This document shows, piece by piece, positions 1-64,000 of a stretch of DNA of 64,000 bases. The position numbers and the translations under genes were made by a program. The first letter of the stretch is position 1; each line of letters begins with the position of its first letter. The notes below the pieces were generated by a model that worked only from the letters and a program-made list of their open reading frames with translations, did not search any database and had not been told where the DNA came from. The stretch lies in the sequence record ON529858.1, one strand, 5' to 3'.

Positions 1-25
1 TAACGCCATCTAAGGAGAAACCCAA

Positions 26-442
26 ATGGCTTCCGTTATCTACGACTCGTTCATGCAAGACCTCGCCACGGCGGGCCTGAACATGGACACCGACACCTTC
101 AAGGTCGCCCTGGTCACTTCGGCCTACGTCGCCGACAAGGGCCTGCACGACCGCTTCAACGACATCACCGGCGAAGTGGTCGGCACCGGATACACGCAAT
201 CCGGACAGGTCTCGGACGGCACGCTGACGCTCGACACGGCGCTGCACCGCCTGGACATCACGTTCGGCAACGTGACGTGGGCCGGCTCGACGCTGACCGC
301 GCGCGGTTGCGTCATCTACAAGGTCGGCGCCACGCCGGCCCTGAGCCCGCTGGTCGCCTACGTCGACTTCGGCCAGAACGTCTCGTCGACGTCGGCTGCG
401 TTCGCCGTGACCTTCTCGTCGGCTCTGCGCCTGCAAAACTAA
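26..442 (+). CDS. Putative virion structural protein (138 aa)
   Basis: AGGAG ribosome-binding site at ~12-16; phage-like codon usage; beta-rich sequence (FKVALVTSAY, ITFGNVTW, ARGCVIYK, LVAYVDFG) typical of small phage structural proteins. Confidence 0.7.
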   Translation: MASVIYDSFMQDLATAGLNMDTDTFKVALVTSAYVADKGLHDRFNDITGEVVGTGYTQSGQVSDGTLTLDTALHRLDITFGNVTWAGSTLTARGCVIYKVGATPALSPLVAYVDFGQNVSSTSAAFAVTFSSALRLQN

Positions 443-461
443 CGTCGTCGATCTTGACGTT
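441..461 (+). promoter_or_regulatory. Conserved promoter/operator motif AACGTC-N9-GACGTT containing the TTGAC -35 box
   Basis: Perfect 6-bp inverted arms; identical 21-mer at 29131-29151; variants throughout the window. Confidence 0.75.
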
Positions 462-534
462 CAACTAGCGCCGGGCGATACCCTCGCCCGGCGCCCTTGC
501 CTGTTTTCGGGACTCCCCAGCCTTGCCGACTCAA

Positions 535-3500
535 ATGCCGACCACCGGAGTTTACAGCGCCGCCTATACCGGCGCGGTGGAGACGTTTGTCGCGGAAGTC
601 GACGGCGGGATCACCTTTGAACTGTGGGGCGGCGCCGGCGCGGGCGGCTCCTACGGGAACACCGCCAACACCAGGGCCAACCGGCGCGGTGGCAACGGCG
701 GCTTCCAGAAGGGCCTCATTCCTGTCGTCGCCGGCGATGTGATCACCGTCGAAGTCGGGCAAGGCGGTCGCAAGCCCACGGCCTTCAGCCCCACGGTTGG
801 CGGCGGCCCTGGCGGCTGGCCTGATGGCGGCGCAGGCGGCACGTCCACCACCGCCACGATCGCCCTGGGCGGCGGCGGCGGCTCGACGCGCCTCTATAAG
901 AACGGCGTCCTGATGGCGATCGCCGGCGCGGGCGGTGGCGGCACGGGATATTATTTCGGCGGCTCCGGCGGCGGCGCGCTCGGCTCGACGGACGGCTACA
1001 ACACCGCCCAAGCGGCTGAGAACGGCGCGAACTCCACCGGCGGCTCCCAGACGGCGGGTGGCACCACCGGCGGCGCCTCTCTGAAGGGCGCGGATTCGCC
1101 CTCCCCCGCAACGGCGATTGCGACCGCGTCGGCAGGCGGCGGCGGCGGCTATTTCGGCGGCGGTCGCTCCAGCACCAGCGGCGCGCACGGAGGCGGCGGC
1201 GGCGGCTCGAACTTTGCGGCCGAAGCTGTCCTCAACTATGAGAGCCGCATCGCTCTGACGGCTGCGGATACGATCTCCACGCTTCCGCCGGTTTCGGCGA
1301 ATGCGCCCGCCGGCACGGGCATGGGCGGCGTCAGCGCCACCACGATCGCCGGCATCGCGAATGGCGGCGACGGCTACGCCCGACTGGCGTTCACGGCCTC
1401 TGCCCGGACCATGGGTCCGACGGATGTCCTGTCCCTGCCCCCGATCGCGAACGATCAAGTCATCACGGTCACCGCTGCTGGGGTCCTGCAACTGAAGTTG
1501 TGGGGCGCAGGCGGCGCGGGCGGTAGCTATTCGGGGAGCACCGTGACGGCCCGTCGCGGCGGTCCGGGGGCGTTCACGAACGTCTATCTGCGGGTTGCGG
1601 CCGGCGACGTGCTGCGCATCAAGGTCGGCGCCCCCGGTCAAAAGGGAATGCACGACTCCACGCCGATCCGAGGCGGCTCCGCCGCTTATCCGGACGGGGG
1701 CTGGAGCAATCGGTCGGCCGCCAACACCGTCATCCTGTTCGGCGGCGGCGGCGGCTCGACGCAGGTCTTCAAGAACAATGTCCTGGTCGCGGTCGCGGCT
1801 GGCGGTGGCGGCTGCACGGGCTTCTATGCCGGCGGCGCGGGCGGCGCAGACACCGGTCAAGTCGGCATGGACGCCGTGGCGGCGAACGGGACCGGCGGCA
1901 CGCAGAGCGCCGGCGGGCTGAGCGGCGGCGGCTATCTTCAGGGCGGCAACAGCGGCGCAAACACGGCCAGCCAGACGAACGGCGGCTCGGGCGGCGGCGG
2001 CGGCTACTACGGCGGCGGCGCCAACCGAGGCGCGGCGGGCGCGCACGGCGCGGGCGGCGGCGGCTCCAGCTTCCTCGACACGGTCCAGGCCTTGGCCCCG
2101 AGCCAGCGCGTGGGCGGCAACAACACGACCTTCCTCGCGCCGGTAGACGCGGACAAGCCTGCGGGCGTGGGCGATGGCGGTCTCTCGACGGTCCGCTACG
2201 ACACCGTGACCCACGGCGGCCCAGGCTACGCCAAGATCAGCTACATCGACGAACTCACGACCCTCGGAGACGTCCGGACGATCAACTTCACGGGCGAGGC
2301 GAAGTCGTTCTACTGCTCGACGTCCGGCGTGATCGACTTCAAGTCCTGGGGCGCGGGCGGCGGCGGCGGCATCAGCCTCGTCGAAGCGGCGGGCTCGCGG
2401 GCGGGCGCGGGCGCTCACACCAAGGGCCTTGTCCCGGTCGAGGCCGGCGACGTCATCAAGGTCGAAGTCGGCGGCGGCGGCAAGAGGGTCGTGGACCTCG
2501 CAACTCAGGCGATGGGCGGCTGGCCCGACGGCGGAACCGGCGCGCGCGGCGCAAACTCGGGTGCTGAAAACTATGCGGGCGGCGGCGGCGGCGGCTCGAC
2601 CCGCGTCTATAAGAACGGCGTCCTGATCGCGGTAGCGGGCGCGGGCGGCGGCGGCGATCGCGGCGCGGCCGGCTCGGGCGGCGCCCTGGTCGGGTATGAC
2701 GGCCGCAACTCCGGCGGCGGCGTCGCCTCGACGGGCGGCTCCCAGACGGCGGGCGGCTCGCTCGCGGGCGGCTTCCTCCAGGGCGGCAACTCCGTCCACA
2801 ACACGTCGCTGGGCGGCGGTGGCGGCGGTGGCGGCTACTATGGCGGCGGCGCGTCCGGCCAAGCGGTCTGCCCCGGCGGCGGCGGCTCCAGTTGGTTCAA
2901 CGGGTCCTATGTCATCGCGGGAAGTCGCCTAGGCGGCAACAGCGGCAACACCGGCGAGGCCGGCGGGTCGAATGACGTCCACTATCCGGGAGCCCCGATC
3001 GCACAAGGCGGCCTGACCCAGCGCGCCAGCGCGGGAGCCCTCACCGATGGCGGCAACGGCTATGTGCGCCTCGAACTGAAGGACGAGTCCGCCATCGGCT
3101 CGGCGCCCCTGCCAGTCGCGGCGGACGGCACGGAAAAGACCGTCACGGTCACCACGTCCGGCGTGATGTCGGTCGTCCTCTGGGGCGGTGGCGGCGGCGG
3201 CTCCAAGCTGTTCAACGGGAGCGCTCCGCTCACCGGCGCCGGCGCGGGCTTCACCAAGATCAACTTCGGCGTCGTGCCGGGCGACGTCATCAAGTTCAGC
3301 GTCGGCCTGGGCGGCAAGCGCGGCGTCAACGCCGGCGGCACCACCGGCGGCGGCGGCCTGGGCGGTTGGCCTGATGGCGGCGCCGGCGGCGCGCCGGGCA
3401 ACGCTGACTTCGGCTGCGCCGGCGGCGGCGGCGGCTCGCGGGTCTACAAGAACGGCGTCCTCATGGGCGTCGCGGGCGGCGGTGGCGGTTCGGGCGGCTA

Positions 3501-6500
3501 CAGCCCTCGCGGTGAAGCGGGCGCGGGTGGCGGCGCGACGGGCGGCGATGGTCCCCACGCGAACGCCGGCACCGGCGGTTCGCAGACGGCGGGCGGCTTC
3601 AACAAGACGGCTCCGAGCAACGTCGCCTACCAGGGCGCGGCGCTCCAGGGCGGCAAGGGCTCGCCCGGCGTCGCCACGACTCCGAGCGCGGGTGCAGGCG
3701 GTGGCGGCGGCGGGGGCTACTTCGGCGGCGGCGGGGGCGGCTTCGACTCCGGCTCGGGCGGCATCTATCCCGGCGGCGGCGGCGGCTCGGGCTACATCAA
3801 CACGCTCGCCGGCGCGACCGGCACGACCACGGCCGGAACCGGCACCGGCGGCGCGGCGGCGGGAACCTCCGATCCTCTCTACCCTGGCGGTGGCGAAGGC
3901 GTCGGCGGCGTCGGCGACGTCTCCGTCATGACGAACGTCAAGGACGGCGGCAACGGCGCCATCACCTACTACGTCACGCCCACGACGGGCGGCGACATCG
4001 GCACCGTCACTCTGACCTCTCCGACGGGCACGGCGCTGCGCCAGGGCGCGGAAGTCCGTTACGATTTCTCGGGCGCGGCTCAGACCGTCGTTGTGCCTGC
4101 AACCGGCACGGCTGTGGTCAAGGCCTGGGCCGGCGGCGGGGGCGGCGGCTACAATCAGAAGGGCGCGGCGACCAACGGCGCCGGAGCCTCCGGCGGCTTC
4201 ATCACGGCGCAGCTTCAGGTCGATGCCGGCGACGTCATCAAGGTCGAAGTCGGCGGCGGCGGCCTGGGCGGACGCACGAGCGCGGCGCTAGGCGGCTGGC
4301 CCGACGGCGGTTCCGGGCAATACGGCGGCGCCTCCGGTTCGGAGCAATATGGCGGCGGCGGCGGCGGCGGATCGACCCGCGTCTACGTCAACGATGTCCT
4401 GCAACTGGTCGCGGGCGCAGCCGGCGGCGGCTTTGGTCCGCAAGCCGCGACTCCCGGCATCGGCTGGGCGGGTCCCGGCGGCGGCCTCACCGGCGGTGAT
4501 GGACGCGGAGCCTATGGCGTCTTCTCTCGCGGCGGCACTCAGATCGCCGGCGGCAATAACGGCTTTGACGGGCCGGGTAGCGCGCTGCAAGGCGGCTCGG
4601 TCACGACCTCGGCCGGCGGCGGCGGCGGCGGCGGCTGGTTCGGCGGCTCGGGCGGAGCCAATGCCAGCGGCGTCACGGGCGGCGCGGGCGGCGGCGGCGG
4701 CTCTTCGTGGGCCGGCGGCTCTCGCGTCATCCCTGGCTCGGTCACCACCCTGTCGGGTTCGATCGACGCCGGACCGGCGGGCGGCTCGACCGATTCCAAG
4801 TATCAAAGCCCGGTCGGCAAGGGTGGTCTCAACCGCTCCACCGCTCCGTCCGACGCCGGGTCTCCCGGACAGGTTCACATCTACTTCGACGGTCTGGCCC
4901 CGGCGAACGCCAGCGGGGCAACCGGGGGCACGATCAGCCTGACCGTCCCCACGGTCTCGACGGGCGTGCCCGCTAATGCCGTGGCACCGACCCAGGCGAT
5001 CGCACTGACGGCTCCGGCCGGCGGCGTGCTGGTCGGCCTTCCGAGGGGTCCTGTCGGCACGATCACCTTCTTCGGCGATCTCACCGGCGAAGCGACGATC
5101 CTCGCCTCGGCCACGCCGGCGATCCCCGGCCTGGAGTTGCGCGCCGAACTCGGCGGTCAGGGCACGATCGAAGCGGTCACCCTGGTTCCGCTGACCGACA
5201 ACGACCTCGCGTGGACGTCGGTGATCTCGGCAACCCTGGTGGGCGAAGTCGACTACAAGAACACGGGCGTCTCGATCATCCGCCTGACGCCGCCGCGCTT
5301 CTACCTGCCCGGCGTCGCCCCAGGCGATCCCTTCGACAACGATCTCGTCTTCAACGCGCCCCAAGGTTTCGGGCAAGAGGGCGTAGACGTCTACGCGGCC
5401 TTCTCGTCTGTCATCGCCCTGACGGCGCCCGGCGGCGACCCGCACGCGGGCGCGCTGGCGCGCAACAACCTCCCGGCCTGGAGCGCGGGCGCACCGGGAC
5501 CCTACACCGCCGCCATCAGCCTCCAACCGCTGCTCGGGGCGACGGCGGGCGGCGACGCCCTGGCCGCCAACGTCACGCCGGTGATCCTCGACCTGACCCC
5601 TCCGGGAGTCGTCGCATCCGGCATCACGATCGACGCTCCGGCCGTCTTCGACAGCCTGATCTATCTGACCGCGCCCACCGGCACGGGCGAGCAAGGCGTT
5701 CAGGCTGACGCGGACTTCGATTCCGTCATCGCCCTGACGCCCCCGGTCGGCGATCCTCACGTCATCGGTTATGCGAGCGCGGACTTCGCTTTCCGCACGA
5801 TCACCCTGACGCGCCCGCTGCACATCGTCGAGGGCAACGCCTACCTGAACATCACGGCCGATCCGCCGTTCGTTCGGATCACGCCGCCGCAGGCCCTGAC
5901 CACCTATGGCGCTTCGGTGCTCGCCACTATCCTGCCGGCGCAAATCCGACTGCGCGCCGCCAGCGCCATCGCCAGCGAGGGCAACATCGCCCTGGCTGTC
6001 GGCGGCCTGGAAGACGTGCCGCTCCTGTTCACGCCTCTGGACGGCATCGGAACGATGCAGCCCGAGGTCCGCTTCGACCCCCTCCACTTCCATACGGTGG
6101 ACGGCTACGTCGAAAACGGCGACGACACCCAAGGCCCGCTGCGATTCAAGCGTTCGCGCGACGAAGGCGCTGTTCCGACCCTCTCGGACGGCGAAATCGC
6201 GCTCAATGAGGCTGACGGGGTCCTGTTTAGCCGCAACGGGGCCGGAAATGTGCGCCAAACGCCCTATGGTGCGCTCCAAATGGGCGGTTTTGCCCCTGAA
6301 GGAGGCGTTTCGGGCCATATTTTGGCTGCTGACCGGTCCTGGAAGCCCGCAACGGCCCGATTCGACCGTCCGATCCGGCTGAGTCCGGCTCTGGGCGCCC
6401 TCGTGCCCTTGTCGAACGACCCCGTGGGCGTCGAAACCCGCGTCCTGCCGAACACGCGCACCCACTATCACCCCTTCTTCGTTCCCAAGCAGGTCGGGGT

Positions 6501-6873
6501 CGACCAGTTGGCGATCAACGTGGCTGGCAACACGGGCGCCGCCTACCTTGAGGCCTACATCTGCCGCTGGGACGGTGAAGCGGCCGGCGAACCGATCGTC
6601 ACCGCCGGATTCCTGAGCCCCGGCGCCGGCGTGACCATCAAGCCGGTCTCGGGGACCCTTCAACCGGGCTGGCACGTCGCTGTCGTGACTGTCGCCGCTG
6701 TCGGCGTGCTGCAAATGGTCGTCCACCGCTCGCCGGTGTCCCTCAACGTCGACTTCACCCCCGCCGGCGACCCGTCGGGACCCGCCAACGCCCCCGGAGC
6801 GCCCCTGCTCCCGATCAACGGCCGAAACACCGGCTCCTGGGCGATTTTGTCTGCGAGATTCACCAATGGATGA
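535..6873 (+). CDS. Giant glycine-rich repeat protein (~2112 aa), putative head filament/appendage fibre
   Basis: Five ~260-aa Gly-rich modules (LWGGGG..GG, V..GDVIKVEVG.GG, GGWPDGG, GGGGGSTR.YKNGVL, GGSQTAGG, GGGGGYYGGG), then an I.LT.P repeat stalk and a C-terminal domain. ATG at 535; alternative TTG at 523. Confidence 0.85.
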   Translation: MPTTGVYSAAYTGAVETFVAEVDGGITFELWGGAGAGGSYGNTANTRANRRGGNGGFQKGLIPVVAGDVITVEVGQGGRKPTAFSPTVGGGPGGWPDGGAGGTSTTATIALGGGGGSTRLYKNGVLMAIAGAGGGGTGYYFGGSGGGALGSTDGYNTAQAAENGANSTGGSQTAGGTTGGASLKGADSPSPATAIATASAGGGGGYFGGGRSSTSGAHGGGGGGSNFAAEAVLNYESRIALTAADTISTLPPVSANAPAGTGMGGVSATTIAGIANGGDGYARLAFTASARTMGPTDVLSLPPIANDQVITVTAAGVLQLKLWGAGGAGGSYSGSTVTARRGGPGAFTNVYLRVAAGDVLRIKVGAPGQKGMHDSTPIRGGSAAYPDGGWSNRSAANTVILFGGGGGSTQVFKNNVLVAVAAGGGGCTGFYAGGAGGADTGQVGMDAVAANGTGGTQSAGGLSGGGYLQGGNSGANTASQTNGGSGGGGGYYGGGANRGAAGAHGAGGGGSSFLDTVQALAPSQRVGGNNTTFLAPVDADKPAGVGDGGLSTVRYDTVTHGGPGYAKISYIDELTTLGDVRTINFTGEAKSFYCSTSGVIDFKSWGAGGGGGISLVEAAGSRAGAGAHTKGLVPVEAGDVIKVEVGGGGKRVVDLATQAMGGWPDGGTGARGANSGAENYAGGGGGGSTRVYKNGVLIAVAGAGGGGDRGAAGSGGALVGYDGRNSGGGVASTGGSQTAGGSLAGGFLQGGNSVHNTSLGGGGGGGGYYGGGASGQAVCPGGGGSSWFNGSYVIAGSRLGGNSGNTGEAGGSNDVHYPGAPIAQGGLTQRASAGALTDGGNGYVRLELKDESAIGSAPLPVAADGTEKTVTVTTSGVMSVVLWGGGGGGSKLFNGSAPLTGAGAGFTKINFGVVPGDVIKFSVGLGGKRGVNAGGTTGGGGLGGWPDGGAGGAPGNADFGCAGGGGGSRVYKNGVLMGVAGGGGGSGGYSPRGEAGAGGGATGGDGPHANAGTGGSQTAGGFNKTAPSNVAYQGAALQGGKGSPGVATTPSAGAGGGGGGGYFGGGGGGFDSGSGGIYPGGGGGSGYINTLAGATGTTTAGTGTGGAAAGTSDPLYPGGGEGVGGVGDVSVMTNVKDGGNGAITYYVTPTTGGDIGTVTLTSPTGTALRQGAEVRYDFSGAAQTVVVPATGTAVVKAWAGGGGGGYNQKGAATNGAGASGGFITAQLQVDAGDVIKVEVGGGGLGGRTSAALGGWPDGGSGQYGGASGSEQYGGGGGGGSTRVYVNDVLQLVAGAAGGGFGPQAATPGIGWAGPGGGLTGGDGRGAYGVFSRGGTQIAGGNNGFDGPGSALQGGSVTTSAGGGGGGGWFGGSGGANASGVTGGAGGGGGSSWAGGSRVIPGSVTTLSGSIDAGPAGGSTDSKYQSPVGKGGLNRSTAPSDAGSPGQVHIYFDGLAPANASGATGGTISLTVPTVSTGVPANAVAPTQAIALTAPAGGVLVGLPRGPVGTITFFGDLTGEATILASATPAIPGLELRAELGGQGTIEAVTLVPLTDNDLAWTSVISATLVGEVDYKNTGVSIIRLTPPRFYLPGVAPGDPFDNDLVFNAPQGFGQEGVDVYAAFSSVIALTAPGGDPHAGALARNNLPAWSAGAPGPYTAAISLQPLLGATAGGDALAANVTPVILDLTPPGVVASGITIDAPAVFDSLIYLTAPTGTGEQGVQADADFDSVIALTPPVGDPHVIGYASADFAFRTITLTRPLHIVEGNAYLNITADPPFVRITPPQALTTYGASVLATILPAQIRLRAASAIASEGNIALAVGGLEDVPLLFTPLDGIGTMQPEVRFDPLHFHTVDGYVENGDDTQGPLRFKRSRDEGAVPTLSDGEIALNEADGVLFSRNGAGNVRQTPYGALQMGGFAPEGGVSGHILAADRSWKPATARFDRPIRLSPALGALVPLSNDPVGVETRVLPNTRTHYHPFFVPKQVGVDQLAINVAGNTGAAYLEAYICRWDGEAAGEPIVTAGFLSPGAGVTIKPVSGTLQPGWHVAVVTVAAVGVLQMVVHRSPVSLNVDFTPAGDPSGPANAPGAPLLPINGRNTGSWAILSARFTNG

Positions 6874-7489
6874 CACGATTCGGCTGAAGAACGCCGTCAA
6901 GGCCGCCGATGGCCTCGAACCGGGCGAATATGCGCTAGATGAGGTCGGCGGGATGCTGATTCTCGACCGTGGGGCCGCTTTTGACTTCGATGTCATCCCC
7001 CTGGACGTGATTGCGCTCCCCAAGGTCTCCGCAGAGCCGAAGGCGGACGAAATCGTCGCCTATCGACCCTCGGGGCCAGTCGAAACGGTGCTGACGCTCG
7101 GCGCCGGCGGCCCGCCGCGAGATGCGCGCGACTGGCGCACTCCCGGCTGCACTCCGGTCGGGATCACCACCCAGGTCGCCTCTCTGCGGCTGCAATCCAC
7201 GATCGAGATCACCTCGCCCGCCGCGATCAACGGTCTGCGCCTGTCGCCGACCGCCGTGGACTGCCAGATGACCTTCGGCGTCGAGTCGACCACCGGAGAT
7301 ACCATTTTCGAGGTCCAGGACAACGCCTACGCCGGCGTGCTGGAGACCTTCGTCAACATCGCCCTGGCGCCCGGCCGCTATATCCTTTTCGTCGAGGTCG
7401 AGTTCCCCATCTCCTTCGATGTGGTCACCGCGACGCGACCGTTCGCCGCCGGGGTCCAGAACCACCCGGTCCTCGTGAGATTTGCCTGA
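6866..7489 (+). CDS. Hypothetical virion-associated protein (207 aa), related to the C-terminus of the giant protein
   Basis: Overlaps the upstream stop; LEPGEYALDEVGGMLIL resembles LSDGEIALNEADGVLF in the giant protein. Confidence 0.7.
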   Translation: MDDTIRLKNAVKAADGLEPGEYALDEVGGMLILDRGAAFDFDVIPLDVIALPKVSAEPKADEIVAYRPSGPVETVLTLGAGGPPRDARDWRTPGCTPVGITTQVASLRLQSTIEITSPAAINGLRLSPTAVDCQMTFGVESTTGDTIFEVQDNAYAGVLETFVNIALAPGRYILFVEVEFPISFDVVTATRPFAAGVQNHPVLVRFA

Positions 7490-8268
7490 TGCCTTTGAAG
7501 AACGCACGATCCGACACGCCTGGAGCCCGCGCCAACCTCCTTCCGGGCGAAGTCAAGCACCAACGCGCCGACGATCTTCTGCTGATCCGGGGCAACGGCA
7601 ATCGCAAGCTGGAGATCGACCTGGAGCGCTGGCGCAGCGACGCCGCCCCGGCTGACGGCGTCTCGGGCGCCCCTCTGCTGCGCTCCGGTTCCGGTGTGTC
7701 CTGGGATGCGTCCCTGGCGCCGTCGTGCGAGGTGAACGGCCACACCACCGTCGACGCCGCGCCCGCCGCCTACGGTGTTCCGGGCCTGATGATCACCGGC
7801 CTAGGGACGCCCCTCGACGTGCAGTCCGGGCGCGTCCTGGTCGAGACCTTCTACCTCGCCTCCGACACCATCCACGTCGTGGACCTCGCCATCAACGTCA
7901 CCGAGAACCCCGGCCCGCCGGTCCGGTTCGGTCTGGTCGACTCCACGGGAGAGATCATCTTCGAACAGCGGCTGTCCAACACCGTGCTCGGCCGCAACGC
8001 CGTCGCCGTGAACATGGACATCACCTACGGCACCTACCACCTGATGATCTGGTGCGGGTCTTCCTTCCAGATGTCGCAGGTCCAGGGCGTGCGGATCGAG
8101 CAGGGCATGACGTTCGATGAGCGCACCCCGCAGTTCCTGCGCCGGCGCCAGACGGCCTCGCCCATGGGGACGGCCCTCGCCTACCACGGGATCGAGTTCA
8201 ACGACGTGCTCTCGGCGACGCCTGGAGAGGACCACGCTATCCTCATGTCGTGGGAACTGACGACCTAA
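7489..8268 (+). CDS. Hypothetical virion-associated protein (259 aa), third copy of the same module
   Basis: TGATG coupling; LLPGEVKHQRADDLLLIR and GVSGAPLLRSGSGVSW resemble motifs in the giant protein C-terminus. Confidence 0.7.
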   Translation: MPLKNARSDTPGARANLLPGEVKHQRADDLLLIRGNGNRKLEIDLERWRSDAAPADGVSGAPLLRSGSGVSWDASLAPSCEVNGHTTVDAAPAAYGVPGLMITGLGTPLDVQSGRVLVETFYLASDTIHVVDLAINVTENPGPPVRFGLVDSTGEIIFEQRLSNTVLGRNAVAVNMDITYGTYHLMIWCGSSFQMSQVQGVRIEQGMTFDERTPQFLRRRQTASPMGTALAYHGIEFNDVLSATPGEDHAILMSWELTT

Positions 8269-8269
8269 T

Positions 8270-8310
8270 ACGTCGTCGATCTTGACATCAGGAAAAAGAG
8301 ACGCTATGGT
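8270..8310 (+). promoter_or_regulatory. Sigma70-type promoter with conserved upstream motif
   Basis: ACGTCGTCGATC-TTGACA(8282-8287)-N17-TATGGT(8305-8310). Confidence 0.75.
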
Positions 8311-8334
8311 GGCGTCCTTCATCTGGAACTTCCC

Positions 8335-8703
8335 ATGTCCAATCGCGTCCGCATCTATTCGCCGCTTACCAACGAGCCCTTCGACGTCACCGAAGCGCGC
8401 GCCACGAAGCTGCGTCTGGATCACGGCTGGCTCAGCCAGCCCTACACCGAGACCGGTGACGCGACCGACCTGGGAACCGGGATCGGCGAAGACACCGGAG
8501 TCGTCGACTCCGTCGTCCGTGTGCCCGATTCCGAGAACACGGTGATCGACTGGCGTGACATGGAACAGGTGCAGACCTCGGACGGCCCCGGCCTCCCGGA
8601 TCACACCGAGTCCGAAACGCCGCCGGAAACGGACGTCGAGGAAGAGCCGGCCGCCAAGGGCCGAGGTCGCGGGCGGAAGTCCGCTGAGACCGCCGAGGAC
8701 TAA
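8335..8703 (+). CDS. Hypothetical acidic protein (122 aa)
   Basis: Directly downstream of a promoter; phage-like codon usage; low-complexity acidic C-terminus. Confidence 0.7.
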   Translation: MSNRVRIYSPLTNEPFDVTEARATKLRLDHGWLSQPYTETGDATDLGTGIGEDTGVVDSVVRVPDSENTVIDWRDMEQVQTSDGPGLPDHTESETPPETDVEEEPAAKGRGRGRKSAETAED

Positions 8704-8787
8704 ACCCCTCCTGCGGTGCTCGGCGCCGCTTCTGCACAATCCGACCTTTTCTTTCACCGGCGCGCGGGGCGCGCCTGGAGTCTGACC

Positions 8788-9300
8788 ATGCTCGTTATCA
8801 ATCTCATCGCTGGCCCTGGCGCCGGCAAGAGCACGTCCGCCGGTATCCTGTTCGGGCTGATGAAGATGGCGAATGAGAAGGTCGAACTGGTCCAGGAATA
8901 CGCCAAGGACAAGACCTACGAACAAGACTGGACGGCGCTGGACAACCAGTTTATGTGCGCCGCCCAGCAGGATCAGAGGCTTCGGCGCCTTCTCGGGCAT
9001 GTCGACTTCTGCATCAACGACTCGGCGCTCCCCCTGGGGCTCGCCTACGCCAAGGCTCCGTTCGACAAGCCCTGGTTCACCGACGCTGTCTGGGGTCTCT
9101 ACGACACCTACAGCAACTTCAACGTCTTCATCGAGCGGGTGAAGCCGTTCCAGCAATACGGCCGCGCCCACAACGAGGCGGAGAGCCGGGAGAAGGACGA
9201 AGAACTGAAGGCCATCTTCGCGGGCCGTATCAATCTGACCGTGCCGGGCGACGCCGCCGCCGGGGCAGTGATATACGAAGCGATCAAGAGATTGTCCTAG
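8788..9300 (+). CDS. P-loop NTPase, AAA_28/NadR-type kinase-like (170 aa)
   Basis: GGAG RBS, ATG at 8788; N-terminal VINLIAGPGAGKST Walker A, followed by VELVQEYAKD. Confidence 0.75.
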   Translation: MLVINLIAGPGAGKSTSAGILFGLMKMANEKVELVQEYAKDKTYEQDWTALDNQFMCAAQQDQRLRRLLGHVDFCINDSALPLGLAYAKAPFDKPWFTDAVWGLYDTYSNFNVFIERVKPFQQYGRAHNEAESREKDEELKAIFAGRINLTVPGDAAAGAVIYEAIKRLS

Positions 9301-9320
9301 CCCTCGGGCCGGGACCACAT

Positions 9321-9408
9321 GCGGGTCTGCTGGAGTGGACGAACAGGGCGGTCTCCAAAACCGCTAGGCGAAAGCCTCACAGGGGTTCGAATCCTCTGGC
9401 CCGTGCCA
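9321..9408 (+). tRNA. tRNA-Trp(CCA) with long variable arm
   Basis: Acceptor GCGGGTC/GGCCCGT, G73, CCA; anticodon arm GCGGT-CTCCAAA-ACCGC; variable arm AGGC-GAAA-GCCT. Confidence 0.85.
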
Positions 9409-9415
9409 AAATAAT

Positions 9416-9489
9416 GCGGCCGTAGCCAAGCGGTAAGGCACCGGATTTCCACTCCGGCAGCGCGGGTTCGATCCCCGCTGGCCGCTCCA
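9416..9489 (+). tRNA. tRNA-Gly(TCC)
   Basis: CCGGA-TTTCCAC-TCCGG anticodon arm; GGTTCGAT T-loop; TCCA end. Confidence 0.92.
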
Positions 9490-9616
9490 TCTACACTGAG
9501 GCCAGCCGGGCATTTCATCCTCCGGCTGGGGTAACGAAAAGGCAGTAGCCGGGGTTGTGCCGGCGAACCCGCCCAGAGGCTGGACCTGGGCTCCCTCGGA
9601 CGACGTGCCTACCGAC

Positions 9617-9692
9617 GCGACCATCGTATCATTGGTGAATACACTGCGTTGCCAACGCGGGGAGGGGAGTTCGATTCTCCCTGGTCGCTCCA
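9617..9692 (+). tRNA. tRNA-Gly(GCC)
   Basis: Acceptor GCGACCA/TGGTCGC; CTGCG-TTGCCAA-CGCGG; TCCA end. Confidence 0.9.
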
Positions 9693-9702
9693 TTTTCAAA
9701 AA

Positions 9703-9746
9703 TCTACGTCAAAGTTCTTGACGTAGAGATCAACCGAGTATATAAG
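9703..9746 (+). promoter_or_regulatory. Promoter for the Glu/Asp tRNA block
   Basis: TCTACGTC-N9-GACGTAGA inverted repeat; TTGACG(9718)-N17-TATAAG(9741). Predicted start site coincides with ATG 9754 (leaderless mRNA). Confidence 0.8.
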
Positions 9747-9753
9747 CCATCCT

Positions 9754-9819
9754 ATGACGCACTTCCTGACCATTCGAGAGAGCGAGACCCACACGGGTCG
9801 AGATACGCGCGCCGCCTAG
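9754..9819 (+). CDS. Candidate leader peptide 1 (MTHFLTIRESETHTGRDTRAA, 21 aa)
   Basis: ATG ~7 nt after the -10 box; stop lies in the loop of a long hairpin that ends at TTTT just before tRNA-Glu. Confidence 0.5.
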   Translation: MTHFLTIRESETHTGRDTRAA

Positions 9820-9853
9820 ACAGCGGCACTCGTAGTCGACGGCCCGTGCTTTT

Positions 9854-9932
9854 GGAGCCGTCTTCTAAATGGACTAGGAAAACAGCCTTTCAAGCTGCTG
9901 AATGCGGGTTCGATCCCCGTCGGCTCTACCAA
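9854..9932 (+). tRNA. tRNA-Glu(TTC), irregular anticodon arm
   Basis: Acceptor GGAGCCG/CGGCTCT; CAGC-CTTTTCAA-GCTG gives an 8-nt loop or a bulged stem; ACCA end. Confidence 0.8.
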
Positions 9933-9963
9933 AGCACTCTACGAAAACGCTGCTCATCTTTAT

Positions 9964-10038
9964 GGTGCGCTCTTCTATCGGTTAAGAACACCCGTTGTCT
10001 GCGGGAAAAGCGGGGTTCGATTCCCCGGCGCATCGCCA
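9964..10038 (+). tRNA. tRNA-Asp(GTC)
   Basis: Acceptor GGTGCGC/GCGCATC; CCCG-TTGTCTG-CGGG; GCCA end. Confidence 0.88.
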
Positions 10039-10179
10039 CCTTTTTCGTGCCTACCCTCACTTTTGTTCTTGACGAACGTCGTCAATCGTGAGACACGTCG
10101 ATCCAACAACACCGGTCACGCCTCTCTTCGATGCGCCTCAGATCGGTTTCTCCTTTCATCCTTCGCAGGAACCTTCATC

Positions 10180-10308
10180 GTGACCACCCTGTCGCACAAG
10201 CTGAGCCTGAAGAGCGCCCCGTCGGCGTTGCTTTCGCTCGCCCATGCGCCGGCCACGCTGAAGTCCACCCCCGCCACCGTGGCGTCCACCTCGGAGACCT
10301 TCTCGTAA
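10180..10308 (+). CDS. Leader peptide 2 (42 aa; Thr/Leu/Ser/His/Lys/Ala/Pro sensor)
   Basis: AGGA RBS at 10167, GTG start; MTTLSHKLSLKSAPSALLSLAHAPATLKSTPATVASTSETFS. Residues 2-33 all belong to the 7 amino acids of the downstream tRNA block. Confidence 0.8.
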   Translation: MTTLSHKLSLKSAPSALLSLAHAPATLKSTPATVASTSETFS

Positions 10309-10374
10309 GGTCTCAGCAGGTGGCGCCCCCTGGGGCCTCACCTGCGAAATGCTTCCCAAGCACCCAGCAGTTGT

Positions 10375-10408
10375 AGGTCCCAGGCGCCAGCCTCGGGGCC
10401 TTTTTCTT
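10375..10408 (+). terminator. Intrinsic terminator (attenuator) upstream of tRNA block 2
   Basis: AGGTCCCAGG-CGCCAG-CCT(C)GGGGCCT followed by TTTTCTT. The 5' arm can alternatively pair with CCTGGGGCCT at 10329-10338. Confidence 0.75.
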
Positions 10409-10420
10409 GTCCAAAATCAA

Positions 10421-10497
10421 CGGTGTTTAGCGCAGTCTGGTAGCGCACTCGGTCCGGAACCGAGGGGTCGCAGGTTCAAATCCTGCAACGCCGACCA
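10421..10497 (+). tRNA. tRNA-Pro(CGG)
   Basis: CTCGG-TCCGGAA-CCGAG (C33, A37); C1-G72, A73, CCA. Confidence 0.88.
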
Positions 10498-10505
10498 TCC
10501 ATCAT

Positions 10506-10580
10506 CTGGGTCTGGCCGAACGGTTAGGCACCTCGTTTGGGGCGAGGACTATGCGGGTTCGAGCCCTGCGGCCCAGACCA
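10506..10580 (+). tRNA. tRNA-Pro(TGG)
   Basis: CCTCG-TTTGGGG-CGAGG; acceptor CTGGGTC/GGCCCAG; ACCA end. Confidence 0.9.
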
Positions 10581-10588
10581 TCTTCAAC

Positions 10589-10665
10589 CGGTGTTTAGCG
10601 CAGTCTGGTAGCGCACTTGCTCGGGAAGCAAGGGGTCGCAGGTTCAAATCCTGCAACGCCGACCA
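10589..10665 (+). tRNA. tRNA-Pro(GGG)
   Basis: CTTGC-TCGGGAA-GCAAG; otherwise identical to 10421-10497 (duplication with a different anticodon arm). Confidence 0.88.
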
Positions 10666-10671
10666 ACAAAT

Positions 10672-10744
10672 GCCATGGCCTCGGGATTGGGGCCGGCCCC
10701 TTGGTATGGGGAAGAGCAGGGTTCGAGTCCCTGCCATGGCTCCA
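10672..10744 (+). tRNA. tRNA-Thr(GGT)
   Basis: Acceptor GCCATGG/CCATGGC; CCCC-TTGGTAT-GGGG; TCCA end. Confidence 0.82.
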
Positions 10745-10752
10745 AGTTTCAT

Positions 10753-10823
10753 GCCTGCGCCTCGTGGGAGGTCGGCCCTTTCGTAGTGGGCCAGCGAGGG
10801 TTCGACACCGTCCGCAGGCTCCA
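10753..10823 (+). tRNA. tRNA-Thr(CGT), compact D arm
   Basis: Acceptor GCCTGCG/CGCAGGC; GCCCT-TTCGTAG-TGGGC; same G1-C72, C2-G71, U73 as the adjacent Thr tRNA. Confidence 0.72.
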
Positions 10824-10893
10824 TCATCAACCAACGAGCCTGAGAGGCAGGCAGCGATCTTAGCCCACACACCGGCGGATCGCAACAAGATAC

Positions 10894-10982
10894 GGACGTG
10901 TAAACCCCTAGCGGCGATGGGTGCGGGCTCTTAATCCGCTGTCGAAAGACCACCGTGAGTTCGAGTCTCACCACGTTCTCCA
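10894..10982 (+). tRNA. tRNA-Lys(CTT) with long variable arm
   Basis: Acceptor GGACGTG/CACGTTC; GCGGG-CTCTTAA-TCCGC; variable arm GTC-GAAA-GAC; U73. Confidence 0.82.
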
Positions 10983-10984
10983 TC

Positions 10985-11053
10985 ATGTTCCCGATCGGGA
11001 TCATCTCGTGCCGGCGCCGTCGAAAGCGCCCCGGATGTTCCCGATCGGGATCA
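10985..11053 (+). repeat. 19-bp direct repeat ATGTTCCCGATCGGGATCA, two copies, each with a 12-bp palindrome
   Basis: Exact copies at 10985-11003 and 11035-11053. Confidence 0.85.
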
Positions 11054-11063
11054 CACAGATCAT

Positions 11064-11148
11064 CCCGGTCTGGCGAAGTAGTAGACGCGCTGTCCTCAGA
11101 AGGCAGTGTCCTTGTGACGGGAGGGTGCGAGTCCCTCGACCGGGACCA
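11064..11148 (+). tRNA. tRNA-Leu(CAG)
   Basis: CTGTC-CTCAGAA-GGCAG; long variable arm; T-loop TGCGAGT; A73. Confidence 0.87.
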
Positions 11149-11156
11149 ACATCTCT

Positions 11157-11242
11157 GCCCGACTGGTCGGAATCGGTAGACGCAGCGACCTCAAAAGTCG
11201 TGGCCTTCGGGCGTCCCGGTTCAAGTCCGGGGTCGGGCACCA
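11157..11242 (+). tRNA. tRNA-Leu(CAA)
   Basis: GCGAC-CTCAAAA-GTCGT; long variable arm; ACCA end. Confidence 0.92.
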
Positions 11243-11250
11243 AACCTCAT

Positions 11251-11335
11251 CCTGGGGTGACGAAGCTGGTAGACGTGGCGGTCTGAGAGGCCGCTGTCGA
11301 AAGACGGGCGGGTTCGAATCCCGCTCCCAGGACCA
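11251..11335 (+). tRNA. tRNA-Leu(GAG)
   Basis: GCGGT-CTGAGAG-GCCGC; long variable arm; ACCA end. Confidence 0.9.
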
Positions 11336-11346
11336 AGGGTTTCTAT

Positions 11347-11419
11347 GCTGTCAGGCGCTTGGTGCGCAGGCTGGGTTGTGTCCCCGGTCGGTTGGGTTCG
11401 AAACCTAATGACAGTGCCA
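11347..11419 (+). tRNA. tRNA-His(GTG), no encoded G-1
   Basis: Acceptor GCTGTCA/TGACAGT; CTGGG-TTGTGTC-CCCGG. Absence of G-1 is an established trait of tRNA-His in several alphaproteobacterial orders including Caulobacterales. Confidence 0.78.
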
Positions 11420-11425
11420 TTTCAT

Positions 11426-11499
11426 GGGGTTGGGGCTTGGGTCCCAGGTTCGTTTTGCAAACCTACCGTGTCGGGTTCGAATCCCGATGACTCCACCAA
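11426..11499 (+). tRNA. tRNA-Ala(TGC), irregular anticodon stem
   Basis: Acceptor GGGGTTG/TGACTCC gives G3:U70 and A73 (Ala identity); loop TTTGCAA closed by GT/AC within a mismatched stem. Confidence 0.65.
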
Positions 11500-11564
11500 C
11501 ACGGCGCCGGGCACGGCGCCACCGTTCGCTGACATCGCGAGATGTTCGCGATCGACGACATCAT

Positions 11565-11654
11565 GGAAGGCTGGCTGAGTCCGGTTTAAGGCACCGGTTT
11601 CGAAAACCGGCGGACCGAAAGGTCCCGTGGGTTCGAATCCCACGCCTTCCTCCA
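11565..11654 (+). tRNA. tRNA-Ser(CGA)
   Basis: CCGGT-TTCGAAA-ACCGG; long variable arm GGACC-GAAA-GGTCC; U73. Confidence 0.9.
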
Positions 11655-11660
11655 CATCAT

Positions 11661-11750
11661 GGTAGGCTGGCTGAGTCTGGCTGAAGGCACCCGCCCGGAA
11701 AGCGGACAGACCGCAAGGTCTCCAGGGTTCAAATCCCTGGCCTACCTCCA
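11661..11750 (+). tRNA. tRNA-Ser(GGA)
   Basis: CCGC-CCGGAAA-GCGG (C33); long variable arm; U73. Confidence 0.87.
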
Positions 11751-11883
11751 AGCTGGGTCCCAGCACCGACGGCGCCCTTCAAGCGCCGGGTCTGCTGGGG
11801 GCAAGAGCCCGAGCCGTTGCTGACACCCCTATCGTGTGGGGACGTAAGGCACACGAGGCCGGCGGGCTGCGCCCTTGTATCAC

Positions 11884-11970
11884 GGATGGTGAACCCTGGG
11901 CGGCCAGGGCGCCGGTTGCTAACCGAACGGAGCCGCAAGGCCTGGGGTTCGAGTCCTCCGCCATCCGCCA
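11884..11970 (+). tRNA. tRNA-Ser(GCT)
   Basis: Acceptor GGATGGT/GCCATCC; loop TTGCTAA; long variable arm; GCCA followed by a T-tract. Confidence 0.85.
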
Positions 11971-11986
11971 CTTTTTTCGCAACAAT

Positions 11987-12029
11987 CTACGTCGCGGATG
12001 TTGACGCCCGCCGGGCGCTCTGGCATCAA
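11987..12029 (+). promoter_or_regulatory. Promoter motif upstream of candidate ncRNA and def
   Basis: ACGTC-GCGGATGTT-GACGC with TTGACG at 12001-12006; the -10 box is weak. Confidence 0.55.
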
Positions 12030-12435
12030 GGTCCCAGGTCGAAGCGGCCGGCAGGTTTCACCTCCCACCGCCCAGCGAGACCTCAGTGTGGAGTTCTTGG
12101 TTGCCTCTCCCGAACAAGGGCGACCACAAAATCACGGTCCGTCCGGGGGTCACCGGACGGGGTAACTCGACGGGTTGATCCTCCGGCTGAGCCACCCGAC
12201 TACCGCGTGCGCTCAGACAGGTCCTGGGTCGCAGAGTCCTAGCCCTGTCCCCTGCTGCTAGGCTGGGGTTCAATGGAACCAGGGCCGTTCTGAGCGCACG
12301 CGGTTCAATAGCTTCGGCAGAGCATGAGGGTGGATTGGGGCCGTGACTCCCCGGTCCGGCGCCGTCACGGGCGCACATGCGCTCCGCCCGCAGTGGTGGA
12401 GAGAACCCGGTTCGAGTCCGGGGCCGAGGACCGCA
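12030..12435 (+). ncRNA. Candidate ~400-nt structured ncRNA ending in a tRNA-like T arm
   Basis: Perfect 16-bp helix 12202-12217/12289-12304; several hairpins; CCCGG-TTCGAGT-CCGGG at 12406-12422; no convincing ORF. Confidence 0.55.
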
Positions 12436-12449
12436 CAGGAGAAGACCCG

Positions 12450-13001
12450 TTGATACGCCCGATCGTCTCTTGCACCGATCCCTTCCTCCGCATCCCGTCC
12501 GTCGAGATCGCCACGATCACCCAGGACGTCCGCGACCTCGCCCGCGATCTGGTCGAGACCGCCCTGCACCATGAGGCCGCCGGCATCGCCGCGCCCCAGG
12601 TCGGCGCCGGCCTGCGCATGGTCTGCTACATCGACGTCCCCGGCGCCACGAACCTGCCCCAGGTCCACCTCAAGCAGTTCTGGAAGCCGACGATCCTGAT
12701 TAACCCCGTGATCTCCAAGGCCTCCGAGGCGATGATCGAGTGGGATGAGGGATGCCTGTCGATGCCGGGCTCCTACTTCCCCGTCAGCCGCCACCGCCTG
12801 ATCGACGTCAGCTACACCGACCTCAACGGCGAGACCCAGACCATCACCGACGCCGGCGGCTACAAGGCCATCTGCCTCCAGCACGAGATCGACCACCTCG
12901 ACGGCATCTTGAACATCGACCGCATCGTCGGCCCGCTCAAGAAGGCTATGATCATGACCTCCTGGCGCAAGGCCCAGCGCCGCGCCCAGCGGGCCGCCTG
13001 A
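12450..13001 (+). CDS. def: Peptide deformylase (183 aa)
   Basis: AGGAG RBS with TTG start; motifs GIAAPQVG, EGCLS and QHEIDHLDG (HEXXH). Confidence 0.95.
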   Translation: MIRPIVSCTDPFLRIPSVEIATITQDVRDLARDLVETALHHEAAGIAAPQVGAGLRMVCYIDVPGATNLPQVHLKQFWKPTILINPVISKASEAMIEWDEGCLSMPGSYFPVSRHRLIDVSYTDLNGETQTITDAGGYKAICLQHEIDHLDGILNIDRIVGPLKKAMIMTSWRKAQRRAQRAA

Positions 13002-13017
13002 AACTTTTTCTGAAAAA

Positions 13018-13060
13018 GTTCGTCGTTGTTCTTGACGAACCGATCCACTTAGTGTAGACA
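13018..13060 (+). promoter_or_regulatory. Promoter for tRNA block 3
   Basis: GTTCGTC-N9-GACGAAC perfect inverted repeat; TTGACG(13032)-N17-TAGACA(13055). Predicted start site at ATG 13068 (leaderless). Confidence 0.8.
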
Positions 13061-13067
13061 TCGCTTC

Positions 13068-13163
13068 ATGACCTCCTATCGCCAAAACGTGCAGAACATT
13101 CGAGTCGTCCGGTTTAACCGGACGGGCCGTTCGCATGTGCGTGATAGTGGGACCCAGATTTAG
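13068..13163 (+). CDS. Leader peptide 3 (31 aa; Tyr/Arg/Gln/Asn/Val/Ile/Phe sensor)
   Basis: MTSYRQNVQNIRVVRFNRTGRSHVRDSGTQI; residues 4-18 all belong to the 7 amino acids of the downstream tRNA block. Confidence 0.82.
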   Translation: MTSYRQNVQNIRVVRFNRTGRSHVRDSGTQI

Positions 13164-13195
13164 GGTCGTAGACCCCACCCTCCACCGCTTCGAAT

Positions 13196-13230
13196 GGCCC
13201 GTCTGGTAACCCAGGCGGGCCTTTTCTTTT
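13196..13230 (+). terminator. Intrinsic terminator (attenuator) upstream of tRNA block 3
   Basis: GGCCCGTCTGG-TAAC-CCAGGCGGGCC followed by TTTTCTTTT. The 5' arm is complementary over 11 bp to CCGGACGGGCC (13118-13128) inside the leader ORF. Confidence 0.85.
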
Positions 13231-13266
13231 GTCCAAAATCCTCAAGGAAAACATCAAGATCACCCT

Positions 13267-13349
13267 GGGTGGTGAAAGTCAGTTGGCTCTGACAGCGGTC
13301 TGTAACACCGCGCCGCAAGGGAGGGGTTCGATGCCCTCACCACCCACCA
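13267..13349 (+). tRNA. tRNA-Tyr(GTA)
   Basis: GCGGT-CTGTAAC-ACCGC; acceptor GGGTGGT/ACCACCC; ACCA end. Confidence 0.85.
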
Positions 13350-13350
13350 C

Positions 13351-13425
13351 CGTTCCATAGCTGAGATAGAATAGCGCGGGCTTGAAAACCCCGAGACGGA
13401 GATGCGAACGCTCCTGGGACGGCCA
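13351..13425 (+). tRNA. tRNA-Phe(GAA)
   Basis: Loop TTGAAAA; acceptor CGTTCCA/TGGGACG; atypical T-loop TGCGAAC and G73. Confidence 0.75.
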
Positions 13426-13441
13426 ACATTTCGAACTTCGA

Positions 13442-13516
13442 AGCGCTTTAGCCAAGTAGAAAGGCACGGCTGTGACATGGCCGCACGCGCTGGTGCGATT
13501 CCAGCAAGCGCTACCA
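13442..13516 (+). tRNA. tRNA-Val(GAC)
   Basis: CGGCT-GTGACAT-GGCCG; acceptor AGCGCTT/AAGCGCT; T-loop TGCGATT. Confidence 0.85.
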
Positions 13517-13521
13517 AGTTT

Positions 13522-13595
13522 TCTCTCGTAGCATAAAAGTGATGCGAGCGGCTGATAACCGCTAGAAGAAGGTGCGATACCTTCCGGGAGGACCA
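13522..13595 (+). tRNA. tRNA-Ile(GAT)
   Basis: AGCGG-CTGATAA-CCGCT; T-loop TGCGATA; ACCA end. Confidence 0.87.
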
Positions 13596-13661
13596 AATCG
13601 GCCGGGGATGCTTCCCCGGCCCTCATCAACGCTTAGATCGAAAGGTCAACGACTAAACCAC

Positions 13662-13736
13662 AGCGTGTTAGGCAAGTAGAAATCCGGGGGTGTCACATAC
13701 CTCTATGCGAGGGTGCGATTCCTTCACACGCTACCA
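13662..13736 (+). tRNA. tRNA-Val(CAC)
   Basis: GGGGT-GTCACAT-ACCTC; acceptor AGCGTGT/ACACGCT. Confidence 0.83.
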
Positions 13737-13751
13737 ACTATACTTCTGTGA

Positions 13752-13829
13752 TGCCGGGTGGCGGAACTGGTAGACGCAGCACGCTTTGAACGTGTATAAC
13801 TGTGGGTTCGAGTCCTACGCCGGCAGCCA
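13752..13829 (+). tRNA. tRNA-Gln(TTG)
   Basis: GCACG-CTTTGAA-CGTGT; U1-A72, G73. Confidence 0.85.
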
Positions 13830-13884
13830 GAAGTATCGACGAAGTCTAGTCCGCTCTAAGGACTGAAGATCGTGAGGGTTTTGT

Positions 13885-13970
13885 TTGCTCGTGGCGGAAG
13901 CGGGTAGACGTGCCGGACTGTTAATCCGGGGCCGAAAGGCGTGCAGGTTCGAGGCCTGCCGGGCAAGCCA
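13885..13970 (+). tRNA. tRNA-Asn(GTT) with long variable arm
   Basis: CCGGA-CTGTTAA-TCCGG; variable arm GCC-GAAA-GGC; GCCA end. Confidence 0.85.
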
Positions 13971-13988
13971 AACCCTCATCAAGATCAC

Positions 13989-14071
13989 GTCGCTCTAACC
14001 GGGCCGGTCTACGAAACCGGTCGCCGTAGCTGGAGTTGAAAAGGGTGGTTCGAGTCCACTGAGCGACGCCA
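13989..14071 (+). tRNA. Atypical tRNA-Arg(ACG): no D arm, 23-nt variable region
   Basis: Acceptor GTCGCTC/GAGCGAC; CCGGT-CTACGAA-ACCGG; canonical T arm; GCCA end. Confidence 0.65.
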
Positions 14072-14090
14072 TACTTTCGAGCCGACCAAC

Positions 14091-14165
14091 GCGCCCAGGT
14101 GGTCCAGTTAGTGGGCGCCGGGCAGTCTACCCGGAGGGTGCGGCGAACATCCGCTCACGGGCGCA
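14091..14165 (+). pseudogene. tRNA-like cloverleaf without a T-loop consensus or CCA (Asp-like GTC loop)
   Basis: GCGCCC/GGGCGC terminal helix; GTCC/GGGC arm; CCGGG-CAGTCTA-CCCGG; GCGG-CGAACAT-CCGC; abuts the next tRNA. Confidence 0.4.
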
Positions 14166-14265
14166 GTCCCGGCTCGATCCACGTCTCGGTAACCGGTCCG
14201 GCTTCCGAAGCCGGGAGCCGTAGCTGGAGTTGAGAAGGGTGGTTCGAACCCACTCCGGGACGCCA
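14166..14265 (+). tRNA. Atypical tRNA-Arg(CCG), 100 nt
   Basis: Acceptor GTCCCGG/CCGGGAC; CCGGC-TTCCGAA-GCCGG; shares the variable segment GCCGTAGCTGGAGTTGA with Arg(ACG). Confidence 0.65.
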
Positions 14266-14272
14266 TCAACAT

Positions 14273-14347
14273 GCCGGCGACGCCTATTGGATGGGCGCCC
14301 GCCTTCTAAGCGGTCCTGGGTAGGTTCGAGTCCTTCCGCCGGCGCCA
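14273..14347 (+). tRNA. tRNA-Arg(TCT)
   Basis: CCGC-CTTCTAA-GCGG; acceptor GCCGGCG/CGCCGGC; GCCA end. Confidence 0.88.
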
Positions 14348-14384
14348 TAGTTCTTGACGCCGACCGCGTCACCCTCCATACATC

Positions 14385-14767
14385 TGCCAGGGCCTGTTCC
14401 TGGGCCTGGACTACGGAATGCGGGGACCTTTCGCGAGGGCGCCTTGGCGGACCGAAACCAGCAGATCGAACGCGGCTCGCCGTGGAGGTCTGAGGGAAAT
14501 CCGAAACCAGGGCCTTCCATCTCACCGACGACAACCTGGGGCATACGCCGGGTCGAGACGGGACACGGGCCGGTGCCGCTATGGACGGCCCCCGAAGGAA
14601 GCGACGACCGTGCCGCGTCGCCCTGCGCGGTCGTCACTATTCTAGCGGCCCGTCCTTGAGAAAGACGGGGTTGAGAGGCACGGAACGCGGTTCACCCCCG
14701 CCGCCCAAGGCAGACGGATCGGAAATGCAGCCACGCTACGGCCGATCCCCGCTCTCATATTTTTTTT
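14385..14767 (+). ncRNA. Candidate ~380-nt structured ncRNA
   Basis: Preceded by TTGACG-N17-CATACA; long-range helix 14441-14450/14701-14711 with internal hairpins; ends at a T8 tract; no credible ORF. Confidence 0.5.
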
Positions 14768-14778
14768 GACGCTACCCG

Positions 14779-14928
14779 TTGACAAGGTCCGGGTAGGGTT
14801 CTACAACCCCATTCGTGAGCACGGCAATACCACGGGCGCCCGCCAATCGGGTGAGGTAACGCTGGTCTCCTTTCATCCGTCGTCAGATGCACCCCGTCGG
14901 TCCCGTCCGGCGGGGTGTTTCGCTATTT
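14779..14928 (+). ncRNA. Candidate small RNA with its own promoter and terminator
   Basis: TTGACA(14779)-N17-TACAAC(14802); anti-Shine-Dalgarno-like TCTCCTTT at 14866; hairpin GCACCCCGTCGG/CCGGCGGGGTGT at 14889-14918 followed by T-rich sequence. Confidence 0.5.
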
Positions 14929-15038
14929 GGATGAACCGCTTACAACAGCACTCGTCAACGTCGTGAATCTTGACTTTCGCAGTGCGGTGTGCCAGGGTGC
15001 GGCTCACATCAACTGCTCAGAAGACGGGGTCCCAGAGC

Positions 15039-15428
15039 ATGTCGCAAGACAACCTCCAAGGATTCCCGGCGTCGCCCGGCGATCCGCTTATTGTCCGGAT
15101 GCTCGCTGAGATGCAGAGTTCGCAAACCCGCACGCGGGAAGATACGATCGAGATCAAGGGCGCCGTCAAGTCGATGTCCGAGGCGGTCACCCGCGTTGAG
15201 AAGCGCCAGGAGGCTTTCGAGAAGGAAGTTGACCAGCGGATCGAATCGGAGCACCGCAAGAACAACGCCAAGATGGTCGAGATCGCCCGCGAGGTGAAGA
15301 CGATCCGGGAAGAGCGCATCGCTGAGAAGGCTCAGTGGCGCGGCCCGGAAAAGGTCATCGGCATTCTGGTTCTGGTTGCGTCGGCGCTTGGCGCCATTGT
15401 GGCAATCAAGGCCTTCTTTTTCCCTTAA
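15039..15428 (+). CDS. Coiled-coil protein with C-terminal transmembrane helix (129 aa; holin/XhlA-like shape)
   Basis: Heptad-rich middle region; hydrophobic VIGILVLVASALGAIVAIKAFFF tail. Confidence 0.65.
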   Translation: MSQDNLQGFPASPGDPLIVRMLAEMQSSQTRTREDTIEIKGAVKSMSEAVTRVEKRQEAFEKEVDQRIESEHRKNNAKMVEIAREVKTIREERIAEKAQWRGPEKVIGILVLVASALGAIVAIKAFFFP

Positions 15429-15511
15429 TCGGACGTCGTCGATGTTGACGCTCTCACCCAAACGGGTTAACCACGGTCTAACAGTGGGGCTCCGGTTGGA
15501 GGGGAACAGAT

Positions 15512-15730
15512 TTGAACTCGGCGAGCGTCACAGAGGTTCCGCGTGAAGCGGTAAATAATGTGGTCATTGATGTTGAAGCCGCTCAAGAAGGCCTCATCAT
15601 GACCATGACCCAGATGGCAGAGATGTCGACTGGCGAAATGACGAAGGAAGTGCTGGACGATCTTCGGCGCCTGTATCACCAGATCGGCGCCGACCTCGCC
15701 CGTGTCGAAGTGGGGCTCAGTCAGACGTAA
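15512..15730 (+). CDS. Hypothetical protein (72 aa)
   Basis: GGAGG RBS before TTG; downstream of a conserved promoter motif at 15432-15450. Confidence 0.55.
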   Translation: MNSASVTEVPREAVNNVVIDVEAAQEGLIMTMTQMAEMSTGEMTKEVLDDLRRLYHQIGADLARVEVGLSQT

Positions 15731-15755
15731 CCTGTTTCCTTGAAAGGGAGCGACG

Positions 15756-16640
15756 TTGTCCGACGACAGCCAGAGCCAACACACCGCCGAGAACCCGGTC
15801 TTCGAACCTCGTTCTCCCTCTCCCAAGGCCGCCAAGCGCCAAGCGAAGCGAGCCGACAAGACGGCCAAGTCCCTGCCGCCCGGTCATCTCAAGCCCCTCG
15901 TGGCGAAGACCGAGAAGCAGAAGCGCTACATCCAGGCGCTGACCAACGGTGATAGCGCGTTCGCCGTCGGCGGCGCCGGCACTGGCAAGACCTACATCGC
16001 CGGCCGCAAGGCCGCTCGCGCCCTCGTCGAGGGTCGTGTCGAGAAGATCATCCTGACCCGCGTGACCGTGTCGTCGCCGCGCCATGCCCTGGGCTTCCTG
16101 CCCGGCAAGCTGGAGCAGAAGATGGCCCCGTGGATTCAGCCCATGATCGACGGCATCCGGGACGAAGTCTCGCCCGCCACGCTGGAACAGTGGACCGCCG
16201 CCGGCAAGTTCGAGGTGGTCGCATTCGAGCACATGCGCGGACGCACCTTCCGCGACAGCTTCGTCATCCTCGACGAGGCCCAGAACGCCACCTACGGCGA
16301 CCTCCAACTCTTCCTGACCCGGATCGGCGAGAACGCCCAGGTCGTCGTCACCGGCGACATGGACCAGATCGACATCCGTGACTCGGGCCTCGAACGCATC
16401 CTCAACCTCTGCGACCAGAATGACGTGCCGATGCACATCATCGAGTTCGGCGAGGAAGACGTCGTGCGCTCGCCCATGGCGAAGGCCTGGGTCAAGGCCT
16501 TCGGCGCCGACAAGCGCCTGAAGGCGGCCAACCAGGACGCTCCGGAAGGGTCTCGACAAGCGGCGGCAGACGTCGCGAATCTTGACACACTGCCGGGTTT
16601 CGTGGTTAATGGCGGTCGTCGCGAACTCGTCGCGGCCTAA
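15756..16640 (+). CDS. phoH: PhoH family ATPase (294 aa)
   Basis: GGAGTGKT Walker A; GFLPG.LEQKM.PW; MRGRTF, ILDEAQN, TRIGEN, GDMDQID. Confidence 0.95.
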   Translation: MSDDSQSQHTAENPVFEPRSPSPKAAKRQAKRADKTAKSLPPGHLKPLVAKTEKQKRYIQALTNGDSAFAVGGAGTGKTYIAGRKAARALVEGRVEKIILTRVTVSSPRHALGFLPGKLEQKMAPWIQPMIDGIRDEVSPATLEQWTAAGKFEVVAFEHMRGRTFRDSFVILDEAQNATYGDLQLFLTRIGENAQVVVTGDMDQIDIRDSGLERILNLCDQNDVPMHIIEFGEEDVVRSPMAKAWVKAFGADKRLKAANQDAPEGSRQAAADVANLDTLPGFVVNGGRRELVAA

Positions 16641-16660
16641 CTTCTCCAGGCTCCCACGAG

Positions 16661-17182
16661 ATGGCATTTTCCTTCGTAGTTGAAACCGGCATGGGCGACA
16701 GCGACGCCACGTCCTATGTGGACGTGGACTTCGCTGACGACTACGTCGAGTCCAACATCCACGCCTCCGACTCCTGGCTCGCCCTGGAAGAAGAGGACAA
16801 GCAGCGGCTGCTCGTGCGGTCGTCCCGCTACATCGACCGCATGGTCGAGTGGAACGGTGAGCGTGTCGACGGAGACTCCGGTCTCCGTTGGCCGCGCGCC
16901 GGCGTCTACGACATGGACGGCTTCGTCATCCATGACGACTCCATCCCTCGCGCGCTGAAGGAAGCGGTCTGCGAGTTCGCCACCTACCTGATGTCCGACG
17001 ACTGGACCGCGCCCCAGGGCTCGCGGGGCCTGAAGGAAATCCAGGTCGACGTCATCGAACTGAAGTTCGACGACACCTTCGTCCGGGGCTCGATGCCGGA
17101 CTTCATCATGCAACTGCTGGAAGGCCTGGGCGTCGTCAAGACCGGCCGCCGTCCCGCCTTCAAGAAGATCATCCGCCACTAA
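16661..17182 (+). CDS. Head-tail adaptor (DnaT-like ssDNA-binding family) (173 aa)
   Basis: FVVETG.G..ATSYV.V..AD.Y start, LRWPR, IP..LKEAVCE.A; first gene of the joining module. Confidence 0.75.
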   Translation: MAFSFVVETGMGDSDATSYVDVDFADDYVESNIHASDSWLALEEEDKQRLLVRSSRYIDRMVEWNGERVDGDSGLRWPRAGVYDMDGFVIHDDSIPRALKEAVCEFATYLMSDDWTAPQGSRGLKEIQVDVIELKFDDTFVRGSMPDFIMQLLEGLGVVKTGRRPAFKKIIRH

Positions 17183-17568
17183 TGTCCATGCGCGCGATGA
17201 TCGGCCGTCAGGTCCAGAACGCCTTCCGCCAGTTGGGTGACATCCCGGTTGCGTGCGACTACGTTCACCTGACCGGCGGCGAGACCCGCGACATCGAAGC
17301 CGGCGTCACCACCCCCAACACCGTCACCTACGCCGTGCCCCTGGTCGTCAAGGCCAAGTTCGTCGAGAAGGAGATCGACAAGCACGTCGACGTCTCCACC
17401 GACATGAAGATGCTGATGCCGCGACTGGACCTCAACAAGGCCGTCGTCGATCCCCGCACCTCCGACAAGATCATCGAGAAGAAGAACGGCCGCCTCTGGG
17501 AGGTCGTGCGCCTGCTGTCCGATCCCGCCGACGCCTGCCTGATCTTCCACGTCCGGACCGTCCGGTAG
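17182..17568 (+). CDS. Putative head-tail joining/closure protein (128 aa)
   Basis: Position, size, coupled start. Confidence 0.65.
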   Translation: MSMRAMIGRQVQNAFRQLGDIPVACDYVHLTGGETRDIEAGVTTPNTVTYAVPLVVKAKFVEKEIDKHVDVSTDMKMLMPRLDLNKAVVDPRTSDKIIEKKNGRLWEVVRLLSDPADACLIFHVRTVR

Positions 17569-18047
17569 TGGCGCGGCGCGCTGGCGGCTCCAAGCTGTCC
17601 TTCTACACGGACGGCAACCTGGAGGCCGCCTTCAAGCGGCTGATGAACAAGGCCGTCGACCAATACGACGAAGCGCTGGACAAGAAGATGATCCGGCTGA
17701 ACGAACTGATCCTTTCGCGCACGCCCGTCTGGGAAGGCGACACGATCCACAACTGGCGCTGGAGCACCAGAGCCCCGGACTTCCGGCACGAGGCCCCTGT
17801 GGGCGTCCCCCTGGATACCGGATACACGGGACGTCTGGCCCTAGGCGATGAGCCCCGGCGCCGCGCAAACGAGACTAGGCCCCGCCAATCGCTGCGGGGC
17901 GCTCTGCGGGCTCGTGAGCCGGTGGACATCTACCTGACCAACTCGTCGGACACGGCGGCCCTGGTCGAATACGGGCTCGCGCCCACGCCGACCCTCTCGC
18001 GATCGCGAGGCGCCCTGCGTCTGTCGATCAAGGAGGTGTTCGGATGA
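17568..18047 (+). CDS. Putative neck/tail completion protein (159 aa)
   Basis: GTG overlapping the upstream TAG; RTPVWEG..IHNW and IYLTNS motifs resemble HK97 gp10-like proteins. Confidence 0.6.
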   Translation: MARRAGGSKLSFYTDGNLEAAFKRLMNKAVDQYDEALDKKMIRLNELILSRTPVWEGDTIHNWRWSTRAPDFRHEAPVGVPLDTGYTGRLALGDEPRRRANETRPRQSLRGALRAREPVDIYLTNSSDTAALVEYGLAPTPTLSRSRGALRLSIKEVFG

Positions 18048-18119
18048 TCGCGGCCCAAATCTTGCTGCCCGGTCTGCTGATGCGCGCCTGGGTCTCTTTC
18101 TGGCTGGGAGGGTCGGACG

Positions 18120-18569
18120 ATGAATGAACATGACATGCTCCGCCAAGTGCTGGAGCAACAGGCCCTGGCTCTGGTCGGACCGCTGAACATGAAGCTGGTG
18201 CTGGACAACGACGACTTCGTCCAGCCCAAGGACGGCAAGGTCTGGTCCGAGTTCTGGTTCGAGACCGGCAAGACCACGGCCACCACCGGCGGCGGCGCCA
18301 AGGGCTGGGAGCGCACCTCGGGTGTGCTTCAGTTCACGCTCAAGTGCCCCGAGAACACCGGCAACGGCCCGCTGCTGAAGGTGGCCGCCGCGATCAAGCG
18401 CGCCTTCAATCGCAAGCAGTGGAACGTCCCGCCCGAGGGCTACGTCAGCCTCGACCCCGTTTCGGTCCAGGCCCACGGCAAGCCGATGGGCGGGCTCTAT
18501 CACGTCATCGTCGACGCGACCTTCTGGTTCCACCACCGCGACACCGCCGCGCCCGAGTTCTACGAGTAG
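18120..18569 (+). CDS. Putative tail terminator protein (149 aa)
   Basis: GGAGG RBS; ERTSGVLQFTL..P..TG pattern; position before the tail tube gene. Confidence 0.65.
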   Translation: MNEHDMLRQVLEQQALALVGPLNMKLVLDNDDFVQPKDGKVWSEFWFETGKTTATTGGGAKGWERTSGVLQFTLKCPENTGNGPLLKVAAAIKRAFNRKQWNVPPEGYVSLDPVSVQAHGKPMGGLYHVIVDATFWFHHRDTAAPEFYE

Positions 18570-18572
18570 ATC

Positions 18573-18821
18573 ATGGCCTCGGTTCTCGATCTCCCCGCCG
18601 AAGGTTTCGACCGTCGCAAGCCGCTGTTCCGTCTGTTCGAGATGGAGAACGGCACGCTCGAATGGTATGAAGTGTTCAGCCAGACCAACGCGCCCGGCCG
18701 GCGCCTGTCGCCCGCGTGCGAGGCCCAGGTCTGGCGTCATGTCGCCAAGGCGACGTGGCGGCAAGGCTTCTGGGAAGCATTCGCCCAGCACCGGAAGGCC
18801 ACCGTCTATGAAGACTCTTGA
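18573..18821 (+). CDS. Hypothetical protein (82 aa)
   Basis: Tightly packed; phage-like codon usage. Confidence 0.6.
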   Translation: MASVLDLPAEGFDRRKPLFRLFEMENGTLEWYEVFSQTNAPGRRLSPACEAQVWRHVAKATWRQGFWEAFAQHRKATVYEDS

Positions 18822-19152
18822 AGCCCTCCGCTGCGGCTACGCCAATGCCTGCACCTCCGCCGCCCACACTATCACCACGCCCCTCGCCGGCGTCATCTTC
18901 GCCGGCTTCTCGATCGGCTGGATGACCTGGGCGCTGCTGAACCACGCCGTGATCGGCTGGGATGGCGTGGCGACCATCGCCTCGCTCGCCTTCGTGGTGA
19001 TCCTCCAGGCGTCGCAGAACACGGACAGCAAGGGCCTTCACGCCAAGCTGGACGCCATCATTGCGGCCCTGCCCGAGGCCGATGACCGCTTCAAGCGGAT
19101 CGAGGAACGGACCGAAGAAGAGATCGAACAGGCCCGTCTAGCGGCCACCTGA
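18808..19152 (+). CDS. Low-affinity iron permease family small membrane protein (114 aa)
   Basis: Two hydrophobic helices followed by ILQASQNTDSKGLHAKLDAII, resembling the family signature LIQ.TQNRD..ALQ.KLDELI. Confidence 0.7.
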   Translation: MKTLEALRCGYANACTSAAHTITTPLAGVIFAGFSIGWMTWALLNHAVIGWDGVATIASLAFVVILQASQNTDSKGLHAKLDAIIAALPEADDRFKRIEERTEEEIEQARLAAT

Positions 19153-19158
19153 TCTCAG

Positions 19159-19207
19159 GTCAATACGATTCACGACCTCAAACGTCGTGAATCTTGACAT
19201 TAACCAT
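19159..19207 (+). promoter_or_regulatory. Promoter motif (with an inverted second copy) upstream of the major tail gene; TTAACCAT half-site
   Basis: AACGTCGTGAATCTTGACA at 19181-19199; reverse-oriented GTCGTGAATC upstream; TTAACCAT at 19200-19207. Confidence 0.65.
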
Positions 19208-19300
19208 CTCTTGCGCTAGGGTCCACTCACTCGCGGAGGCGGCCGGGTCGGTCACGCATCTCCCCGTCCGTCCAACCGAACCGAGAGTGGTGATCCCAAC

Positions 19301-21139
19301 ATGGTCGCAATCTTTGCCGACTCCAACCGCGCGCGTATGCGCTACATCAAGGAATCCGACGTCGCCTGGGGTGTGACCCCCGCGTCGGGCCGTGCGCGCG
19401 AACTGCGCTTCACGTCGTCCTCCATCAACGCCCAGAAGAACACCACGGTTTCCGAGGAAATCCGTGCTGACCGCATGGTGTCGGAAAACGTCGAAGTCGG
19501 CGCGAACACGACCGGCGAAGTCGGCATCGAGTTCTCGGCCGGCTCGCACGACGACTTCATGGAGTCGTTCATGTTCGGCGCCTGGACCCGTCCGATGACC
19601 TTCGACTCGATCGAAGGCCCGTCGCTCGAATGGGGCGCCGCCGACACCCTCTACGTCAAGGGCAAGGACGTCACCGACCTGTTCGACGCCGGCAAGCGCA
19701 TCCGCACCCACGGGTTCGGCCTGCCCGCCAACAACGACTATTTCGAGATCGACACGATCACCTTCAACGCCGGCTCGAACCGGACCGAGATCGTGGTCAC
19801 CGTCGCCTCGGCTGAACTGGAACGCGGTTCGTCCTACACCGCCCTGTTCGACGCCAACGACGTCATCGTCCTGAAGAACGAAGACATCCGCGCGGGCACC
19901 GCCGGCGCCTCGACGTTCGACTCGAACGGCACGGACGCCTTCGCCGCCGCCATCGCCGCCGGCCAACTGGTCGCCGGTCAAAAGGTCTGGGTCGAAGGCC
20001 TGGGCTACGGCGTCGGCACCGTCACGATCACCACCGCTCCGCCCGTCGCCGGCGCTCGCGTCACCGTCTTCGACGGCGTCAAGACCGTGATCTTCCAGTG
20101 GGGCGGTTCCGCTCCGCAGAACGTCACGATCGTGCCGATCGGCGCGAACCTGACGGCCTCGGCCGCCAACCTCGCCGCCGCGATCAACACCAAGCGCGTG
20201 CGTGGTCTGCTCAACGTCTCGGCCACGTCCGCCGTCGGCGCCGTGACCCTGAAGAACCTGAACCGCATCGGCGGCTCGATCGCCGAAACCGTCGCCGACG
20301 CCAACGTCGCCGTCGTGACCTTCGCTGATGGCGACGCCACCCTGGGCGGCGTCTACACCATCGAGTCCGCGACCGACGACGTCCTCACGGTCTCGCCGGC
20401 TCCGGCCACCAACGCCAACGCCGGCACGCTCGGCGTGACCATCAAGGGCTCCATGCTTCGGAACCCCGGCAACCCGGACGACATCGTCCCGCAGTCGTTC
20501 ACGATCGAAACGGCTCAGGAAGACGTCGACCAGTTCTTCATCGCCGATGGTCTGCGCGTGGGCTCCTTCGCCTTCAACGTCGCCGCCAACTCGATCCTGA
20601 CCGGCTCGTATTCGTTCCAGGGCCGGGCCACCACCCGCCAGGGTTCGACCAAGCTGGGTGACGATCTCGCCTACACGACCCTGCCGACGACCGCCACGCC
20701 TGTCGCCAACGCGACCGTGAACGTCGGTCAGATCGTCATGAACGGCGAAGAACTGTCGACCGCCCTCCAGTCGATCACGCTGAACGGCAACAACAACCTG
20801 CGCGACCAGAACGCGGTTGGCTACAAGTTCCCCGCCGGCATCGGCGCGGGCCGCATGGAGATCACCGGTTCGCTGGTGGCCTACTTCGCCAACGGCGACC
20901 TGTGGGACAAGTTCATCGAGCACCAGACGGTGTCGGTGGCCTTCCGCCTCCAGGACGTCAAGGGTCACCGCTACGAGTTCACGATCCCGGCCGCCAACTT
21001 CGGCACCGACACCGTGAACCCCGCCGGCGGCAACCAGGACATCATGGAGAACCTGGAGTTCATGGCGAAGCGTGACCCGGTCACGGAATGCCAAATCCAG
21101 ATCGACCGCTTCTCCTGCGTTCTGCCGACCACCGCCTAA
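19301..21139 (+). CDS. Major tail tube protein (612 aa)
   Basis: N-terminal YIKESDVAWGVTP, LRFTSSS, EEIRADR; C-terminal ITGSLVAYF and YEFTIP typical of phage tail tube family 3; central inserted domain. Confidence 0.88.
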   Translation: MVAIFADSNRARMRYIKESDVAWGVTPASGRARELRFTSSSINAQKNTTVSEEIRADRMVSENVEVGANTTGEVGIEFSAGSHDDFMESFMFGAWTRPMTFDSIEGPSLEWGAADTLYVKGKDVTDLFDAGKRIRTHGFGLPANNDYFEIDTITFNAGSNRTEIVVTVASAELERGSSYTALFDANDVIVLKNEDIRAGTAGASTFDSNGTDAFAAAIAAGQLVAGQKVWVEGLGYGVGTVTITTAPPVAGARVTVFDGVKTVIFQWGGSAPQNVTIVPIGANLTASAANLAAAINTKRVRGLLNVSATSAVGAVTLKNLNRIGGSIAETVADANVAVVTFADGDATLGGVYTIESATDDVLTVSPAPATNANAGTLGVTIKGSMLRNPGNPDDIVPQSFTIETAQEDVDQFFIADGLRVGSFAFNVAANSILTGSYSFQGRATTRQGSTKLGDDLAYTTLPTTATPVANATVNVGQIVMNGEELSTALQSITLNGNNNLRDQNAVGYKFPAGIGAGRMEITGSLVAYFANGDLWDKFIEHQTVSVAFRLQDVKGHRYEFTIPAANFGTDTVNPAGGNQDIMENLEFMAKRDPVTECQIQIDRFSCVLPTTA

Positions 21140-21340
21140 GCCTTCCCCGCCTGGGGGCGCGCCCCCAGGCACCTCTCCCGCTCCGGCGGGGGAGCCCCAT
21201 TCGCCCGGCGGTCCCCTCCGCCCGGCGCATAAGACCACCCCGACTGCTTTGGGTTTTCCCAGAGTCTCACCGGTGAGCAGGACGCGCGAGGAGTCGGGGC
21301 CTCGCGCGTCCACCCACCCAAACCCCGAAAGAAAATCATC

Positions 21341-21757
21341 ATGAGCACCGACGCTCTCGACCTGTTTGAACTGTTCTCCGCCGACAAGGAATCCGAAGAG
21401 GAAGGCCGCTGGGTCGACCTCAACGACGTCACCGGCTTCAAGATTCGTGCTTTCGGCGCCAAGCAGGTCATCGACCTGCGCGAGAAGCTGATGCGCCCCT
21501 ACGCCAACCTCCAGCGCGCGAACCTGCCGATCCCGGCGGACAAGAACGAAGAGGTCGGTCTGCGGGTCATCGCCGGCGCCGTCCTGGCCGACTGGAAGGG
21601 TGTGAAGATCGACGGTGAACTCGTCGAATACACCCCCGAGAACGCCTACAAGCTGCTGAAGAGCCTGAACCGTCTGGCGAACTTCATCATCTCGGCGTCC
21701 ATGGACAGCCAGAACTTCCGGGACGACCTGCGCACGGATGGCGCGGGAAACTCCTAA
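21341..21757 (+). CDS. Tail assembly chaperone (138 aa)
   Basis: Between tail tube and tape measure; EEEGRWV, FKIRA, VLADWKGV motifs. Confidence 0.8.
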   Translation: MSTDALDLFELFSADKESEEEGRWVDLNDVTGFKIRAFGAKQVIDLREKLMRPYANLQRANLPIPADKNEEVGLRVIAGAVLADWKGVKIDGELVEYTPENAYKLLKSLNRLANFIISASMDSQNFRDDLRTDGAGNS

Positions 21758-22194
21758 AGGCTCTGGAACACACCCTCGCTAACTCCGGCGGCTCCAAGGT
21801 GGAGCAGGACCGGAGGGCTTGGTTGGAAAGCGTAAAGGCGGCCCAGGCCGGAGGTGATACCTCCGACCTGGACGCCGAACTCGACGAGGAACCGGACGAC
21901 CCGGAGCCGGCCGGTAACCAGCCCTTCCCAGACTTGATGTGGGCCTGGGACGGCTTTTGGCGCCTCTCGAACAAGCGACCCCAGGGCTTCAACGGCCCTC
22001 TGCGCATCCCCCTTACCGAGATCGAGTCCTTCGCGCGTCTGAAGGGCTGGGATCACGAGAAGCGCAACGATTTTCTCTTCTACGTCGACAAGCTGGACGA
22101 GGCCTACATGGTCCACGTCGCAGCCGAGATCAAGAAGCAGGAAGACGCCACCAAGATCAACGCCGGACAGCCGCCCCCGAAGGGACGGCGGTAG
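21745..22194 (+). CDS. Tail assembly chaperone -1 frameshift extension (G-GT type)
   Basis: Slippery G-GGA-AAC at 21745-21751; the -1 frame is open to 22194 and encodes WDGFWRLSNKRPQGF.GP.RIP.TEI. Confidence 0.78.
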   Translation, partial: GKLLKALEHTLANSGGSKVEQDRRAWLESVKAAQAGGDTSDLDAELDEEPDDPEPAGNQPFPDLMWAWDGFWRLSNKRPQGFNGPLRIPLTEIESFARLKGWDHEKRNDFLFYVDKLDEAYMVHVAAEIKKQEDATKINAGQPPPKGRR

Positions 22195-22200
22195 GGGACC

Positions 22201-25200
22201 ATGACCGAACAAACCAGCTTCAAGATCGACTCCAAGGGGGCTCAGCGCGACCTAGACGCGCTGGCCTCCGCACTCGATCGCGCCGCCGGCGCCGCTGGTC
22301 GGATGGACCGGGACTTCGCCAAGGCGGCGCAGTCGGCCGACAAGAACCTCAAGACCGCGTCGCGCGCGATGGAGCGCTACGCCCAGATCGCGACCCTGCT
22401 GTCGCGCATCAAGTTCGCCGGCGACGGCGCAGGCCAGATCGCCAAGTTCGGTCAGGCCCTGGACTCGCTTGGCAAGGCTCGCTCGATCAAGCCTGAAACC
22501 ATCAAGGGCTTCGTCAACCTCATCGACGTCGCCGCCCGCGCTCAGCGCATCGCCTTCAATCCCGCTTTCGGCAACTCGATCCGCGACATCGCCTCGGCGA
22601 TGGACTCGCTCGGCCGCGCGCGCCCGCTGCGCGACGGGACCCTGAAGTCGTTCGTCCAACTCATCGACGTCACGTCCCGCGCCCAGCGCGTGCGGATCGA
22701 CCCTGGCTTCGCCGCCGGGATGAAGAACATCGCCGGCGCCATGGACTTTGTCGGCCGCGCCCGCGCCATCCGCCCGCAGACCCTGAAGTCCTTCGTCGAC
22801 TTCATCGAGATCGCGGCCCGCTCCCAGCGCCTGAAGTTCGACCCGTCCACGGCCCAGAGCCTGCGGGCGTTCGGCGCTGCCATCTCGCAACTGAAGCCGC
22901 CGGGCAAGGCCGCCATCGAACGTCTGGACAAGATGTTCGTCGTGCTGGCGAACGCCAAGAAGATTCCGAACGCCGCCGCGATCGCGCGTGACCTGGACAT
23001 GGTCGCCGCCGCCGCCGGCCGCGCCTCCAACGCCCTCGGCGCCCTGCCCGCTCGTATGCGCAGCGCTGGCGGCGGTGGCGGCGGACGTGCGTTCCAAGAG
23101 ACGGCCGCAGGCGCGAACGCCGCGACCAAGGGCTTCTCCAACTACGCCTCCGGCGCCGAGAAGGCCGGCAAGGGGACCTACACCCTGGGCGAGCGCCTGC
23201 GCGGTCTGAACCACCGGTTCTCGATCGCCTATCAGGCCGGCACCCTGTTCACCTCCATGTTCGCCTCCTTCACGCTGGGCGGGTTCATCAAGGGCATCTT
23301 CGATGCCTCGATCAACCTCGCGAAGCTGGAGAAGTCCATGACCTTCGCGACGCGCTCGACGGAGGCCGGTCACCAAGCGACCATGCGCTTCATCGGCGCC
23401 GCCCAGGAAATGGGTCTCAGCCTGAACTCGGTCTCCGAGTCGTTCGGCCGCTTCTCGATCTCGTCGGGCGCCGCCGGCATGTCGCAGGCTGAGTCGTCGG
23501 AAGTCTTCATGTCCGTCGCCCGCTCGCTGCAAGTCGTCGGCGCGTCCGCCCAGCAGACCGAATACGCGATGTATGGTCTGACGCAGATGATTCAGAAGGG
23601 CAAGGTTTCGTCCGAAGAGTTCAACCGTCAGATCGGTGAACAAATCCCCGGTAACGCCACGGCCGGCGCCATGGCGATGTCCAAGATTCTCGGCCGCAAG
23701 GTCGAACTCGCCGAGTTCTTCGACATGATGCGCAAGGGGCAAATCATGTCGAAGGAGTTCTCGATCGAGTGGGCGCGCGCCCTGAACTCGATGTTCGCTC
23801 CCATGCAGGGGATGCTCCAGAACCGTCCTGACCTCGCCGTCAACCGCCTGAAGAACGCCTTCACGATCTTCCAGCAGGAGATCGGCAAGAACCGCTTCAT
23901 GACCGAGATCGGCGTCCAACTGAACCGCCTCGCGGGTCTGTTCGGCAAGGTCGAGAACGGCGTCTTCAAGCTGCATGACCCGGTCCGGGAACTTGCCAAG
24001 CAACTCGGCCACAACCTCGCCAACGGCGTGCGTGTGATCGGTGACGCCCTGGTCTGGGCGTTCGAGAACATGGACAAGCTGATCCTGGCCGGCAAGGGCA
24101 TGGCTGCTCTCCTGGTCGGCTCGACCTTCTTCTCCTGGGGCAAGAGCGCGATCGAGGCCGCCGGCAAGATCATGCTGATGGTCGGCGCCATGCGCGCCGC
24201 CAAGGTTGAAGCCGCCGCGACCGCCACGGCGAAGACGGTCCAGGCCGCCGCCACCACGCCCGGCATCGTCGGCGCGGGTGCGTCGACGGCTGACATCATC
24301 GCCCAACGCAACATGCGCGGCATCGCGCCCACGGCGGTCGGCGGCTCTGTGACCACCGCTCAGAAGTTCGCCTCGAACAACGAATACGGCGTCAACACCT
24401 TCGCTCGCCCGACCGGTCCCGACGGCAAGCCCGCCCAAGGCATGGGCGCACGTCAGTTCGGCCGCCGCGCCCTGTCGCCCGCGCTCGCCAATGCCGGCGC
24501 GGCTTCCGCTGCTGCCTCGGGCGCAGGCCAGATCGCATCCGCCGGCACCGCCGCTGCGGGCGCGGCTCCCAAGGTGAACATGCTGAGCGGCGCCATCCGT
24601 GGCCTGGGTCTGGCGTTCGGCGCCTTCTCGCTCCTGGCGATCGCCGCCGTCGCAACCCTGGCCGTCTTCTCGGACAAGCAGGTCGAAGTCGCCGGCAAGT
24701 CCGTCAAGGGCGGAGACATTATGATGGGCTCGCTCGACGTCGTCGGGAAGTCCTTCAAGGATTGGGCCAAGACCACCGGCGACAGCATCACCGGCGTGTC
24801 GGGTTCGTTCGACTGGCTGGACAAGAACGCCGGCGAACTGATGGTCGGCCTGATGGCGGCTGTCATCACGATCGGCAAGACCTTCCTGACCGTCTTCACC
24901 TCGATCGGCAAGATCATCGGCACCGTCGTCGCCAACATGATCATCCCGGCGATGATGGGTATCTCCAAGCTGGCGAAGGGCGACATCATCGGCGCCGCCG
25001 AGACCTTCCTGAAGGAATCCTTCACCGGCAACGCCAGCCGCATGATGGAAACCGCCCGCGAGATCGGTGGAGACTTCGTCGCCGCCGCCGACTACGAAGG
25101 CACCGCCACCTCGATTCGCACTGCCGCGATCGGGCGCGCCACCGACCGCAACGCCGCGAACAACGCCAACGACCTCGACCAGCAACGTCAGACCGACGCA

Positions 25201-28200
25201 GCCCTGCGTCAGCAGGACATCGACGCCGCCAACATGCAGCGCGAAGCCGCCGCGCGTCAGATCGACGCCGCGCGCCGGATGCAGGAAGCCATGTCGCCGC
25301 CGTCGTGGCAAGCCCTGCGCACGCGCATCGTGGCCCTGGCTACGGGCGAATACGCCGCCTCGAATCCTGTCCGTGCTCCCGGCTCGGCCGCCACCGCGAC
25401 CGTTTCGCCCACGGGCGCCACCGCCGGCAACACCCCTGCGGGTGCGACGGCTGCGCGCCCCACCGGCGGCAACTCCGTCGAGATGGCGCGCAGCACGATC
25501 GCTCGGTTTGAAGGCTTCAGAAACACCGCCTATTGGGACGTCAACGCCCTGCGCGCAGGCTATGGCTCGGACACCACCACCGACGCCGCGACCGGCCGCG
25601 TCTCGCGCATCACCCGTGGCTCCAACGTCAGCCGCGCCGACGCCGACGCCGACCTGAGCCGCCGCATCACCACCGAGTTCATGCCCGTCGCTCAGCGCGC
25701 GGTCGGAGCCGCCTGGGCGAACCTGGACGCGGCGACGCAAGCCGCCCTGACCTCGGTCACCTACAACTACGGCAACCTGCCCGGTCGCGTCGCCCGCGTC
25801 GTGCGCGCCGGCGGAACCACGGCTGAGATCGCCGATGCGGTCCAGGGCCTGGGCTCGGACAACAACGGCGTCAACCGTCGCCGTCGTGCGGCGGAAGCCG
25901 GCATGATCCGCTCGGGCACCGGCATCGCAGCCGGCGGCGGGTCGGGAAACCCCGGCTCTGACGACGACGTCCAGAAGCAATACGAGCAGGCCATGAACGA
26001 CTACAAGTCGTTGCAGTCCTTCTCGGCCCAGAGCGGTCCCATGGGTGCTGCTCTGGCCTCCATTGCGTCCAAGCTGGAGCCCCTGCGCGACATCATCGAA
26101 CGCGACGAATCCCGTGTCGCCGGCGGCGCTCAGTCCCTCTTCACGCCTGAAATGGTGGCGCAGATGGACAGCGCCATGGCTGGCCTCATCAAGGAACTCG
26201 CCGACGCCGTCAACCCGTTCGCGGCCCTGGTTCGTAAGATGAACCAGTCCAACGATGTGACGGCCATGACGCTTGCCGGCGGAAACGAGTCGAGCGTCGC
26301 TTGGCGTCAAGCCCTGAACGACCTGAAGGACCAAGGTTACGACCTGGAAGCCATGGAGGACCCCACGGTCCTGCAATCGGCTCTGAACGATCTGCTCGGT
26401 GAAGAGCACTCCCTGCGGGTTCAAAATCTGGCCGACGCTCAGGTCGAGTTCGAACTGGCGCGCCTGCGCGGCAAGAACCTGCAAGCCGAAGTCGACCTGC
26501 TGCAAACGCGCAACGCCCTGACCGTCCAGAACATCGTCGACACGGGCTCGCGTCGCGAAGGCATCTTCGCGAACCTCGTGAACGCTTCGTCCGACGTCGG
26601 CTCCTATGAAGACAAGCTGATGGGTCTGACGGCTCAGCAGCGCGCCTCCATGGGCGCCAACGCCGCCCTGCAAGACAGCGCCGCCGCGACCGCCGCTGCG
26701 CGCGACATCCGCGTGCAACTGTCGGAAATGCTCTCCAACGAGCACCTGACTCAGGCCCAGCGCAGCTTCCGCGAAACCTACAAGCAGGCCCTGGAGCAAC
26801 TGACCGGACTGTCCGGCCGGACCCTGGGTCAACTGACCTCGCAAGCGACCGATTCGCAACGCGCCCTGGCTGACCAATACGCGAAGACCATCGAGCGCCT
26901 TGAAAACCCGCCGGGCTTCCAGGCCTGGGTCGACGGCCTGGAGCCGTTCGCCCGTCGCATGGAGAAGATCAAGACCGACTTCATGGACAACCTGTCCGAC
27001 GGCATCACCGACTCGCTCATGGGTGAAGAAGTCGACTGGAAGGGTATGCTGAAGAGCATGACCCGCGACTACCTGAAGGCTCAGGTCGATGAGCAACTGA
27101 AGGGCATCATGGGCTGGTTCGGCATCGGCAAGGGCGCTGAAGAAGCCGCAACGCCGGAGGCTCAAGCCCTGGTCGACGCCGGGACCAACCTGTCGCAAGT
27201 TGCAACGGCTCAAATCACGCCGGCTGCAACTGAACTGTCCACGGCCGGCACGGGCCTGCAAACCGCCGCGACGGCGCTGAACGGCGCCGCCCAGGCGATC
27301 TCGGTTGCTGCGTCTTCGCAGGGCTCGATCGCGAATACCGCCATCTCCGCCATCTCGTCGGCGGCGACCGGCTCCATGGACACGCCTCTGGACCTGAACT
27401 CGCTGATGGACGGCACGCCTGAGAGCGCGGCTCGCCAGAACGCCATCACCAAGTCGCTGAACTCGTCGTCGGCCGGCGTCACGCCGGCCAATGACAACAT
27501 CCTGAGCGACATGCTCCAAGACATCGGAACGACGTCGTCGAAGAACCCGATGACGGAAGACCAGATCACCCGGACCCTGCTGGCGTTCCAGAATGCGCCC
27601 TCCACTGAGCAGTTCGACTTCGGCGCGATGCTGTCGAAGATCATGGGCGGCACCGTTTCGGCTGAGGACAATAACGCCCTGCTGGCCGGCGACGTTAGTT
27701 CGCTCGCGGGCACGATCCTCAACCCCGGCGGTGGCGGCGGCCCGCTGCAAGCCCTCATGGGAATGTTCGGCATGGGCGGCGGCGGCGGCGGCCCGATGCA
27801 AGCCCTGATGGGAATGTTCGGCATGGGCGGCGGCGGCGGCGGCGGCGGCCCGATGCAAGCCATCATGGGAATGTTCGGCGGCGGCGGCGGCGGTGCAGGC
27901 GGCCCCGGCCAAATGCTGTCGTCGCTGTTCGGCGGCGGCTCGGCGGGCAAGGGCGGCGGCCCGATGCAGATGCTGATGACGCTGGCGTCGCCTATTCTCG
28001 GCCAGTTCCTGAACAAGAAGAAGGAGCCCAAGACCGTCCGCGAACTGAATGTCGGCGGTCTGCTCAACCCCATGGGCGGCGTGACCACCGAGTTCACCGA
28101 GGTCGCAGCCCACGCCAACCCGATCGCTCAGATCGCCAACATGGCGCTCAGCGCCTTCACGGGCGGCTTCGGCAAGGGCGGCGGCATGTCGTTCGGCAAG

Positions 28201-28605
28201 ACCATGGGGAACATGGGTTCGTCGATGTCGGGCAACTTCGGCAAGATCGGCAAGCTGTTCGGCGGCTTCCAGGAAGGCGGCATCGCGGGTTCGCCCGTCA
28301 CCTTCCACTCGGCGGCGAACGTCGACTGGTCCACCGCGCCCCACTACGCAGAGGGCACGGCGAACACGTCGGGCGGAATGCCGGCGATCCTGCACCCCGA
28401 GGAAGCGGTGATCCCGCTGTCGCGCGGTCGCAAGATCGGCGTCGAAATGAAGGGCGGCTCGACGGGCGGCATGACGAACGTGAACTCGAACATCACGATC
28501 GTCGCCCAGGACCCGAACGCCTTCCGTGCGTCGAAGGCCTCGATCGCTCGCAACCAAGCCCGCACGCTGAAGCGCGCGGCGGTCCGGAACCTCAACCCGC
28601 TCTAG
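22201..28605 (+). CDS. Tape measure protein with internal lysozyme-like domain (2134 aa)
   Basis: Tape-measure signature (YAMYGLTQMIQKGKVSSEEFNRQIGEQIPG); Ala-rich helical body; IARFEGF..AYWD...AGYG...ALTSVTYNYG at ~25483-25910; C-terminal HPEEAVIPL. Confidence 0.92.
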   Translation: MTEQTSFKIDSKGAQRDLDALASALDRAAGAAGRMDRDFAKAAQSADKNLKTASRAMERYAQIATLLSRIKFAGDGAGQIAKFGQALDSLGKARSIKPETIKGFVNLIDVAARAQRIAFNPAFGNSIRDIASAMDSLGRARPLRDGTLKSFVQLIDVTSRAQRVRIDPGFAAGMKNIAGAMDFVGRARAIRPQTLKSFVDFIEIAARSQRLKFDPSTAQSLRAFGAAISQLKPPGKAAIERLDKMFVVLANAKKIPNAAAIARDLDMVAAAAGRASNALGALPARMRSAGGGGGGRAFQETAAGANAATKGFSNYASGAEKAGKGTYTLGERLRGLNHRFSIAYQAGTLFTSMFASFTLGGFIKGIFDASINLAKLEKSMTFATRSTEAGHQATMRFIGAAQEMGLSLNSVSESFGRFSISSGAAGMSQAESSEVFMSVARSLQVVGASAQQTEYAMYGLTQMIQKGKVSSEEFNRQIGEQIPGNATAGAMAMSKILGRKVELAEFFDMMRKGQIMSKEFSIEWARALNSMFAPMQGMLQNRPDLAVNRLKNAFTIFQQEIGKNRFMTEIGVQLNRLAGLFGKVENGVFKLHDPVRELAKQLGHNLANGVRVIGDALVWAFENMDKLILAGKGMAALLVGSTFFSWGKSAIEAAGKIMLMVGAMRAAKVEAAATATAKTVQAAATTPGIVGAGASTADIIAQRNMRGIAPTAVGGSVTTAQKFASNNEYGVNTFARPTGPDGKPAQGMGARQFGRRALSPALANAGAASAAASGAGQIASAGTAAAGAAPKVNMLSGAIRGLGLAFGAFSLLAIAAVATLAVFSDKQVEVAGKSVKGGDIMMGSLDVVGKSFKDWAKTTGDSITGVSGSFDWLDKNAGELMVGLMAAVITIGKTFLTVFTSIGKIIGTVVANMIIPAMMGISKLAKGDIIGAAETFLKESFTGNASRMMETAREIGGDFVAAADYEGTATSIRTAAIGRATDRNAANNANDLDQQRQTDAALRQQDIDAANMQREAAARQIDAARRMQEAMSPPSWQALRTRIVALATGEYAASNPVRAPGSAATATVSPTGATAGNTPAGATAARPTGGNSVEMARSTIARFEGFRNTAYWDVNALRAGYGSDTTTDAATGRVSRITRGSNVSRADADADLSRRITTEFMPVAQRAVGAAWANLDAATQAALTSVTYNYGNLPGRVARVVRAGGTTAEIADAVQGLGSDNNGVNRRRRAAEAGMIRSGTGIAAGGGSGNPGSDDDVQKQYEQAMNDYKSLQSFSAQSGPMGAALASIASKLEPLRDIIERDESRVAGGAQSLFTPEMVAQMDSAMAGLIKELADAVNPFAALVRKMNQSNDVTAMTLAGGNESSVAWRQALNDLKDQGYDLEAMEDPTVLQSALNDLLGEEHSLRVQNLADAQVEFELARLRGKNLQAEVDLLQTRNALTVQNIVDTGSRREGIFANLVNASSDVGSYEDKLMGLTAQQRASMGANAALQDSAAATAAARDIRVQLSEMLSNEHLTQAQRSFRETYKQALEQLTGLSGRTLGQLTSQATDSQRALADQYAKTIERLENPPGFQAWVDGLEPFARRMEKIKTDFMDNLSDGITDSLMGEEVDWKGMLKSMTRDYLKAQVDEQLKGIMGWFGIGKGAEEAATPEAQALVDAGTNLSQVATAQITPAATELSTAGTGLQTAATALNGAAQAISVAASSQGSIANTAISAISSAATGSMDTPLDLNSLMDGTPESAARQNAITKSLNSSSAGVTPANDNILSDMLQDIGTTSSKNPMTEDQITRTLLAFQNAPSTEQFDFGAMLSKIMGGTVSAEDNNALLAGDVSSLAGTILNPGGGGGPLQALMGMFGMGGGGGGPMQALMGMFGMGGGGGGGGPMQAIMGMFGGGGGGAGGPGQMLSSLFGGGSAGKGGGPMQMLMTLASPILGQFLNKKKEPKTVRELNVGGLLNPMGGVTTEFTEVAAHANPIAQIANMALSAFTGGFGKGGGMSFGKTMGNMGSSMSGNFGKIGKLFGGFQEGGIAGSPVTFHSAANVDWSTAPHYAEGTANTSGGMPAILHPEEAVIPLSRGRKIGVEMKGGSTGGMTNVNSNITIVAQDPNAFRASKASIARNQARTLKRAAVRNLNPL

Positions 28606-29048
28606 TAGCCGGGCGAGCCTGGGCCGTCGTCGCGGGCGAGCAGGATGTAGTTGCTGCGATCGCAGCCGGCGGCGCGCCAGTCCCTGATCTCCTGGGGCTG
28701 GGTGCTTCTGATCTGGGGTTCGATCAACAGGTCAGGCGCCGAGCGCATGATGAAGGACACCCACGGTCCGTTGTTGTATTTCACCGTGCCGCAGTAGGTC
28801 GTGCCGGCGCCGGGGCGAGTGAACAGGGCGACGTCGCGCACCTCGGTCGCGGCGCCCGTCACATGGCTCAGGTCGCGTTCCATGTTGTCCAACAGGACAT
28901 CGGCGCGCTGATCCCGGATTTCGCCAGACGAGTAGCCCAGCGGCCCACCCAGGTAGGTCTCCCTCGCCTGGGAGTTGGCGGCGTCGGCGCAGGCGGTCAC
29001 GGCGATCGCGAGGCTGGCGACTGCGAGAAGTCTCGTGGTGCGGTTCAT
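28602..29048 (-). CDS. Lipoprotein (148 aa), opposite strand inside the tail operon
   Basis: AAGGAG RBS; signal MNRTTRLLAVASLAIAVTA-C lipobox; minus-strand TTGACA at ~29111-29116. Confidence 0.75.
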   Translation of the reverse strand: MNRTTRLLAVASLAIAVTACADAANSQARETYLGGPLGYSSGEIRDQRADVLLDNMERDLSHVTGAATEVRDVALFTRPGAGTTYCGTVKYNNGPWVSFIMRSAPDLLIEPQIRSTQPQEIRDWRAAGCDRSNYILLARDDGPGSPGY

Positions 29049-29196
29049 GGGGGCTCCTTCCGTTAAGGGGTTGTCAATACTCTCACGCCAATACGATCCC
29101 TTTTTCTCCCTGTCAACTCTTTTGACGTTGAACGTCGTCGATCTTGACGTTAACCACGATCTCTGTCATCCAAGGACCTCCCCAGCCGGACCCCTA

Positions 29197-31929
29197 ATGA
29201 GCGACTTCCACGAAATCCTGTTCCCGCCGACGATCTCCTATGGGTCGTCGGGCGGACCCCGGTTCAAGACCACGCTGTTCACCACGGACGCGGGCTATGA
29301 GCAGCGCAATATCGACTGGACGGAAGTCAGGCACGAATACGACGTGGCCCACGCCATGCGCGAGTTCGACGGCACGCTGAACGTCGCCGGCATCCACCAG
29401 CTTCACGCCTTCTTCATGGCGCGCGCCGGCCGGTCGCACGGCTTCCGCTTCAAGGACTGGAACGACCACCGCGTCGACGACGGGCAGGTTCTGGGCTCCG
29501 GCGATGGCGGCACGACCTCCTTCCAGATCATCAAGACCTACTACGAGAAGCAGAACGAAAACCAGTGGGAGTCGATCTTCGACCGCCGCATCACGAAGGT
29601 CGATTGGGACTCCGTGATCACCGTCCGCCTGGACGATGAGATCATCAATCCGATGTATTGGACCCTCGACTACAACACCGGCATCCTGACCTTCCTCACG
29701 GCCCCGCCGGTCGGCGCTTCCGTCACCATCGACGGCGTCCTGTTCCACGTCCCGGTCCGTTTCGACACCGACTATTGCGACGTCACGGTCGAGTTCTGGA
29801 ACGGCGGCTCCTGGCCGTCGATCCCGCTGATTGAACTGCGCCAGCCCAACGACGCCTACAAGATCAAGAGCCTGACGCTCAACGACACGATCCATGAGGT
29901 CCTGTTCCCCGTCGGTGTCTCCTGGGGCGCCTCGGGCGGACCGAAGTTCAAGACCGCGATCTATACGATCGACTCGGGCTACGAGGCCAACGTCCGCGAC
30001 TGGACCCGCACGCGGGCGGAATACGAGTGCTCGCACGAGGTCAAGCACCCCGAGCAGATGAAGACCCTGACCGAGTTCTTCATGAACCGGCGCGGGATGG
30101 CCTACGGCTTCCGCTACAAGGACTGGTCCGACTACCGGCTCAAGCAGGAGAAGATCGAAGGCAAGGGCAACCACGCCCAGAAGATTTTCCAGATCACGAA
30201 GACCTACCGCAGCCACCGCGAAGGCGCGGAGCCGACGACCTACGTCCGCCGCATCACGAAGCTGGCCTGGAACACCATCGCCGGCGTCACCGTCGGCGGC
30301 GTCGTCGCCCGCCAGTCCAATGAAGGCGATTGGGGCGACATCACGGACTTCACCAAGCCCTGGTATCACGTCGACGTCGACAAGGGGAAGATCGAGTTCT
30401 ACGAGGCCCCGGCCGGCCGCCGCTACGAAGGCGTGACCGACCGCACGCCGCTGACGCTGATCACCACCGGCGGACTGTTCACGAACTCGGTTGCGACCAA
30501 CATTGGCGGCCGGTATGTCTACGCCGATCCCGACGCCGGCTACATCTACATGCTGGGCGGCGGCGGCGGGCAGAACGGCATTCGGCGCGTCCGGATGTCT
30601 GACGGCGTCGAGGACTTCCAGGTGCGGTCCGAGACGATCGGCTTCCCCCTGACCAACGTCTCCTATGACGACCGCAAGATCAGTTCGTTCGTGGCGGCCG
30701 GCAACGGCTTCATCTACGTCATGGTCGGCGGCTTCAACACCCAGGTCCTCTATAAGATCGACCTGAGCGACTTCAGCATCGCCGCGTCGCGCGGGACGGC
30801 CGCCGGCGGCCTCCCGTCCGGATCGCAGACTTCCGCCGCCCTCGCACCCGGCGCCGTCTCCAAGGACGGCACGCGGGTCATCCACCTGGGACAACTCGGC
30901 GGCGAAGACGCCGTCAACGTCTTCACCACCGAAGACCTGACCCCGGTGCGGACCTGCGACGTGGGCGGCTTCATCCCGATCGCGAACAACCCCCTGCGCG
31001 CCGCCTGCCCGCTCTACGAGGTCAACTTCGGCATCCTCCTGTCCTGGGACGTCAACTCCGACAAGGGCGCCCTGGTCGAGCTGTGGGACGACGCCGGGCA
31101 CAAGCTGCTTCAGTTCGAAGGCGTGGGCGACTGGATCGCTCGCGACGACGGGGCCACGCCCACCGACGCCGGCGTCCTGGTCGGCTGGCACGACGCCGAC
31201 GGCGTCTACATCTCCAAGTATTCCGAGGCCGAGCAGAAGGAAGTCTGGCGCGCCACTGTGCCCGTCCAGGGCGCGGTGTCCCCGCAGTCGCGCGTCGCCG
31301 GGCACATGGCCTATGCGGCGGATGACGTGATCATCCACATCGACACCACCACCGGCGAGGTGATCACCCGCGCCAGCGAGGTCGACAACTTCTCGTCGGC
31401 GCAGTTCTACGACCGCATCACCGACCGCATCTACGGCGTGCCCCAGATCAACGAGGTCGACGGCTATCTGGACACCAGCGTCGAGGGGCTTCAGGTCCTG
31501 GATGCGGCTGAAATCGTCATCGGCACGGCCGAGTTCCACGTTCCGGTCCGCTTCGACAGCGACCAACTGGACGTGACCCAGGACCACTTCAACGTCTCGT
31601 CGTGGCCGTCCATCAGCCTCGTCGAAATCCGCGATTGGGTCGAACTCGGGATCAGCGAGCCGCCGGCGCCGCGCGGCGTCAAGAGCCCCCACACCATCAC
31701 GCCGGGCAAGCGCTGGCAGACCGTGCTCGCGAGCGGCGGCGTCGGCGCAGTCGCCTATTATCCGACGGCCTACGCGGCGTGCCGCCGCCAGTGGGAAGAG
31801 TTCGCCAACACCGAGCGCACCGAGTTCATCGGCGCCACCGTGCTCGATAGCGGCAACGCCGTGTGCATGTGGTCCTACATCCCGGCCGATCCGCTGCCGG
31901 CCATCGTTTCTCTAGTTGACGACGTCTGA
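29197..31929 (+). CDS. Tandem DUF2460 distal tail protein with large inserted domain (910 aa)
   Basis: Two FHE.LFP..ISYGSSGGP.FKT...FHVPVRFD units; the second is split by a ~360-aa insert. Confidence 0.85.
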   Translation: MSDFHEILFPPTISYGSSGGPRFKTTLFTTDAGYEQRNIDWTEVRHEYDVAHAMREFDGTLNVAGIHQLHAFFMARAGRSHGFRFKDWNDHRVDDGQVLGSGDGGTTSFQIIKTYYEKQNENQWESIFDRRITKVDWDSVITVRLDDEIINPMYWTLDYNTGILTFLTAPPVGASVTIDGVLFHVPVRFDTDYCDVTVEFWNGGSWPSIPLIELRQPNDAYKIKSLTLNDTIHEVLFPVGVSWGASGGPKFKTAIYTIDSGYEANVRDWTRTRAEYECSHEVKHPEQMKTLTEFFMNRRGMAYGFRYKDWSDYRLKQEKIEGKGNHAQKIFQITKTYRSHREGAEPTTYVRRITKLAWNTIAGVTVGGVVARQSNEGDWGDITDFTKPWYHVDVDKGKIEFYEAPAGRRYEGVTDRTPLTLITTGGLFTNSVATNIGGRYVYADPDAGYIYMLGGGGGQNGIRRVRMSDGVEDFQVRSETIGFPLTNVSYDDRKISSFVAAGNGFIYVMVGGFNTQVLYKIDLSDFSIAASRGTAAGGLPSGSQTSAALAPGAVSKDGTRVIHLGQLGGEDAVNVFTTEDLTPVRTCDVGGFIPIANNPLRAACPLYEVNFGILLSWDVNSDKGALVELWDDAGHKLLQFEGVGDWIARDDGATPTDAGVLVGWHDADGVYISKYSEAEQKEVWRATVPVQGAVSPQSRVAGHMAYAADDVIIHIDTTTGEVITRASEVDNFSSAQFYDRITDRIYGVPQINEVDGYLDTSVEGLQVLDAAEIVIGTAEFHVPVRFDSDQLDVTQDHFNVSSWPSISLVEIRDWVELGISEPPAPRGVKSPHTITPGKRWQTVLASGGVGAVAYYPTAYAACRRQWEEFANTERTEFIGATVLDSGNAVCMWSYIPADPLPAIVSLVDDV

Positions 31930-33554
31930 TGAAGAATCTTTCCAAGCAAATGCTCGGCCGTCTGCGGCGTGGGGTCACCACGCTCTGCACCTGCATGACC
32001 ATCCGCCGTCGCGACGGCAAGGTGCTGACCTTCACCGACCACGACCAGCCTGTCGATGTGGCCGGAACCCTCTTCCTGCCCTACCACTCCTTCTCGCGGA
32101 CCTCGGTGTCCTCGACGCTGGAACTGGACGTCGACGGCCTGGAACTGATCGGCATCCTGAACTCGACCGCCGTCTCGCGCGAGGACATCGCGGCCGGCGA
32201 CTTCGACGGCGCCGACGTCGAGGTCTTCGTCGTGGACTACGAGATGCCGGAGATCGGCAAGGTCATCCTGCGCATTGGCACGATCGGCGAGATCGTGGCG
32301 AACGAAGACGGCACGTTCGAAGCGGAAGTGCGCGGCCTGAGCCAAGTCTACACCTTCCGGATCGGCGAAAGCTACACGCCCGAATGCCGCGCCAACCTGG
32401 GCGATCGCCGCTGCAAGGTTCCGATCGAGCCCCCGCGCTGGCGCCCCGGCACGGCCTATCGCCGTGGCGACGCCGTCAAGGGCATCGTCAACCCGGCCTC
32501 CAACTACGAGAACCTGGGCTTCACCAACGGTTCGTTCGAGGACAGCGACGTCAACGAGCCCCTGCGCTCGATCCCTGGCTGGAAGACCTACGGCTCGGTC
32601 AACGGCCGCTGGGAGCCGCGCACCACGCTCGACGATCTGAACGGCGCGATCTCGGGCTCCTACTTCATCGCCCACCGCAACCCGAGCGGCGACAGCGCCG
32701 ACCTGGGCCTCACCCAGACCCTCTACTTCCAGGGGCAGGGCGTGGACCAGACCGCCATCGACACCGGCCTGTCGCGCCTCACCTCTTCCGTCTGGATGGG
32801 CTGCACCAACCGCGACGCCAAGGGTCGGTTCCGTGTATCCGCAATCATCAACGGCGTCGCTGACGCGGTGATCTACGATTCTGGGGTCAAGGTAGGCCCG
32901 GTGGATCAGTGGTTCGTGGAGAACGGCTGCAAGGACGTCATCATCCCCATGGGGACGATCGGCCTGAAGTTCGACATCTACGCCACCAAGAAGGCCAACG
33001 ACGAGACCGGCATGTGCTTCGACTTCGTCCAGGCCGCCGTCAACTACCCCAACGGCAACTACGGCGGCAACGACCAGTTCGGCGACGTCGTCTTCCGGGC
33101 TCAGTCGAGCGGCACGACCGGAGCGACCGAACCGGACTTCTCCAACCTGATCGGCTCCGAGGTCAACGACAACGGCATCGTCTGGGCCGCGCAACAGGCC
33201 TGGACCCGCACGGCGACCGTCGAGGCTCCGGCTGTCGACAACCGCTCCTTCCTGGCCGAAGGCATCACCCAGCCTCCCGGCTACTATGATGGCGGGCTGC
33301 TGACCTGGGAGACCGGCTCCAACGCCGGTCATAGCCAGGAGGTCAAGTCCTGGAAGGGCGGAAGCGTCGTCTTCTTCCAGCGCCCCTATCACGCGATGCG
33401 TAGCGGCGATCGCTACACCATCCGCCCCGGTTGCGACAAGCGCCGGACCACCTGCGTCGAGAAGTTCTCGAACATCCTGAACTTCCGGGGCGAGCCCGAC
33501 GTGCCCGGCCAGGACGAATACTACAAGACCCCCAACGCGACGGCGGAAGCATGA
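31929..33554 (+). CDS. DUF2163/BR0599-type baseplate hub protein (541 aa)
   Basis: TTLCTC..IRRRDG..L.FTDHD; CRANLGDRRC; PGCDKR..TC..KFSNILNFRGEP.VPG. Confidence 0.88.
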   Translation: MKNLSKQMLGRLRRGVTTLCTCMTIRRRDGKVLTFTDHDQPVDVAGTLFLPYHSFSRTSVSSTLELDVDGLELIGILNSTAVSREDIAAGDFDGADVEVFVVDYEMPEIGKVILRIGTIGEIVANEDGTFEAEVRGLSQVYTFRIGESYTPECRANLGDRRCKVPIEPPRWRPGTAYRRGDAVKGIVNPASNYENLGFTNGSFEDSDVNEPLRSIPGWKTYGSVNGRWEPRTTLDDLNGAISGSYFIAHRNPSGDSADLGLTQTLYFQGQGVDQTAIDTGLSRLTSSVWMGCTNRDAKGRFRVSAIINGVADAVIYDSGVKVGPVDQWFVENGCKDVIIPMGTIGLKFDIYATKKANDETGMCFDFVQAAVNYPNGNYGGNDQFGDVVFRAQSSGTTGATEPDFSNLIGSEVNDNGIVWAAQQAWTRTATVEAPAVDNRSFLAEGITQPPGYYDGGLLTWETGSNAGHSQEVKSWKGGSVVFFQRPYHAMRSGDRYTIRPGCDKRRTTCVEKFSNILNFRGEPDVPGQDEYYKTPNATAEA

Positions 33555-33967
33555 CCCGAGACGAGATCGTAAACGAAGCCCGGTCCTACCTCGGCAAGCC
33601 GTGGCGCCATCGCGGCCGGCTGCGGTCCGGGCTGGATTGCGCGGGGCTGCTGGTGCTCGTGTCCAACACGGTCGGCCACGAGGTCGAAGACGTCGAGGCC
33701 TATTCGCGCCTGCCCGACAAGGAGCGTTTCGTCGATCACCTGAAGGCGCAGTTCCAGCCGGCCTCGCTGCCGCTGAAGCCGGGCATGATCGTGGTCCTGC
33801 GCGACGGCATCCTGCCCTGCCACACGGGCATCCTGGGGTGGAAGCACGACCGCCTCACCCTCATCCACGCTTCGGCGACTAAGCGCATGGTCGTGGAGGA
33901 AGTCTGGGAACAGTTCTGGACCTCCAAGTTCCGTTGCGCGCTCGATTTTCCTGGTGTTGAAGACTAA
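33551..33967 (+). CDS. NlpC/P60 tail-associated peptidase (138 aa)
   Basis: ARSYLGKPWRHRGR..SGLDCAGL (catalytic Cys); HTGI; IHA. Confidence 0.92.
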   Translation: MTRDEIVNEARSYLGKPWRHRGRLRSGLDCAGLLVLVSNTVGHEVEDVEAYSRLPDKERFVDHLKAQFQPASLPLKPGMIVVLRDGILPCHTGILGWKHDRLTLIHASATKRMVVEEVWEQFWTSKFRCALDFPGVED

Positions 33968-36900
33968 TGGCTGATCCTTTTTCCTTCGCAATCGCGACCG
34001 TCGCCCAGATCGGGATCGGCTACCTCTTCCCGTCTGAAGGCCCTCGCCTGAAGGACCTGAAGGTGTCGGCGTCGACCTATGGCGCCGCGATCCCCGAGGT
34101 CTTCGGGACCTGCCGCGTGGGCGCGAACATGATCTGGTCCGCGCCGATCGAAGAGCGCAAGCGCAAGCGGTCCGGCAAGGGCGGCGGCGCCTACAACGAA
34201 TACACCTACTACTGCTCCTTCGCCATGGCGCTCTGCAAGGGTCCCGTCTCGATGGTCCGTCGCCTGTGGGCGGACGGCAAGCTGATCTATGACGCGACCG
34301 GCGCGTCGGAGGGCTTGCAGTCGGGCAAGATTCGCCTGCGTATCTACAACGGCACCGAAGACCAGATGCCCGACGCGCTGATCGAGCGCCTGAGCGCCGG
34401 CGGCAAGCAGAACCAACTCATCCCGGCCCCGCCCGGCGACCAGATCACCCTCTACAAGAACGGCAACTACGGCTCCAAGGCGCTGACCTACAGCACGTCG
34501 ATCGCCGACATGAACAAGACCGGCCAGGGCCTGAACGACGGCGCCTCGTCGATCAAGACGGTCGGCCCGTGGGAGGTGTTCGAACACGCGGACTTCAAGG
34601 GCGCGTCGACGGTCATCAACGGCGACGTGCCGGACCTGGGCGCGATCGGCTTCAACGACAAGATTTCCTCCTTCCGTCCGGCCAACGACTACGCCGCCAG
34701 CGGCAACGTCCCCGCCTATCGCGACCTCTGCTATGTCGTGTTCGAGGACATGCCGCTGGCGGACTTCGGCGGCCGTCTACCGCAGATCGCCGCAGAGGTC
34801 TTCGCTGACGCCACCGGCGGCGGCACGCAAGGCGTTCCCACGACGATCGAAGTGGCCTCCAAGGACGAAGCGCACCCGCTCGACGGTTATCAGTCGGACT
34901 TCCTGGCTGACAACGACCGGGGCTACATCTACGTCCGCTCCACGAGCCCGGACGGCCTGCGCCGCATTCGAATGTCGGACGGCACCGAGGACCGGCAGGT
35001 GCTGGCCTCGCAGATGGGCTTCAGCCTGGACCCGACCAACGTCTACGACAGGGCGACGGTGGGTCCGCTCCTGTGCGTCACGCAGGACGGCTCCATCCTG
35101 GCCTTCAAGGGCGGCTCGAACAACTACAACGCCGTCGTCAAGATCGACCCGATCTCGCTCCAGGTCGTCGGTCAATACTCCCGCAACCACCCCTTCAGCG
35201 GCGGTCCTGCGCTGAACGGCCGCTACAGCGCCGCGTCCGGACCCTACGTCGCCTTCTACGGACGGGTCGGCTACGGCCCTGGTCAGGTCCACATCCTGGA
35301 TGAGAACCTGGGCCTTCAAGGTCCGCCCTTCACGGCGGACCTCGGCTCGCCCGCCGGCATCGTGGGTCGCAACGACGGCACGCCCGTCTTCTACGCCTTC
35401 GACAACGCCGAAGCCACCTCGACCACGGGCGCGACCGGCCTGCGGATCGTGAGGCTGGACCCGACCAAGAGCGAGTTGAGCGAACTCGTCTCCTTCACGC
35501 CCGATGACTTCGGCATCCCCACCCCGACGATGATGTGCCAGAGCGCGCACTACGATCCGTCGGATGGCGGTGTGCTGCTGCACCTGCGGGCAGGCTCCGG
35601 CTTTGGCGCGTCGTATCTGGCGAAGTTCTCCTTCGACACGATGAGCCTGACCTGGACCGGGGCTTACCCGGTCTCGCTCAACACCCGCTTCGTCTCGCCG
35701 CGCATTCTCAGTGGTGAGTTCGCCTGGGTCAACGACGACACCCTCTACGCCATCTCGACGATCTCGGGCGCCTTCATCGACCGCGACGCCGACCTCTATG
35801 TCGACCCCGAGGACGACGCGAACGACCCGGCCTTCGACGACGGCGCGGCGGGCGTGCCGATCGACGGCATCAATGGCGTCGCCGTCTCCTACGAGTCCTA
35901 CGACAGCCTGCGCAACTCCGTGATCTGCTTTGGATCGGGAACGCCGGCGATCATCCGCACAGGCGCCGCCGCTACGCCGGGCACGACGCTCGGCTGGGTG
36001 GTCGAACAGATGCTGCGCAAGGGCGGCCTGACGAACAAGAACTTCGACCTCACCGCCCTCTACACGATCCCGATCCGGGGTTACGGCTGGGCGTCAGGCA
36101 CCGACATCAAGTCGATCCTGGACGAACTGTCTCGGGTCTTCCTGTTCGACCTGTTCGAGTCGAACGGCAAGCTGAAGGCCCGACTGCGCGGCGACGAGAC
36201 GGTCACCGTCTTCTCGCAGGACATCACCGAGATCAGCCAGGACCTGCTTGGGTCGACCAGCGCGGAGACGATGGACTTCTGGAAGGAGACCCGCATGTCG
36301 GAGCAGGACCTGCCCGAGCGCGTGTCGATGACCTACATGAACGTCGACGACGACTTCGAAGTGTCGACGGCTCAGTCCCAGCGCATCTCCGAGCCCATCC
36401 CGACGATGTTCTCGCGACAGCAGGTCTCGATGCAGATCAACCTCGTGCTCACGCCCACCGAGGCGAAGAACATGGTCAATCGGATGCTCTACTCGCAGTG
36501 GAGCGAACGGACCAAGCACGAGACCCGTCTGCCCTGGGCCTATCTGAACCTGGACCCGGCTGATCTGATCAAGGTCAAGCTGAACGACGGCCGGGCCTAT
36601 GTCGAGCGTATCCACCAAACGGAGTTCGGCGCCAACTTCTCGATCGAGGCCGAGACCTATGGACAGGACTCGGGCTCCTACGAGAGCGAGGCTGTCGGCG
36701 AAGGCGGTGGCTCCGGCCGGGTCGACGTCATCTACCTGACCAAGCCCGCCCAGGCCTTCGTCCTCAACACGCCTCTGCTGCGCGACCAGGACGACTCGGG
36801 CGGCGGCTTCTCGCGCTACTACACCGCCGTCGGCACGGCCGCGCCGGGCGTCTTCCAGGGCGCCGGCGTGTTCCGCTCGATCACCGGGCAGGACTACGAC

Positions 36901-37743
36901 GAACTCTACGCCGAGACCACCGAAGTCGAATGGGGCGTTCTGGCCGGTGCGCTGCCGCCGGCGCCGCATGGGGCCTTCGCGCTCGATTGGGAGTCGACGG
37001 TCAAGCTGTTCCCTGGTTCCGGGGGCTTCGAACTGGAGTCCATCACCGACGACGAACTCTGGGCCGGCGGCAACCTCTGCGTCATCGGCGACGAGGTCAT
37101 CCAGTTCCGCGACGCTCAGCAGGAGGAAGACGGCTCCTGGACCCTGCGCACCCTGGCGCGCGCCCGGCGTGGGACGGAATACGCTCACGACAAGCACAAG
37201 AACGGCGAGCGCTTCATCTTCCTGTCCTCGGAGACTGTCGAGAGCCAGGGCGATCTCGTCGACTCGCGTGGTCAGGATCGCTACTTCAAGGCGGTCGGCA
37301 CGGGCCGGACGGTCAGCGACGCCCAGGCGCTCAAGATCAACTACGAGCCCCGCGACCTGATGCCCTACGCCATCACGGACCTGCGCCGCACGATCGACAC
37401 GGTCACGCCGGCGATCACCTTCACCTGGGCGCGCCGCACGCGCCTGGGCGGGAACCTGCTCGACGAGACGGGCGACGTGCCGCTCAACGAAGCGTTCGAG
37501 CGCTACGAGGTCTACGTCCTCAACGAGCCCTTCAGCGGCGACGCCTCTCGCGGCCGAGCCCCCGACAGCTACAAGCGGATGACCGTCGTCGAGGGTCCGA
37601 CCTGGACCTACAGCGCAGCAGATATGACGACGGACAACGTCGCCATTCTTGACACTCTGCACGTTGTGGTCTATCAAATCAGTGCAGCCGTCGGGCGTGG
37701 ATTCCCGACCGCACGCACGATCGAGCCCTGGCGCGAGTGGTGA
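33967..37743 (+). CDS. Central tail fibre/tip attachment (J-like) protein (1258 aa)
   Basis: STYGAAIPEVFG..RVG.NMIW; RRLWADGKLIYD; PAYRDLCYVVF; C-terminal LARARRGTE and TWARRTR; beta-gamma-crystallin and beta-propeller-like inserts. Confidence 0.88.
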   Translation: MADPFSFAIATVAQIGIGYLFPSEGPRLKDLKVSASTYGAAIPEVFGTCRVGANMIWSAPIEERKRKRSGKGGGAYNEYTYYCSFAMALCKGPVSMVRRLWADGKLIYDATGASEGLQSGKIRLRIYNGTEDQMPDALIERLSAGGKQNQLIPAPPGDQITLYKNGNYGSKALTYSTSIADMNKTGQGLNDGASSIKTVGPWEVFEHADFKGASTVINGDVPDLGAIGFNDKISSFRPANDYAASGNVPAYRDLCYVVFEDMPLADFGGRLPQIAAEVFADATGGGTQGVPTTIEVASKDEAHPLDGYQSDFLADNDRGYIYVRSTSPDGLRRIRMSDGTEDRQVLASQMGFSLDPTNVYDRATVGPLLCVTQDGSILAFKGGSNNYNAVVKIDPISLQVVGQYSRNHPFSGGPALNGRYSAASGPYVAFYGRVGYGPGQVHILDENLGLQGPPFTADLGSPAGIVGRNDGTPVFYAFDNAEATSTTGATGLRIVRLDPTKSELSELVSFTPDDFGIPTPTMMCQSAHYDPSDGGVLLHLRAGSGFGASYLAKFSFDTMSLTWTGAYPVSLNTRFVSPRILSGEFAWVNDDTLYAISTISGAFIDRDADLYVDPEDDANDPAFDDGAAGVPIDGINGVAVSYESYDSLRNSVICFGSGTPAIIRTGAAATPGTTLGWVVEQMLRKGGLTNKNFDLTALYTIPIRGYGWASGTDIKSILDELSRVFLFDLFESNGKLKARLRGDETVTVFSQDITEISQDLLGSTSAETMDFWKETRMSEQDLPERVSMTYMNVDDDFEVSTAQSQRISEPIPTMFSRQQVSMQINLVLTPTEAKNMVNRMLYSQWSERTKHETRLPWAYLNLDPADLIKVKLNDGRAYVERIHQTEFGANFSIEAETYGQDSGSYESEAVGEGGGSGRVDVIYLTKPAQAFVLNTPLLRDQDDSGGGFSRYYTAVGTAAPGVFQGAGVFRSITGQDYDELYAETTEVEWGVLAGALPPAPHGAFALDWESTVKLFPGSGGFELESITDDELWAGGNLCVIGDEVIQFRDAQQEEDGSWTLRTLARARRGTEYAHDKHKNGERFIFLSSETVESQGDLVDSRGQDRYFKAVGTGRTVSDAQALKINYEPRDLMPYAITDLRRTIDTVTPAITFTWARRTRLGGNLLDETGDVPLNEAFERYEVYVLNEPFSGDASRGRAPDSYKRMTVVEGPTWTYSAADMTTDNVAILDTLHVVVYQISAAVGRGFPTARTIEPWREW
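37636..37677 (+). promoter_or_regulatory. Internal promoter for tail fibre genes
   Basis: AACGTCGCCATTC-TTGACA-N17-TATCAA within the 3' end of the J-like gene. Confidence 0.6.
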
Positions 37744-37822
37744 TCCACCCACACCGCGCCTGACGCCTCCTGCCCTTCCTCCAGCCTTCCACAAGCGTGT
37801 GCTGCCACGCGAAAGAGACTCC

Positions 37823-40105
37823 ATGGCCGATACCCCCATCCTCAAGCTGCCGCAAGTCGCTCCTGGTCAGAACCAGAAGGAGTTGACGATCAACACCGCT
37901 CTGGCGATCCTGGAAGCGGCGATGAACGACAGCCTTGTCCACACGGGCAAGACGGCGAACTTCACGTTGAATGAGGATCAGTGGACCCGCTACTTCCTGC
38001 ACCGGGTCTCGGGCAACACCACCGCCATCACCATGACCGTCCCGGCGCGGGAGCGCCTGTTCGTCGTTTCCAACGAAGGCACGGCGGCTCTGACGATCAC
38101 GCCGGCCGGCGGCAGTGCCGGCAACTCGGCGGAAGTCCCGTTCGGCAAGATCGTCCTGTTGGTCAACGACGGCGTCAACATCTACGCCATTTCGTCCGGA
38201 GTCGGCCGCCTCCAGGACCTGTCCGACGTGGATGGCACGGGCGCCGTGGATGGGATGATCCTGTCCTATGAGTCGACGGGAGAGAAGTGGGTTCCGGTCA
38301 CCGTCGCCAACCTCTTCAACCTCGCCTTCACCGGCCTGAGCGACACCCCGAACAACTACACTGGTGCGGCCAAGAAGTTCGTGCGCGTCAACGCCGCCGC
38401 GAACGCCCTGGAGTTTTTCGTCCCCTCGCTGACCTCCCTGTCCGACGTCAATGAGACCCTGGCGCCCGATGACGGCGAGGTCCTGACCTTCCTGGACGGG
38501 AAGTGGATTTCGGCTCCCGTCGGCGCCGCCACCATCAAGTTCACCGATCTCAATGATGCGCCCGACAGCTTCACCGGGCAGGGTGGCAAGGCCGTCGTCG
38601 TCAAGGAAAGCGAAGACGGAGTCGAGTTCGTCGAGGTCGGCGGCAAGATCACCGTCCAGAACGAAGGCACCGAGATCGCCGCAGAGGCTGCGGTCGTCGA
38701 CTTCGTCGGGACCGGCGTCAACGCGACCTTCGCCGGCGGCAAGGTCACCGTCACCGTCAATCCGACAGCGCTGACCGCCGCCCCTGATGTGCCCGACGCC
38801 CTCACCGGGCAGGCGGGCAAGGCCCTCATCGTCAAGGATACTGAGGACGGGTTCGAGTTCGGCGACACCGCCGGCACCTTCCTGGCGCTGACCGACACCC
38901 CCGCCGCCTATACGGGTCAAGCCGGCAAGGCCGCCGTGGTCAACGACGCCGAAACCGGCCTGGAGTTCGGCGACATCGCCGGCGTCATCGCGGTTCAGGA
39001 AGAAGACGCCCTGGTCCAGGCCGCCGTCACCACCCTCAACTTCGAAGGCGACGGCGTCTCCGTGTCCGATGACGGCGCCGGCAAGGTGACCATCACGGTC
39101 GGCCCCGGCGGCGCCGGCGTCGGCCCCTTCGGCGAGCACGCCTACTGGCGCGTCTTCTGCACCTCCAGCCACGGCAACAACTGGTTCTCGACGAAGGAAC
39201 TGGACTTCTATTCCGAACCCGGCGGCGCGGTCCTCAACACGGGAGGCACCCCGGTCGAAGGCGGGCACTACAGCGCTCAGGTCGCCGCCAATGCGTTCGA
39301 CAACGACACGGCGACCGAATGGACCGCCCCGACCAACGGGACGAACACGGGAACGGCATGGATCGGCTATCACTTCGCCGCCCCCGTCTCCGTCGTCGAG
39401 GTCAAGCTGCAAGCCTCCAACTCGCCGACGACTGAGTCCTTCAAGACGGGCTCGGTGCAGTATTCCGACAACGGCGTCGACTGGACCGAGGCCTGGGATG
39501 TCGCGGATCAACCGAACTGGACGACCAATGAAATCCGGACGTTCAACTACCTGAGCGCGCCGACCGGCTTCGTCTCCCTGGGCGACACGCCGACCTCCTA
39601 CCTCGGCCAAGCCGACAAGAAGGTTCGCGTCAAGACCGCTGAGTCCGGCCTGGAGTTCGTCGCCGACACCTTCCTGTCGCAGATCGACACGCCTTCGACC
39701 TACTCGGGCCAGGGCGGCAAGACCGTGCGCGTAAACAGCGCGGCGAGCGGCCTGGAGTTCGTTCTGGACACCCAGGCGGCAAACGTCGTTTCGTCCAAGA
39801 CGGCGGCCTACACGCCGGTGCTGGCCGACGCCCAAGAGCGGACCGGGGTGATCCCGGTCAACGTCGCCTCCACGGTCGATGTGACGATCCCGACCAACAC
39901 GGCGGTCCCCTATCCGGTCGGCACTCAGATTTCGATCCTGCAAATCGGCGCCGCCAAGGTCGGCATCGTCGGCGCCGCCGGCGTCACGGTCAACAAGCCC
40001 GCCGCCTTCAACGCCAAGACCCGTGAACAGAACTCCCTCGTGATGGCGCTGAAGATCGCGACCGACACCTGGGTTCTGCTGGGCGATATGGAAGTCGCAC
40101 CCTAA
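37823..40105 (+). CDS. Tail fibre protein with L.D.P..YTGQ.GK repeats and discoidin-like domain (760 aa)
   Basis: N-terminal TP.LKLPQV.PGQ.QKE..IN.AL; about six LxDxPxxYxGQxGKxxxV repeats; HAYWRV...ELDF, NAFD....W, VQYSDNG.DW. Confidence 0.8.
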   Translation: MADTPILKLPQVAPGQNQKELTINTALAILEAAMNDSLVHTGKTANFTLNEDQWTRYFLHRVSGNTTAITMTVPARERLFVVSNEGTAALTITPAGGSAGNSAEVPFGKIVLLVNDGVNIYAISSGVGRLQDLSDVDGTGAVDGMILSYESTGEKWVPVTVANLFNLAFTGLSDTPNNYTGAAKKFVRVNAAANALEFFVPSLTSLSDVNETLAPDDGEVLTFLDGKWISAPVGAATIKFTDLNDAPDSFTGQGGKAVVVKESEDGVEFVEVGGKITVQNEGTEIAAEAAVVDFVGTGVNATFAGGKVTVTVNPTALTAAPDVPDALTGQAGKALIVKDTEDGFEFGDTAGTFLALTDTPAAYTGQAGKAAVVNDAETGLEFGDIAGVIAVQEEDALVQAAVTTLNFEGDGVSVSDDGAGKVTITVGPGGAGVGPFGEHAYWRVFCTSSHGNNWFSTKELDFYSEPGGAVLNTGGTPVEGGHYSAQVAANAFDNDTATEWTAPTNGTNTGTAWIGYHFAAPVSVVEVKLQASNSPTTESFKTGSVQYSDNGVDWTEAWDVADQPNWTTNEIRTFNYLSAPTGFVSLGDTPTSYLGQADKKVRVKTAESGLEFVADTFLSQIDTPSTYSGQGGKTVRVNSAASGLEFVLDTQAANVVSSKTAAYTPVLADAQERTGVIPVNVASTVDVTIPTNTAVPYPVGTQISILQIGAAKVGIVGAAGVTVNKPAAFNAKTREQNSLVMALKIATDTWVLLGDMEVAP

Positions 40106-42747
40106 TGCTGCTGCTCGGAGCCACGGCCGCGTCCGGCCGACGTGTTACCTCGACCGGTCCTGGCGGCGGCGGCGGCGGGTCTGCGCTTCCCGTCCCGATG
40201 TTCGCGACGGGGCCTAAGCAGAACCCCGACGCCACCCTGAACGCGGCGAGCGCGACCCGCTACTTCAGCCCCAACGGCTCCTTCACCGGCTACGCCAGCG
40301 GCGCGACGCAATGGAAGACCGCCGAAGGGACGTGGCGCCCGCGCATCCACGCGGCCGGCATCCTGTCGAACTTCAGCCTCTACATCGGCACCAACGCGCG
40401 CACGACCCCGACGGTCTACACGCTCATGGTCAACGGCGTCGCCACCTCCGTCACCGCCACCGTCGCCGGCGGCGTGACCGGCTATGTCGACTTCACGGGC
40501 ACCGCCGCCGTCGCCCAGGGCGACCTCATCTCCATGCGGGTCGTGACCGGCACGGGCACGCAGAACATCGTCCTGAGCGCGCTCATGGGCGTCTTCACCG
40601 CGACCGGGGCCGATACGGTCAACCACCTGTTCTGCGCGGGCGACTACCACTACTCCCAGCCGACCGAAACCGGCCAAGCCGTTTCCTCGGTCCACGGCTC
40701 CAACGACTCCAACACGTTCGGCACGGGCTGGTCCTTCGTCTCCGGGGGCGCATCGTCCGTCCAAAAGGGCGCCAACGTGATCGGGACGGCCGGCGTCATC
40801 AGCCGCTTGCAGGTCGACATCCCGGTCAACACCAGCACCTCGACCTATCGGATCGAGATGTATAAGAACGGCTTGGCGACGGGCCTGTTCGTTCAGGTCG
40901 CTCCCGGCGCGACGGGCGTGTTCACTGACGACACCCACACCGTCACGGTCGCAGCGGGCGACAACATCGAATACCGCCGCAATGCCCTGGCGAGCGGGAC
41001 CGGCACGATCCAGATTGGCAATATGTGCTGCGGTCTGGTGACCACCGGCGGCTTCGACATCATGTCGGCGCGCGGCACGGGTTCGACGCTCCAGGGCTAT
41101 GCCGGCGTCAACAACTACCTCGGTCTCTCCCGGTTCGCCCCGGTCAACAACGACCCCGAGTTGATCGGATCGCGCCGGCACCGGATGCCGAAGCGCGCCA
41201 AGGCGACGAAGTTCATCGTCGACGCCAACTCCCAGAGCGCGACGGTGGCTTGGCCTGTGACGCTGATCCAGAACGGCGTCGACACCGAACTGAGCGTGTC
41301 CGTCCCGCAGCCTGACAACCGCTATGAACTGAGCGACACCGGCGCGGTCCAGGTCGCGGCCAACGATCGCTTGAACGTGAAGTTCAACACCAGCGGCTTT
41401 TCGTCGACCCCCCACGCCTTCACGATCTCTTTCGTCGATCCGGGCATCGAGCAGTTGAAGACCCCGATGTGGTCGACGACCCCCAATGCGTCGGTCAGCA
41501 GCGTCACCTTCCAGGCCGTCGCGCCCGGCTCGCGCTACTTCCGGCTGGGCGGCGCCCTGGCGCCCTACGCCGACTTCGCGTCGGTCCCCTACACCTCCGA
41601 GGGCGACTGGCGCTCGGCCGCCGGCGCGGCGGGCTCGATCTCGGGCCTGGGCGTGTTCGTCAGCCAGAACAACCGCACCGAAGCCTCCACCTTGACCCTG
41701 ATGGTCAACGGCGTGGCCTCGACGACCCAGACGATCAGCATTCCCGCCAACGGCACGGGCTGGTTCTCGGTCGCCGTCGACACGGCGCAGGCGGTCGCCA
41801 AGGACGATCTGCTGTCCGTCCGCCTGTCCTACGCGACCGGAGACTTCGGCACGATCGGCATCAACGCCCTGGAGGCCGCCTTCCTGGCGACCGACGGCAC
41901 GGTGGCGCATCACTACCTCCACGGCGACTACAACTCCGGCTCTGCCGCCCGCATTGCAGTGGCGTCGTCACAGGCGGGCGCCCCTGTCTCGGGCTCGGTG
42001 GCGGGCAACAGCTTCTCGGCGGGCTGGGGCTCGGTCGTCACCCCGTCTGCGGCCTCCTTCTTCGCCTCGCAGTTCTACACGCCGGGTGAAATCGGAGCCC
42101 TGCGGGCGCACGTCTTCTCCAATACGGCGACGCAACGGACGCTCCTGACGCTCTACAAGAATGGCGCCGCCACGGGGTTGAAGGTCGAAGTCCCCGCCGG
42201 CGCCACCGGCTTCTTCACCGACAGCATCAACCAGATCACGATCGCCACCGGCGACAAGTTGGAATGGCGCGTGCAGTTCCCGGACTTCGTCTCGGGCGAC
42301 ACGGGCGGCATCCAGTTCGGCAACATCCAGACCGTCGTCAAGACGGCGGTGGCCGCCTACGACATCGTGGCGGGCCGGTTCGGCGAGCAGTTGGGTTCGG
42401 ACACCGTCGACAAGTGGCACGGCCCATCGCGGATGCACCAGCGTGACGCCGACAACGTCTATATGACCAACCTGCGGATGCCGGCGGCGGGCAAGGTCAA
42501 GCGGCTCTTCGGGTCCGCGAACAACTACTCGGCCGGCACCGCCCCCTGGAACACCACCCTGGTCAAGAACGGAACCGACACGGCGCTCAGCATGATCCGG
42601 CCGGCGACGGGCGACATTGCCTTCATGCTGGCGGACTCCGTCGAGGTCGCATTCGCCAAGAGCGATCGCTTCAACGTCCGCTACCGCACCAACGCCCCGG
42701 TCCAGGAACTGATGTCGTGGGGCATGACGATCGGGTCGGCCGAATAG
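40105..42747 (+). CDS. Putative receptor-binding tail fibre with internal duplication (880 aa)
   Basis: Coupled to the previous gene; two ~430-aa homologous halves (TLMVNGVA.., YKNG.ATGL..VP.GATG.FTD). Confidence 0.7.
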   Translation: MLLLGATAASGRRVTSTGPGGGGGGSALPVPMFATGPKQNPDATLNAASATRYFSPNGSFTGYASGATQWKTAEGTWRPRIHAAGILSNFSLYIGTNARTTPTVYTLMVNGVATSVTATVAGGVTGYVDFTGTAAVAQGDLISMRVVTGTGTQNIVLSALMGVFTATGADTVNHLFCAGDYHYSQPTETGQAVSSVHGSNDSNTFGTGWSFVSGGASSVQKGANVIGTAGVISRLQVDIPVNTSTSTYRIEMYKNGLATGLFVQVAPGATGVFTDDTHTVTVAAGDNIEYRRNALASGTGTIQIGNMCCGLVTTGGFDIMSARGTGSTLQGYAGVNNYLGLSRFAPVNNDPELIGSRRHRMPKRAKATKFIVDANSQSATVAWPVTLIQNGVDTELSVSVPQPDNRYELSDTGAVQVAANDRLNVKFNTSGFSSTPHAFTISFVDPGIEQLKTPMWSTTPNASVSSVTFQAVAPGSRYFRLGGALAPYADFASVPYTSEGDWRSAAGAAGSISGLGVFVSQNNRTEASTLTLMVNGVASTTQTISIPANGTGWFSVAVDTAQAVAKDDLLSVRLSYATGDFGTIGINALEAAFLATDGTVAHHYLHGDYNSGSAARIAVASSQAGAPVSGSVAGNSFSAGWGSVVTPSAASFFASQFYTPGEIGALRAHVFSNTATQRTLLTLYKNGAATGLKVEVPAGATGFFTDSINQITIATGDKLEWRVQFPDFVSGDTGGIQFGNIQTVVKTAVAAYDIVAGRFGEQLGSDTVDKWHGPSRMHQRDADNVYMTNLRMPAAGKVKRLFGSANNYSAGTAPWNTTLVKNGTDTALSMIRPATGDIAFMLADSVEVAFAKSDRFNVRYRTNAPVQELMSWGMTIGSAE

Positions 42748-42817
42748 GTCGTGAATCTTGACGTTAACCCCGATTCGTGCCATGGTTCCGGGCTTTTCGA
42801 AAAGAGTCAATCCCCTC

Positions 42818-43459
42818 ATGCAAGTTTCCGCCAACGGCCTCAAGCTGATCCAGGCCTGGGAAGGCATCGAAGATGGCAACCCCGCCACCGTCGATCTCGA
42901 ACCCTACATCTGCCCGGCCAAGGTCTACACCGTGGGCTGGGGTCACGTCCTGACGACGCCGGCCGGCGCCCAGATCGACGTTGACGTCTTCAAGCCGACC
43001 CGCGCGCGCCAACTGGCGGCGGAAGCGATGATCCGCACCTTCGGCAAGCCGGCGATCACCATGGCCGAGGCCGAAGCGCTTCTGCGCCGCGACGTCGCCA
43101 AGTTCGAGCGCTACGTCGAGACCGCGATCGGCGCGAACAACGCCACGCCGGCGCAGTTCGACGCCATGGTCTCCTTCACCTTCAACTGCGGACCGGCGAA
43201 CTTCAACGCTTCGTCCATCAAGCGCCTGCACCTCCAGGGCAAGCGCACCGTCGGCGACGTCTCGCTGTCGACGATGTGCCGCGAGTCCAAGGCCAAGGCC
43301 GCGACCAACACCATCCCCCGCGCCTTCTGCGCGTGGTCGAACGCGAACAAGAAGTGGATGCTGGGCCTGTTCCGGCGCCGCGTCTCCGAACTGCTGATCT
43401 ACGGCGGCCATGACGCCGCCACGGCGCTGCGCACGGCCCAGAACTTCAAGGGCTGCTAA
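42818..43459 (+). CDS. Endolysin, GH24 phage lysozyme (213 aa)
   Basis: GLKLIQAWEG, YICPAKVYTVGWGH, QFDAMVSFTFNCG, GLFRRR..E. Confidence 0.92.
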   Translation: MQVSANGLKLIQAWEGIEDGNPATVDLEPYICPAKVYTVGWGHVLTTPAGAQIDVDVFKPTRARQLAAEAMIRTFGKPAITMAEAEALLRRDVAKFERYVETAIGANNATPAQFDAMVSFTFNCGPANFNASSIKRLHLQGKRTVGDVSLSTMCRESKAKAATNTIPRAFCAWSNANKKWMLGLFRRRVSELLIYGGHDAATALRTAQNFKGC

Positions 43460-43463
43460 GCCC

Positions 43464-43970
43464 ATGGGGACCAGCTTCAAGCAGGGCATGTCGAAGATCG
43501 GGAAGTGGATCGCACGCACGGTCGACACCCTCTGCGACCGCCCGGATCACCTTCAACGTCTGTCGATCATCGGTTCGGGGATTTCGATCTTCCCGATGAT
43601 CGCGTCGATGGTCGCCCTGCTGGTCTTCTTTGGCCTGCGGACCGACGTGCTCGCCGAGATGGTCGTGCCGATCCTGGGCTACGTCACCTATGGGATGCTG
43701 ATGCTGTTCGCCCTGGCGCAGATCGCGCTCCTGGGGATCATCCGGGGCTTCCGGGTCAACGGCCCTGGCGGCTTCGGGGTCGAGATCGAGACCACGTCCG
43801 GTGATGACGACGACGCGCCAACGACCACGACGAAGGTCACCGTGCCGGTCGCCATTCCTGAGCCTATCCCTGCCCCCGTCACCCCGCGCGGCCGGCGTGA
43901 GGCGGAGGCGGCTGAAGACGCCACCTTCGATCGCACCGCCGAAGACCGCCTGCCGGAGATCAAGCCGTGA
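43464..43970 (+). CDS. Putative holin (two TM helices, 168 aa)
   Basis: Immediately after the endolysin; two long hydrophobic segments and a charged tail. Confidence 0.6.
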   Translation: MGTSFKQGMSKIGKWIARTVDTLCDRPDHLQRLSIIGSGISIFPMIASMVALLVFFGLRTDVLAEMVVPILGYVTYGMLMLFALAQIALLGIIRGFRVNGPGGFGVEIETTSGDDDDAPTTTTKVTVPVAIPEPIPAPVTPRGRREAEAAEDATFDRTAEDRLPEIKP

Positions 43971-44443
43971 TGCACCTGCTCTTCACCCTACTCTTCAACC
44001 CGGCGTCGCTGATCGTCTACGCCCTGGTGGCGGCGGCGTTCGTCGCCGTCTGGTTCATCCTGGGTCCGGTCCGGTTCTGGCTCATCGCCAAGAACTGGAA
44101 GACCTGGGCGCTGATCCTGGGCGCCTGCGCGATCGTCTCCTACTCGAACATGGCCGCCCGCGTCGACAAGGCCGAGGACAAGGTCGAGCAGGTCGAGATC
44201 ATCGACGAGGCCAAGGACGACAACGCCGTCATCACCGCAAACCGCAACACCCAGCGCCAGACCCGAAACACTGAGCGCGCCCGACAGCAAGAGGCCATCA
44301 CCAATGCCGCACCCGGACAAGAACTCGACGACCTACTCGATGAGATCGCTCGCCAAGAAGGCCGCACCGCTCCTGGCGGCGGGAAGCCTGCTCCTGAGCC
44401 TGAGCGCGTGCGCGACGGCCCCGACGGGGTGGTTCTCCCCTGA
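43967..44443 (+). CDS. Putative inner-membrane spanin (158 aa)
   Basis: N-terminal TM segments then a coiled-coil periplasmic region; overlaps a lipoprotein gene. Confidence 0.7.
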   Translation: MMHLLFTLLFNPASLIVYALVAAAFVAVWFILGPVRFWLIAKNWKTWALILGACAIVSYSNMAARVDKAEDKVEQVEIIDEAKDDNAVITANRNTQRQTRNTERARQQEAITNAAPGQELDDLLDEIARQEGRTAPGGGKPAPEPERVRDGPDGVVLP

Positions 44444-44708
44444 CGATCTCTATCCTGACGCGATCACCTCGTGCCAGGACCTGCCGACTGTCCCTGAGCG
44501 CCCCGCGCCCGGCGTCGCCCGCCCGCCCGAGGTCCAGGCCAACTACGTCGCCGATCTGCACGGCACGGCCGTCGACTGCAAGGACACCGTGGGCGCCACG
44601 GCTGACCGCAAGCAGGCCTACGCCCGCCGCTACGAGCAGCACAACTACAACCTCGCTCAGCGCTGGTGGCGCCGGGCGACGGGTTCCGCAACCACCAACC
44701 AGGAGTAG
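44340..44708 (+). CDS. Putative outer-membrane spanin lipoprotein (122 aa)
   Basis: MRSLAKKAAPLLAAGSLLLSLSA-C lipobox, Pro-rich; overlaps the i-spanin 3' end. Confidence 0.75.
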   Translation: MRSLAKKAAPLLAAGSLLLSLSACATAPTGWFSPDDLYPDAITSCQDLPTVPERPAPGVARPPEVQANYVADLHGTAVDCKDTVGATADRKQAYARRYEQHNYNLAQRWWRRATGSATTNQE

Positions 44709-44712
44709 GCCC

Positions 44713-44904
44713 ATGGCCGGCGACAACGACATCATCACCCGCGAGGGCTGGGGCGGCAACGGCATCGGCGACGGTGGCGGCGGCTGCATCTCCCCGACCA
44801 CCGGCGGCATCGGCGACGGCGGCACTACCTGCATCGGCGACGGCGGCACTACCTGCATCGGCGACGGTGGCACGGGCTGCGTGTCGCCGATCAAGGACGA
44901 CTGA
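44713..44904 (+). CDS. 63-aa IGDGGxxC repeat peptide
   Basis: AGGAG RBS; four IGDGG-x-x-C units. Confidence 0.65.
   Translation: MAGDNDIITREGWGGNGIGDGGGGCISPTTGGIGDGGTTCIGDGGTTCIGDGGTGCVSPIKDD
44807..44878 (+). repeat. 24-bp tandem repeat (two exact copies plus one variant; a fourth variant at 44762-44785)
   Basis: Unit GCATCGGCGACGGCGGCACTACCT. Confidence 0.9.
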
Positions 44905-44935
44905 CCTTTCCCACCTGCTTTTCCCTGAGCGCGCT

Positions 44936-45187
44936 ATGACCGACACCACGAAGCCGCGCGATCCCCGCAGAGCCGAGACCCTAGACGAAGCGGCCCGCAA
45001 CGCCGACGGCTCCTACAACGGGGCCGCGATGCTGTCGTGGCTCAGCGAATGCCTCCAGCCTGGGAACGGGTTGACCGAGACGGAGATCAGAGAGATTTTC
45101 GACGAGGTCCAGACCGGACAGGAACTGCTCACGCAGCAGTTCTACGTCAACCCCGTGCCGATGAGCCGACGCAACACCGGCGGATAA
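44936..45187 (+). CDS. Hypothetical protein (83 aa)
   Basis: Plausible codon usage; follows the lysis cassette. Confidence 0.55.
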   Translation: MTDTTKPRDPRRAETLDEAARNADGSYNGAAMLSWLSECLQPGNGLTETEIREIFDEVQTGQELLTQQFYVNPVPMSRRNTGG

Positions 45188-45200
45188 TCAGCGACGCATA

Positions 45201-45241
45201 GCGTCGTCGATCTTGACAGCGAGCCCTTTTTAGTGTAGGCC
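45201..45241 (+). promoter_or_regulatory. Promoter with conserved motif driving an apparently non-coding transcript
   Basis: GCGTCGTCGATC-TTGACA(45213)-N17-TAGGCC; shares TAGTGTAG with the 13032 promoter. Confidence 0.7.
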
Positions 45242-45244
45242 TCA

Positions 45245-45640
45245 TCCTCTTGCTGGGGACCAACCTCTCCAGACACCGACAGGATGGCTCGTGCTCGTGC
45301 TTCGCAGGCGGGTTGCGACCAAAGCGGTAACCGGCAATCTGAAGCCGGCCACACGCGGGACCCCGACTGGAACGTCGGGCAACCACATTTGAACAGGTCA
45401 CTACGCCCCCAAGGGGCCTGTGTCTGCGGCGCTCCTGGAGTAGGCTCGGGGCTGTCCGCTAGAGGGAACTGAACGCTTGAGCGGCGCCGGCCGCGATAGT
45501 CCCTCGCCGCCCCAGACGTGGGGTTCACGCGCGATGCGGGATAAGGCACGGAAACTGCCAAAGTGTGAAGCGTGCCATCGTTGAGGGTTTCCCCCATACG
45601 ATGAGGCCCGCCCGGTTCGCCGGGCGGGCCTTCTTTCGTT
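45245..45640 (+). ncRNA. Candidate ~390-nt structured ncRNA
   Basis: Bounded by a promoter and a strong terminator; many short hairpins; only an atypical 62-aa ORF. Confidence 0.4.
45604..45640 (+). terminator. Intrinsic terminator at the junction of convergent modules
   Basis: AGGCCCGCCCGG-TTCG-CCGGGCGGGCCT followed by TCTTTCGTT. Confidence 0.85.
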
Positions 45641-45663
45641 CTGACAGCCGCGTTTCGTGACTC

Positions 45664-46491
45664 TCAGCAGATGCCTATCTTGCCGATCACCGCGCCGAGG
45701 ATGTTGATCTCGCCGGGCTCGACCTCGACAAAGGACCTGTCGGCCGAGTAGACCTTGTAGGGTCCGCCGCGCGCCGGACGGGAGACGTTCGCCGCCATCA
45801 ACTGATCATTCCAGCCGAAGACGAACTCGGCCGCGCCGCGCCCAGGCTCTTCCTCGCGCCTGATGACCGCCATGTCGCCGGGCTTCAGGGTGGGAGAGAA
45901 GTCGTCGACCTGGGCCAGGACGATCTCGTGCGGCGCCGCGTCGAAACGCTCCTTCAGGAAGGCCGGATCGAACGACCACAGGCTCTTGCGATCGAAGTGG
46001 TCGAGGTTCGGCGTGCGCTTGGCGGCGTCGTCGGCGTCGACCGGCTCGAACGTGTCGACCTTGGGGTTGTAGGTGACCTGCTCGATCGGGTGCGGCTCGC
46101 CCTCGCCGGCGGCGATGTAACCGACGGTGGACTTGAGGGTTTTGGCGATCTGTGCGATGACTGGAATGGTCGGTTTGACCTGATCAATCTCATACATGTT
46201 GTAAGCTGGCCGCGACAGACGAGTGGTCTGACCCTCGCGCTTGCCGCTCTTGTGCTCAAGCGTCACCGTCTTGGCGACGTCGTCGCTCTTGAGGCCCAGG
46301 GCCAGTCGAAGGGCGGTGATGCGCTGTCCGACGGTCTGCGGGTTCTCCAGAGCGGAGCCCTTGACGATCATGGACCCGACGCGGTGTGGCGTCTTCGTGG
46401 GCGGCGACATTGGCGGCTCCGACTTCCGGGAGCGGGTCGGCGCCTTGGCGCGGGCTCGCTTGGTGTTCGTTTCTTCAGCAGCTTGCATCAT
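45664..46491 (-). CDS. XRE-family HTH regulator with S24-like C-terminal domain (275 aa)
   Basis: VGQRITALRLALGLKSDDVAK...LSRPAYNMYE....KPT...IAKTL; C-terminal DDFSPTLKPGDMAVI. Confidence 0.8.
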   Translation of the reverse strand: MMQAAEETNTKRARAKAPTRSRKSEPPMSPPTKTPHRVGSMIVKGSALENPQTVGQRITALRLALGLKSDDVAKTVTLEHKSGKREGQTTRLSRPAYNMYEIDQVKPTIPVIAQIAKTLKSTVGYIAAGEGEPHPIEQVTYNPKVDTFEPVDADDAAKRTPNLDHFDRKSLWSFDPAFLKERFDAAPHEIVLAQVDDFSPTLKPGDMAVIRREEEPGRGAAEFVFGWNDQLMAANVSRPARGGPYKVYSADRSFVEVEPGEINILGAVIGKIGIC

Positions 46492-46778
46492 GTCTATATA
46501 CCCCTTTGCTCAGGCCGCCCACAACGTCAAGAAAACTACGCTCTCGACTGCCGGTTCCGATCCTGTGTCAATAAAACTGTCAGAGCGGTATGTAGCCGAT
46601 CCTTGGCAACACATCAAGGCCAAGGGCAAGAAAAAGTGCAGACCGACGTGAAAAAGGCGTTGACACGATGCCAACGCCTTGATTTCAAACGAAAAGAAAA
46701 TCCACAGTCTGTGGATAACCGGCATACCGACGGTGCGTGTAACGGCGTTCTAACCCGTATGGGGGAGGTTCGGAGCGC

Positions 46779-47417
46779 CTACGATCCTGTCGAGCCGAAC
46801 CCGCCCTGACCACGCTCGGTCGTGTCAAGCGCCGCGACCTCATCGGGTTCAGCGATGACGCACTGCTCGAAAATGATCTGAGCGACGCGGTCGCCGGGCT
46901 GGATGACGAAGACCTCGTCGCGGGTGCCCGACACCAGGACGACCCTGATCTCGCCGGTGTAGTCGGCGTCGACCACACCGCCGATGACGTCCAGGCCCTG
47001 CTTGGCGGCGAGCCCGGACCGGCCGGCGATGCGCCCGTAGCAGCCCTCGGGCGGCGTCATGGCGATCCCGGTGGGGATGATGTGGCGCGAGCCGGAGTAG
47101 AACTCCAGCGGCGTGTCGCCGTCATAGTGCAGGTCCAGGCCGGCGGAGTTCGGCGAGCCCCGCGTCGGGATGGTCGCGGACGGCCGCACCTTCATGACCG
47201 AGAACTTGACCTTGCGCTCGTGTGGAATCATGGCGTCAATGGCCTCCCAGGTGAAGACGGCGACACTGCCGTCGATCTGGGCTACACCGACGCGGTCCTC
47301 GGCGCCATACAGAACCTCGACCGTGCCGTAGCCGGCCTCCCTCATCCGCTTGGCGAGACGGTGGGCGCGCTCCTGGTGGTCGATCCGCTTGAACGTGACG
47401 TAGCTGTTGGTCGCCAT
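46779..47417 (-). CDS. dut: dUTPase with N-terminal extension (212 aa)
   Basis: SAGLDL, GRIAGRSG, GVVDADYTGEI, GDRVAQ, RGQGGFGSTG; ATG at 47417. Confidence 0.92.
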   Translation of the reverse strand: MATNSYVTFKRIDHQERAHRLAKRMREAGYGTVEVLYGAEDRVGVAQIDGSVAVFTWEAIDAMIPHERKVKFSVMKVRPSATIPTRGSPNSAGLDLHYDGDTPLEFYSGSRHIIPTGIAMTPPEGCYGRIAGRSGLAAKQGLDVIGGVVDADYTGEIRVVLVSGTRDEVFVIQPGDRVAQIIFEQCVIAEPDEVAALDTTERGQGGFGSTGS

Positions 47418-48721
47418 CAGGCGGCTCCGTTGACTTCTTGGGTGAAGGCGTCGGCGCCGCCAACGAACCGGATCACATCTCCGGACACGCTGTCGATCTC
47501 GAACACCATGGGAAACGTCTTCCAGCCGTCGTAGGCCTTCTTGATCTCTTCCCGCTTCAGGCGGTCGTCGATCTGGATGACCTCGTGCCGCAGGCCCTTG
47601 TCCGAGGCGAGCGCCTTGGCGCGAACGCAGTGCGGGCAGTCCGGCATCGTCAGGATGCGGTAGGTCGTCGCCACGCTCTTCTCGGTCGTGGTCCGCGTCA
47701 GCTTCTCGATCAGCAGGGCCTTGGAGCGATCGTGGTCCATGAAGGCGAAGGCCTTGTCCCAGCCCTTGACGCCGCCCTTGCCGTATTCGGTCGAGCGGCC
47801 TTCGAAGAAGTTGGTGTGCGTCGGCGCGTTCATGATCCAGTCGAGCCAGGGGAAGGGGTTTTCCTTCTGGCCGTAGTTCGGCTTCAGGCCGAGTTGGATC
47901 AGGCGGCGGTCGGCGATGTAGCGAATGTATTCCTTGGCTTGACCGATGGTGACGCCCATCATGGTCTTCTCGCCCGACGCATCCACCTCGGCGAAGGTGT
48001 AGGCTTGGTCGATGAAGGCGTCTTCCAGCGTGACCATGTCGCGGCAGGCTTGGTAGATGCGCTTCTTGGTCTCGTCGTTCCAGGTGCGCGGGTGCTCCTT
48101 GACCACCGCGTGCATCAGCTTGATCATCGACGCGACGTGGTGCGACTCGTCGCGGATCGACCACTCGACGATCGTGGTCATGCCCTTCATCAGGCCCTGG
48201 CGCTGGAAGTTCATCAGCAGCGCGAAGCTGGAGAACAACTGCATCCCTTCGCCGAAGGCCGAGAAGACGGCGATGTCGACGACCAGATCGGCGATCGACT
48301 TGCCGGTCTCGCGCTCCGCCATATACTCGTGCTTCTCGCGCATCGCTTCATAGGCCTGGAAGGCCTGATATTCGCTTTCCGGGATGCCGAGCGTGTCGAT
48401 CAGGGTGGAGTAGGCGTGGATGTGGTTCGCCTCGGCCGTGGCGAAGGACGACAGCATCATGCGCAGTTCGGGGTGCTTGAACCGGGGCAGATACTTCTCG
48501 ATGTATGCCGCCGCCACATCAACGTCAGCTTGTGTGAAGAACCTGAACAACTGAGTCAAGAACTCGCGCTGAGCGACCGTCAGCTTCGTGTTCCAGTCCA
48601 GCAGGTCGTCAGCCATCGGGCTCTCGTGCGGGAGCCAGTGCATCGCCTGCATGACCTCGTAGGCCTCGAACGCCCACGGGTAGGAGAAGGGCTTGTAGAA
48701 GTCGCGGGATTCGAGAATCAT
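47417..48721 (-). CDS. nrdB: Ribonucleotide reductase class Ia beta subunit fused to C-terminal glutaredoxin (434 aa)
   Basis: YKPF.YPW, FTQAD..V, EANHIHAYS, EGMQLFSSF, RDESHH; C-terminal CPHCVRAK...KTFPMVF. Confidence 0.93.
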   Translation of the reverse strand: MILESRDFYKPFSYPWAFEAYEVMQAMHWLPHESPMADDLLDWNTKLTVAQREFLTQLFRFFTQADVDVAAAYIEKYLPRFKHPELRMMLSSFATAEANHIHAYSTLIDTLGIPESEYQAFQAYEAMREKHEYMAERETGKSIADLVVDIAVFSAFGEGMQLFSSFALLMNFQRQGLMKGMTTIVEWSIRDESHHVASMIKLMHAVVKEHPRTWNDETKKRIYQACRDMVTLEDAFIDQAYTFAEVDASGEKTMMGVTIGQAKEYIRYIADRRLIQLGLKPNYGQKENPFPWLDWIMNAPTHTNFFEGRSTEYGKGGVKGWDKAFAFMDHDRSKALLIEKLTRTTTEKSVATTYRILTMPDCPHCVRAKALASDKGLRHEVIQIDDRLKREEIKKAYDGWKTFPMVFEIDSVSGDVIRFVGGADAFTQEVNGAA

Positions 48722-48972
48722 GGTGTCGTTGTTGCCTTGGCGAGACCTGCACGCCGGCGCCGGCGGAGGTTATGGATGTGGAAGCCGCCGATGATGAATC
48801 CCTGAGCCAGGAGGAACCAGGAGTGGGTCATCAGCGCGAAGATGGTCCAGGGGATGATCGAACCGAGGTTCAGCCAGAGCCCTAGACGTTGCTGCTCGCC
48901 GTCGCGGCCCAGGAGCCATAGTGACGTGATCACCATGACCGACCCGACCGCTTCGGCGATGTGGACAAGCAT
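48718..48972 (-). CDS. Small multi-pass membrane protein (84 aa; PnuC-like)
   Basis: Three hydrophobic segments; W.....LG....W....WFL pattern. Confidence 0.55.
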   Translation of the reverse strand: MLVHIAEAVGSVMVITSLWLLGRDGEQQRLGLWLNLGSIIPWTIFALMTHSWFLLAQGFIIGGFHIHNLRRRRRAGLAKATTTP

Positions 48973-51788
48973 CAGCCTTCGCAGTCGATGCAGGTGGCGT
49001 CGGCCATGGGGCTGAGAGCCAGTTGACGGGCTTCGTCCGAAGCCTGATCCGAGGCCTGGGAGGCGTCGGAGACGATCGTCTTGCGAGCGATCTTGGTGTT
49101 GGTGTTCTCGGCGCGCTTGGGCGTCGTCGAGCGCAGGTAGTAGAGGCTCTTCAGGCCGAGTTCCCAGGCCATCCAGTGGATTTCGGACAGGTAGGCGGCT
49201 TCGACCGAACCGTCGCCCGGCAGGAAGATGTTGATCGACTGCGCCTGACAGATTTCGGGACCCCGGTCGGCCGCCAGGATGATGATCGCGCGCTGGTCCA
49301 GTTCCATCGCGGTCTTGAAGACCTTCTCGACGTGCGCCCAGACCACCGGATCGACGGTGACGCCGATCTGCTCGAACGGGGAGGGGACGTCGTCGCCGTC
49401 TTCGTCGACGGTCGGCGTGTTCAGGCCGGCGACCGAGCCGTCGTTGCCGACGATCAGCTTCCAGACTTCCTCGGTGTCGATGCCGAGTTGAGCCAGCTTG
49501 GCCTTCAGGTAGATGTTGCGGACCGGGAAGGAGCCCGACAGCGTCTTGTGCAGGTAGGCGTTGGCGCGGTGAGGCTCGACGGACGGCGAGGTGCCGCCGC
49601 AGAGGATCGACGACGAGGCGTTCGGCGCGATCGCCAGCTTGTGGGCGAAGCGCTCGCCCGTGCCTTCCATGTCCGGGGCTTCACCACGCTCGGCGCCCAG
49701 CTTCAGCGAGGCGGCGTCGGCGTGCTGACGCAGGTGACGGAAGATCGCCTTGTTGACGACGCGGGCGTGCTCGCTCTCGAACGGGATGTCGTGCTTCTGG
49801 AGGTAGGCTTGGAAGCCCAGCAGGCCCAGGCCGATCGAGCGCTCGCGCATCGCCGAATAGATGGCGTCCTTCATCTGCTCGGGCGCCGTGTCGATGAACA
49901 CCTGGAGGGCGTTGTCGAGCATCCGCATCAGGTCTTCGATGAAGCGGGGGTCGTCCTTCCACTCGTCGAACTTCTCGCCATTGGTGGACGACAGGCAGCA
50001 GACGGCGGTGCGCTTGTTGCCGAGATGATCCCGGCCGGTCGGCAGGGTGATCTCGGTGCAGTTGCCGGTCAGGTAGCCGTTGAAGACGATGCGGTTGCGG
50101 CCTTGCTCGGTTCCGCAGTAGGTGGCGGTCTTCCAGGGCAGGGGATGCAGGTCGGCGACCACCGGCGACTTGAAGGGACGCTCGGCGCCGGGCGTGCGGA
50201 CCTGGGTCAGGACGCAGCCAGCTTCGATCAGGGTGTTGACGTCCCAGGCGGGCAGGGCGAAGCCGTTCAGGGTGTCGGTCAGGCGGATGCGCGGCGTGAG
50301 GCCCACTTCCAGCGCCAGACGACGCATCTCGCGGATCAGGTCGCGATTGGTCGAGCCCAGGCTGAGCCACTTCACGCCGTCGATGTCGATCCAGTCGGCG
50401 CCGGCGTCCAGCGCGCCCGCCAGCCACATGCGGCGCGTGGCGTAGCTGAACTCGAACGGGACATGGCCGGAGGCGATCGTCGTGGGCTCGTAGCGCACGG
50501 TCGTCAGGGCGTCGTCAGCCTCGGCGTCGACCGAGTGCGTGAACAGGCGCTTGAACAGGGCCTCGGGCGAGCCTTCGGCGATCGTGACCGCCAGACGGTT
50601 GCGGTCCTCGAACCCGGCCAGGGTGGCGTAGCCGGCGGTGTAGGCCTGCTCATCCGTGGGCTGGGCGTAGCCTTCGACCGACAGGGGCAGGTTGGGCGCC
50701 TCCAGTTCCAGGCCGATCGGCAGGGCGCCGGCGCGGTGCTCGACGCCGTCCTTGTCGTAGAACTTGTGCTCGGGGGTGCAGTCCAGGAAGTCGCCGTCCT
50801 CGAACCAGACGCGGACCAGATCGGCGCTGTCGGCCGTCTTGACGATCTCGACGGGGCTCCAGTCCTGACCATTCCACAGGTCATGCGTCGAGCCGGCCAG
50901 GGCGCCGATCGGCATGTGACCGTTGCGGGTCAGGACTTCGGTGTCGCCGGTGACGCAGAGGTTGGACTGCTTGACCTTCAGGCCGAGACGCTTCTGGGCC
51001 TCGGGCAGCGCAGCGTTCGAATGATCGACGAAGTGCATATAGGGCTCGCCCGTCTGCATCCGGGTTTCGAGCATCAGGCGCCACAGGTCGCGGGCGCGCA
51101 CGGTCTTGATGACCTCGCGGGTCTTGGGCGAGCGCAGGTGGAACGGGCTGTCCGAGCGCACGGCGCGCATGAACTCGTCGGTGATGTTGACCGCGTTGTG
51201 CAGGTTCTCGATCTTGCGGTTCCGATCGCCGCCGGTCGACTTGCGGGCGACGATGAACTCTTCGATCTCGGGGTGGTCGATGTCGAGGTAGTTCGCCATG
51301 GAGCCACGGCGCGTGCCGCCCTGGGAGACGGCGAGGATCAGGCGGTCGTCGACGGCCTGGAAGGGCATCACGCCGGTGGACGACGAACCCTTGGAGGTCT
51401 TCTCGCCGGCCGAGCGCAGTTCGCCCCAATAGGAGCCGATGCCGCCGCCCATGGAGGACAGCCAGATCACTTCGTCGTAGTGGGCCGAGATCGACTCGCG
51501 GCTGTCCTCGACGGCCGTCAGGAAGCAGGAGATGGGAAGGCCGCGCCCGGTCCCGCCGTTGGACAGCAGGGGCGTGGCGAACATGAACCAGCCCTTGGAG
51601 ACATAGTCATACAGACGCTGGGCGTGCGCTTCGTCGTCCGCGAAGGCGGCCGATGCACGAGCGAAGGCTTCCTGGGGCGACTTTTCGTCGCCGACAAGGT
51701 AGCGTTCCTTCAGGGTCTGGAGAGTGAAATCACTCAGAGCGTCGTCGCGCGAGAGGTCGATGGTGATGGCGCGAGGGCTCACAGGCAT
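48972..51788 (-). CDS. nrdA: Ribonucleotide reductase alpha subunit containing an intein (938 aa precursor)
   Basis: FMFATPLLSN, PISCF, GGGIG, QGGTRRGS, TGEPY, QSNL/CTEI, AIAPNASSS, KSLYY, C-terminal CIDCEG. Confidence 0.95.
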   Translation of the reverse strand: MPVSPRAITIDLSRDDALSDFTLQTLKERYLVGDEKSPQEAFARASAAFADDEAHAQRLYDYVSKGWFMFATPLLSNGGTGRGLPISCFLTAVEDSRESISAHYDEVIWLSSMGGGIGSYWGELRSAGEKTSKGSSSTGVMPFQAVDDRLILAVSQGGTRRGSMANYLDIDHPEIEEFIVARKSTGGDRNRKIENLHNAVNITDEFMRAVRSDSPFHLRSPKTREVIKTVRARDLWRLMLETRMQTGEPYMHFVDHSNAALPEAQKRLGLKVKQSNLCVTGDTEVLTRNGHMPIGALAGSTHDLWNGQDWSPVEIVKTADSADLVRVWFEDGDFLDCTPEHKFYDKDGVEHRAGALPIGLELEAPNLPLSVEGYAQPTDEQAYTAGYATLAGFEDRNRLAVTIAEGSPEALFKRLFTHSVDAEADDALTTVRYEPTTIASGHVPFEFSYATRRMWLAGALDAGADWIDIDGVKWLSLGSTNRDLIREMRRLALEVGLTPRIRLTDTLNGFALPAWDVNTLIEAGCVLTQVRTPGAERPFKSPVVADLHPLPWKTATYCGTEQGRNRIVFNGYLTGNCTEITLPTGRDHLGNKRTAVCCLSSTNGEKFDEWKDDPRFIEDLMRMLDNALQVFIDTAPEQMKDAIYSAMRERSIGLGLLGFQAYLQKHDIPFESEHARVVNKAIFRHLRQHADAASLKLGAERGEAPDMEGTGERFAHKLAIAPNASSSILCGGTSPSVEPHRANAYLHKTLSGSFPVRNIYLKAKLAQLGIDTEEVWKLIVGNDGSVAGLNTPTVDEDGDDVPSPFEQIGVTVDPVVWAHVEKVFKTAMELDQRAIIILAADRGPEICQAQSINIFLPGDGSVEAAYLSEIHWMAWELGLKSLYYLRSTTPKRAENTNTKIARKTIVSDASQASDQASDEARQLALSPMADATCIDCEG
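50061..50957 (-). mobile_element. Intein (299 aa) in the NrdA active-site QSNL|CTEI motif
   Basis: Starts CVTGDTEV, ends IVFNGYLTGN before +1 Cys; DCTPEHKF block B; degenerate LAGLIDADG-like WLAGALDAGA. Confidence 0.9.
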
Positions 51789-51877
51789 GTCAGGGATGTC
51801 CGAAGAAAAAGCCCTGAATAATCAGGGCTCTAGGGGAGGGTCAAAGGACGGTAACCATACCTAAGACGCGGCGGAAA

Positions 51878-51894
51878 GTCAAGATTCACGACGT
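51878..51894 (-). promoter_or_regulatory. Conserved promoter motif upstream of nrdA
   Basis: Minus strand reads ACGTCGTGAATCTTGAC. Confidence 0.7.
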
Positions 51895-51928
51895 CCAACG
51901 TCGTGAGATATTGTTCTTGACGAGGGTC

Positions 51929-52177
51929 TTAGCGACCCTCGTCTGCGAACTTCATCCCGGCCGCAGCGAGGATGTCTTTGGTGTTGCAGGGCTTTCCGTC
52001 GAGACGGAAGCCTAGCTTAGTTTCGACGACCCGACCTTCCAGGGCGAGCAGGGCTCGCTCCAGAACGGTCAGGCCGTCACCCAGCGGGGCGATGATGGCG
52101 CCAGTCTCTCGGGGGAGCCGCTGCGCAAGGTTGGGGTTCTTCGGCGCCTTTGCCGGCTTCTGCTTAGGTGCGGACAA
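51929..52177 (-). CDS. Hypothetical protein (82 aa)
   Basis: Tightly packed in the minus-strand operon. Confidence 0.6.
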   Translation of the reverse strand: MSAPKQKPAKAPKNPNLAQRLPRETGAIIAPLGDGLTVLERALLALEGRVVETKLGFRLDGKPCNTKDILAAAGMKFADEGR

Positions 52178-52514
52178 GGCCGGCGACCCCCGTGACGGCC
52201 TGGAACTTGGCGAGGGCTTCGTCGACAGCCTCGCCTTCGGCCAGGGCGGTGCTCAGATCGGAGATGGCCGCGTTGACCTTGTCGAGTTCTTCCTTGAAGA
52301 AGTCCGGCATCTCGCGCAGGATGTTGACCAGGGCCAGGATCACGACGTCGGTGACCGGCAGGCGCATTCCGCCGTCGCCCGAAGACGAGAAGGAGGCCAG
52401 GGACAGGCCGATGGTGAAGCCGCCGGCGTTGCCTTCTTGCTCGGTGAGCGAGAGGATCGAGTTGGCGAGCGCCGGGGTGTCGGCGACGATGGTGGGCTCA
52501 GACGGGTTGGACAT
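52164..52514 (-). CDS. Hypothetical protein (116 aa)
   Basis: Overlapping start and stop; phage-like codon usage. Confidence 0.65.
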   Translation of the reverse strand: MSNPSEPTIVADTPALANSILSLTEQEGNAGGFTIGLSLASFSSSGDGGMRLPVTDVVILALVNILREMPDFFKEELDKVNAAISDLSTALAEGEAVDEALAKFQAVTGVAGLVRT

Positions 52515-52848
52515 TTTGCTCTTCTTGCAGCAGGAGGGTGATGCGGTTGTGGGCGTCGACCTCGGAGATCGGACCTTCGGCGAGCATCGCCTGGACCGTG
52601 TCGTTGAGGGTGCCCTGTTGGTCGAGAACCAGGATGGCGAGCCCGACCAGCAGCGCCATGGAGGCGTGCTTCTTGATGTCGGGCGGCCCCTGGAGGGAGA
52701 CGATCATGTCGCAGTCGCCGCGATCGCCGCCGTCGGTCGGGTCGCCGGGAAAGCAAGCCAACTGGAAGTCTGGGGCGTCGATGTCCGGCACGCCCTGGGG
52801 CGGGGTCTCGATGATCTTTTGGGGGTGGTCGTCGTGTTGGAGGGACAT
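52498..52848 (-). CDS. Hypothetical protein (116 aa)
   Basis: ATG at 52848, downstream of a promoter motif. Confidence 0.6.
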   Translation of the reverse strand: MSLQHDDHPQKIIETPPQGVPDIDAPDFQLACFPGDPTDGGDRGDCDMIVSLQGPPDIKKHASMALLVGLAILVLDQQGTLNDTVQAMLAEGPISEVDAHNRITLLLQEEQNVQPV

Positions 52849-52928
52849 CGGAACTCTGTCACTAGGGGTGTCGGCTACGTCGCCGCTGTTGACGTTCGTG
52901 ACAGGATTCACGACGTTCGTCAACATGG

Positions 52929-53864
52929 TTAATCGGCGGAAATGCGCTCGTGGGGGATGAACTTGCGGAACTGCTCGAACCCGACCAGATTGCCGCAATA
53001 GGGCGAGCCGGCGTAGACCTGGGGCCGGCCCTGATGCTCGAACGGCGAGGCGTGGATCGGCTTGGAGCCCAGCTTCAGGAAGGTGCCGATGTCCTTCTCG
53101 ATCGTCGCCTTCTTGCCGTCGAAGTTGTTGTAGGACGTCCGGGCGCAGCGGGCGGCCGAGCGCACCAGCAGCAGGCGGGTGACGGCGTCCAGGAACTGAA
53201 GGTTCTCGAACGCGAAGCCCGTCGCCGCCATCACCGCCCGGTTCTCTTCCGGCTGCTCGCGCACGAAGCGCGCGCTCTCGACGCGGTCTTCGTCCTTGAT
53301 GAAGGGCAGATGCCATTCGCCGTAGGGCAGATGCTGGGGCACGGCGCCGGAGAGTTGAGCCCGGATCGCCTGGGCCTGCCAGATGATCTCATCCTGGGCG
53401 TCGTCATGGTCCCGCAGGCCCATGTAGTTCGTCCAGTCGGTGGAGGTGACGACCACGGTGATGTAGCCGAACCACTCCAGCATCCGGTTCGTCCACTGCT
53501 TGTGAATGTTCAGGCCGTTCTTGTCCGCCAGGGTCCGGGCGGTCCGCTGGCAGTAGTCGGCGGCGTCGAGCCATAGCTTGGCGGCGATCTGCTGCTCTTC
53601 GGGCGTCAGGTATTCGCCCGGCTGCATCCCGGCCTTGTTCTTGCGGAAGGTGGGCGTGTAGGGGTCGTCCGCCAGGAGCGTGACCGACGGCATGGCGCGG
53701 CTCGACGACCCGTTGCGCGAGAAGACGCGGTGGGTCATGAAGTCGGCATGGACCATGCGTGGGTAGCGCGCCTTGACGGTGTCGATACGGGCGCCGGCCG
53801 ACGTGATGGACGACGCGATCGACTCGGCCGTAACGGCGATGTGGCTGGGGGTGAAGTGAGGCAC
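52929..53864 (-). CDS. thyX: FAD-dependent thymidylate synthase ThyX (311 aa)
   Basis: THRVFSRNGSSSRA (RHRxxSxxxxSxR variant); HKQW.NR.LE; LRDH..AQ.EI; HASPFEH. Confidence 0.9.
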   Translation of the reverse strand: MPHFTPSHIAVTAESIASSITSAGARIDTVKARYPRMVHADFMTHRVFSRNGSSSRAMPSVTLLADDPYTPTFRKNKAGMQPGEYLTPEEQQIAAKLWLDAADYCQRTARTLADKNGLNIHKQWTNRMLEWFGYITVVVTSTDWTNYMGLRDHDDAQDEIIWQAQAIRAQLSGAVPQHLPYGEWHLPFIKDEDRVESARFVREQPEENRAVMAATGFAFENLQFLDAVTRLLLVRSAARCARTSYNNFDGKKATIEKDIGTFLKLGSKPIHASPFEHQGRPQVYAGSPYCGNLVGFEQFRKFIPHERISAD

Positions 53865-53865
53865 G

Positions 53866-54456
53866 TCAGTGGGCTCCCGTGATCTCGCGCACGATGGCGT
53901 GCAGGGCGGGGATCGTGCCGCCGTTGATGATGGTATGGTCCGGCTCGATCTTGTCGATCTCGGTTTCGCTGGCGTGCTGGGACGCGACGTCGTGCAGATC
54001 GACGTGCGGGTTCACGATCTTGATGATGGTGACCTCCGCCTCGGCGAAGAGTTCGCCCTGGGCCGGCGGCTCCGCCATCTCGCGCAGGGCGTCGGCTTCG
54101 TTGGGGAAGCGCAGGTCCGAGCACACGATGTGGCTGTATTCCTGGGCCTCGCGTTCGAAGCACTTGACCCAGGTCTCATCGAGCGGCTTGCCGTCGTTGA
54201 ACTTGGTCTTGCGGAACATATCGGTGCCGACGATCTGCATCAGTTCGCGCGGGCTCTTGAACGGCCAGCGGTTCAGCACCTGCTCCTTCAGCACCGGGTC
54301 CAGCATCTCGTGCATCGAGACGCCGTAGACGATCTCGACGACCTGACGGACGGGGTCGCCGAAGGCGATGTTGCGATAGCCCAGCGCCTCTAGGGCGTCG
54401 GAGGCCGTGGACTTGCCGTGTCCGCGCTTGCCAGTGATGGCGACGATCTTCTTCAT
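53866..54456 (-). CDS. Deoxynucleoside monophosphate kinase (196 aa)
   Basis: IVAITGKRGHGKST; SPRELMQIVGTD; SDLRFPNE; HASE. Confidence 0.88.
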   Translation of the reverse strand: MKKIVAITGKRGHGKSTASDALEALGYRNIAFGDPVRQVVEIVYGVSMHEMLDPVLKEQVLNRWPFKSPRELMQIVGTDMFRKTKFNDGKPLDETWVKCFEREAQEYSHIVCSDLRFPNEADALREMAEPPAQGELFAEAEVTIIKIVNPHVDLHDVASQHASETEIDKIEPDHTIINGGTIPALHAIVREITGAH

Positions 54457-54465
54457 CTCGGGCTC

Positions 54466-55797
54466 CTAGATCAGGACGGTGAGGGTCTTGGCGGCACGGG
54501 TGACGCCGGTGTAGAGGTGGTTGTCGGCGTCCTGTCGGAAGACGCTGGACTCGTCGATCAGCACGACGTCATCCCACTGCGACCCCTGGCTCTTGTGGAC
54601 TGTGATGGCGTAGGCCCAATCAATCTCGATCGAGTTCTTGCGCGCGCGCCACGCCGTCGCCTGGGGCGCCGTGAAGCCCTTCGGCCCGTGGAAGTGCTCT
54701 TCGAACAGGCCCTGGAACACGCGCTTGTCGCGATACTCGATGCCGCCGTCGTCCTCGAACGACAGTTGCAGCGTCGAGTCGCCGTCCACGAGGTCGGCGT
54801 TGGACGTCGCGATGCACTCGGTCCCGTTCACGAGATCGGGGTTGTCGCGGTTGTTCTTGCAGACGATCAGCTTCTCGCCGACCTGGGGTCCGATCTTCTG
54901 ACCCGCGCGATCGACGATGCCGAACTCTTCGCGCAGCTTCTGATTGACCGACCACCGGGTCTTGTTGCGGCCGACCAGGAACTGCGGCGCGTCCTCGCGG
55001 TCGAAGACGTCCTCGTAGTCCTTGCGGCGCTGGACCTTGACGCCGTTGCCGTAGTCGGCGATCGGCAGGTCCTTGCCCTGACGCGCCAGCGTCGAGAGGT
55101 GGATGATCGGGTTGTCGGCCGCCTGACGGTGGATTTCCGACAGGAAGAAGTCGGGGTCGCCGGCGAGCAGGCCGGGCTCATCCTCGACCGGCTTCAACTG
55201 ACCGGGATCGCCCATGGCGAAGATCGGCACGCCGAAGTCTTCCAGATCGGTCCGCATCCGCATACCGACCATGGAGGCTTCGTCGACCACGATCAGGTTC
55301 GCCAGCTTGATCGAAGAGTCGGGGTTGAGTTGGAAGTTGACCTTGTCCTCGCGGTAGGCCTGATTCAGTTCGTGCTTCAGGCGCAGGACCAGCTTGTGCA
55401 GCTTCATGACCATGCTGTCGGTCAGCGGGTCGCCGCCCTCGGACCGGCAGATCATCGTCGCCTCGGCCAGGGCCTCTTCGTTGTTGAACAGGTCGTCCTC
55501 AAGCGTCGCGATCGGCGCCGGCTTGGCGCGGTAGATCGCGCTATGGATCGTTCCCGCCATGGGGTTCGGGTAGCCCTGGTCCTTCAGCTTCTGGCGCATG
55601 ACCTTGGCCGCCTTGCCCGTGGGCGCGACGAAGGCAATGGTCTCGGGTTGCCAGCCGAGCGAGTCGAGGATCGAGGGCAGGATGGTGGACTTGCCGGAGC
55701 CGGCGAACCCGGTCAGGGTCGTCAACGGCTGGCCGTCCTTGATGCACCGGATGATCTGGGTCCGGGCCTTCTCTTGTTGCGCGCTGAGCGTAGTCAT
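54466..55797 (-). CDS. SF1B (RecD/Dda-like) DNA helicase (443 aa)
   Basis: GFAGSGKST, APTGKAA, TIHS, VVDEASM, GDPGQLKPV, IHRQA, YAITVHKSQGS, LYTGVTRA. Confidence 0.92.
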   Translation of the reverse strand: MTTLSAQQEKARTQIIRCIKDGQPLTTLTGFAGSGKSTILPSILDSLGWQPETIAFVAPTGKAAKVMRQKLKDQGYPNPMAGTIHSAIYRAKPAPIATLEDDLFNNEEALAEATMICRSEGGDPLTDSMVMKLHKLVLRLKHELNQAYREDKVNFQLNPDSSIKLANLIVVDEASMVGMRMRTDLEDFGVPIFAMGDPGQLKPVEDEPGLLAGDPDFFLSEIHRQAADNPIIHLSTLARQGKDLPIADYGNGVKVQRRKDYEDVFDREDAPQFLVGRNKTRWSVNQKLREEFGIVDRAGQKIGPQVGEKLIVCKNNRDNPDLVNGTECIATSNADLVDGDSTLQLSFEDDGGIEYRDKRVFQGLFEEHFHGPKGFTAPQATAWRARKNSIEIDWAYAITVHKSQGSQWDDVVLIDESSVFRQDADNHLYTGVTRAAKTLTVLI

Positions 55798-55874
55798 GCG
55801 GGTGCCTGGACGGGGGTGAAGAAGGTCCCGCCCGCCGTGCGGACACGGCGGGCGGGCTCAGGCGTCAACGGTGC

Positions 55875-57035
55875 TTAGAAGCGACCGCGTCCGCGCGCCG
55901 GGGCAGCATCGCCGCCCGCGTCGTCGTCACGGCTCGAACGACGGGCCGGGCGTTCGTCTTCCGACGGCGCCGGACGGTCATCACGATCGTCACGCTCCGC
56001 CCGGCGAGCCGGGCGTTCTTCTTCATCACGCGAGGACCGGCTGTCGCGGTCATCGCGGTCGTCACGCGCCGGGCGACGGTCGTCATCCCGGTCGTCGCGA
56101 GCCGGACGACGGTCGTCATCGCGGTCATCGCGGGCCGGACGACGGTCGTCATCGCGGCTGGAGCGGTCGTCGCGGTCGTCGCGAGCCGGACGACGGTCGT
56201 CATCGCGGTCATCACGAGCAGCCGGGCGGCGCTCTTCACGGTCGTCACGCGCGGGGCGGCGATCGTCTTCGCGGTCGTCACGGGCCGCCGGGCGGCGGTC
56301 GTCACGGTCATCGCGGGCGGCCGGACGACGGTCGTCATCGCGGCTGCGGTCCTCCAGAGCGGGAGCGCTCCGGCGGTCGTCATCGTAGGCTTCCTTGGAG
56401 TCGCCGACCAGAGCGGCCAGCTTTTCCTCGGATTCCCAGCGCACGATCTTGAACTCGGGCGCATACTTGGTGACCTTGCGGCCACCCTCGGTCTTGCCTT
56501 CGAACTCGCGCGCGGTCAGGCGCACGACCGGGACCTTGCCGGGGTTGGAGCGGAAGCCGTTGCCGAAGTCCTTCAGCAGGGCGGCGAGCGCCCGGCGCTT
56601 GGAGACGTTGTTGGCCTGGAAGACCATCTCGACGTGCGGCTCTTCCATCAGACGGAAGTCGATCGTGTATTGCTCGACCGGGCCGTCCTCCTTGCCGTAG
56701 GGACCCTTATCGGGCAGGGCGCTCTTGGACGGCTGCGGGCCATCCTCCAGCTTCACCATCTCTTCGTGAACGACCTCGGAGTTCACCCAGATCACCCAGC
56801 CGCGCGCATAGGAGCGCGGGTTCATGGCGAACTCGGTGCCCGACCGGGCGTCGGTGTCCAGCGGATTGTCTTCGGCGCCGTAGGAGGCGGAGCCGTCGTT
56901 GCCGTCGAACTTCATGAAGGCCTTGCCGTCACCACCGCCCTTGAGGCCGGCAGCTTCCGACGCCAGGGCGGCGAAGTAGTCATCGTTGGTGGACAGGTAG
57001 TTCCCGCCCGTGGTAGCCAGTTCGCGATTGCTCAT
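55875..57035 (-). CDS. Putative ssDNA-binding protein with Arg/Asp-repeat tail (386 aa)
   Basis: N-terminal domain resembles phage SSB-like proteins (FMKFDG.DG, GWVIW, P.V.L); located between nuclease and helicase. Confidence 0.6.
   Translation of the reverse strand: MSNRELATTGGNYLSTNDDYFAALASEAAGLKGGGDGKAFMKFDGNDGSASYGAEDNPLDTDARSGTEFAMNPRSYARGWVIWVNSEVVHEEMVKLEDGPQPSKSALPDKGPYGKEDGPVEQYTIDFRLMEEPHVEMVFQANNVSKRRALAALLKDFGNGFRSNPGKVPVVRLTAREFEGKTEGGRKVTKYAPEFKIVRWESEEKLAALVGDSKEAYDDDRRSAPALEDRSRDDDRRPAARDDRDDRRPAARDDREDDRRPARDDREERRPAARDDRDDDRRPARDDRDDRSSRDDDRRPARDDRDDDRRPARDDRDDDRRPARDDRDDRDSRSSRDEEERPARRAERDDRDDRPAPSEDERPARRSSRDDDAGGDAAPARGRGRF
55960..56385 (-). repeat. Imperfect ~30-33-bp tandem repeats encoding RDDRDDDRRPA-like units
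   Basis: About ten RRPA(A)RDDR units visible in the translation. Confidence 0.85.
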
Positions 57036-57189
57036 CTGATCTAGGTCTTTTCTGTTTCTAGGACTGTTGGGTAGGCACGTCTTGCTTTCTCCCGGCGTCC
57101 TCGCGAGACGCCGGGAACCTAGCTAGGCTTCGTTCTGGTCTAAGCTGCTGCTGTCACTGTCACTGTCTGACGGCTCCAGTCTGGTCGGC

Positions 57190-58305
57190 TCAGTCCGCGT
57201 CCGCTTTGGCTGGTCCTCTCTCCGAGATCGCCAGCCGGTCGTGGCCTTCGCCATCCTTCATGAAGTCGTCCACTGGAATGCCGGCCTCGCGCATCGCCGG
57301 AACATCCAGCGTTTTGCGACCCTTGATCCAGGAGATGGAGGCCTTGATCATTCCGTCCGAAGACTTCGCGCTCTTGACCCCCGTGTCGCGGAACCACTGC
57401 TTCAGCTTCTCAGCCGTCGCTTTCTTTTCCGCTTCGGCCGCCTTCGCAGCAGACGCAGCGACCCGCTCCGCCACCACGAGACGTTCGAACTCTGCCAGAA
57501 GGGGCGACGGCGTCGTCTTGGAGTTCGCCTCGCCCTTGGTGGGCGTCGCCTTCTGGTTTGTCTTGGCGCACACCACCTTGAAGGGGCAGTAGGTGCAGGT
57601 GCCGTCGATCTTCCCCTCGGCCATGATCGTAGCCGGGTCCTTGATCTCGAACACCGCTTCCGCGCGTTGTTGAGCGACGACGAACTCATCGTGGTTGTAG
57701 GGAACCACGAAGACTTCGATGTCGTCGAAGAAGGAACAGTCGATGTAGATGATGACCGCGTAGTTCGGCTTCCACGAGGTTTGCTTCCTCATGAGGCCCA
57801 TCTGCACGATCGTCTGGCCCCTATGCACGCTCTTCTCTTCCTTGAGATTCACGCGAGGGTCGATCGACTTGATTTCGAACGCGAAGCACGCGCTCGGGTG
57901 ATCCGGGTCGCCCTTGGTGCCGAGCGACGGGATGCCGTATTCCATCAGTGCGTCGTCGTCGGCGTAGATGACCAGACCATCGGGCGTCGCCGACAGGCGG
58001 CCGTCGATGAGGGTCTTCTGGTTGTCACCGCCCCAGATGAGCATCGCGTCCTTGGTCGTGTGCTCCAGGAACCACTTCGTCGCGGGCTCGACGAAGTGCT
58101 GCTCGATCAGGTCCCCGCGTTGCAAGGCGCCCCAGGACTGCTCATAGTCCGGGTCCTTCTCGGCGCCGTTCTTCTCGAACCACGCCTTGCGCAGACAGCC
58201 GAAGGCCGACGACGCACCGAGGCTCTGGGAGCGATCGTGCGCCCAAACCTTCTGATGGTTCGCGACGTATTCGTCGAAGCCGCGACGGAAGTTGATGGAG
58301 GCCAT
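57190..58305 (-). CDS. PD-(D/E)XK (Cas4/lambda-exo-like) nuclease (371 aa)
   Basis: GASSAFGCLRK, SATPDG, FEIKS, Q...QM, CTYCPFK..C. Confidence 0.78.
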   Translation of the reverse strand: MASINFRRGFDEYVANHQKVWAHDRSQSLGASSAFGCLRKAWFEKNGAEKDPDYEQSWGALQRGDLIEQHFVEPATKWFLEHTTKDAMLIWGGDNQKTLIDGRLSATPDGLVIYADDDALMEYGIPSLGTKGDPDHPSACFAFEIKSIDPRVNLKEEKSVHRGQTIVQMGLMRKQTSWKPNYAVIIYIDCSFFDDIEVFVVPYNHDEFVVAQQRAEAVFEIKDPATIMAEGKIDGTCTYCPFKVVCAKTNQKATPTKGEANSKTTPSPLLAEFERLVVAERVAASAAKAAEAEKKATAEKLKQWFRDTGVKSAKSSDGMIKASISWIKGRKTLDVPAMREAGIPVDDFMKDGEGHDRLAISERGPAKADAD

Positions 58306-58339
58306 TCAGGCGAACTCGGGGGCGGGGGTGGTCGGAGGG

Positions 58340-58492
58340 TTAGGCGGCGGCAGGGTTGTCGTCATCGCCGCCGGGCGGACCGGCGAGGAAGAGGATCACA
58401 AGCAGGAAGATGATGATCTCCCAGAAGACCCAGATGGCGGTCTTGATCTCAGCGGCGTGCCACTGGCCCCAGAAGTCGATCTGCTCCCACAT
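58340..58492 (-). CDS. 50-aa Trp-rich single-pass membrane microprotein
   Basis: ATG overlaps the upstream TGA; MWEQIDFWGQWHAAEIKTAIWVFWEIIIFLLVILFLAGPPGGDDDNPAAA. Confidence 0.55.
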   Translation of the reverse strand: MWEQIDFWGQWHAAEIKTAIWVFWEIIIFLLVILFLAGPPGGDDDNPAAA

Positions 58493-59088
58493 CAGGCGGC
58501 GTGGGGGCGGCGGCCGGCGACGATGTCCTGGAGGGCATAGAAGCAGCGGCGGGTGGCGAGGACATCGGAGATGGCGGTGTGAGCGCCGTCGAACTCTTCT
58601 CCGGTGAGATGCTGGTGCAGGGTCATCAGCTTGACCTTGCCTTGCGGGCGGCGCATCAGCGCGGCGCCGTTCGGCATGGTGTCGAAGATCGACTTGCCCT
58701 CGAACGGATCGAGGGTCGGCCGGCCCAGGACACGGCGCACGTTGGCGCGGACCATGTCGTTGTCGAAGCCCTTGATGTTGTGGCCGACGATCATGTCGGC
58801 GACCGCGACCATGTCGAGGAAGGCTTCAAGGGCGATCACCTCGGTCATGCCGACGCGGTCGGAGTGGGCCTTGGTGATGCCGTGGAACTTGGCGGCGCCG
58901 TCCCAGCCGTCGAGCACGACCTGGGGCAGGTCCGGGTGACGGATGATGACGTCGAGACGCATGATCTCTTTGCCATCGGCGTCGTCGAGGACGGCGCCAA
59001 GCTGGACGATCCGGGCCTGATCTTCGTGATCAAGCGGCAGCTTCTTGTTCAGGAAGCCGGTCGTCTCGGTGTCGTAGGTGAGGATCAT
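58492..59088 (-). CDS. DEDDh 3'-5' exonuclease (DnaQ-like, ~198 aa)
   Basis: YDTETTG, IVGHNIKGFD, AHTAISDV. Confidence 0.9.
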   Translation of the reverse strand: MILTYDTETTGFLNKKLPLDHEDQARIVQLGAVLDDADGKEIMRLDVIIRHPDLPQVVLDGWDGAAKFHGITKAHSDRVGMTEVIALEAFLDMVAVADMIVGHNIKGFDNDMVRANVRRVLGRPTLDPFEGKSIFDTMPNGAALMRRPQGKVKLMTLHQHLTGEEFDGAHTAISDVLATRRCFYALQDIVAGRRPHAA

Positions 59089-59137
59089 CGGGGGCTTTCG
59101 GTCGGGGCTGATCTTGGTAACCAATCCCGTTAACTAT

Positions 59138-59156
59138 GTCAAGATTGGCGACGTAG
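59138..59156 (-). promoter_or_regulatory. Conserved promoter motif
   Basis: Minus strand reads CTACGTCGCCAATCTTGAC. Confidence 0.65.
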
Positions 59157-59171
59157 AATGTCGCGAAAAAC

Positions 59172-59453
59172 TTACGCCTCGGCGCAGATTTGCGAGATGC
59201 GCTGGCGGGAGACGCCATAGTCGGCGGCGATGTCGACCTGGGCGTCGCCGGCGATGAAGAAGCGCTGGCGAATGGTCTCCTTGGTCGCCTTCTTCCACGC
59301 CTTGCGAGCGACGGCGGCCTGGGGGTAGTGCAGGCGGATCATCTGGCGGAAGCCGCTCTCGGAGAGGTTGGCGACCTTGGCGCAGGCGGCGGCGTCGGTG
59401 CCGGTGGCGAAGAGTTCGGCCGCCTGATCGCGGATGGACGGGATGTCGGTCAT
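59172..59453 (-). CDS. Small HTH DNA-binding protein (93 aa)
   Basis: C-terminal DIAADYGVSRQRISQI helix-turn-helix; possible second HTH near the N-terminus. Confidence 0.7.
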   Translation of the reverse strand: MTDIPSIRDQAAELFATGTDAAACAKVANLSESGFRQMIRLHYPQAAVARKAWKKATKETIRQRFFIAGDAQVDIAADYGVSRQRISQICAEA

Positions 59454-59495
59454 AGGAAGTCCTTCGCGGCACGACGGCCGCGTCACAGGGGTGGA

Positions 59496-61748
59496 TTAGT
59501 GGGTGTCGGACCAGCGCTGGCCGAACTTGACGGTCACATCGACGGGCAGGCGGAAGTCGAAGCGCTCGCCAGCGAGGCGGGCGGCCTCTTCCATGTTCTT
59601 CGAACAGATCATCCGGACGCGCGGGTCGTCGCGGACGGCGACCTGCATTTCGTCGTGGACCCACGCCAGGACCGCGAAGTCGCCGTCCCAGCCGCTCTTC
59701 AGGCCGTCTTCTTCGCAGAGTTGTTCGAACAGGACGCACCACGCCTTGGCGATCGTCGCGCCGGCGCCTTGCAGCAGCGTGTTCAGCGCCGAGTGCTTGG
59801 CCCGGACGTAGAGTTCGCGACCGTCGAGACCCAGGACGTAGCCGTGCTTCGCCATACGCTGCACGGCCTTGATGACCTGTTGCAGCGCGGGAATGCGCGT
59901 CATGATCCGGCGGCGCATTTCGGCGCCGAGAGCCTTGGCCTTCTGCGGGTAGAGCGAGACCGACGGATCGACGGTGCAGCCCAGCTTGTAGTCCTGGGCG
60001 CCGTAGATCATGGCGTAGATGAAGGTCTTGGCGAGGTCCCGGCTTTCCAGTTCCATCGCCTGCTGGTGGACGGCGTGGATGTCGCCGTTCAGCACGATCT
60101 CCCCGTAGGCGCCGCCGTCGAACTCCGCCATGAAGTGCGCCAGACAGCGCAGTTCGATACCGGCTTGGTCGGCGCCCATGAGCACCCAGCCCTCCGGCAC
60201 ATAGAACAGGTTCCGGCAGTCCCAGCCGTGGTCGCCCTCGCGGCCCTTCATCAGGACCTTCTTGGTCTTGACCTTGCCTTCGTCGTCCAGGATGAACTCG
60301 CCGGTCTCGGGGTCGCGGACCGGCTTGCCGAAGATTTGCTCGCCGTTCGGGCCAAGCAGCGGCGTGCCGTCCTCGTTGAACTGAGCCGGGCTCTTGAAGA
60401 CGACGCGCGGGACCTGGGCGATGTTCGGGTTGGAGTGCGAGGCGCGGTTCGTGACCGTGCCGCCGACGACGATCCGGCCGTGAATCTTGCCGTCGCCGTT
60501 CCACTCTTCGCACTTGACCAGCCAGCCGTTCTTGCCGTCGACAAGCTGGCCGAGACGCTTCTTGAAGTAGAAGATTTCGGCGAGGTCTTCGCAGATCGGG
60601 ATGACCAGACGGTTCGAGCCTTCCTCGCGCACCTGGGCGAGGTCGCGCAGGACCTCATCGTTCACCGACGGCGATCCGGCCTCGGTGAACTCCTGGGGCT
60701 CCCAGCCGTAGACCTTCTTCAGACGGTCGATGATCTGGGGGCGGGAGTTCGGGTTGAACTCGATCTTCTTGATGGCCGTGTAGGCGCAGCCGGCGGTGCG
60801 GTCGCCCCCGGAGACCTTGTTGTCCTTGTAGCGGATGTTCTTGGGCGGGACGGTGACCTCGCCCCAGAACTCGCGGCTCCCGTTCTCGCCGAACTCGGCA
60901 CGCGGCCGGAAGCCCGGCTGGTCCTTCTCTTCCTTGCCGGTCTCGGGGTTCGTGTAGGTGGTCGAGTCGTTGACCTTCTTCCACTTCATGGGGACCCACC
61001 ACGAGCCGAAGTGCTCGATGGCGGCCTCGGACAGCGCGTCCAGCGACGTCCGCAGGCTGGTCTCCAGGACGCGCGCCTGATCGCGGTCGAACGGGAAACC
61101 GTTGACCTGCACGCGCTCCATCATGTCGTGAACAAGGTGCTCCAGCTTGGTCGCGGTCTCGGACCACGGCTTCTGCTCGATCTTCGTCCAAAGCGCCTCG
61201 GTGACGGTGACGTCATTCTCGGCGTAGTCGTCCATCTCCTGATTCCACGTCGCCCAGACGTAGGTCATGATCTCTTCTTTGTCGGTCAGCCCGCGCGACT
61301 TGGCTTCCTCGATCTTGACGTCTGAATAGTCGCCCTTGGGGAAGCCGAGACGTTCGCCCCAGGCGCCGAGTTCGTGGGAGCCGATGTAGCCGCCGTAAAG
61401 CTGGCCGCGCTTCCACATCTTGAAGTCATTTTCCTTGATGTCTGCGAACAGCATCCGGGCCATGACCATCGTGTCGCGCACGACGCCGCGCGGGTCGAAG
61501 TAGGACCCGTAGACCTTCCAGAGCGCCGGCATGTCGAAGCCGACGATGTTGTGGCCGACGATCAGTTCGGCCTCGTTGAGCATGTCGATGCCGTCACGGA
61601 TCGTGTCTTCACGATCGTTGCGACGGAAGCGCCAGACCTGACGGGTGTCGATGTCCTTGATGACGATGATGTGGACGCGGGTCAGCTTGAGCAGCAGACC
61701 GTTCGTTTCGATGTCCCAAAGGAGGCGCCGGCCGCGAGGAATGATCAT
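59496..61748 (-). CDS. Family A (T7-like) DNA polymerase (750 aa)
   Basis: WDIETNG, VGHNIVGFD exonuclease motifs; GADQAGIELR, AKTFIYAMIYG, LNTLLQGAGA, VHDEMQ. Confidence 0.95.
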   Translation of the reverse strand: MIIPRGRRLLWDIETNGLLLKLTRVHIIVIKDIDTRQVWRFRRNDREDTIRDGIDMLNEAELIVGHNIVGFDMPALWKVYGSYFDPRGVVRDTMVMARMLFADIKENDFKMWKRGQLYGGYIGSHELGAWGERLGFPKGDYSDVKIEEAKSRGLTDKEEIMTYVWATWNQEMDDYAENDVTVTEALWTKIEQKPWSETATKLEHLVHDMMERVQVNGFPFDRDQARVLETSLRTSLDALSEAAIEHFGSWWVPMKWKKVNDSTTYTNPETGKEEKDQPGFRPRAEFGENGSREFWGEVTVPPKNIRYKDNKVSGGDRTAGCAYTAIKKIEFNPNSRPQIIDRLKKVYGWEPQEFTEAGSPSVNDEVLRDLAQVREEGSNRLVIPICEDLAEIFYFKKRLGQLVDGKNGWLVKCEEWNGDGKIHGRIVVGGTVTNRASHSNPNIAQVPRVVFKSPAQFNEDGTPLLGPNGEQIFGKPVRDPETGEFILDDEGKVKTKKVLMKGREGDHGWDCRNLFYVPEGWVLMGADQAGIELRCLAHFMAEFDGGAYGEIVLNGDIHAVHQQAMELESRDLAKTFIYAMIYGAQDYKLGCTVDPSVSLYPQKAKALGAEMRRRIMTRIPALQQVIKAVQRMAKHGYVLGLDGRELYVRAKHSALNTLLQGAGATIAKAWCVLFEQLCEEDGLKSGWDGDFAVLAWVHDEMQVAVRDDPRVRMICSKNMEEAARLAGERFDFRLPVDVTVKFGQRWSDTH

Positions 61749-62740
61749 GCCAGGGCCTCCTTGATGCGGGCGCCGATCCACGCCACCATCGGCACGGCCA
61801 GGGAGTTGCCGATCGCGTCATAGCGCTGCGTCGCCGACGCGCCGGGGATCAGGGTGTGGTTGTCGGGCATCCCCTGGAGGCGTTCGCACTCCAGCGGGCT
61901 CAGCTTGCGCAGGTCGCCCTCGGGGGTCAGGACCAGTCCGATCGAGCCGCCGCCGCCGGCGGTGCGCAGGCAGTTGGCGATGTCGTTGCCGACCTCGATC
62001 TGCTGGCCGCTGAAGTCGTTGATCGTGCGGCCTCGGATCGCTACACGAAGGGCGAGAGCGCCTTCTTCATCCGCGCCGATAGCGTTCGCCCGGCGCTGAG
62101 CGCGTTGCTCAAGAGAGTCGCCTTCCGCGTGTCCTTCATGAAGGATGTCGCGGGGATCGACGCCCGAGGTTCGAGGACATGCGACAAGGACGACTCGCTT
62201 GCGAGATTGGGGGACACCGAAGTGTTGCGCGTCCAGGAGGCGCCAAGCGATGGTCCGTCGGGGGCCAGACACATAACCTGCGTCCGTCCACCCAGACCTT
62301 GGCGGCTCAAGAGGTCCGAACTCTCCGCAGAGCGCTCCCAGGAGATACCCGAAGGCGTTGTGATCATCGGTCAGTAGTCCTTCGACGTTCTCGTAGCAGA
62401 AGACCTTCGGGTCGATCTCGTCGACCAGACGGAGGCCGCCCAGGGTGAGGGCGCCGTTGGCGCCCATGATGGAGGCTTGCTTGCCCGCGACGGAGAAGTC
62501 CTGGCACGGGAAGGAGGCCCAGAAGACGTCGACCTTGTCGGCCCAGACCGTCCCGTCGATGCGGGTCAGGTCGCCGAGGTTCGGGACGTCAGGCCAGTGA
62601 TGCTTGAGCACCGCGTTCGGGAAGGCCTCGATCTCGCTGTAGAAGATGGGTTCGAAGCCTTGGGGCTCCCAGGCGAGGGAGACCGCTTCGACGCCCGAGC
62701 AGACAGTGGCGAAGCGGATGGGGGCGGTGATGTCGGGCAT
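61745..62740 (-). CDS. DNA cytosine-C5 methyltransferase (331 aa)
   Basis: CSGVEA, SFPCQDFS.AG, ENV, PQSRKRV, ECERLQG, IGNS. Confidence 0.92.
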   Translation of the reverse strand: MPDITAPIRFATVCSGVEAVSLAWEPQGFEPIFYSEIEAFPNAVLKHHWPDVPNLGDLTRIDGTVWADKVDVFWASFPCQDFSVAGKQASIMGANGALTLGGLRLVDEIDPKVFCYENVEGLLTDDHNAFGYLLGALCGEFGPLEPPRSGWTDAGYVSGPRRTIAWRLLDAQHFGVPQSRKRVVLVACPRTSGVDPRDILHEGHAEGDSLEQRAQRRANAIGADEEGALALRVAIRGRTINDFSGQQIEVGNDIANCLRTAGGGGSIGLVLTPEGDLRKLSPLECERLQGMPDNHTLIPGASATQRYDAIGNSLAVPMVAWIGARIKEALA

Positions 62741-62796
62741 GAATCTTGGTTAACCTACGTCGTGAATCCTGTCAAGAAATGTCGTCAGAGACGACG

Positions 62797-63543
62797 TCAG
62801 GGACGTTGCAGGTTCTTGCGTTCAGCCGCCGTCAGGACACGCGGGCAGGGCAGATCGCCCTTCCAGACCTTGTCGGCCAGACGCACGAGTTCCTTCGCCA
62901 GGAGGCGCTTGCCCTCGGGTCCGACCCAGGCGTTCAGTTCGGACGGCCAGCGGGCGGGGCGGCCGAAGAAGTGGATCGCCTGCGGGTTGGTCCACAGGTC
63001 GGTCGCGAACTCGGCGGCGTATTGTTGGTTGATCGCATAGGCGTGGTCGCCAAGCTGGCCGGCGCCTTCATGATCGTGGTAGCCCAGGCCGATCCTGATC
63101 TTGTTGATGCCGCTGTCGTAGGCGAGCCAGAACAGTCGGCCGTCGCCCAGGGACGCGATCTTGATGTCCCAATCCATCGGGTGGCCCCAGGCTTCGAAGT
63201 GCATGGCGCGCAGGGCTTCAGCGACCTTCTGGGCGATCTGGGGGCTCTGCTCGATCACGGCGCCCAAGACCTTTTCCTGGGCCGCGAAGGTCAGCGTCTC
63301 GCAATCCAGGAAGAGGGCTGCGAGGCGTCCGGTCTTGACGGCGAAGCCCGACATCTCGATCCCGTCCGCCATCTCGTCGCAGACCAGTTGATGGACCTTG
63401 GCGCCGTCGACGTGGGTCAACTGGAGGCCATTGGCGCTCTCGTGGCCGACCCCGATCTGGATGTAGTTCGCGGCGTCCGGGTGCATCAGGTAGATGAAGG
63501 CGCCGGACGGTTGGGACTGGATGGGGATGCGCTTGTAGAGCAT
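62797..63543 (-). CDS. Hypothetical protein (248 aa)
   Basis: Long ORF with phage-like codon usage. Confidence 0.7.
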   Translation of the reverse strand: MLYKRIPIQSQPSGAFIYLMHPDAANYIQIGVGHESANGLQLTHVDGAKVHQLVCDEMADGIEMSGFAVKTGRLAALFLDCETLTFAAQEKVLGAVIEQSPQIAQKVAEALRAMHFEAWGHPMDWDIKIASLGDGRLFWLAYDSGINKIRIGLGYHDHEGAGQLGDHAYAINQQYAAEFATDLWTNPQAIHFFGRPARWPSELNAWVGPEGKRLLAKELVRLADKVWKGDLPCPRVLTAAERKNLQRP

Positions 63544-63599
63544 GGGTCTCTTCGGACGGGGGTGACGGGCCGCACCCGGTGATGCGGCCCGGAAGGCGC

Positions 63600-63923
63600 T
63601 TAGGCTTGAGCGGCGGAACGGGCCTGCTCGGCGAGCGCGGCGGCGGCTTCGTCGCCCTTGACGCTCAGGATCGTCACGCCCAGGCCGCGCAGGGCGTCGG
63701 CGCGACGTGCGGCAGCACGGAGCGTGGCGCGGATGGTTTCGAGTTCGGTGGCGGCGGCCGTGCCGATCTCACCACGCACGGCGGTGTGCTTCTTGTCGGC
63801 GGCCTGGACGCTGATCTCGTGGTCGGCGTCGGCCGCCGTCTTCAGGGCGATCAGCTTCTCGGCGGTGGTGCGCGGCTGGAACTTGTTGGCGAGCCGGGCG
63901 GCGACGGTGCGGGGCGTGAACAT
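63600..63923 (-). CDS. Hypothetical Ala-rich helical protein (107 aa)
   Basis: AGGA RBS; phage-like codon usage. Confidence 0.7.
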   Translation of the reverse strand: MFTPRTVAARLANKFQPRTTAEKLIALKTAADADHEISVQAADKKHTAVRGEIGTAAATELETIRATLRAAARRADALRGLGVTILSVKGDEAAAALAEQARSAAQA

Positions 63924-64000
63924 CGGGGGTTTCCTTGTTGATGTCGGGTGGGAGAGGCTTAGGCGGGGAAGCGCTGGTCGAGACGCCAGCGCCCGTTGCT

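Follow-up and report, generated by a model that had tools for sequence, protein, structure and literature searches.

The repeated motif in this DNA is genuine and identifies a family of about 25 predicted host-type promoters in Brevundimonas phage vB_BgoS-Bajun, a phiCbK-like siphophage. The window, a stretch of 64,000 nucleotides, corresponds to positions 124001–188000 of ON529858.1. On balance we favour the view that the motif is the core of predicted host sigma-70 promoters (of the Caulobacter sigma-73 type), with an upstream hexamer or dyad as the putative operator of a phage factor. A phage-encoded regulator, rather than host DNA methylation, probably reads this upstream element. No published description of a Bajun-type promoter family was found in the literature.

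The full unit is asymmetric and longer than the motif of the sequence-only reading, namely [ACGACG]-N5-[CGTCGY]-[SRATC]-TTGACR followed by a 17-nt spacer and a Caulobacter-type extended -10 box. The hexamer CGTCGY lies at -46 to -41 and the A/T-leaning pentamer SRATC at -40 to -36. In the predicted promoters the -35 box is TTGAC(A/G), the extended -10 box has the form tG-n-tA... and the 17-nt spacing is fixed. As proposed earlier, the motif is fused to the -35 box, its right arm providing the GAC of TTGAC. GTCG and TTGAC are invariant in a logo of the 25 genome-wide copies, with A at -11 in 22 and G at -14 in 19 of them. The pattern CGTC-N9-GACG has 25 matches (5.8 expected; 0 of 100 shuffles as high), about half of which are in-frame coding. 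The more specific CGTCG-N6-TTGAC occurs 17 times against an expected 0.34, and the tripartite CGAC-N7-GTCG-N6-TTGAC 11 times against 0.30. Intergenic DNA makes up 10% of the window and holds 13 of the 16 matrix hits with a score of at least 25. Fifteen of the 16 hits have an annotated gene downstream, and all of these point towards it from 19–318 nt upstream. The strong copies precede structural, tRNA, lysis and replication genes in the same orientation.

The copies claimed before are present on the plus strand at 443, 8271, 9707, 11990, 13021, 14959, 15434, 16571, 19183, 29133, 37638, 42747, 45202 and 52878 and on the minus strand at 51893–51877 and 59153–59137. Degenerate copies are found at 10077, 52915–52899 (minus) and 62758. 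The predicted promoters and the candidate regulator are:

443–459, plus: class promoter CGTCGT-CGATC-TTGACG, intergenic, matrix score 31.5, 76 nt upstream of a lectin-like (head filament?) gene (535–6873)
8260–8310, plus: class promoter CGTCGT-CGATC-TTGACA with distal half-site ACGACC (5/6), 17-nt spacer and TATGGT, upstream of 8335–8703
9703–9727, plus: perfect 25-bp palindrome with CGTCAAAGTTCTTGACG, then a TATATA-like -10, in the tRNA cluster upstream of tRNA-Glu (9854)
10063–10093, plus: variant with TTGACG, then the 11-mer CGTCGTCAATC within the promoter spacer (operator-in-spacer geometry), upstream of 10180–10308 and tRNA-Pro genes
11979–12006, plus: class promoter CGTCGC-GGATG-TTGACG, distal half-site 4/6, upstream of peptide deformylase (12324–13001)
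13021–13037, plus: weaker class promoter CGTCGT-TGTTC-TTGACG, -10 GTG-TAGACA, upstream of tRNA-Tyr (13267) and subsequent tRNAs
14959–14975, plus: class promoter CGTCGT-GAATC-TTGACT, upstream of 15039–15428
15434–15450, plus: class promoter CGTCGT-CGATG-TTGACG, -10 TAACCA (CtrA-type half box), upstream of 15599–15730 and PhoH
16560–16587, plus: class promoter CGTCGC-GAATC-TTGACA, distal half-site 5/6, within the 3' end of phoH and upstream of 16661–17182
19172–19199, plus: top-scoring class promoter (35.0) ACGACC-N5-CGTCGT-GAATC-TTGACA, spacer TTAACCAT, -10 TAGGGT, upstream of the tail tube gene (19301–21139)
29111–29149, both strands: divergent promoter pair with one common dyad; minus CGTCAA-AAGAG-TTGACA towards 28602–29048, plus CGTCGT-CGATC-TTGACG towards 29197–31929
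37627–37654, plus: class promoter ACGACG-N5-CGTCGC-CATTC-TTGACA, within the 3' end of a tail gene and upstream of 37823–40105
42747–42763, plus: class promoter GGTCGT-GAATC-TTGACG, then TTAACC, 19 nt upstream of 42782–43459, before the lysis genes
45191–45218, plus: class promoter GCGACG-N5-CGTCGT-CGATC-TTGACA, followed by about 400 nt without coding signature and a terminator hairpin (45603–45640)
45664–46410, minus: candidate trans factor, CI/LexA-like, with an XRE-type HTH (turn insertion) and an S24-like C-terminal domain, conserved subfamily-wide
51877–51904, minus: class promoter ACGACG-N5-CGTCGT-GAATC-TTGACT, perfect distal half-site, -10 TATGGT, upstream of RNR alpha (48972–51788)
52878–52923, both strands: 17-mer array with a 21-bp period; plus CGTCGCCGCTGTTGACG, minus TTGACG then CGTCGTGAATCCTGTCA; operator-in-spacer geometry before 52498–52926
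59137–59164, minus: class promoter GCGACA-N5-CGTCGC-CAATC-TTGACA, upstream of a Pol III epsilon-like gene (58492–59088)
62758–62779, minus: promoter TTGACA with the inverted 11-mer GATTCACGACG in the spacer and -10 TAACCA, upstream of a C5 cytosine methylase (61745–62740)

An inverted hexamer ACGACG (at least 5/6 identical) precedes the hexamer at a spacing of exactly 5 bp in 13 of the 25 copies; other spacings from 1 to 12 bp occur 0–1 times each. ACGACG-N5-CGTCGT, a dyad of 17 bp centred near -49, is the better-supported symmetry. The dyad suggested before, CGTC-N9-GACG, is largely coincidental, its right arm being just the -35 hexamer. Malakooti et al. reportedly gave TTGACgS in 1995 as the Caulobacter -35 consensus, which explains GACG without any dyad. 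Furthermore, the sister phages Colossus and Kabachok have TGCCAG and TGCCGT in the left arm with an unchanged -35. Covariation of the outer arm bases, also claimed, was not found: complementarity between -1 to -4 and +17 to +20 was 35 observed and 33.2 expected (p = 0.38), and C..A is the commonest combination at pair 0/16. One dimer could still bind the symmetric 17-mer CGTC-N9-GACG, overlapping sigma region 4, so that the promoters are switched off or remodelled. Direct reading of the GAATC variant shows complementarity at 6 of 8 symmetric pairs, and the phiCbK version is TGTC...GACA. YGTC-N9-GACR 17-mers without TTGAC are also found off the -35, some downstream of early-type promoters (record positions 12324, 19180, 7044 and 40575) and others as tandem arrays 21–22 bp apart. 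We nevertheless consider such a dimer unlikely. Besides the lack of covariation and the TGCC left arms, only 10 of 25 copies end the right arm in G whereas C occupies position 0 in 23, and the CCTGTC variants retain the 11-mer but have lost the GAC arm.

The hexamer is CGTCGY in Bajun, TGTCGT in phiCbK and Rogue, TGCCAG in Colossus and TGCCGT in Kabachok. The complete element is TGTCGTGAATCTTGACA in phiCbK (12 exact 15-mers, with 14 in Rogue), TGCCAG-nAWTC-TTGACA in Colossus and TGCCGT-AAWTC-TTGACA in Kabachok and Gurke. At orthologous promoters, for example before portal and capsid-region genes, the promoter position, -35 box and downstream sequence are kept and the hexamer is swapped. Phages of both host genera contain both hexamer types. 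The hexamer tracks the phage lineage and not the host, and a phage-encoded reader is therefore likely. In Kabachok the upstream partner tracks the proximal hexamer by eye (ACGGCA..TGCCGT, CCGGCA..TGCCGG, CTGGCA..TGCCAG). The distal half-site is frequent in Bajun only (3 of 20 copies in phiCbK, 3 of 17 in Kabachok, a different spacing in Colossus), so the reader might bind a single hexamer.

Two readings without a phage factor were weighed against this pattern. In the first, no dedicated trans factor exists: the 11-bp extension is a UP-like element or extended -35 read by host RNA polymerase, or a relic of promoter-cassette duplication or gene conversion. The pentamer beside the -35 is A/T-leaning in every lineage, like a proximal UP subsite, and with a near-consensus -35 and -10 the host enzyme should suffice. 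However, Colossus and phiCbK share a host yet differ in the hexamer, and an inverted partner at a fixed 5-bp spacing is unexpected. Gene conversion is disfavoured because conservation ends sharply at the element edges, with spacers and flanks unrelated between copies. We regard this reading as improbable. In the second, host cell-cycle regulators are responsible, with SciP reading the element and CtrA or SciP acting at nearby TTAACCAT boxes. TGTCGYG is similar to the TGTCGCG motif proposed for SciP, which is contested in the same paper (PMC4083442). A published study describes CtrA control of phiCbK promoters (PMC9437464), and 11 of 25 copies have a GTTAAC(C) box no more than 70 nt from the -35, compared with about 2% of random windows. 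Against this, the hexamer differs among phages with a common host, a search of 61 genomes from the order to which a Caulobacterales MAG belongs did not find the exact phiCbK-type 15-mer, and the TTAACC boxes are a separate element of variable placement. This reading is very improbable.

Several copies carry GAATC, as noted before: five strong ones in the window (14959, 16571, 19183, 42747 and 51893) and two CCTGTC variants. Epigenetic control would mean that host CcrM methylates GAATC beside the -35 and that GcrA, either of the host or the phage homologue BAJUN_00520, activates. GAATC is almost invariant in phiCbK (GANTC in 18 of 20 copies). Phage GcrA homologues co-occur perfectly with the GTCG/GAATC-type lineages and are absent from TGCC-type phages. 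In addition, these genomes are otherwise poor in GANTC (392 in Bajun compared with 512–660 expected). The case for host methylation is nevertheless weak. GANTC is present in 13 of 25 copies in Bajun, 7 of 19 in Colossus and 0 of 17 in Kabachok, and the 12 Bajun copies that lack it mostly have CGATC instead. TGAATCT, equivalent to AGATTCA, ranked 32nd of 32 contexts for Caulobacter GcrA (PMC4647560). Functional Caulobacter GcrA sites cluster at -20 and +2 to +30 (PMC4647560), and the GANTC of the Bajun element at -38 is outside these positions. The conserved lineage-specific hexamer is left unexplained. No CcrM-type (N6/N4) enzyme was detected among the four phage methylases scanned, and the methylase of the window is a C5 cytosine enzyme. 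Methylation-dependent control of this kind is unlikely.

For the preferred phage-encoded regulator, the most likely reader is the CI-like HTH protein encoded at 45664–46410, a tentative candidate whose chance of being right is well below even. The XRE protein proposed earlier (as 45664–46491) is this same product under its annotated boundaries; it has a CI/LexA-like HTH and homologues in 38 of 38 related phage records. It matches phrog_4 'transcriptional repressor' (E 1.5e-9, residues 24–245), and its nearest Atlas clusters are HTH_3 + Peptidase_S24 (Atlas 0.96). The Pfam S24 match is sub-threshold (E 0.047) and a single-sequence fold prediction has a pLDDT of 34. The putative recognition helix is SR[P/T]AY[N/I]MYE in GTCG-type and SRSAYCMYE in TGCC-type phages. 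With only two clades, this link to the hexamer is confounded by phylogeny. No operator was seen ahead of the gene itself. Neither phiCbK nor Colossus has a homologue of the other HTH protein suggested, at 59172.

A phage-encoded dimeric DNA-binding protein would use the hexamer or dyad as operator beside RNA polymerase and would co-regulate structural, tRNA, lysis and replication transcription units. Of the co-control proposed by the sequence-only reading, one cis element common to these promoters was confirmed and a dimeric reader is reasonable, whereas the CGTC-N9-GACG dyad and the CcrM/GcrA idea were not upheld. Since the site lies against the -35 and does not cover it, these promoters are more likely to be under positive control; with their near-consensus -35 and -10, they may not need an activator. 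Copies within the promoter spacer (10077, 52915 and 62758) would be repressed.

The arrangement resembles lambda cI at OR2/PRM, where a CI-type HTH-S24 dimer binds 17-bp operators beside the -35. In Bajun a 17-bp dyad directly precedes a sigma-70 -35, some sites are in tandem about two helical turns apart, and the candidate reader is CI/LexA-like with predicted binding. One Bajun protein could likewise be an activator where its site is upstream and a repressor where it is inside a promoter. In contrast to lambda, the dyad is centred near -49 and not -42, the distal half-site is optional, about 25 sites are distributed among structural, tRNA, lysis and replication units and not confined to one immunity region, and Bajun is not known as classically temperate. 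Mu Mor/C, P2 Ogr, phi29 p4 and T4 MotA are late or middle activators whose sites lie at or upstream of the -35; as proposed for the putative Bajun factor, they are phage-encoded and recognise a phage-specific sequence that many promoters carry in a constant position with respect to the polymerase site. Promoters dependent on these factors mostly have no good -35, whereas that of Bajun is consensus. No MotA similarity was detectable in any Bajun protein, and BAJUN_00030, annotated as 'motA', has no Pfam or PDB MotA match. Caulobacter CcrM/GcrA promoters likewise contain GANTC within a sigma-70 promoter, and Bajun encodes a GcrA homologue, but its GANTC has the lowest-ranked context, lies at -38 and is missing from half of the copies and from whole sister lineages. 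CtrA-box 'lytic deferment' (PMC9437464) concerns the same phage group, and TTAACC-type boxes accompany 40–50% of the promoters. The CtrA box is a separate, variably positioned element, and the Bajun hexamer element is not a CtrA site.

The repeated element of the Bajun window represents, as judged from its sequence, a real and phage-specific family of predicted promoters with a putative, lineage-specific operator. The window is identical (100% identity) to positions 124001-188000 of vB_BgoS-Bajun (ON529858.1), a phiCbK-like siphophage with a genome of 207 kb that belongs to the subfamily Dolichocephalovirinae. It comprises the last part of the head region, 24 clustered tRNA genes, the tail and lysis genes on the plus strand and, on the minus strand, the start of the replication module. 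A sequence-only reading had placed copies of a palindrome, CGTC-N9-GACG, across this DNA, and a copy is present at every position it named. The palindrome itself occurs 25 times in the window (5.8 expected); about half of these occurrences are in-frame coding matches, since spacings of 3, 6, 9 and 12 are all inflated within genes. The informative pattern is CGTCG-N6-TTGAC, which is found 17 times against 0.34 expected, a number reached in none of 100 shuffles. Sixteen matches to the matrix have a score of at least 25. Thirteen of these are intergenic according to the GenBank annotation, by which intergenic DNA makes up 10% of the window. An annotated gene lies downstream of 15 of the 16 matches, in all 15 cases co-oriented and at a distance of 19-318 nt, and the sixteenth (45202) faces a stretch without an annotated gene. 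Intergenic statistics for the window are based on the GenBank annotation; GC3-based gene calling was too noisy for whole-genome intergenic counts. The genome-wide motif study was performed on the whole Bajun genome, assembled from six annotated stretches.

The logo of the 25 best genome copies (the C of CGTC being position 0) shows A at position -1 and CGTCG at positions 0-4, followed by Y, S, R, A, T and C. TTGAC at positions 11-15 is invariant in these copies, which had been selected for it, and position 16 is R (A in 13, G in 10 and T in 2 copies). The 17-nt spacer is followed by t-G-n-(t)-A; of the 25 copies, 22 have A at promoter position -11 and 19 have G at -14. At the other end, CGAC occupies logo positions -10 to -7 in 16-18 copies out of 25. 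Because the -35 hexamer, the 17-nt spacer and the extended -10 are all present, the copies are predicted to be host-type promoters with an 11-bp upstream extension. In sequence, this arrangement fits the consensus of Caulobacter sigma-73, which Malakooti et al. are said to have given in 1995 as TTGACgS...GCTANAWC. In a strict scan for E. coli-type promoters only 8282-8310 scores. Public reads for Bajun include no RNA runs and consist of DNA contigs of small share.

The -35 box had been regarded as the right arm of a symmetric CGTC-N9-GACG operator with co-varying outer bases. Three tests on the sequences count against this palindrome as a selected feature. The arms are unequal, with C at position 0 in 23 of 25 copies and G at position 16 in 10. 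The complementarity of the outer bases (35 in Bajun) is in line with the 33.2 expected from column composition (p = 0.38), and in phiCbK it amounts to 22 against 24.2 expected. The p values for covariation range from 0.38 to 1.0, and the pair 0/16 shows none. The variants at 52915 and 62758 retain CGTCGTGAATC and have CTTGAC replaced by CCTGTC. In the relatives, the arms are symmetric in phiCbK (TGTC..GACA) and match at three of four positions in Colossus and Kabachok (TGCC..GACA).

A second dyad is located farther upstream. Thirteen of the 25 copies have an inverted hexamer, ACGACG (at least 5/6 matching), upstream of the hexamer at a spacing of exactly 5 bp, and each of the other spacings between 1 and 12 is represented by 0-1 copies. 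The tripartite pattern CGAC-N7-GTCG-N6-TTGAC matches 11 times in the window (0.30 expected). The upstream dyad, ACGACG-N5-CGTCGT, spans approximately -57 to -41 with its centre near -49. At one locus two predicted promoters have it in common:

29111-29149, both strands: divergent promoter pair with one common upstream dyad

By eye, the partner follows the change of the hexamer in Kabachok and Colossus (ACGGCA/TGCCGT, CCGGCA/TGCCGG, CTGGCA/TGCCAG), in only 3 of 17 and 3 of 19 copies, respectively, and in Colossus at another spacing. A perfect 25-bp palindrome, TCTACGTCAA-AGTTC-TTGACGTAGA, is present at 9703-9727 within the tRNA cluster; a T-run follows on the minus strand, so that it also scores as a terminator-like hairpin.

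The comparison with related phages is the most informative result of the analysis. The hexamer is of the GTCG type in Bajun, phiCbK and Rogue and of the TGCC type in Colossus, Kabachok and Gurke.

Host genus and element (hexamer, pentamer and -35) of the phages compared
Bajun, host genus Brevundimonas: CGTCGY-SRATC-TTGACR
phiCbK (and Rogue), host genus Caulobacter: TGTCGTGAATCTTGACA
Colossus, host genus Caulobacter: TGCCAG-nAWTC-TTGACA
Kabachok, Gurke, host genus Brevundimonas: TGCCGT-AAWTC-TTGACA

Exact copies of GTCGTGAATCTTGAC number 12 in phiCbK and 14 in Rogue, and GTCG-type copies are almost absent from Colossus. Orthologous promoters, such as those preceding the portal gene and those of the capsid region, have the same -35 and the same sequence downstream of it, with its TTAACCATGCC box, and differ in the hexamer alone. 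Each hexamer type is present in phages of both host genera. When about 20 promoters of a lineage change a 6-bp element in concert, this is usually a sign of co-evolution with a phage-carried trans-acting factor and is not expected of an element read by the host. The reader is therefore likely encoded by the phages themselves. The exact phiCbK-type 15-mer occurs in none of 61 genomes from the order of a Caulobacterales MAG. In scans of IMG/VR with exact 15/16-mers, multiple copies were found only in isolate genomes, the remainder being single chance matches.

Methylation of GANTC by CcrM and activation by GcrA had been proposed to act on the central pentamer. This pentamer is GANTC in 18 of 20 copies in phiCbK, 13 of 25 in Bajun (the rest mostly CGATC), 7 of 19 in Colossus and none of 17 in Kabachok. 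Given this uneven presence across the four phages, the element is not defined by GANTC; what the copies have in common is an A/T-leaning xAWTC. Caulobacter GcrA prefers the context YGAKTCK and has functional sites near -20 or at +2 to +30, and AGATTCA is the lowest-ranked of its contexts (rank 32 of 32; PMC4647560). The phage GAATC occupies -40 to -36, and its context is TGAATCT, the reverse complement of which is AGATTCA. Context and position are therefore both wrong for GcrA, and GANTC is missing from 12 of 25 Bajun copies, which argues against the proposal. The window methylase (61745-62740) is a C5 cytosine enzyme, and none of the four annotated phage methylases scanned matches an N6/N4 family. 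An accessory role for phage GcrA is retained as a minority possibility, because its homologues are confined to lineages with the GTCG/GAATC-type element and GANTC is otherwise depleted. In whole genomes GANTC is found 392 times in Bajun (512-660 expected) and 303 times in phiCbK (458-675 expected), and it is under-represented in Colossus too; GATC is not under-represented in these three genomes. Overall, the repeated motif of the sequence-only reading is confirmed and its interpretation is partly supported; the symmetric dyad and the outer-base covariation are not supported, and the CcrM/GcrA proposal is weak.

As the protein that recognizes the element, the CI-like product of 45664-46410 (minus strand), the XRE protein of the sequence-only reading, is a possible but somewhat doubtful candidate, though the best available. 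It matches phrog_4 ('transcriptional repressor') over nearly its full length (E = 1.5e-9). In the Atlas, both features (0.96) and structure place it closest to clusters of the CI/LexA type with HTH_3 and Peptidase_S24 (72-100% Peptidase_S24, TM 0.43-0.49). Pfam matches of the protein are weak (HTH_19, E = 5e-4, and HTH_3, E = 1.4e-3, both below cut-offs; S24, E = 0.047), and the phiCbK homologue, gp109, matches HTH_3 above the cut-off (29 bits). Homologues are present in all 38 related phage records, and the family has an insertion of 11-29 residues in the HTH turn. When six lineages are aligned, only two positions of the putative recognition helix vary. These positions split by hexamer type (SRPAYNMYE and ARTAYIMYE in GTCG-type versus SRSAYCMYE in TGCC-type phages), a split that is confounded with phylogeny. 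By analogy to the 434 repressor, both are presumably base-contacting. Inspection by eye showed the GK(I/V) lysine in five of six aligned homologues (GAM in Gurke) and no conserved catalytic serine (G-x-S-M) among the six. A single-sequence AlphaFold model of the protein was unusable (pLDDT 34).

Other candidates were rejected. The published matrix of TgrL/RtrA-type XRE proteins (nnCAACCt...G; PMC10688885 S2 Table) is unlike the element. The 93-aa HTH protein encoded by 59172-59453 (minus strand), also named in the sequence-only reading, is Bajun-specific; since phiCbK and Colossus lack a homologue, it is not the general reader. It shows a weak match to Sigma70_r4 (E = 1.3e-4, below the cut-off), and its gene sits directly upstream of a class promoter, i.e. 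a copy of the element with its -35 and extended -10. BAJUN_00030 is annotated as 'MotA'; Pfam and PDB sequence searches give no similarity to T4 MotA. For BAJUN_03070 (62797-63543) the Atlas yielded no usable result. The annotation of ON529858.1 199832-201946 as 'histidine kinase' is probably wrong: the product matches the PHROG families of the RIIA lysis inhibitor (E = 7e-100).

Several further features are found close to the class promoters. CtrA/SciP-type half sites, GTTAAC(C)/TTAACCAT, are present within 70 nt of the -35 in 11 of 25 class promoters of Bajun, 10 of 20 of phiCbK and 8 of 22 of Colossus, compared to about 2% of random 70-nt windows. Examples of such boxes downstream of the -35 are 15468-15473, 19200-19207, 29150-29156 and 42764-42769; their position varies (spacer, -10 or leader). 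Between the class promoter at 45202 and a strong terminator hairpin (45603-45640) extend approximately 400 nt (45219-45645, plus strand). This stretch has a coding signature in no frame (GC3 0.62-0.69 versus 0.85-0.93 in neighbouring genes), folds somewhat better than shuffles (z = -2.4) and has no match in Rfam. The layout recurs in phiCbK, where the promoter is located at 80503 and 80812-80835 is annotated as a terminator. In Bajun the stretch may encode a non-coding RNA and is convergent with the CI-like gene. The Rfam scan of the window yielded tRNAs only, including one at 13351-13422 (plus strand; 40.7 bits) that is missing from ARAGORN and the GenBank annotation. In the gap between the dUTPase and CI-like genes there is an inverted DnaA-box-like pair, TTATCCACA ... 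TGTGGAT (46700-46718, minus strand), and similar boxes are located near record position 192389. The pair could mark an origin of replication or serve to titrate DnaA.

The early regions, which lie outside the window (ON529858.1 1-75000), are under a second class of predicted promoters, GTGTTGACA-N17-TAnnnn (tttcttgGCGCGAGAGTGTTGACA-N17-TAnnnn). The early leaders carry a conserved CGACGAC, and CGACGACAAC is common to leaders just before the ribosome-binding site. This CGACGAC was rejected as the same operator: the leaders of Colossus keep GACGAT though its hexamer is TGCCAG. Probably it is a separate element acting at the RNA level. In phiCbK it forms a hairpin, CCTCG-ACGACAA-CGAGG, which overlaps the Shine-Dalgarno sequence and ribosome-binding site and possibly controls translation.

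Research on the Caulobacter cell cycle uses phiCbK-like phages as standard tools. Searchable papers contain no description of their promoters and temporal control, and promoters are not a subject of the phiCbK genomics paper. Full-text literature searches (the motif, phiCbK promoter and motif terms, the subfamily name) returned no description of the element, and the promoter family is apparently undescribed. The element provides a predicted map of about 25 transcription units per genome and could be a source of promoter parts that are strong and portable in Caulobacter and Brevundimonas. Furthermore, it leads to a clear prediction that can be tested: the 6-bp specificity element, which has diverged between lineages with a common host, should be recognized by a phage-encoded factor, and a concrete candidate protein is at hand.

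For these phages, CtrA-dependent lytic deferment has been claimed (PMC9437464), as has episomal pseudolysogeny with the suggestion that such phages possibly produce no repressor proteins (PMC12195562). If the CI-like protein is the reader, the element would be linked to both. A broader and rather unlikely proposal is that the Dolichocephalovirinae have a master switch made up of this protein and its approximately 25 operators across the genome. One phage repressor/activator would then gate structural, lysis, tRNA and replication transcription, which might explain the reported 'lytic deferment' of swarmer cells and the episomal pseudolysogeny, for which a mechanism is missing. The half-site would co-evolve with the recognition helix, resulting in lineage-specific immunity groups.

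Conceivably, the factor holds the class promoters off. Their core elements are near consensus, and holding them off would fit the published ideas of lytic deferment (PMC9437464) and of episomal pseudolysogeny in the subfamily (PMC12195562). At three places (10063-10093, 52899-52923 and 62758-62779, the last ahead of the C5 methylase gene) the 11-mer lies within the promoter spacer, which would be a repressing geometry. At the class promoters themselves, activation is the more likely mode, as suggested by the position of the predicted operator, which would stop at -41 and leave an A/T-leaning linker before the -35. In this position a bound dimer would be next to the alpha C-terminal domain and sigma region 4. 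Such a geometry is typical of activation, lambda cI at OR2 being an example.

What the first reader, a model, noticed from the sequence alone, without database searches (positions are those of the whole stretch)
9703..14347. Phage tRNA genes organised as amino-acid-specific operons, each behind a matching leader-peptide attenuator
Seen: the 29 tRNA genes fall into blocks. Block 2 (10421-11970) holds 14 tRNAs for only Pro, Thr, Lys, Leu, His, Ala and Ser. Block 3 (13267-14347) holds 10 tRNAs for only Tyr, Phe, Val, Ile, Gln, Asn and Arg. Each block is preceded by a short ORF, then a hairpin with a U-tract, then the shared motif GTCCAAAATC. The block-2 ORF has 32 consecutive codons drawn only from the block-2 amino acids; the block-3 ORF has 15 consecutive codons drawn only from the block-3 amino acids. 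The sets are disjoint and all 7 amino acids are used in each run. Each terminator has a mutually exclusive antiterminator. Established: this is the layout of his/thr/ilv-type ribosome-mediated attenuation, known for amino-acid biosynthesis operons. Phage tRNAs can also rescue infection from host tRNA-cleaving defences (for example PrrC, PARIS/AriB). Inference: the phage monitors charged levels of 14 or more tRNA specificities and switches on the replacement tRNAs when ribosomes stall. Extra tRNA does not cure amino-acid starvation, so the sensed signal is more plausibly host tRNA destruction or inactivation. That would make this an inducible, self-limiting counter-defence. I know of no prior description in phages but could not search the literature.
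Basis: partly seen in the sequence, partly recalled or inferred. Interest (0 to 1): 0.97.

Follow-up and report, generated by a model that had tools for sequence, protein, structure and literature searches.

The report
Leader-peptide attenuators controlling phage tRNA genes
In this Brevundimonas phage and its relatives, including the model phage phiCbK, two blocks of tRNA genes each lie behind a tiny gene built almost only from the amino acids those tRNAs carry, followed by a switchable terminator. The phage therefore appears to make tRNAs on demand.

Summary
The window is Brevundimonas phage vB_BgoS-Bajun (Dolichocephalovirinae).

- **Block 2:** an ORF (10180-10308) has 32 consecutive codons using only Pro, Thr, Lys, Leu, His, Ala and Ser. 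It precedes 14 tRNAs of exactly those seven specificities.
- **Block 3:** an ORF (13068-13163) has 15 consecutive codons using only Tyr, Phe, Val, Ile, Gln, Asn and Arg. It precedes 10 tRNAs of exactly those seven.
- **Chance:** these are the longest such runs in the six-frame translation of the whole window.
- **Conservation:** both leaders occur in all 16 relatives fetched, in phiCbK itself, and in environmental contigs. Residue order is shuffled but composition is kept: 187 of 190 block-3 control residues stay in the set.
- **Codon-level co-variation:** Lys AAA appears in the leader only where a tRNA-Lys(UUU) gene is present. Trp UGG appears only where tRNA-Trp sits in block 2.
- **RNA switch:** in the block-3 leader, the terminator, antiterminator and upstream hairpin all show compensatory changes. 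Ribosome-occlusion folding gives classic attenuation behaviour.

This is ribosome-mediated attenuation applied to tRNA genes, each attenuator reading seven amino acids. I found no prior description. A third, Glu/Asp leader is weaker.

The parts
9718..9723 (+). -35-like TTGACG of the promoter for the Glu/Asp leader (L1b). It lies inside a perfect palindrome, 9703-9727.
   Evidence: Read from the sequence. Palindrome. The first T of TTGAC lies 36 nt before the ATG of L1b.
9754..9819 (+). L1b: a 21-codon ORF (ATG start, probably leaderless) with 2 Glu and 1 Asp codons. Candidate leader for tRNA-Glu and tRNA-Asp; the weaker case.
   Evidence: An ORF of 20-21 codons is kept in 11 genomes. Nine have 2 Glu + 1 Asp and two have 1 Glu + 1 Asp.
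9792..9853 (+). L1b long hairpin (9792-9848) with a short U-tract (9850-9853). Its 5' arm lies inside the ORF.
   Evidence: Folding. The homologous hairpin is annotated as a rho-independent terminator in Karma and phiCbK.
9854..10038 (+). Block 1b: tRNA-Glu(ttc) and tRNA-Asp(gtc).
   Evidence: ARAGORN; record annotation.
10069..10074 (+). -35-like TTGACG of the promoter for leader L2. It is part of the palindrome 10069-10085.
   Evidence: It lies 111 nt upstream of the L2 start.
10180..10308 (+). L2 leader ORF (42 codons, GTG start, AGGAA at 10167-10171). The sensor run is 10183-10278: 32 codons of Pro, Thr, Lys, Leu, His, Ala and Ser only.
   Evidence: Annotated as hypothetical protein BAJUN_02440. 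Homologues occur in all 16 relatives, phiCbK and L019.
10281..10327 (+). L2 helix C:D. The last nine sense codons of the ORF pair with the stretch just after the stop codon. This helix forms only if no ribosome is on the ORF's 3' end.
   Evidence: Folding gives -30.3 kcal/mol.
10316..10345 (+). L2 helix X. It competes with C:D on one side and with the antiterminator on the other.
   Evidence: Folding gives -22.3 kcal/mol.
10329..10384 (+). L2 antiterminator hairpin. It sequesters the 5' arm of the terminator.
   Evidence: Folding gives -31.6 kcal/mol. The minimum-energy fold is C:D plus the antiterminator when segment C is free.
10375..10408 (+). L2 intrinsic terminator (stem 10375-10401, U-tract to 10408).
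   Evidence: Folding gives -19.5 kcal/mol. The minimum-energy fold is X plus the terminator when segment C is removed. A terminator is annotated at the homologous site in Karma and phiCbK.
10421..11970 (+). Block 2: 14 tRNA genes (Pro x3, Thr x2, Lys, Leu x3, His, Ala, Ser x3).
   Evidence: The gene order is shared with relatives.
13032..13037 (+). -35-like TTGACG of the promoter for leader L3. It overlaps the palindrome 13018-13040.
   Evidence: The first T of TTGAC lies 36 nt before the ATG in 12 of 14 genomes and 37 nt in the other 2.
13068..13163 (+). L3 leader ORF (31 codons, ATG start, no Shine-Dalgarno sequence, probably leaderless). The sensor run is 13077-13121: 15 codons of Tyr, Phe, Val, Ile, Gln, Asn and Arg only.
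   Evidence: The ATG is invariant, and the stop alternates between TAG, TAA and TGA at essentially the same aligned position.
13105..13125 (+). L3 helix 1:2. The Val-Val-Arg codons pair with region 2.
   Evidence: 91.6% of cells are paired and 3 pairs show compensatory changes.
13119..13205 (+). L3 antiterminator: region 2 (13119-13128) pairs with the 5' arm of the terminator (13196-13205).
   Evidence: 97.3% of cells are paired and 2 pairs show compensatory changes. The terminator is lost when a ribosome sits on the sensor codons.
13196..13230 (+). L3 intrinsic terminator (stem 13196-13221, U-tract 13222-13230).
   Evidence: 98.7% of cells are paired and 3 pairs show compensatory changes. RNAalifold recovers it independently.
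13267..14347 (+). Block 3: 10 tRNA genes (Tyr, Phe, Val, Ile, Val, Gln, Asn, Arg x3).
   Evidence: The gene order is shared with relatives.
9321..9692 (+). Block 1a: tRNA-Trp, tRNA-Gly(tcc) and tRNA-Gly(gcc). It follows a protein gene directly, with no leader; listed for context.

Best explanation
Blocks 2 and 3 are each a transcription unit controlled by ribosome-mediated transcription attenuation. A host-type promoter drives a short leader ORF whose sensor codons belong only to the seven amino acids served by the tRNAs downstream.

L3 (shown in silico):
- A ribosome slowed on the sensor codons covers region 1.
- Region 2 is then free to pair with the terminator's 5' arm, and RNA polymerase reads into the tRNA genes.
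- A ribosome that runs through, or no ribosome at all, leaves helix 1:2 and the terminator in place.

L2 (shown in silico for Bajun, Kabachok, Rogue and Karma):
- The 32-codon run works as a speedometer.
- If the ribosome has not reached the last nine codons (segment C) in time, helix C:D forms, the antiterminator follows and transcription reads through.
- A ribosome on segment C lets helix X and the terminator form.

Inferred: because the products are tRNAs of the same specificities, the circuit is a negative feedback. It matches phage tRNA output to the decoding capacity of the infected cell, whatever lowers that capacity: demand from phage mRNAs, a host with a poorly matching tRNA pool, or tRNA loss. 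L1b may be a third, simpler unit for Glu and Asp. In vivo translation, termination and regulation have not been shown.
For: Match and significance:
- Exact match of leader amino-acid sets to downstream tRNA sets, at window-wide significance.
- In all 14 genomes analysed, every amino acid with a tRNA called in a block occurs in that block's leader. The exceptions are one tRNA(CAT) in L019 and a few doubtful relaxed-threshold calls.

Conservation:
- Leaders are present in 16 of 16 Dolichocephalovirinae loci, in phiCbK, and in 4 environmental contigs.
- Composition is under selection, not order. For L3, 187 of 190 control residues are in the set, against about 24% in the peptide tail. 50 of 53 replacements stay in the set, with 23% expected.
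- For L2, 91% of 573 residues are in the set against a 46.5% background. 138 of 160 replacements stay in the set, with 44% expected.

Codon-level co-variation:
- Lys AAA is in L2 in all 8 genomes with tRNA-Lys(ttt) and in none of the 6 without. AAA is 1% of Lys codons in Bajun genes.
- TGG is in L2 only in Bertelyvirus, where tRNA-Trp sits in block 2.
- Three Leu and three Ser codon types are used, matching the three Leu and three Ser tRNAs.

Signs of translation:
- Invariant ATG, length of 31-32 codons, and switching between stop codons at essentially the same aligned position.
- A fixed 36-nt distance from the -35 element to the ATG, fitting a leaderless mRNA.
- Leaderless mRNAs are common and well translated in Caulobacter (PMC4117421).

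RNA switch:
- Compensatory changes in the terminator, antiterminator and helix 1:2, with an independent RNAalifold result.
- Ribosome-occlusion partition functions show terminator loss only when the A site is on sensor codons, in 8 of 11 L3 leaders. They show the expected switch in L2 of Rogue, Karma and Kabachok and by sub-sequence folding in Bajun.

Specificity:
- Leader-peptide attenuation operates in Alphaproteobacteria, for example S. meliloti trpL (PMC6614838, listed).
- Three unrelated phage tRNA clusters, and about 45 other sites carrying the same terminator stem, lack such ORFs.
Against: - No expression data were available. Translation of the leaders, the transcription start sites and terminator activity are all inferred.
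- The folding scans are equilibrium calculations. They predict no switch for L3 in CcrPW, a dominant antiterminator in CcrSC and CcrBL9, and ambiguous behaviour for full-length L2 in Bajun and Gurke.
- L2 in Colossus/CcrPW and in Bertelyvirus has no canonical U-tract terminator.
- The codon match is imperfect. GCC (Ala) and, in Bajun, CGC and CGA (Arg) cannot be read by the phage tRNAs under standard wobble.
- CcrPW has a Trp codon in L3 without a Trp tRNA in block 3. L019 has a tRNA(CAT) in block 3 without a matching internal codon.
- The genomes compared represent only about 6-8 independent lineages, so the p-values from pooled counts overstate independence.
Confidence: 0.8

Rival explanations
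1. The attenuator mechanism is the same, but its specific purpose is an inducible counter-defence. Host anticodon nucleases or other tRNA-inactivating defences deplete host tRNAs, ribosomes stall on the leaders, and replacement phage tRNAs are switched on.
For: - The circuit would respond to tRNA loss by construction.
- Extra tRNA does not cure amino-acid starvation, so tRNA shortage is the more sensible signal (inference).
- Several phage tRNAs have unusual long variable arms, which could make them poor nuclease substrates. This is speculation based.
- From my own knowledge, phage tRNAs are known to rescue infection from tRNA-cleaving defences.
Against: - No defence gene, nuclease or target was examined.
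- The 14 or more specificities sensed far exceed the few tRNAs that known anticodon nucleases target.
- Some leader codons are read only by host isoacceptors. That fits general decoding-capacity sensing as well as it fits defence sensing.
- The layout is conserved across phages of different host genera.
Confidence: 0.25
2. The leader ORFs are translated, but they do not sense tRNA supply. In this reading translation only protects or processes the 5' part of the pre-tRNA transcript or blocks Rho, and the terminators simply insulate neighbouring units.
For: - L2 lacks a canonical terminator in two genera.
- In L1b the terminator's 5' arm lies inside the ORF, so any translation would oppose it.
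Against: This reading does not explain three findings:
- Leader composition is restricted to exactly the downstream tRNA specificities and stays so through 50 of 53 and 138 of 160 replacements.
- The AAA codon tracks the presence of tRNA-Lys(ttt).
- The antiterminator shows compensatory changes.
Confidence: 0.08
3. The signal is classical amino-acid starvation, meaning the charging level rather than the amount of tRNA. The units respond to the nutritional state of the host rather than to tRNA abundance.
For: Attenuators cannot distinguish low charging from low tRNA amount. This follows from established knowledge of the trp, his, thr and ilv attenuators.
Against: - More tRNA does not relieve amino-acid shortage, so such a response would have no obvious benefit.
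- A seven-amino-acid leader would respond to shortage of any one of the seven, which is a poor nutritional signal (inference).
Confidence: 0.1
4. The match is a coincidence. The ORFs are low-complexity micro-proteins, or untranslated by-products of RNA structure, that happen to lie next to ordinary terminators.
For: - High-GC DNA yields Ala/Pro/Ser/Thr-rich frames. Other long set-2 runs exist in wrong frames.
- The three peptides match no Pfam or PHROG family.
Against: - Statistics: 1 of 3432 partitions fits as well, and 0 of 200,000 random draws does.
- L3 is rich in amino acids that are rare in high-GC frames.
- Order is shuffled while composition is kept.
- Most L3 sensor codons lie outside the conserved helices.
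Confidence: 0.02

Closest known systems
his, trp, leu and pheA leader-peptide attenuators of enterobacteria (own knowledge; Rfam families His_leader, Trp_leader and others)
   Same: - A short leader ORF enriched in regulatory codons.
- Helices 1:2, 2:3 and 3:4, or a longer chain of alternating helices as in his.
- An intrinsic terminator before the first regulated gene.
- A stalled ribosome favours the antiterminator.
   Different: - The regulated genes are tRNAs, not biosynthetic enzymes.
- Seven amino acids are read per leader instead of one.
- The element is phage-encoded.
- L3 appears leaderless.
- There is no Rfam match.
Multivalent attenuators: thr (Thr and Ile) and ilvGMEDA / ilvBN (Ile, Leu, Val) leaders (own knowledge)
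   Same: One leader reads several amino acids. The long run of mixed regulatory codons resembles L2.
   Different: - Two or three amino acids are read, against seven here.
- The amino acids in those leaders are linked by a shared pathway.
- Here the only link is co-transcription of their tRNAs.
pheST attenuator (leader pheM) of E. coli (own knowledge)
   Same: A leader-peptide attenuator controls a component of the translation apparatus rather than a biosynthetic pathway, so the loop senses charged tRNA.
   Different: - The product is a synthetase, not a tRNA.
- Only one amino acid is read.
- It is a cellular gene.
trpL attenuator of Sinorhizobium meliloti (PMC6614838, seen)
   Same: It shows that ribosome-mediated attenuation operates in Alphaproteobacteria, the class of this phage's hosts.
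   Different: It reads a single amino acid and controls a biosynthetic operon.
T-box riboswitches (own knowledge; Rfam RF00230)
   Same: They sense the tRNA state to control translation-related genes through a terminator/antiterminator choice.
   Different: - T-box RNA binds uncharged tRNA directly, and no ORF is needed.
- No T-box match was found here, and the device here depends on an ORF.
Phage tRNA arrays viewed as codon-usage supplements or counter-defence (Gill et al. 2012, PMC3556154, for phiCbK; other cases from own knowledge)
   Same: These are the same genes. The phiCbK-like tRNA clusters were described and attributed to codon supply.
   Different: - That paper mentions no leader or attenuator and reports no RNA element other than tRNAs.
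- It predicted terminators with TransTermHP, and the genome records list them before the tRNA blocks without interpretation.

Membership tests
Leader-peptide (ribosome-mediated) transcription attenuators | A short translatable ORF in the 5' leader, on the same strand as the regulated genes | tested here: met
   - L2 is at 10180-10308 and L3 at 13068-13163.
- The start is conserved, the length is conserved, and stop codons switch at essentially the same aligned position.
- Translation itself was not measured.
Leader-peptide (ribosome-mediated) transcription attenuators | The ORF is enriched in codons for the amino acid(s) to which the unit responds | tested here: met
   - Runs of 32 of 32 and 15 of 15 codons.
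- These are the window-wide maxima.
- The enrichment is kept in 13-14 variants.
Leader-peptide (ribosome-mediated) transcription attenuators | An intrinsic terminator between the ORF and the first regulated gene | tested here: met
   - Terminators at 13196-13230 and 10375-10408.
- The L3 terminator is present in all 15 aligned relatives.
- The L2 terminator is not canonical in Colossus/CcrPW or in Bertelyvirus.
Leader-peptide (ribosome-mediated) transcription attenuators | A mutually exclusive antiterminator whose formation depends on ribosome position | tested here: met
   - Tested in silico only.
- Compensatory changes in the L3 antiterminator.
- Occlusion scans.
- Sub-sequence folding for L2.
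Leader-peptide (ribosome-mediated) transcription attenuators | The regulated genes encode amino-acid biosynthesis, transport or synthetase functions | tested here: not met
   The regulated genes are tRNAs. This is why I call it a new variant rather than a new member.
Leader-peptide (ribosome-mediated) transcription attenuators | Read-through rises when the cognate charged tRNA is scarce | not testable with these tools
   This needs expression data from infected cells.
Rfam leader families (His, Thr, Trp, Leu leaders and others) | A match to the family covariance model | tested here: not met
   No leader family appears at E <= 1 in 9200-14800, nor at the gathering threshold in the whole window.
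T-box riboswitch | Specifier loop and T-box motif (Rfam RF00230) | tested here: not met
   No match was found.
Phage tRNA-based counter-defence | The host encodes a tRNA-targeting nuclease, and the phage tRNAs replace or resist the targeted species | not tested
   No host genome or defence gene was examined. The long variable arms seen are only a lead.

The most novel reading that the evidence does not exclude
The attenuators are real-time sensors of host tRNA integrity. When a host defence cleaves or inactivates tRNAs, ribosomes stall on the leaders and the phage switches on structurally unusual replacement tRNAs with long variable arms. That would be an inducible, self-limiting counter-defence covering 14-16 amino acids.
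Probability: 0.25. Interest if true: 0.97.

Novelty: new variant of a known kind. Interest (0 to 1): 0.9.

Why it matters
Why phages carry tRNA genes, and how those genes are controlled, is a long-standing question. Here the sequence itself points to an answer: the phage appears to measure decoding speed for two sets of seven amino acids and to transcribe the matching tRNA genes when decoding is slow.

If this is correct, it would be:
- the first case I could find of leader-peptide attenuation controlling tRNA genes;
- the most multivalent attenuator described;
- a negative-feedback loop on tRNA supply encoded by a virus.

The device occurs in phiCbK, a classic laboratory phage of Caulobacter crescentus, so the idea can be checked with ordinary expression measurements. 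It also offers a simple sequence signature (leader composition equals downstream tRNA set) that can be searched for in other genomes.

Tried and rejected
- **Metagenome scan with a PhoH alignment.** It gave no close relative with usable flanks.
- **IMG/VR PhoH scan.** It gave one useful distant relative, L019. Three unrelated tRNA clusters from that scan had no leader-like ORF.
- **Distant blastn with the L019 leader.** It found nothing beyond known relatives.
- **Next-of-kin phages by tail-tube similarity.** Lacusarx and Cp1R7A-A1 have no tRNAs in the regions fetched. Whether the device exists outside the Dolichocephalovirinae therefore remains open.
- **phiCbK infection RNA-seq tables (PMC10688885).** They were truncated in the held copy, so no expression values could be read.
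- **Possible old precedent.** From memory, a leader-peptide-like region lies upstream of E. coli pheV. I could not verify this, because the phage tRNA-Phe found no E. coli match and the papers found do not mention it.
- **First hand-set helix coordinates for L2.** They were wrong and were replaced by coordinates derived from folding.
- **GTCCAAAATC as a functional motif.** Rejected, because it is not conserved.
- **Other long amino-acid runs in the window.** These are out-of-frame low-complexity stretches.
- Notebook entries, and the search patterns, hold short degenerate motif patterns (a terminator stem and the 21-residue L1b peptide). I used them only as search patterns, built nothing from them, deleted nothing, and print none here.

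Full report
**What the window is.** Region 9300-14700 is 100% identical to Brevundimonas phage vB_BgoS-Bajun (ON529858.1, 207 kb, Dolichocephalovirinae). Window position equals record position minus 124000. The record annotates the tRNAs, a peptide deformylase between the blocks, and the block-2 leader as hypothetical protein BAJUN_02440.

**Checking the tRNA observation.** Default ARAGORN tRNAs. Rfam adds tRNA-Phe at 13351-13422. A relaxed ARAGORN run adds Thr(cgt), Lys(ctt), Ala(tgc), Ser(gct), Phe(gaa) and one more Arg(ccg).

The relaxed calls sit in slots where relatives carry confidently called tRNAs of the same kind, and the gene order is shared across the subfamily.
- 14 tRNAs for Pro, Thr, Lys, Leu, His, Ala and Ser in 10421-11970;
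- 10 tRNAs for Tyr, Phe, Val, Ile, Gln, Asn and Arg in 13267-14347.

A further tRNA-Arg(ccg) at 12349-12432 lies between the blocks.

**Checking the leader observation.** The ORF at 10180-10308 has a 32-codon run (10183-10278) drawn only from the seven block-2 amino acids. The ORF at 13068-13163 has a 15-codon run (13077-13121) drawn only from the seven block-3 amino acids. Each run uses all seven of its amino acids.

**Is it more than chance?** All figures are unless noted.
- In the six-frame translation of the whole window, these two runs are the longest for their respective sets.
- The runners-up (23 and 12) are out-of-frame low-complexity stretches.
- Set-2 versus set-3 residues in the two leaders give Fisher p = 2.6e-9.
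- Only the observed split, out of 3432 ways of dividing the 14 amino acids 7+7, fits as well.
- None of 200,000 random 7+7 draws from 20 amino acids does.

**Relatives.** Distant blastn showed that both leader regions are conserved at about 70-77% identity in Brevundimonas phages. The block-3 leader is also conserved in about 40 Caulobacter phiCbK-like phages.

I fetched 16 loci covering Shapirovirus, Poindextervirus, Colossusvirus, Bertelyvirus and the Brevundimonas phages, plus phiCbK itself. I also found four environmental contigs: L019 and L180, L227 and L228. All carry the same layout: promoter, leader, hairpins, tRNA block.

**Selection acts on composition, not order.** The L3 sensor region differs in residue order between lineages. 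Examples are YRQNVQNIRVVRFNR in Bajun, YRQFVQIQVVRNFR in Rogue, YRNNVRQIRVRQFNL in Colossus and YQIVQQIVVRRNFR in L228.
- In L3, 187 of 190 sensor residues in 13 variants belong to the seven-letter set. In the C-terminal tail, which encodes RNA helices, the share is about 24%.
- Of 53 replacements relative to Bajun, 50 stay in the set, where 23% is expected from single-base changes.
- In L2, 91% of 573 residues are in the set (background 46.5%), and 138 of 160 replacements stay in it, where 44% is expected.

These counts are not phylogenetically independent, since there are roughly 6-8 lineages. The direction is nonetheless unambiguous.

**Co-variation with tRNA content.**
- In the 14 genomes analysed, every amino acid with a tRNA called in a block also occurs in that block's leader. 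The exceptions are one tRNA(CAT) in L019 and a few doubtful relaxed-threshold calls.
- The rare Lys codon AAA (1% of Lys codons in Bajun genes) is present in L2 in all 8 genomes whose block 2 has tRNA-Lys(ttt). It is absent in all 6 genomes that lack it.
- A Trp codon occurs in L2 only in Bertelyvirus, the one genus where tRNA-Trp has moved to the end of block 2.
- L2 uses three kinds of Leu codon (CTG, TTG, CTY) and three kinds of Ser codon (TCG, AGC, TCC), matching the three Leu and three Ser tRNAs.
- In L3, phages that have tRNA-Asn(gtt) mostly have 2-3 Asn codons, while the phiCbK/Rogue group, which lacks it, has one. Bertelyvirus is an exception.

The imperfections are these:
- GCC (Ala) cannot be read by the phage tRNA-Ala(UGC) under standard wobble.
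- In Bajun, CGC and CGA (Arg) cannot be read by the phage Arg tRNAs.
- CcrPW has a Trp codon at the end of the L3 run without a Trp tRNA in block 3.

**Signs that the leaders are translated.** In the 15-sequence alignment A2 the ATG is invariant and the ORF has 31-32 codons. The stop alternates between TAG, TAA and TGA at essentially the same aligned position.

The first T of the -35-like TTGAC lies 36 nt before the A of the L3 ATG in 12 of 14 genomes, and 37 nt in the other two, although the sequence between them diverges. No Shine-Dalgarno sequence is present. This fits a leaderless mRNA, a class that is common and efficiently translated in Caulobacter (PMC4117421). L1b shows the same spacing (35-39 nt). 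L2 has a 5' UTR and a Shine-Dalgarno-like AGGAA, and it is the only leader that uses GTG, in the Brevundimonas phages.

**The L3 RNA switch.** Folding gives a hairpin inside the ORF (helix 1:2, 13105-13125) and a terminator (13196-13221 plus U-tract). Region 2 (13119-13128) is also complementary to the terminator's 5' arm.

| Helix | Cells paired | Pairs with compensatory change |
|---|---|---|
| Terminator | 98.7% | 3 |
| Antiterminator | 97.3% | 2 (one pair G-C in 11, A-U in 3) |
| Helix 1:2 | 91.6% | 3 |

Each helix beats the slid-register controls. RNAalifold independently recovers helix 1:2 and the terminator. In L019 the peptide encoded over region 2 differs, but the pairing is kept.

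I computed partition functions with a 29-nt ribosome footprint moved codon by codon.
- In Bajun, the terminator probability is about 1 without a ribosome. It falls to 0-0.2 while the A site is on sensor codons 4-13, and returns to about 1 from codon 16 to the stop.
- Kabachok, Rogue, BL57, Karma and RB23 behave the same way.
- Gurke and Colossus do so partly, and CcrPW not at all.
- In CcrSC and CcrBL9 the antiterminator dominates at equilibrium.

**The L2 RNA switch.** In Bajun four helices overlap in a chain:
- C:D (10281-10327);
- X (10316-10345);
- the antiterminator (10329-10384);
- the terminator (10375-10401).

With segment C present, the minimum-energy fold is C:D plus the antiterminator. 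With C removed, it is X plus the terminator. Segment C is the last nine sense codons of the ORF, immediately after the 32-codon run.

In Rogue, Karma and Kabachok the occlusion scan gives a terminator probability of 0-0.4 (mostly so in Karma) while the ribosome is in the first 30 or so codons, and 1.0 in the last 11 or so. L2 therefore works as an integrating speedometer: any delay in the run allows read-through.

Full-length equilibrium folding in Bajun and Gurke is ambiguous. Colossus/CcrPW and Bertelyvirus keep the leader but lack a canonical U-tract terminator. In those genera the mechanism is not resolved.

**L1b.** A 20-21-codon ORF (Bajun 9754-9819) precedes tRNA-Glu and tRNA-Asp in 11 genomes.
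- Nine of them have two Glu codons and one Asp codon. Two have one of each.
- A long hairpin (9792-9848) follows, with a weak U-tract. Its 5' arm lies inside the ORF, with the Asp codon inside the arm and the Glu codons just upstream.
- It is annotated as a terminator in Karma and phiCbK.

With so few regulatory codons, and a geometry in which any ribosome on the ORF's 3' half would oppose the hairpin, I treat L1b as a candidate only.

**Comparison with what is known.** The anatomy meets the structural criteria of leader-peptide attenuation. It matches no Rfam leader or T-box family, and the peptides match no Pfam or PHROG family. The regulated genes are tRNAs, which departs from the defining target class.

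Ten full-text searches found no description of leader peptides or attenuation in front of phage tRNA genes. The phiCbK genome paper reports no RNA element other than tRNAs and does not mention leaders. Terminators predicted by TransTermHP are listed before the tRNA blocks in the genome records without comment. My recollection of a possible leader-like region upstream of E. coli pheV could not be verified.

**What is shown and what is inferred.**
- Shown: the match, its conservation, the co-variation, the alternative helices and their compensatory changes.
- Inferred: that the leaders are translated, that the terminators work, that read-through responds to charged-tRNA supply, and that the loop therefore regulates tRNA output by negative feedback.
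- Open: what lowers decoding capacity in nature. It could be phage demand, a mismatched host tRNA pool (these phages are reported to replicate in several genera, PMC11434605, seen), or a defence that destroys tRNAs.

Short degenerate motif patterns appear in two notebook entries and in search patterns, as listed under Tried and rejected. I flag them as a possible slip.

Noticed in passing
window 9703-9727, 10069-10085, 13018-13040: Perfect palindromes overlap the -35 TTGACG of the three leader promoters but not the TTGACG sites near 12001 and 14354. They could be an operator for a dimeric regulator acting on top of attenuation.
   Followed up: partly
window 9321-9408, 10894-10982, 13885-13970, 13989-14071: tRNA-Trp, tRNA-Lys, tRNA-Asn and tRNA-Arg are 83-89 nt long. 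ARAGORN models Trp, Lys and Asn with long variable arms, which is unusual for these specificities. Many of the phage tRNAs fall below default detection thresholds.
   Followed up: partly
window 12324-12460: The annotated start of the peptide deformylase CDS (12324) overlaps tRNA-Arg(ccg) at 12349-12432. A TTG at 12451 would give a normal deformylase N-terminus, so the gene start is probably misannotated.
   Followed up: no
window 10409-10418 and 13231-13240: The motif GTCCAAAATC follows both terminators in Bajun. It is absent at the homologous sites of relatives, apart from a partial match in CcrSC.
   Followed up: yes
L006 about 9160-9280, and the homologous sites in L016, L010 and L014: Phages of the phiCbK group carry an unannotated tRNA-Tyr(GTA)-like gene with a long variable arm between the L3 terminator and tRNA-Phe. 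The 2012 genome paper reported no Tyr tRNA.
   Followed up: partly
L003 9937-10011, L006 9883-9957, L009 9895-9969: In the Rogue/Karma group, the slot that holds tRNA-Asn(gtt) in other genera holds a tRNA with anticodon AAT.
   Followed up: no
L007, L011, L012 and L015 (Bertelyvirus), end of block 2: tRNA-Trp has moved from the first block to the end of block 2, and tRNA-Phe has moved to the end of block 3. No Trp-Gly-Gly block was seen in the stretch fetched.
   Followed up: partly
CcrSC contig in IMG/VR (loci L211, L216, L220, L221): The same GC-rich terminator stem recurs at several sites in one Bertelyvirus genome. This suggests a reused terminator module.
   Followed up: no
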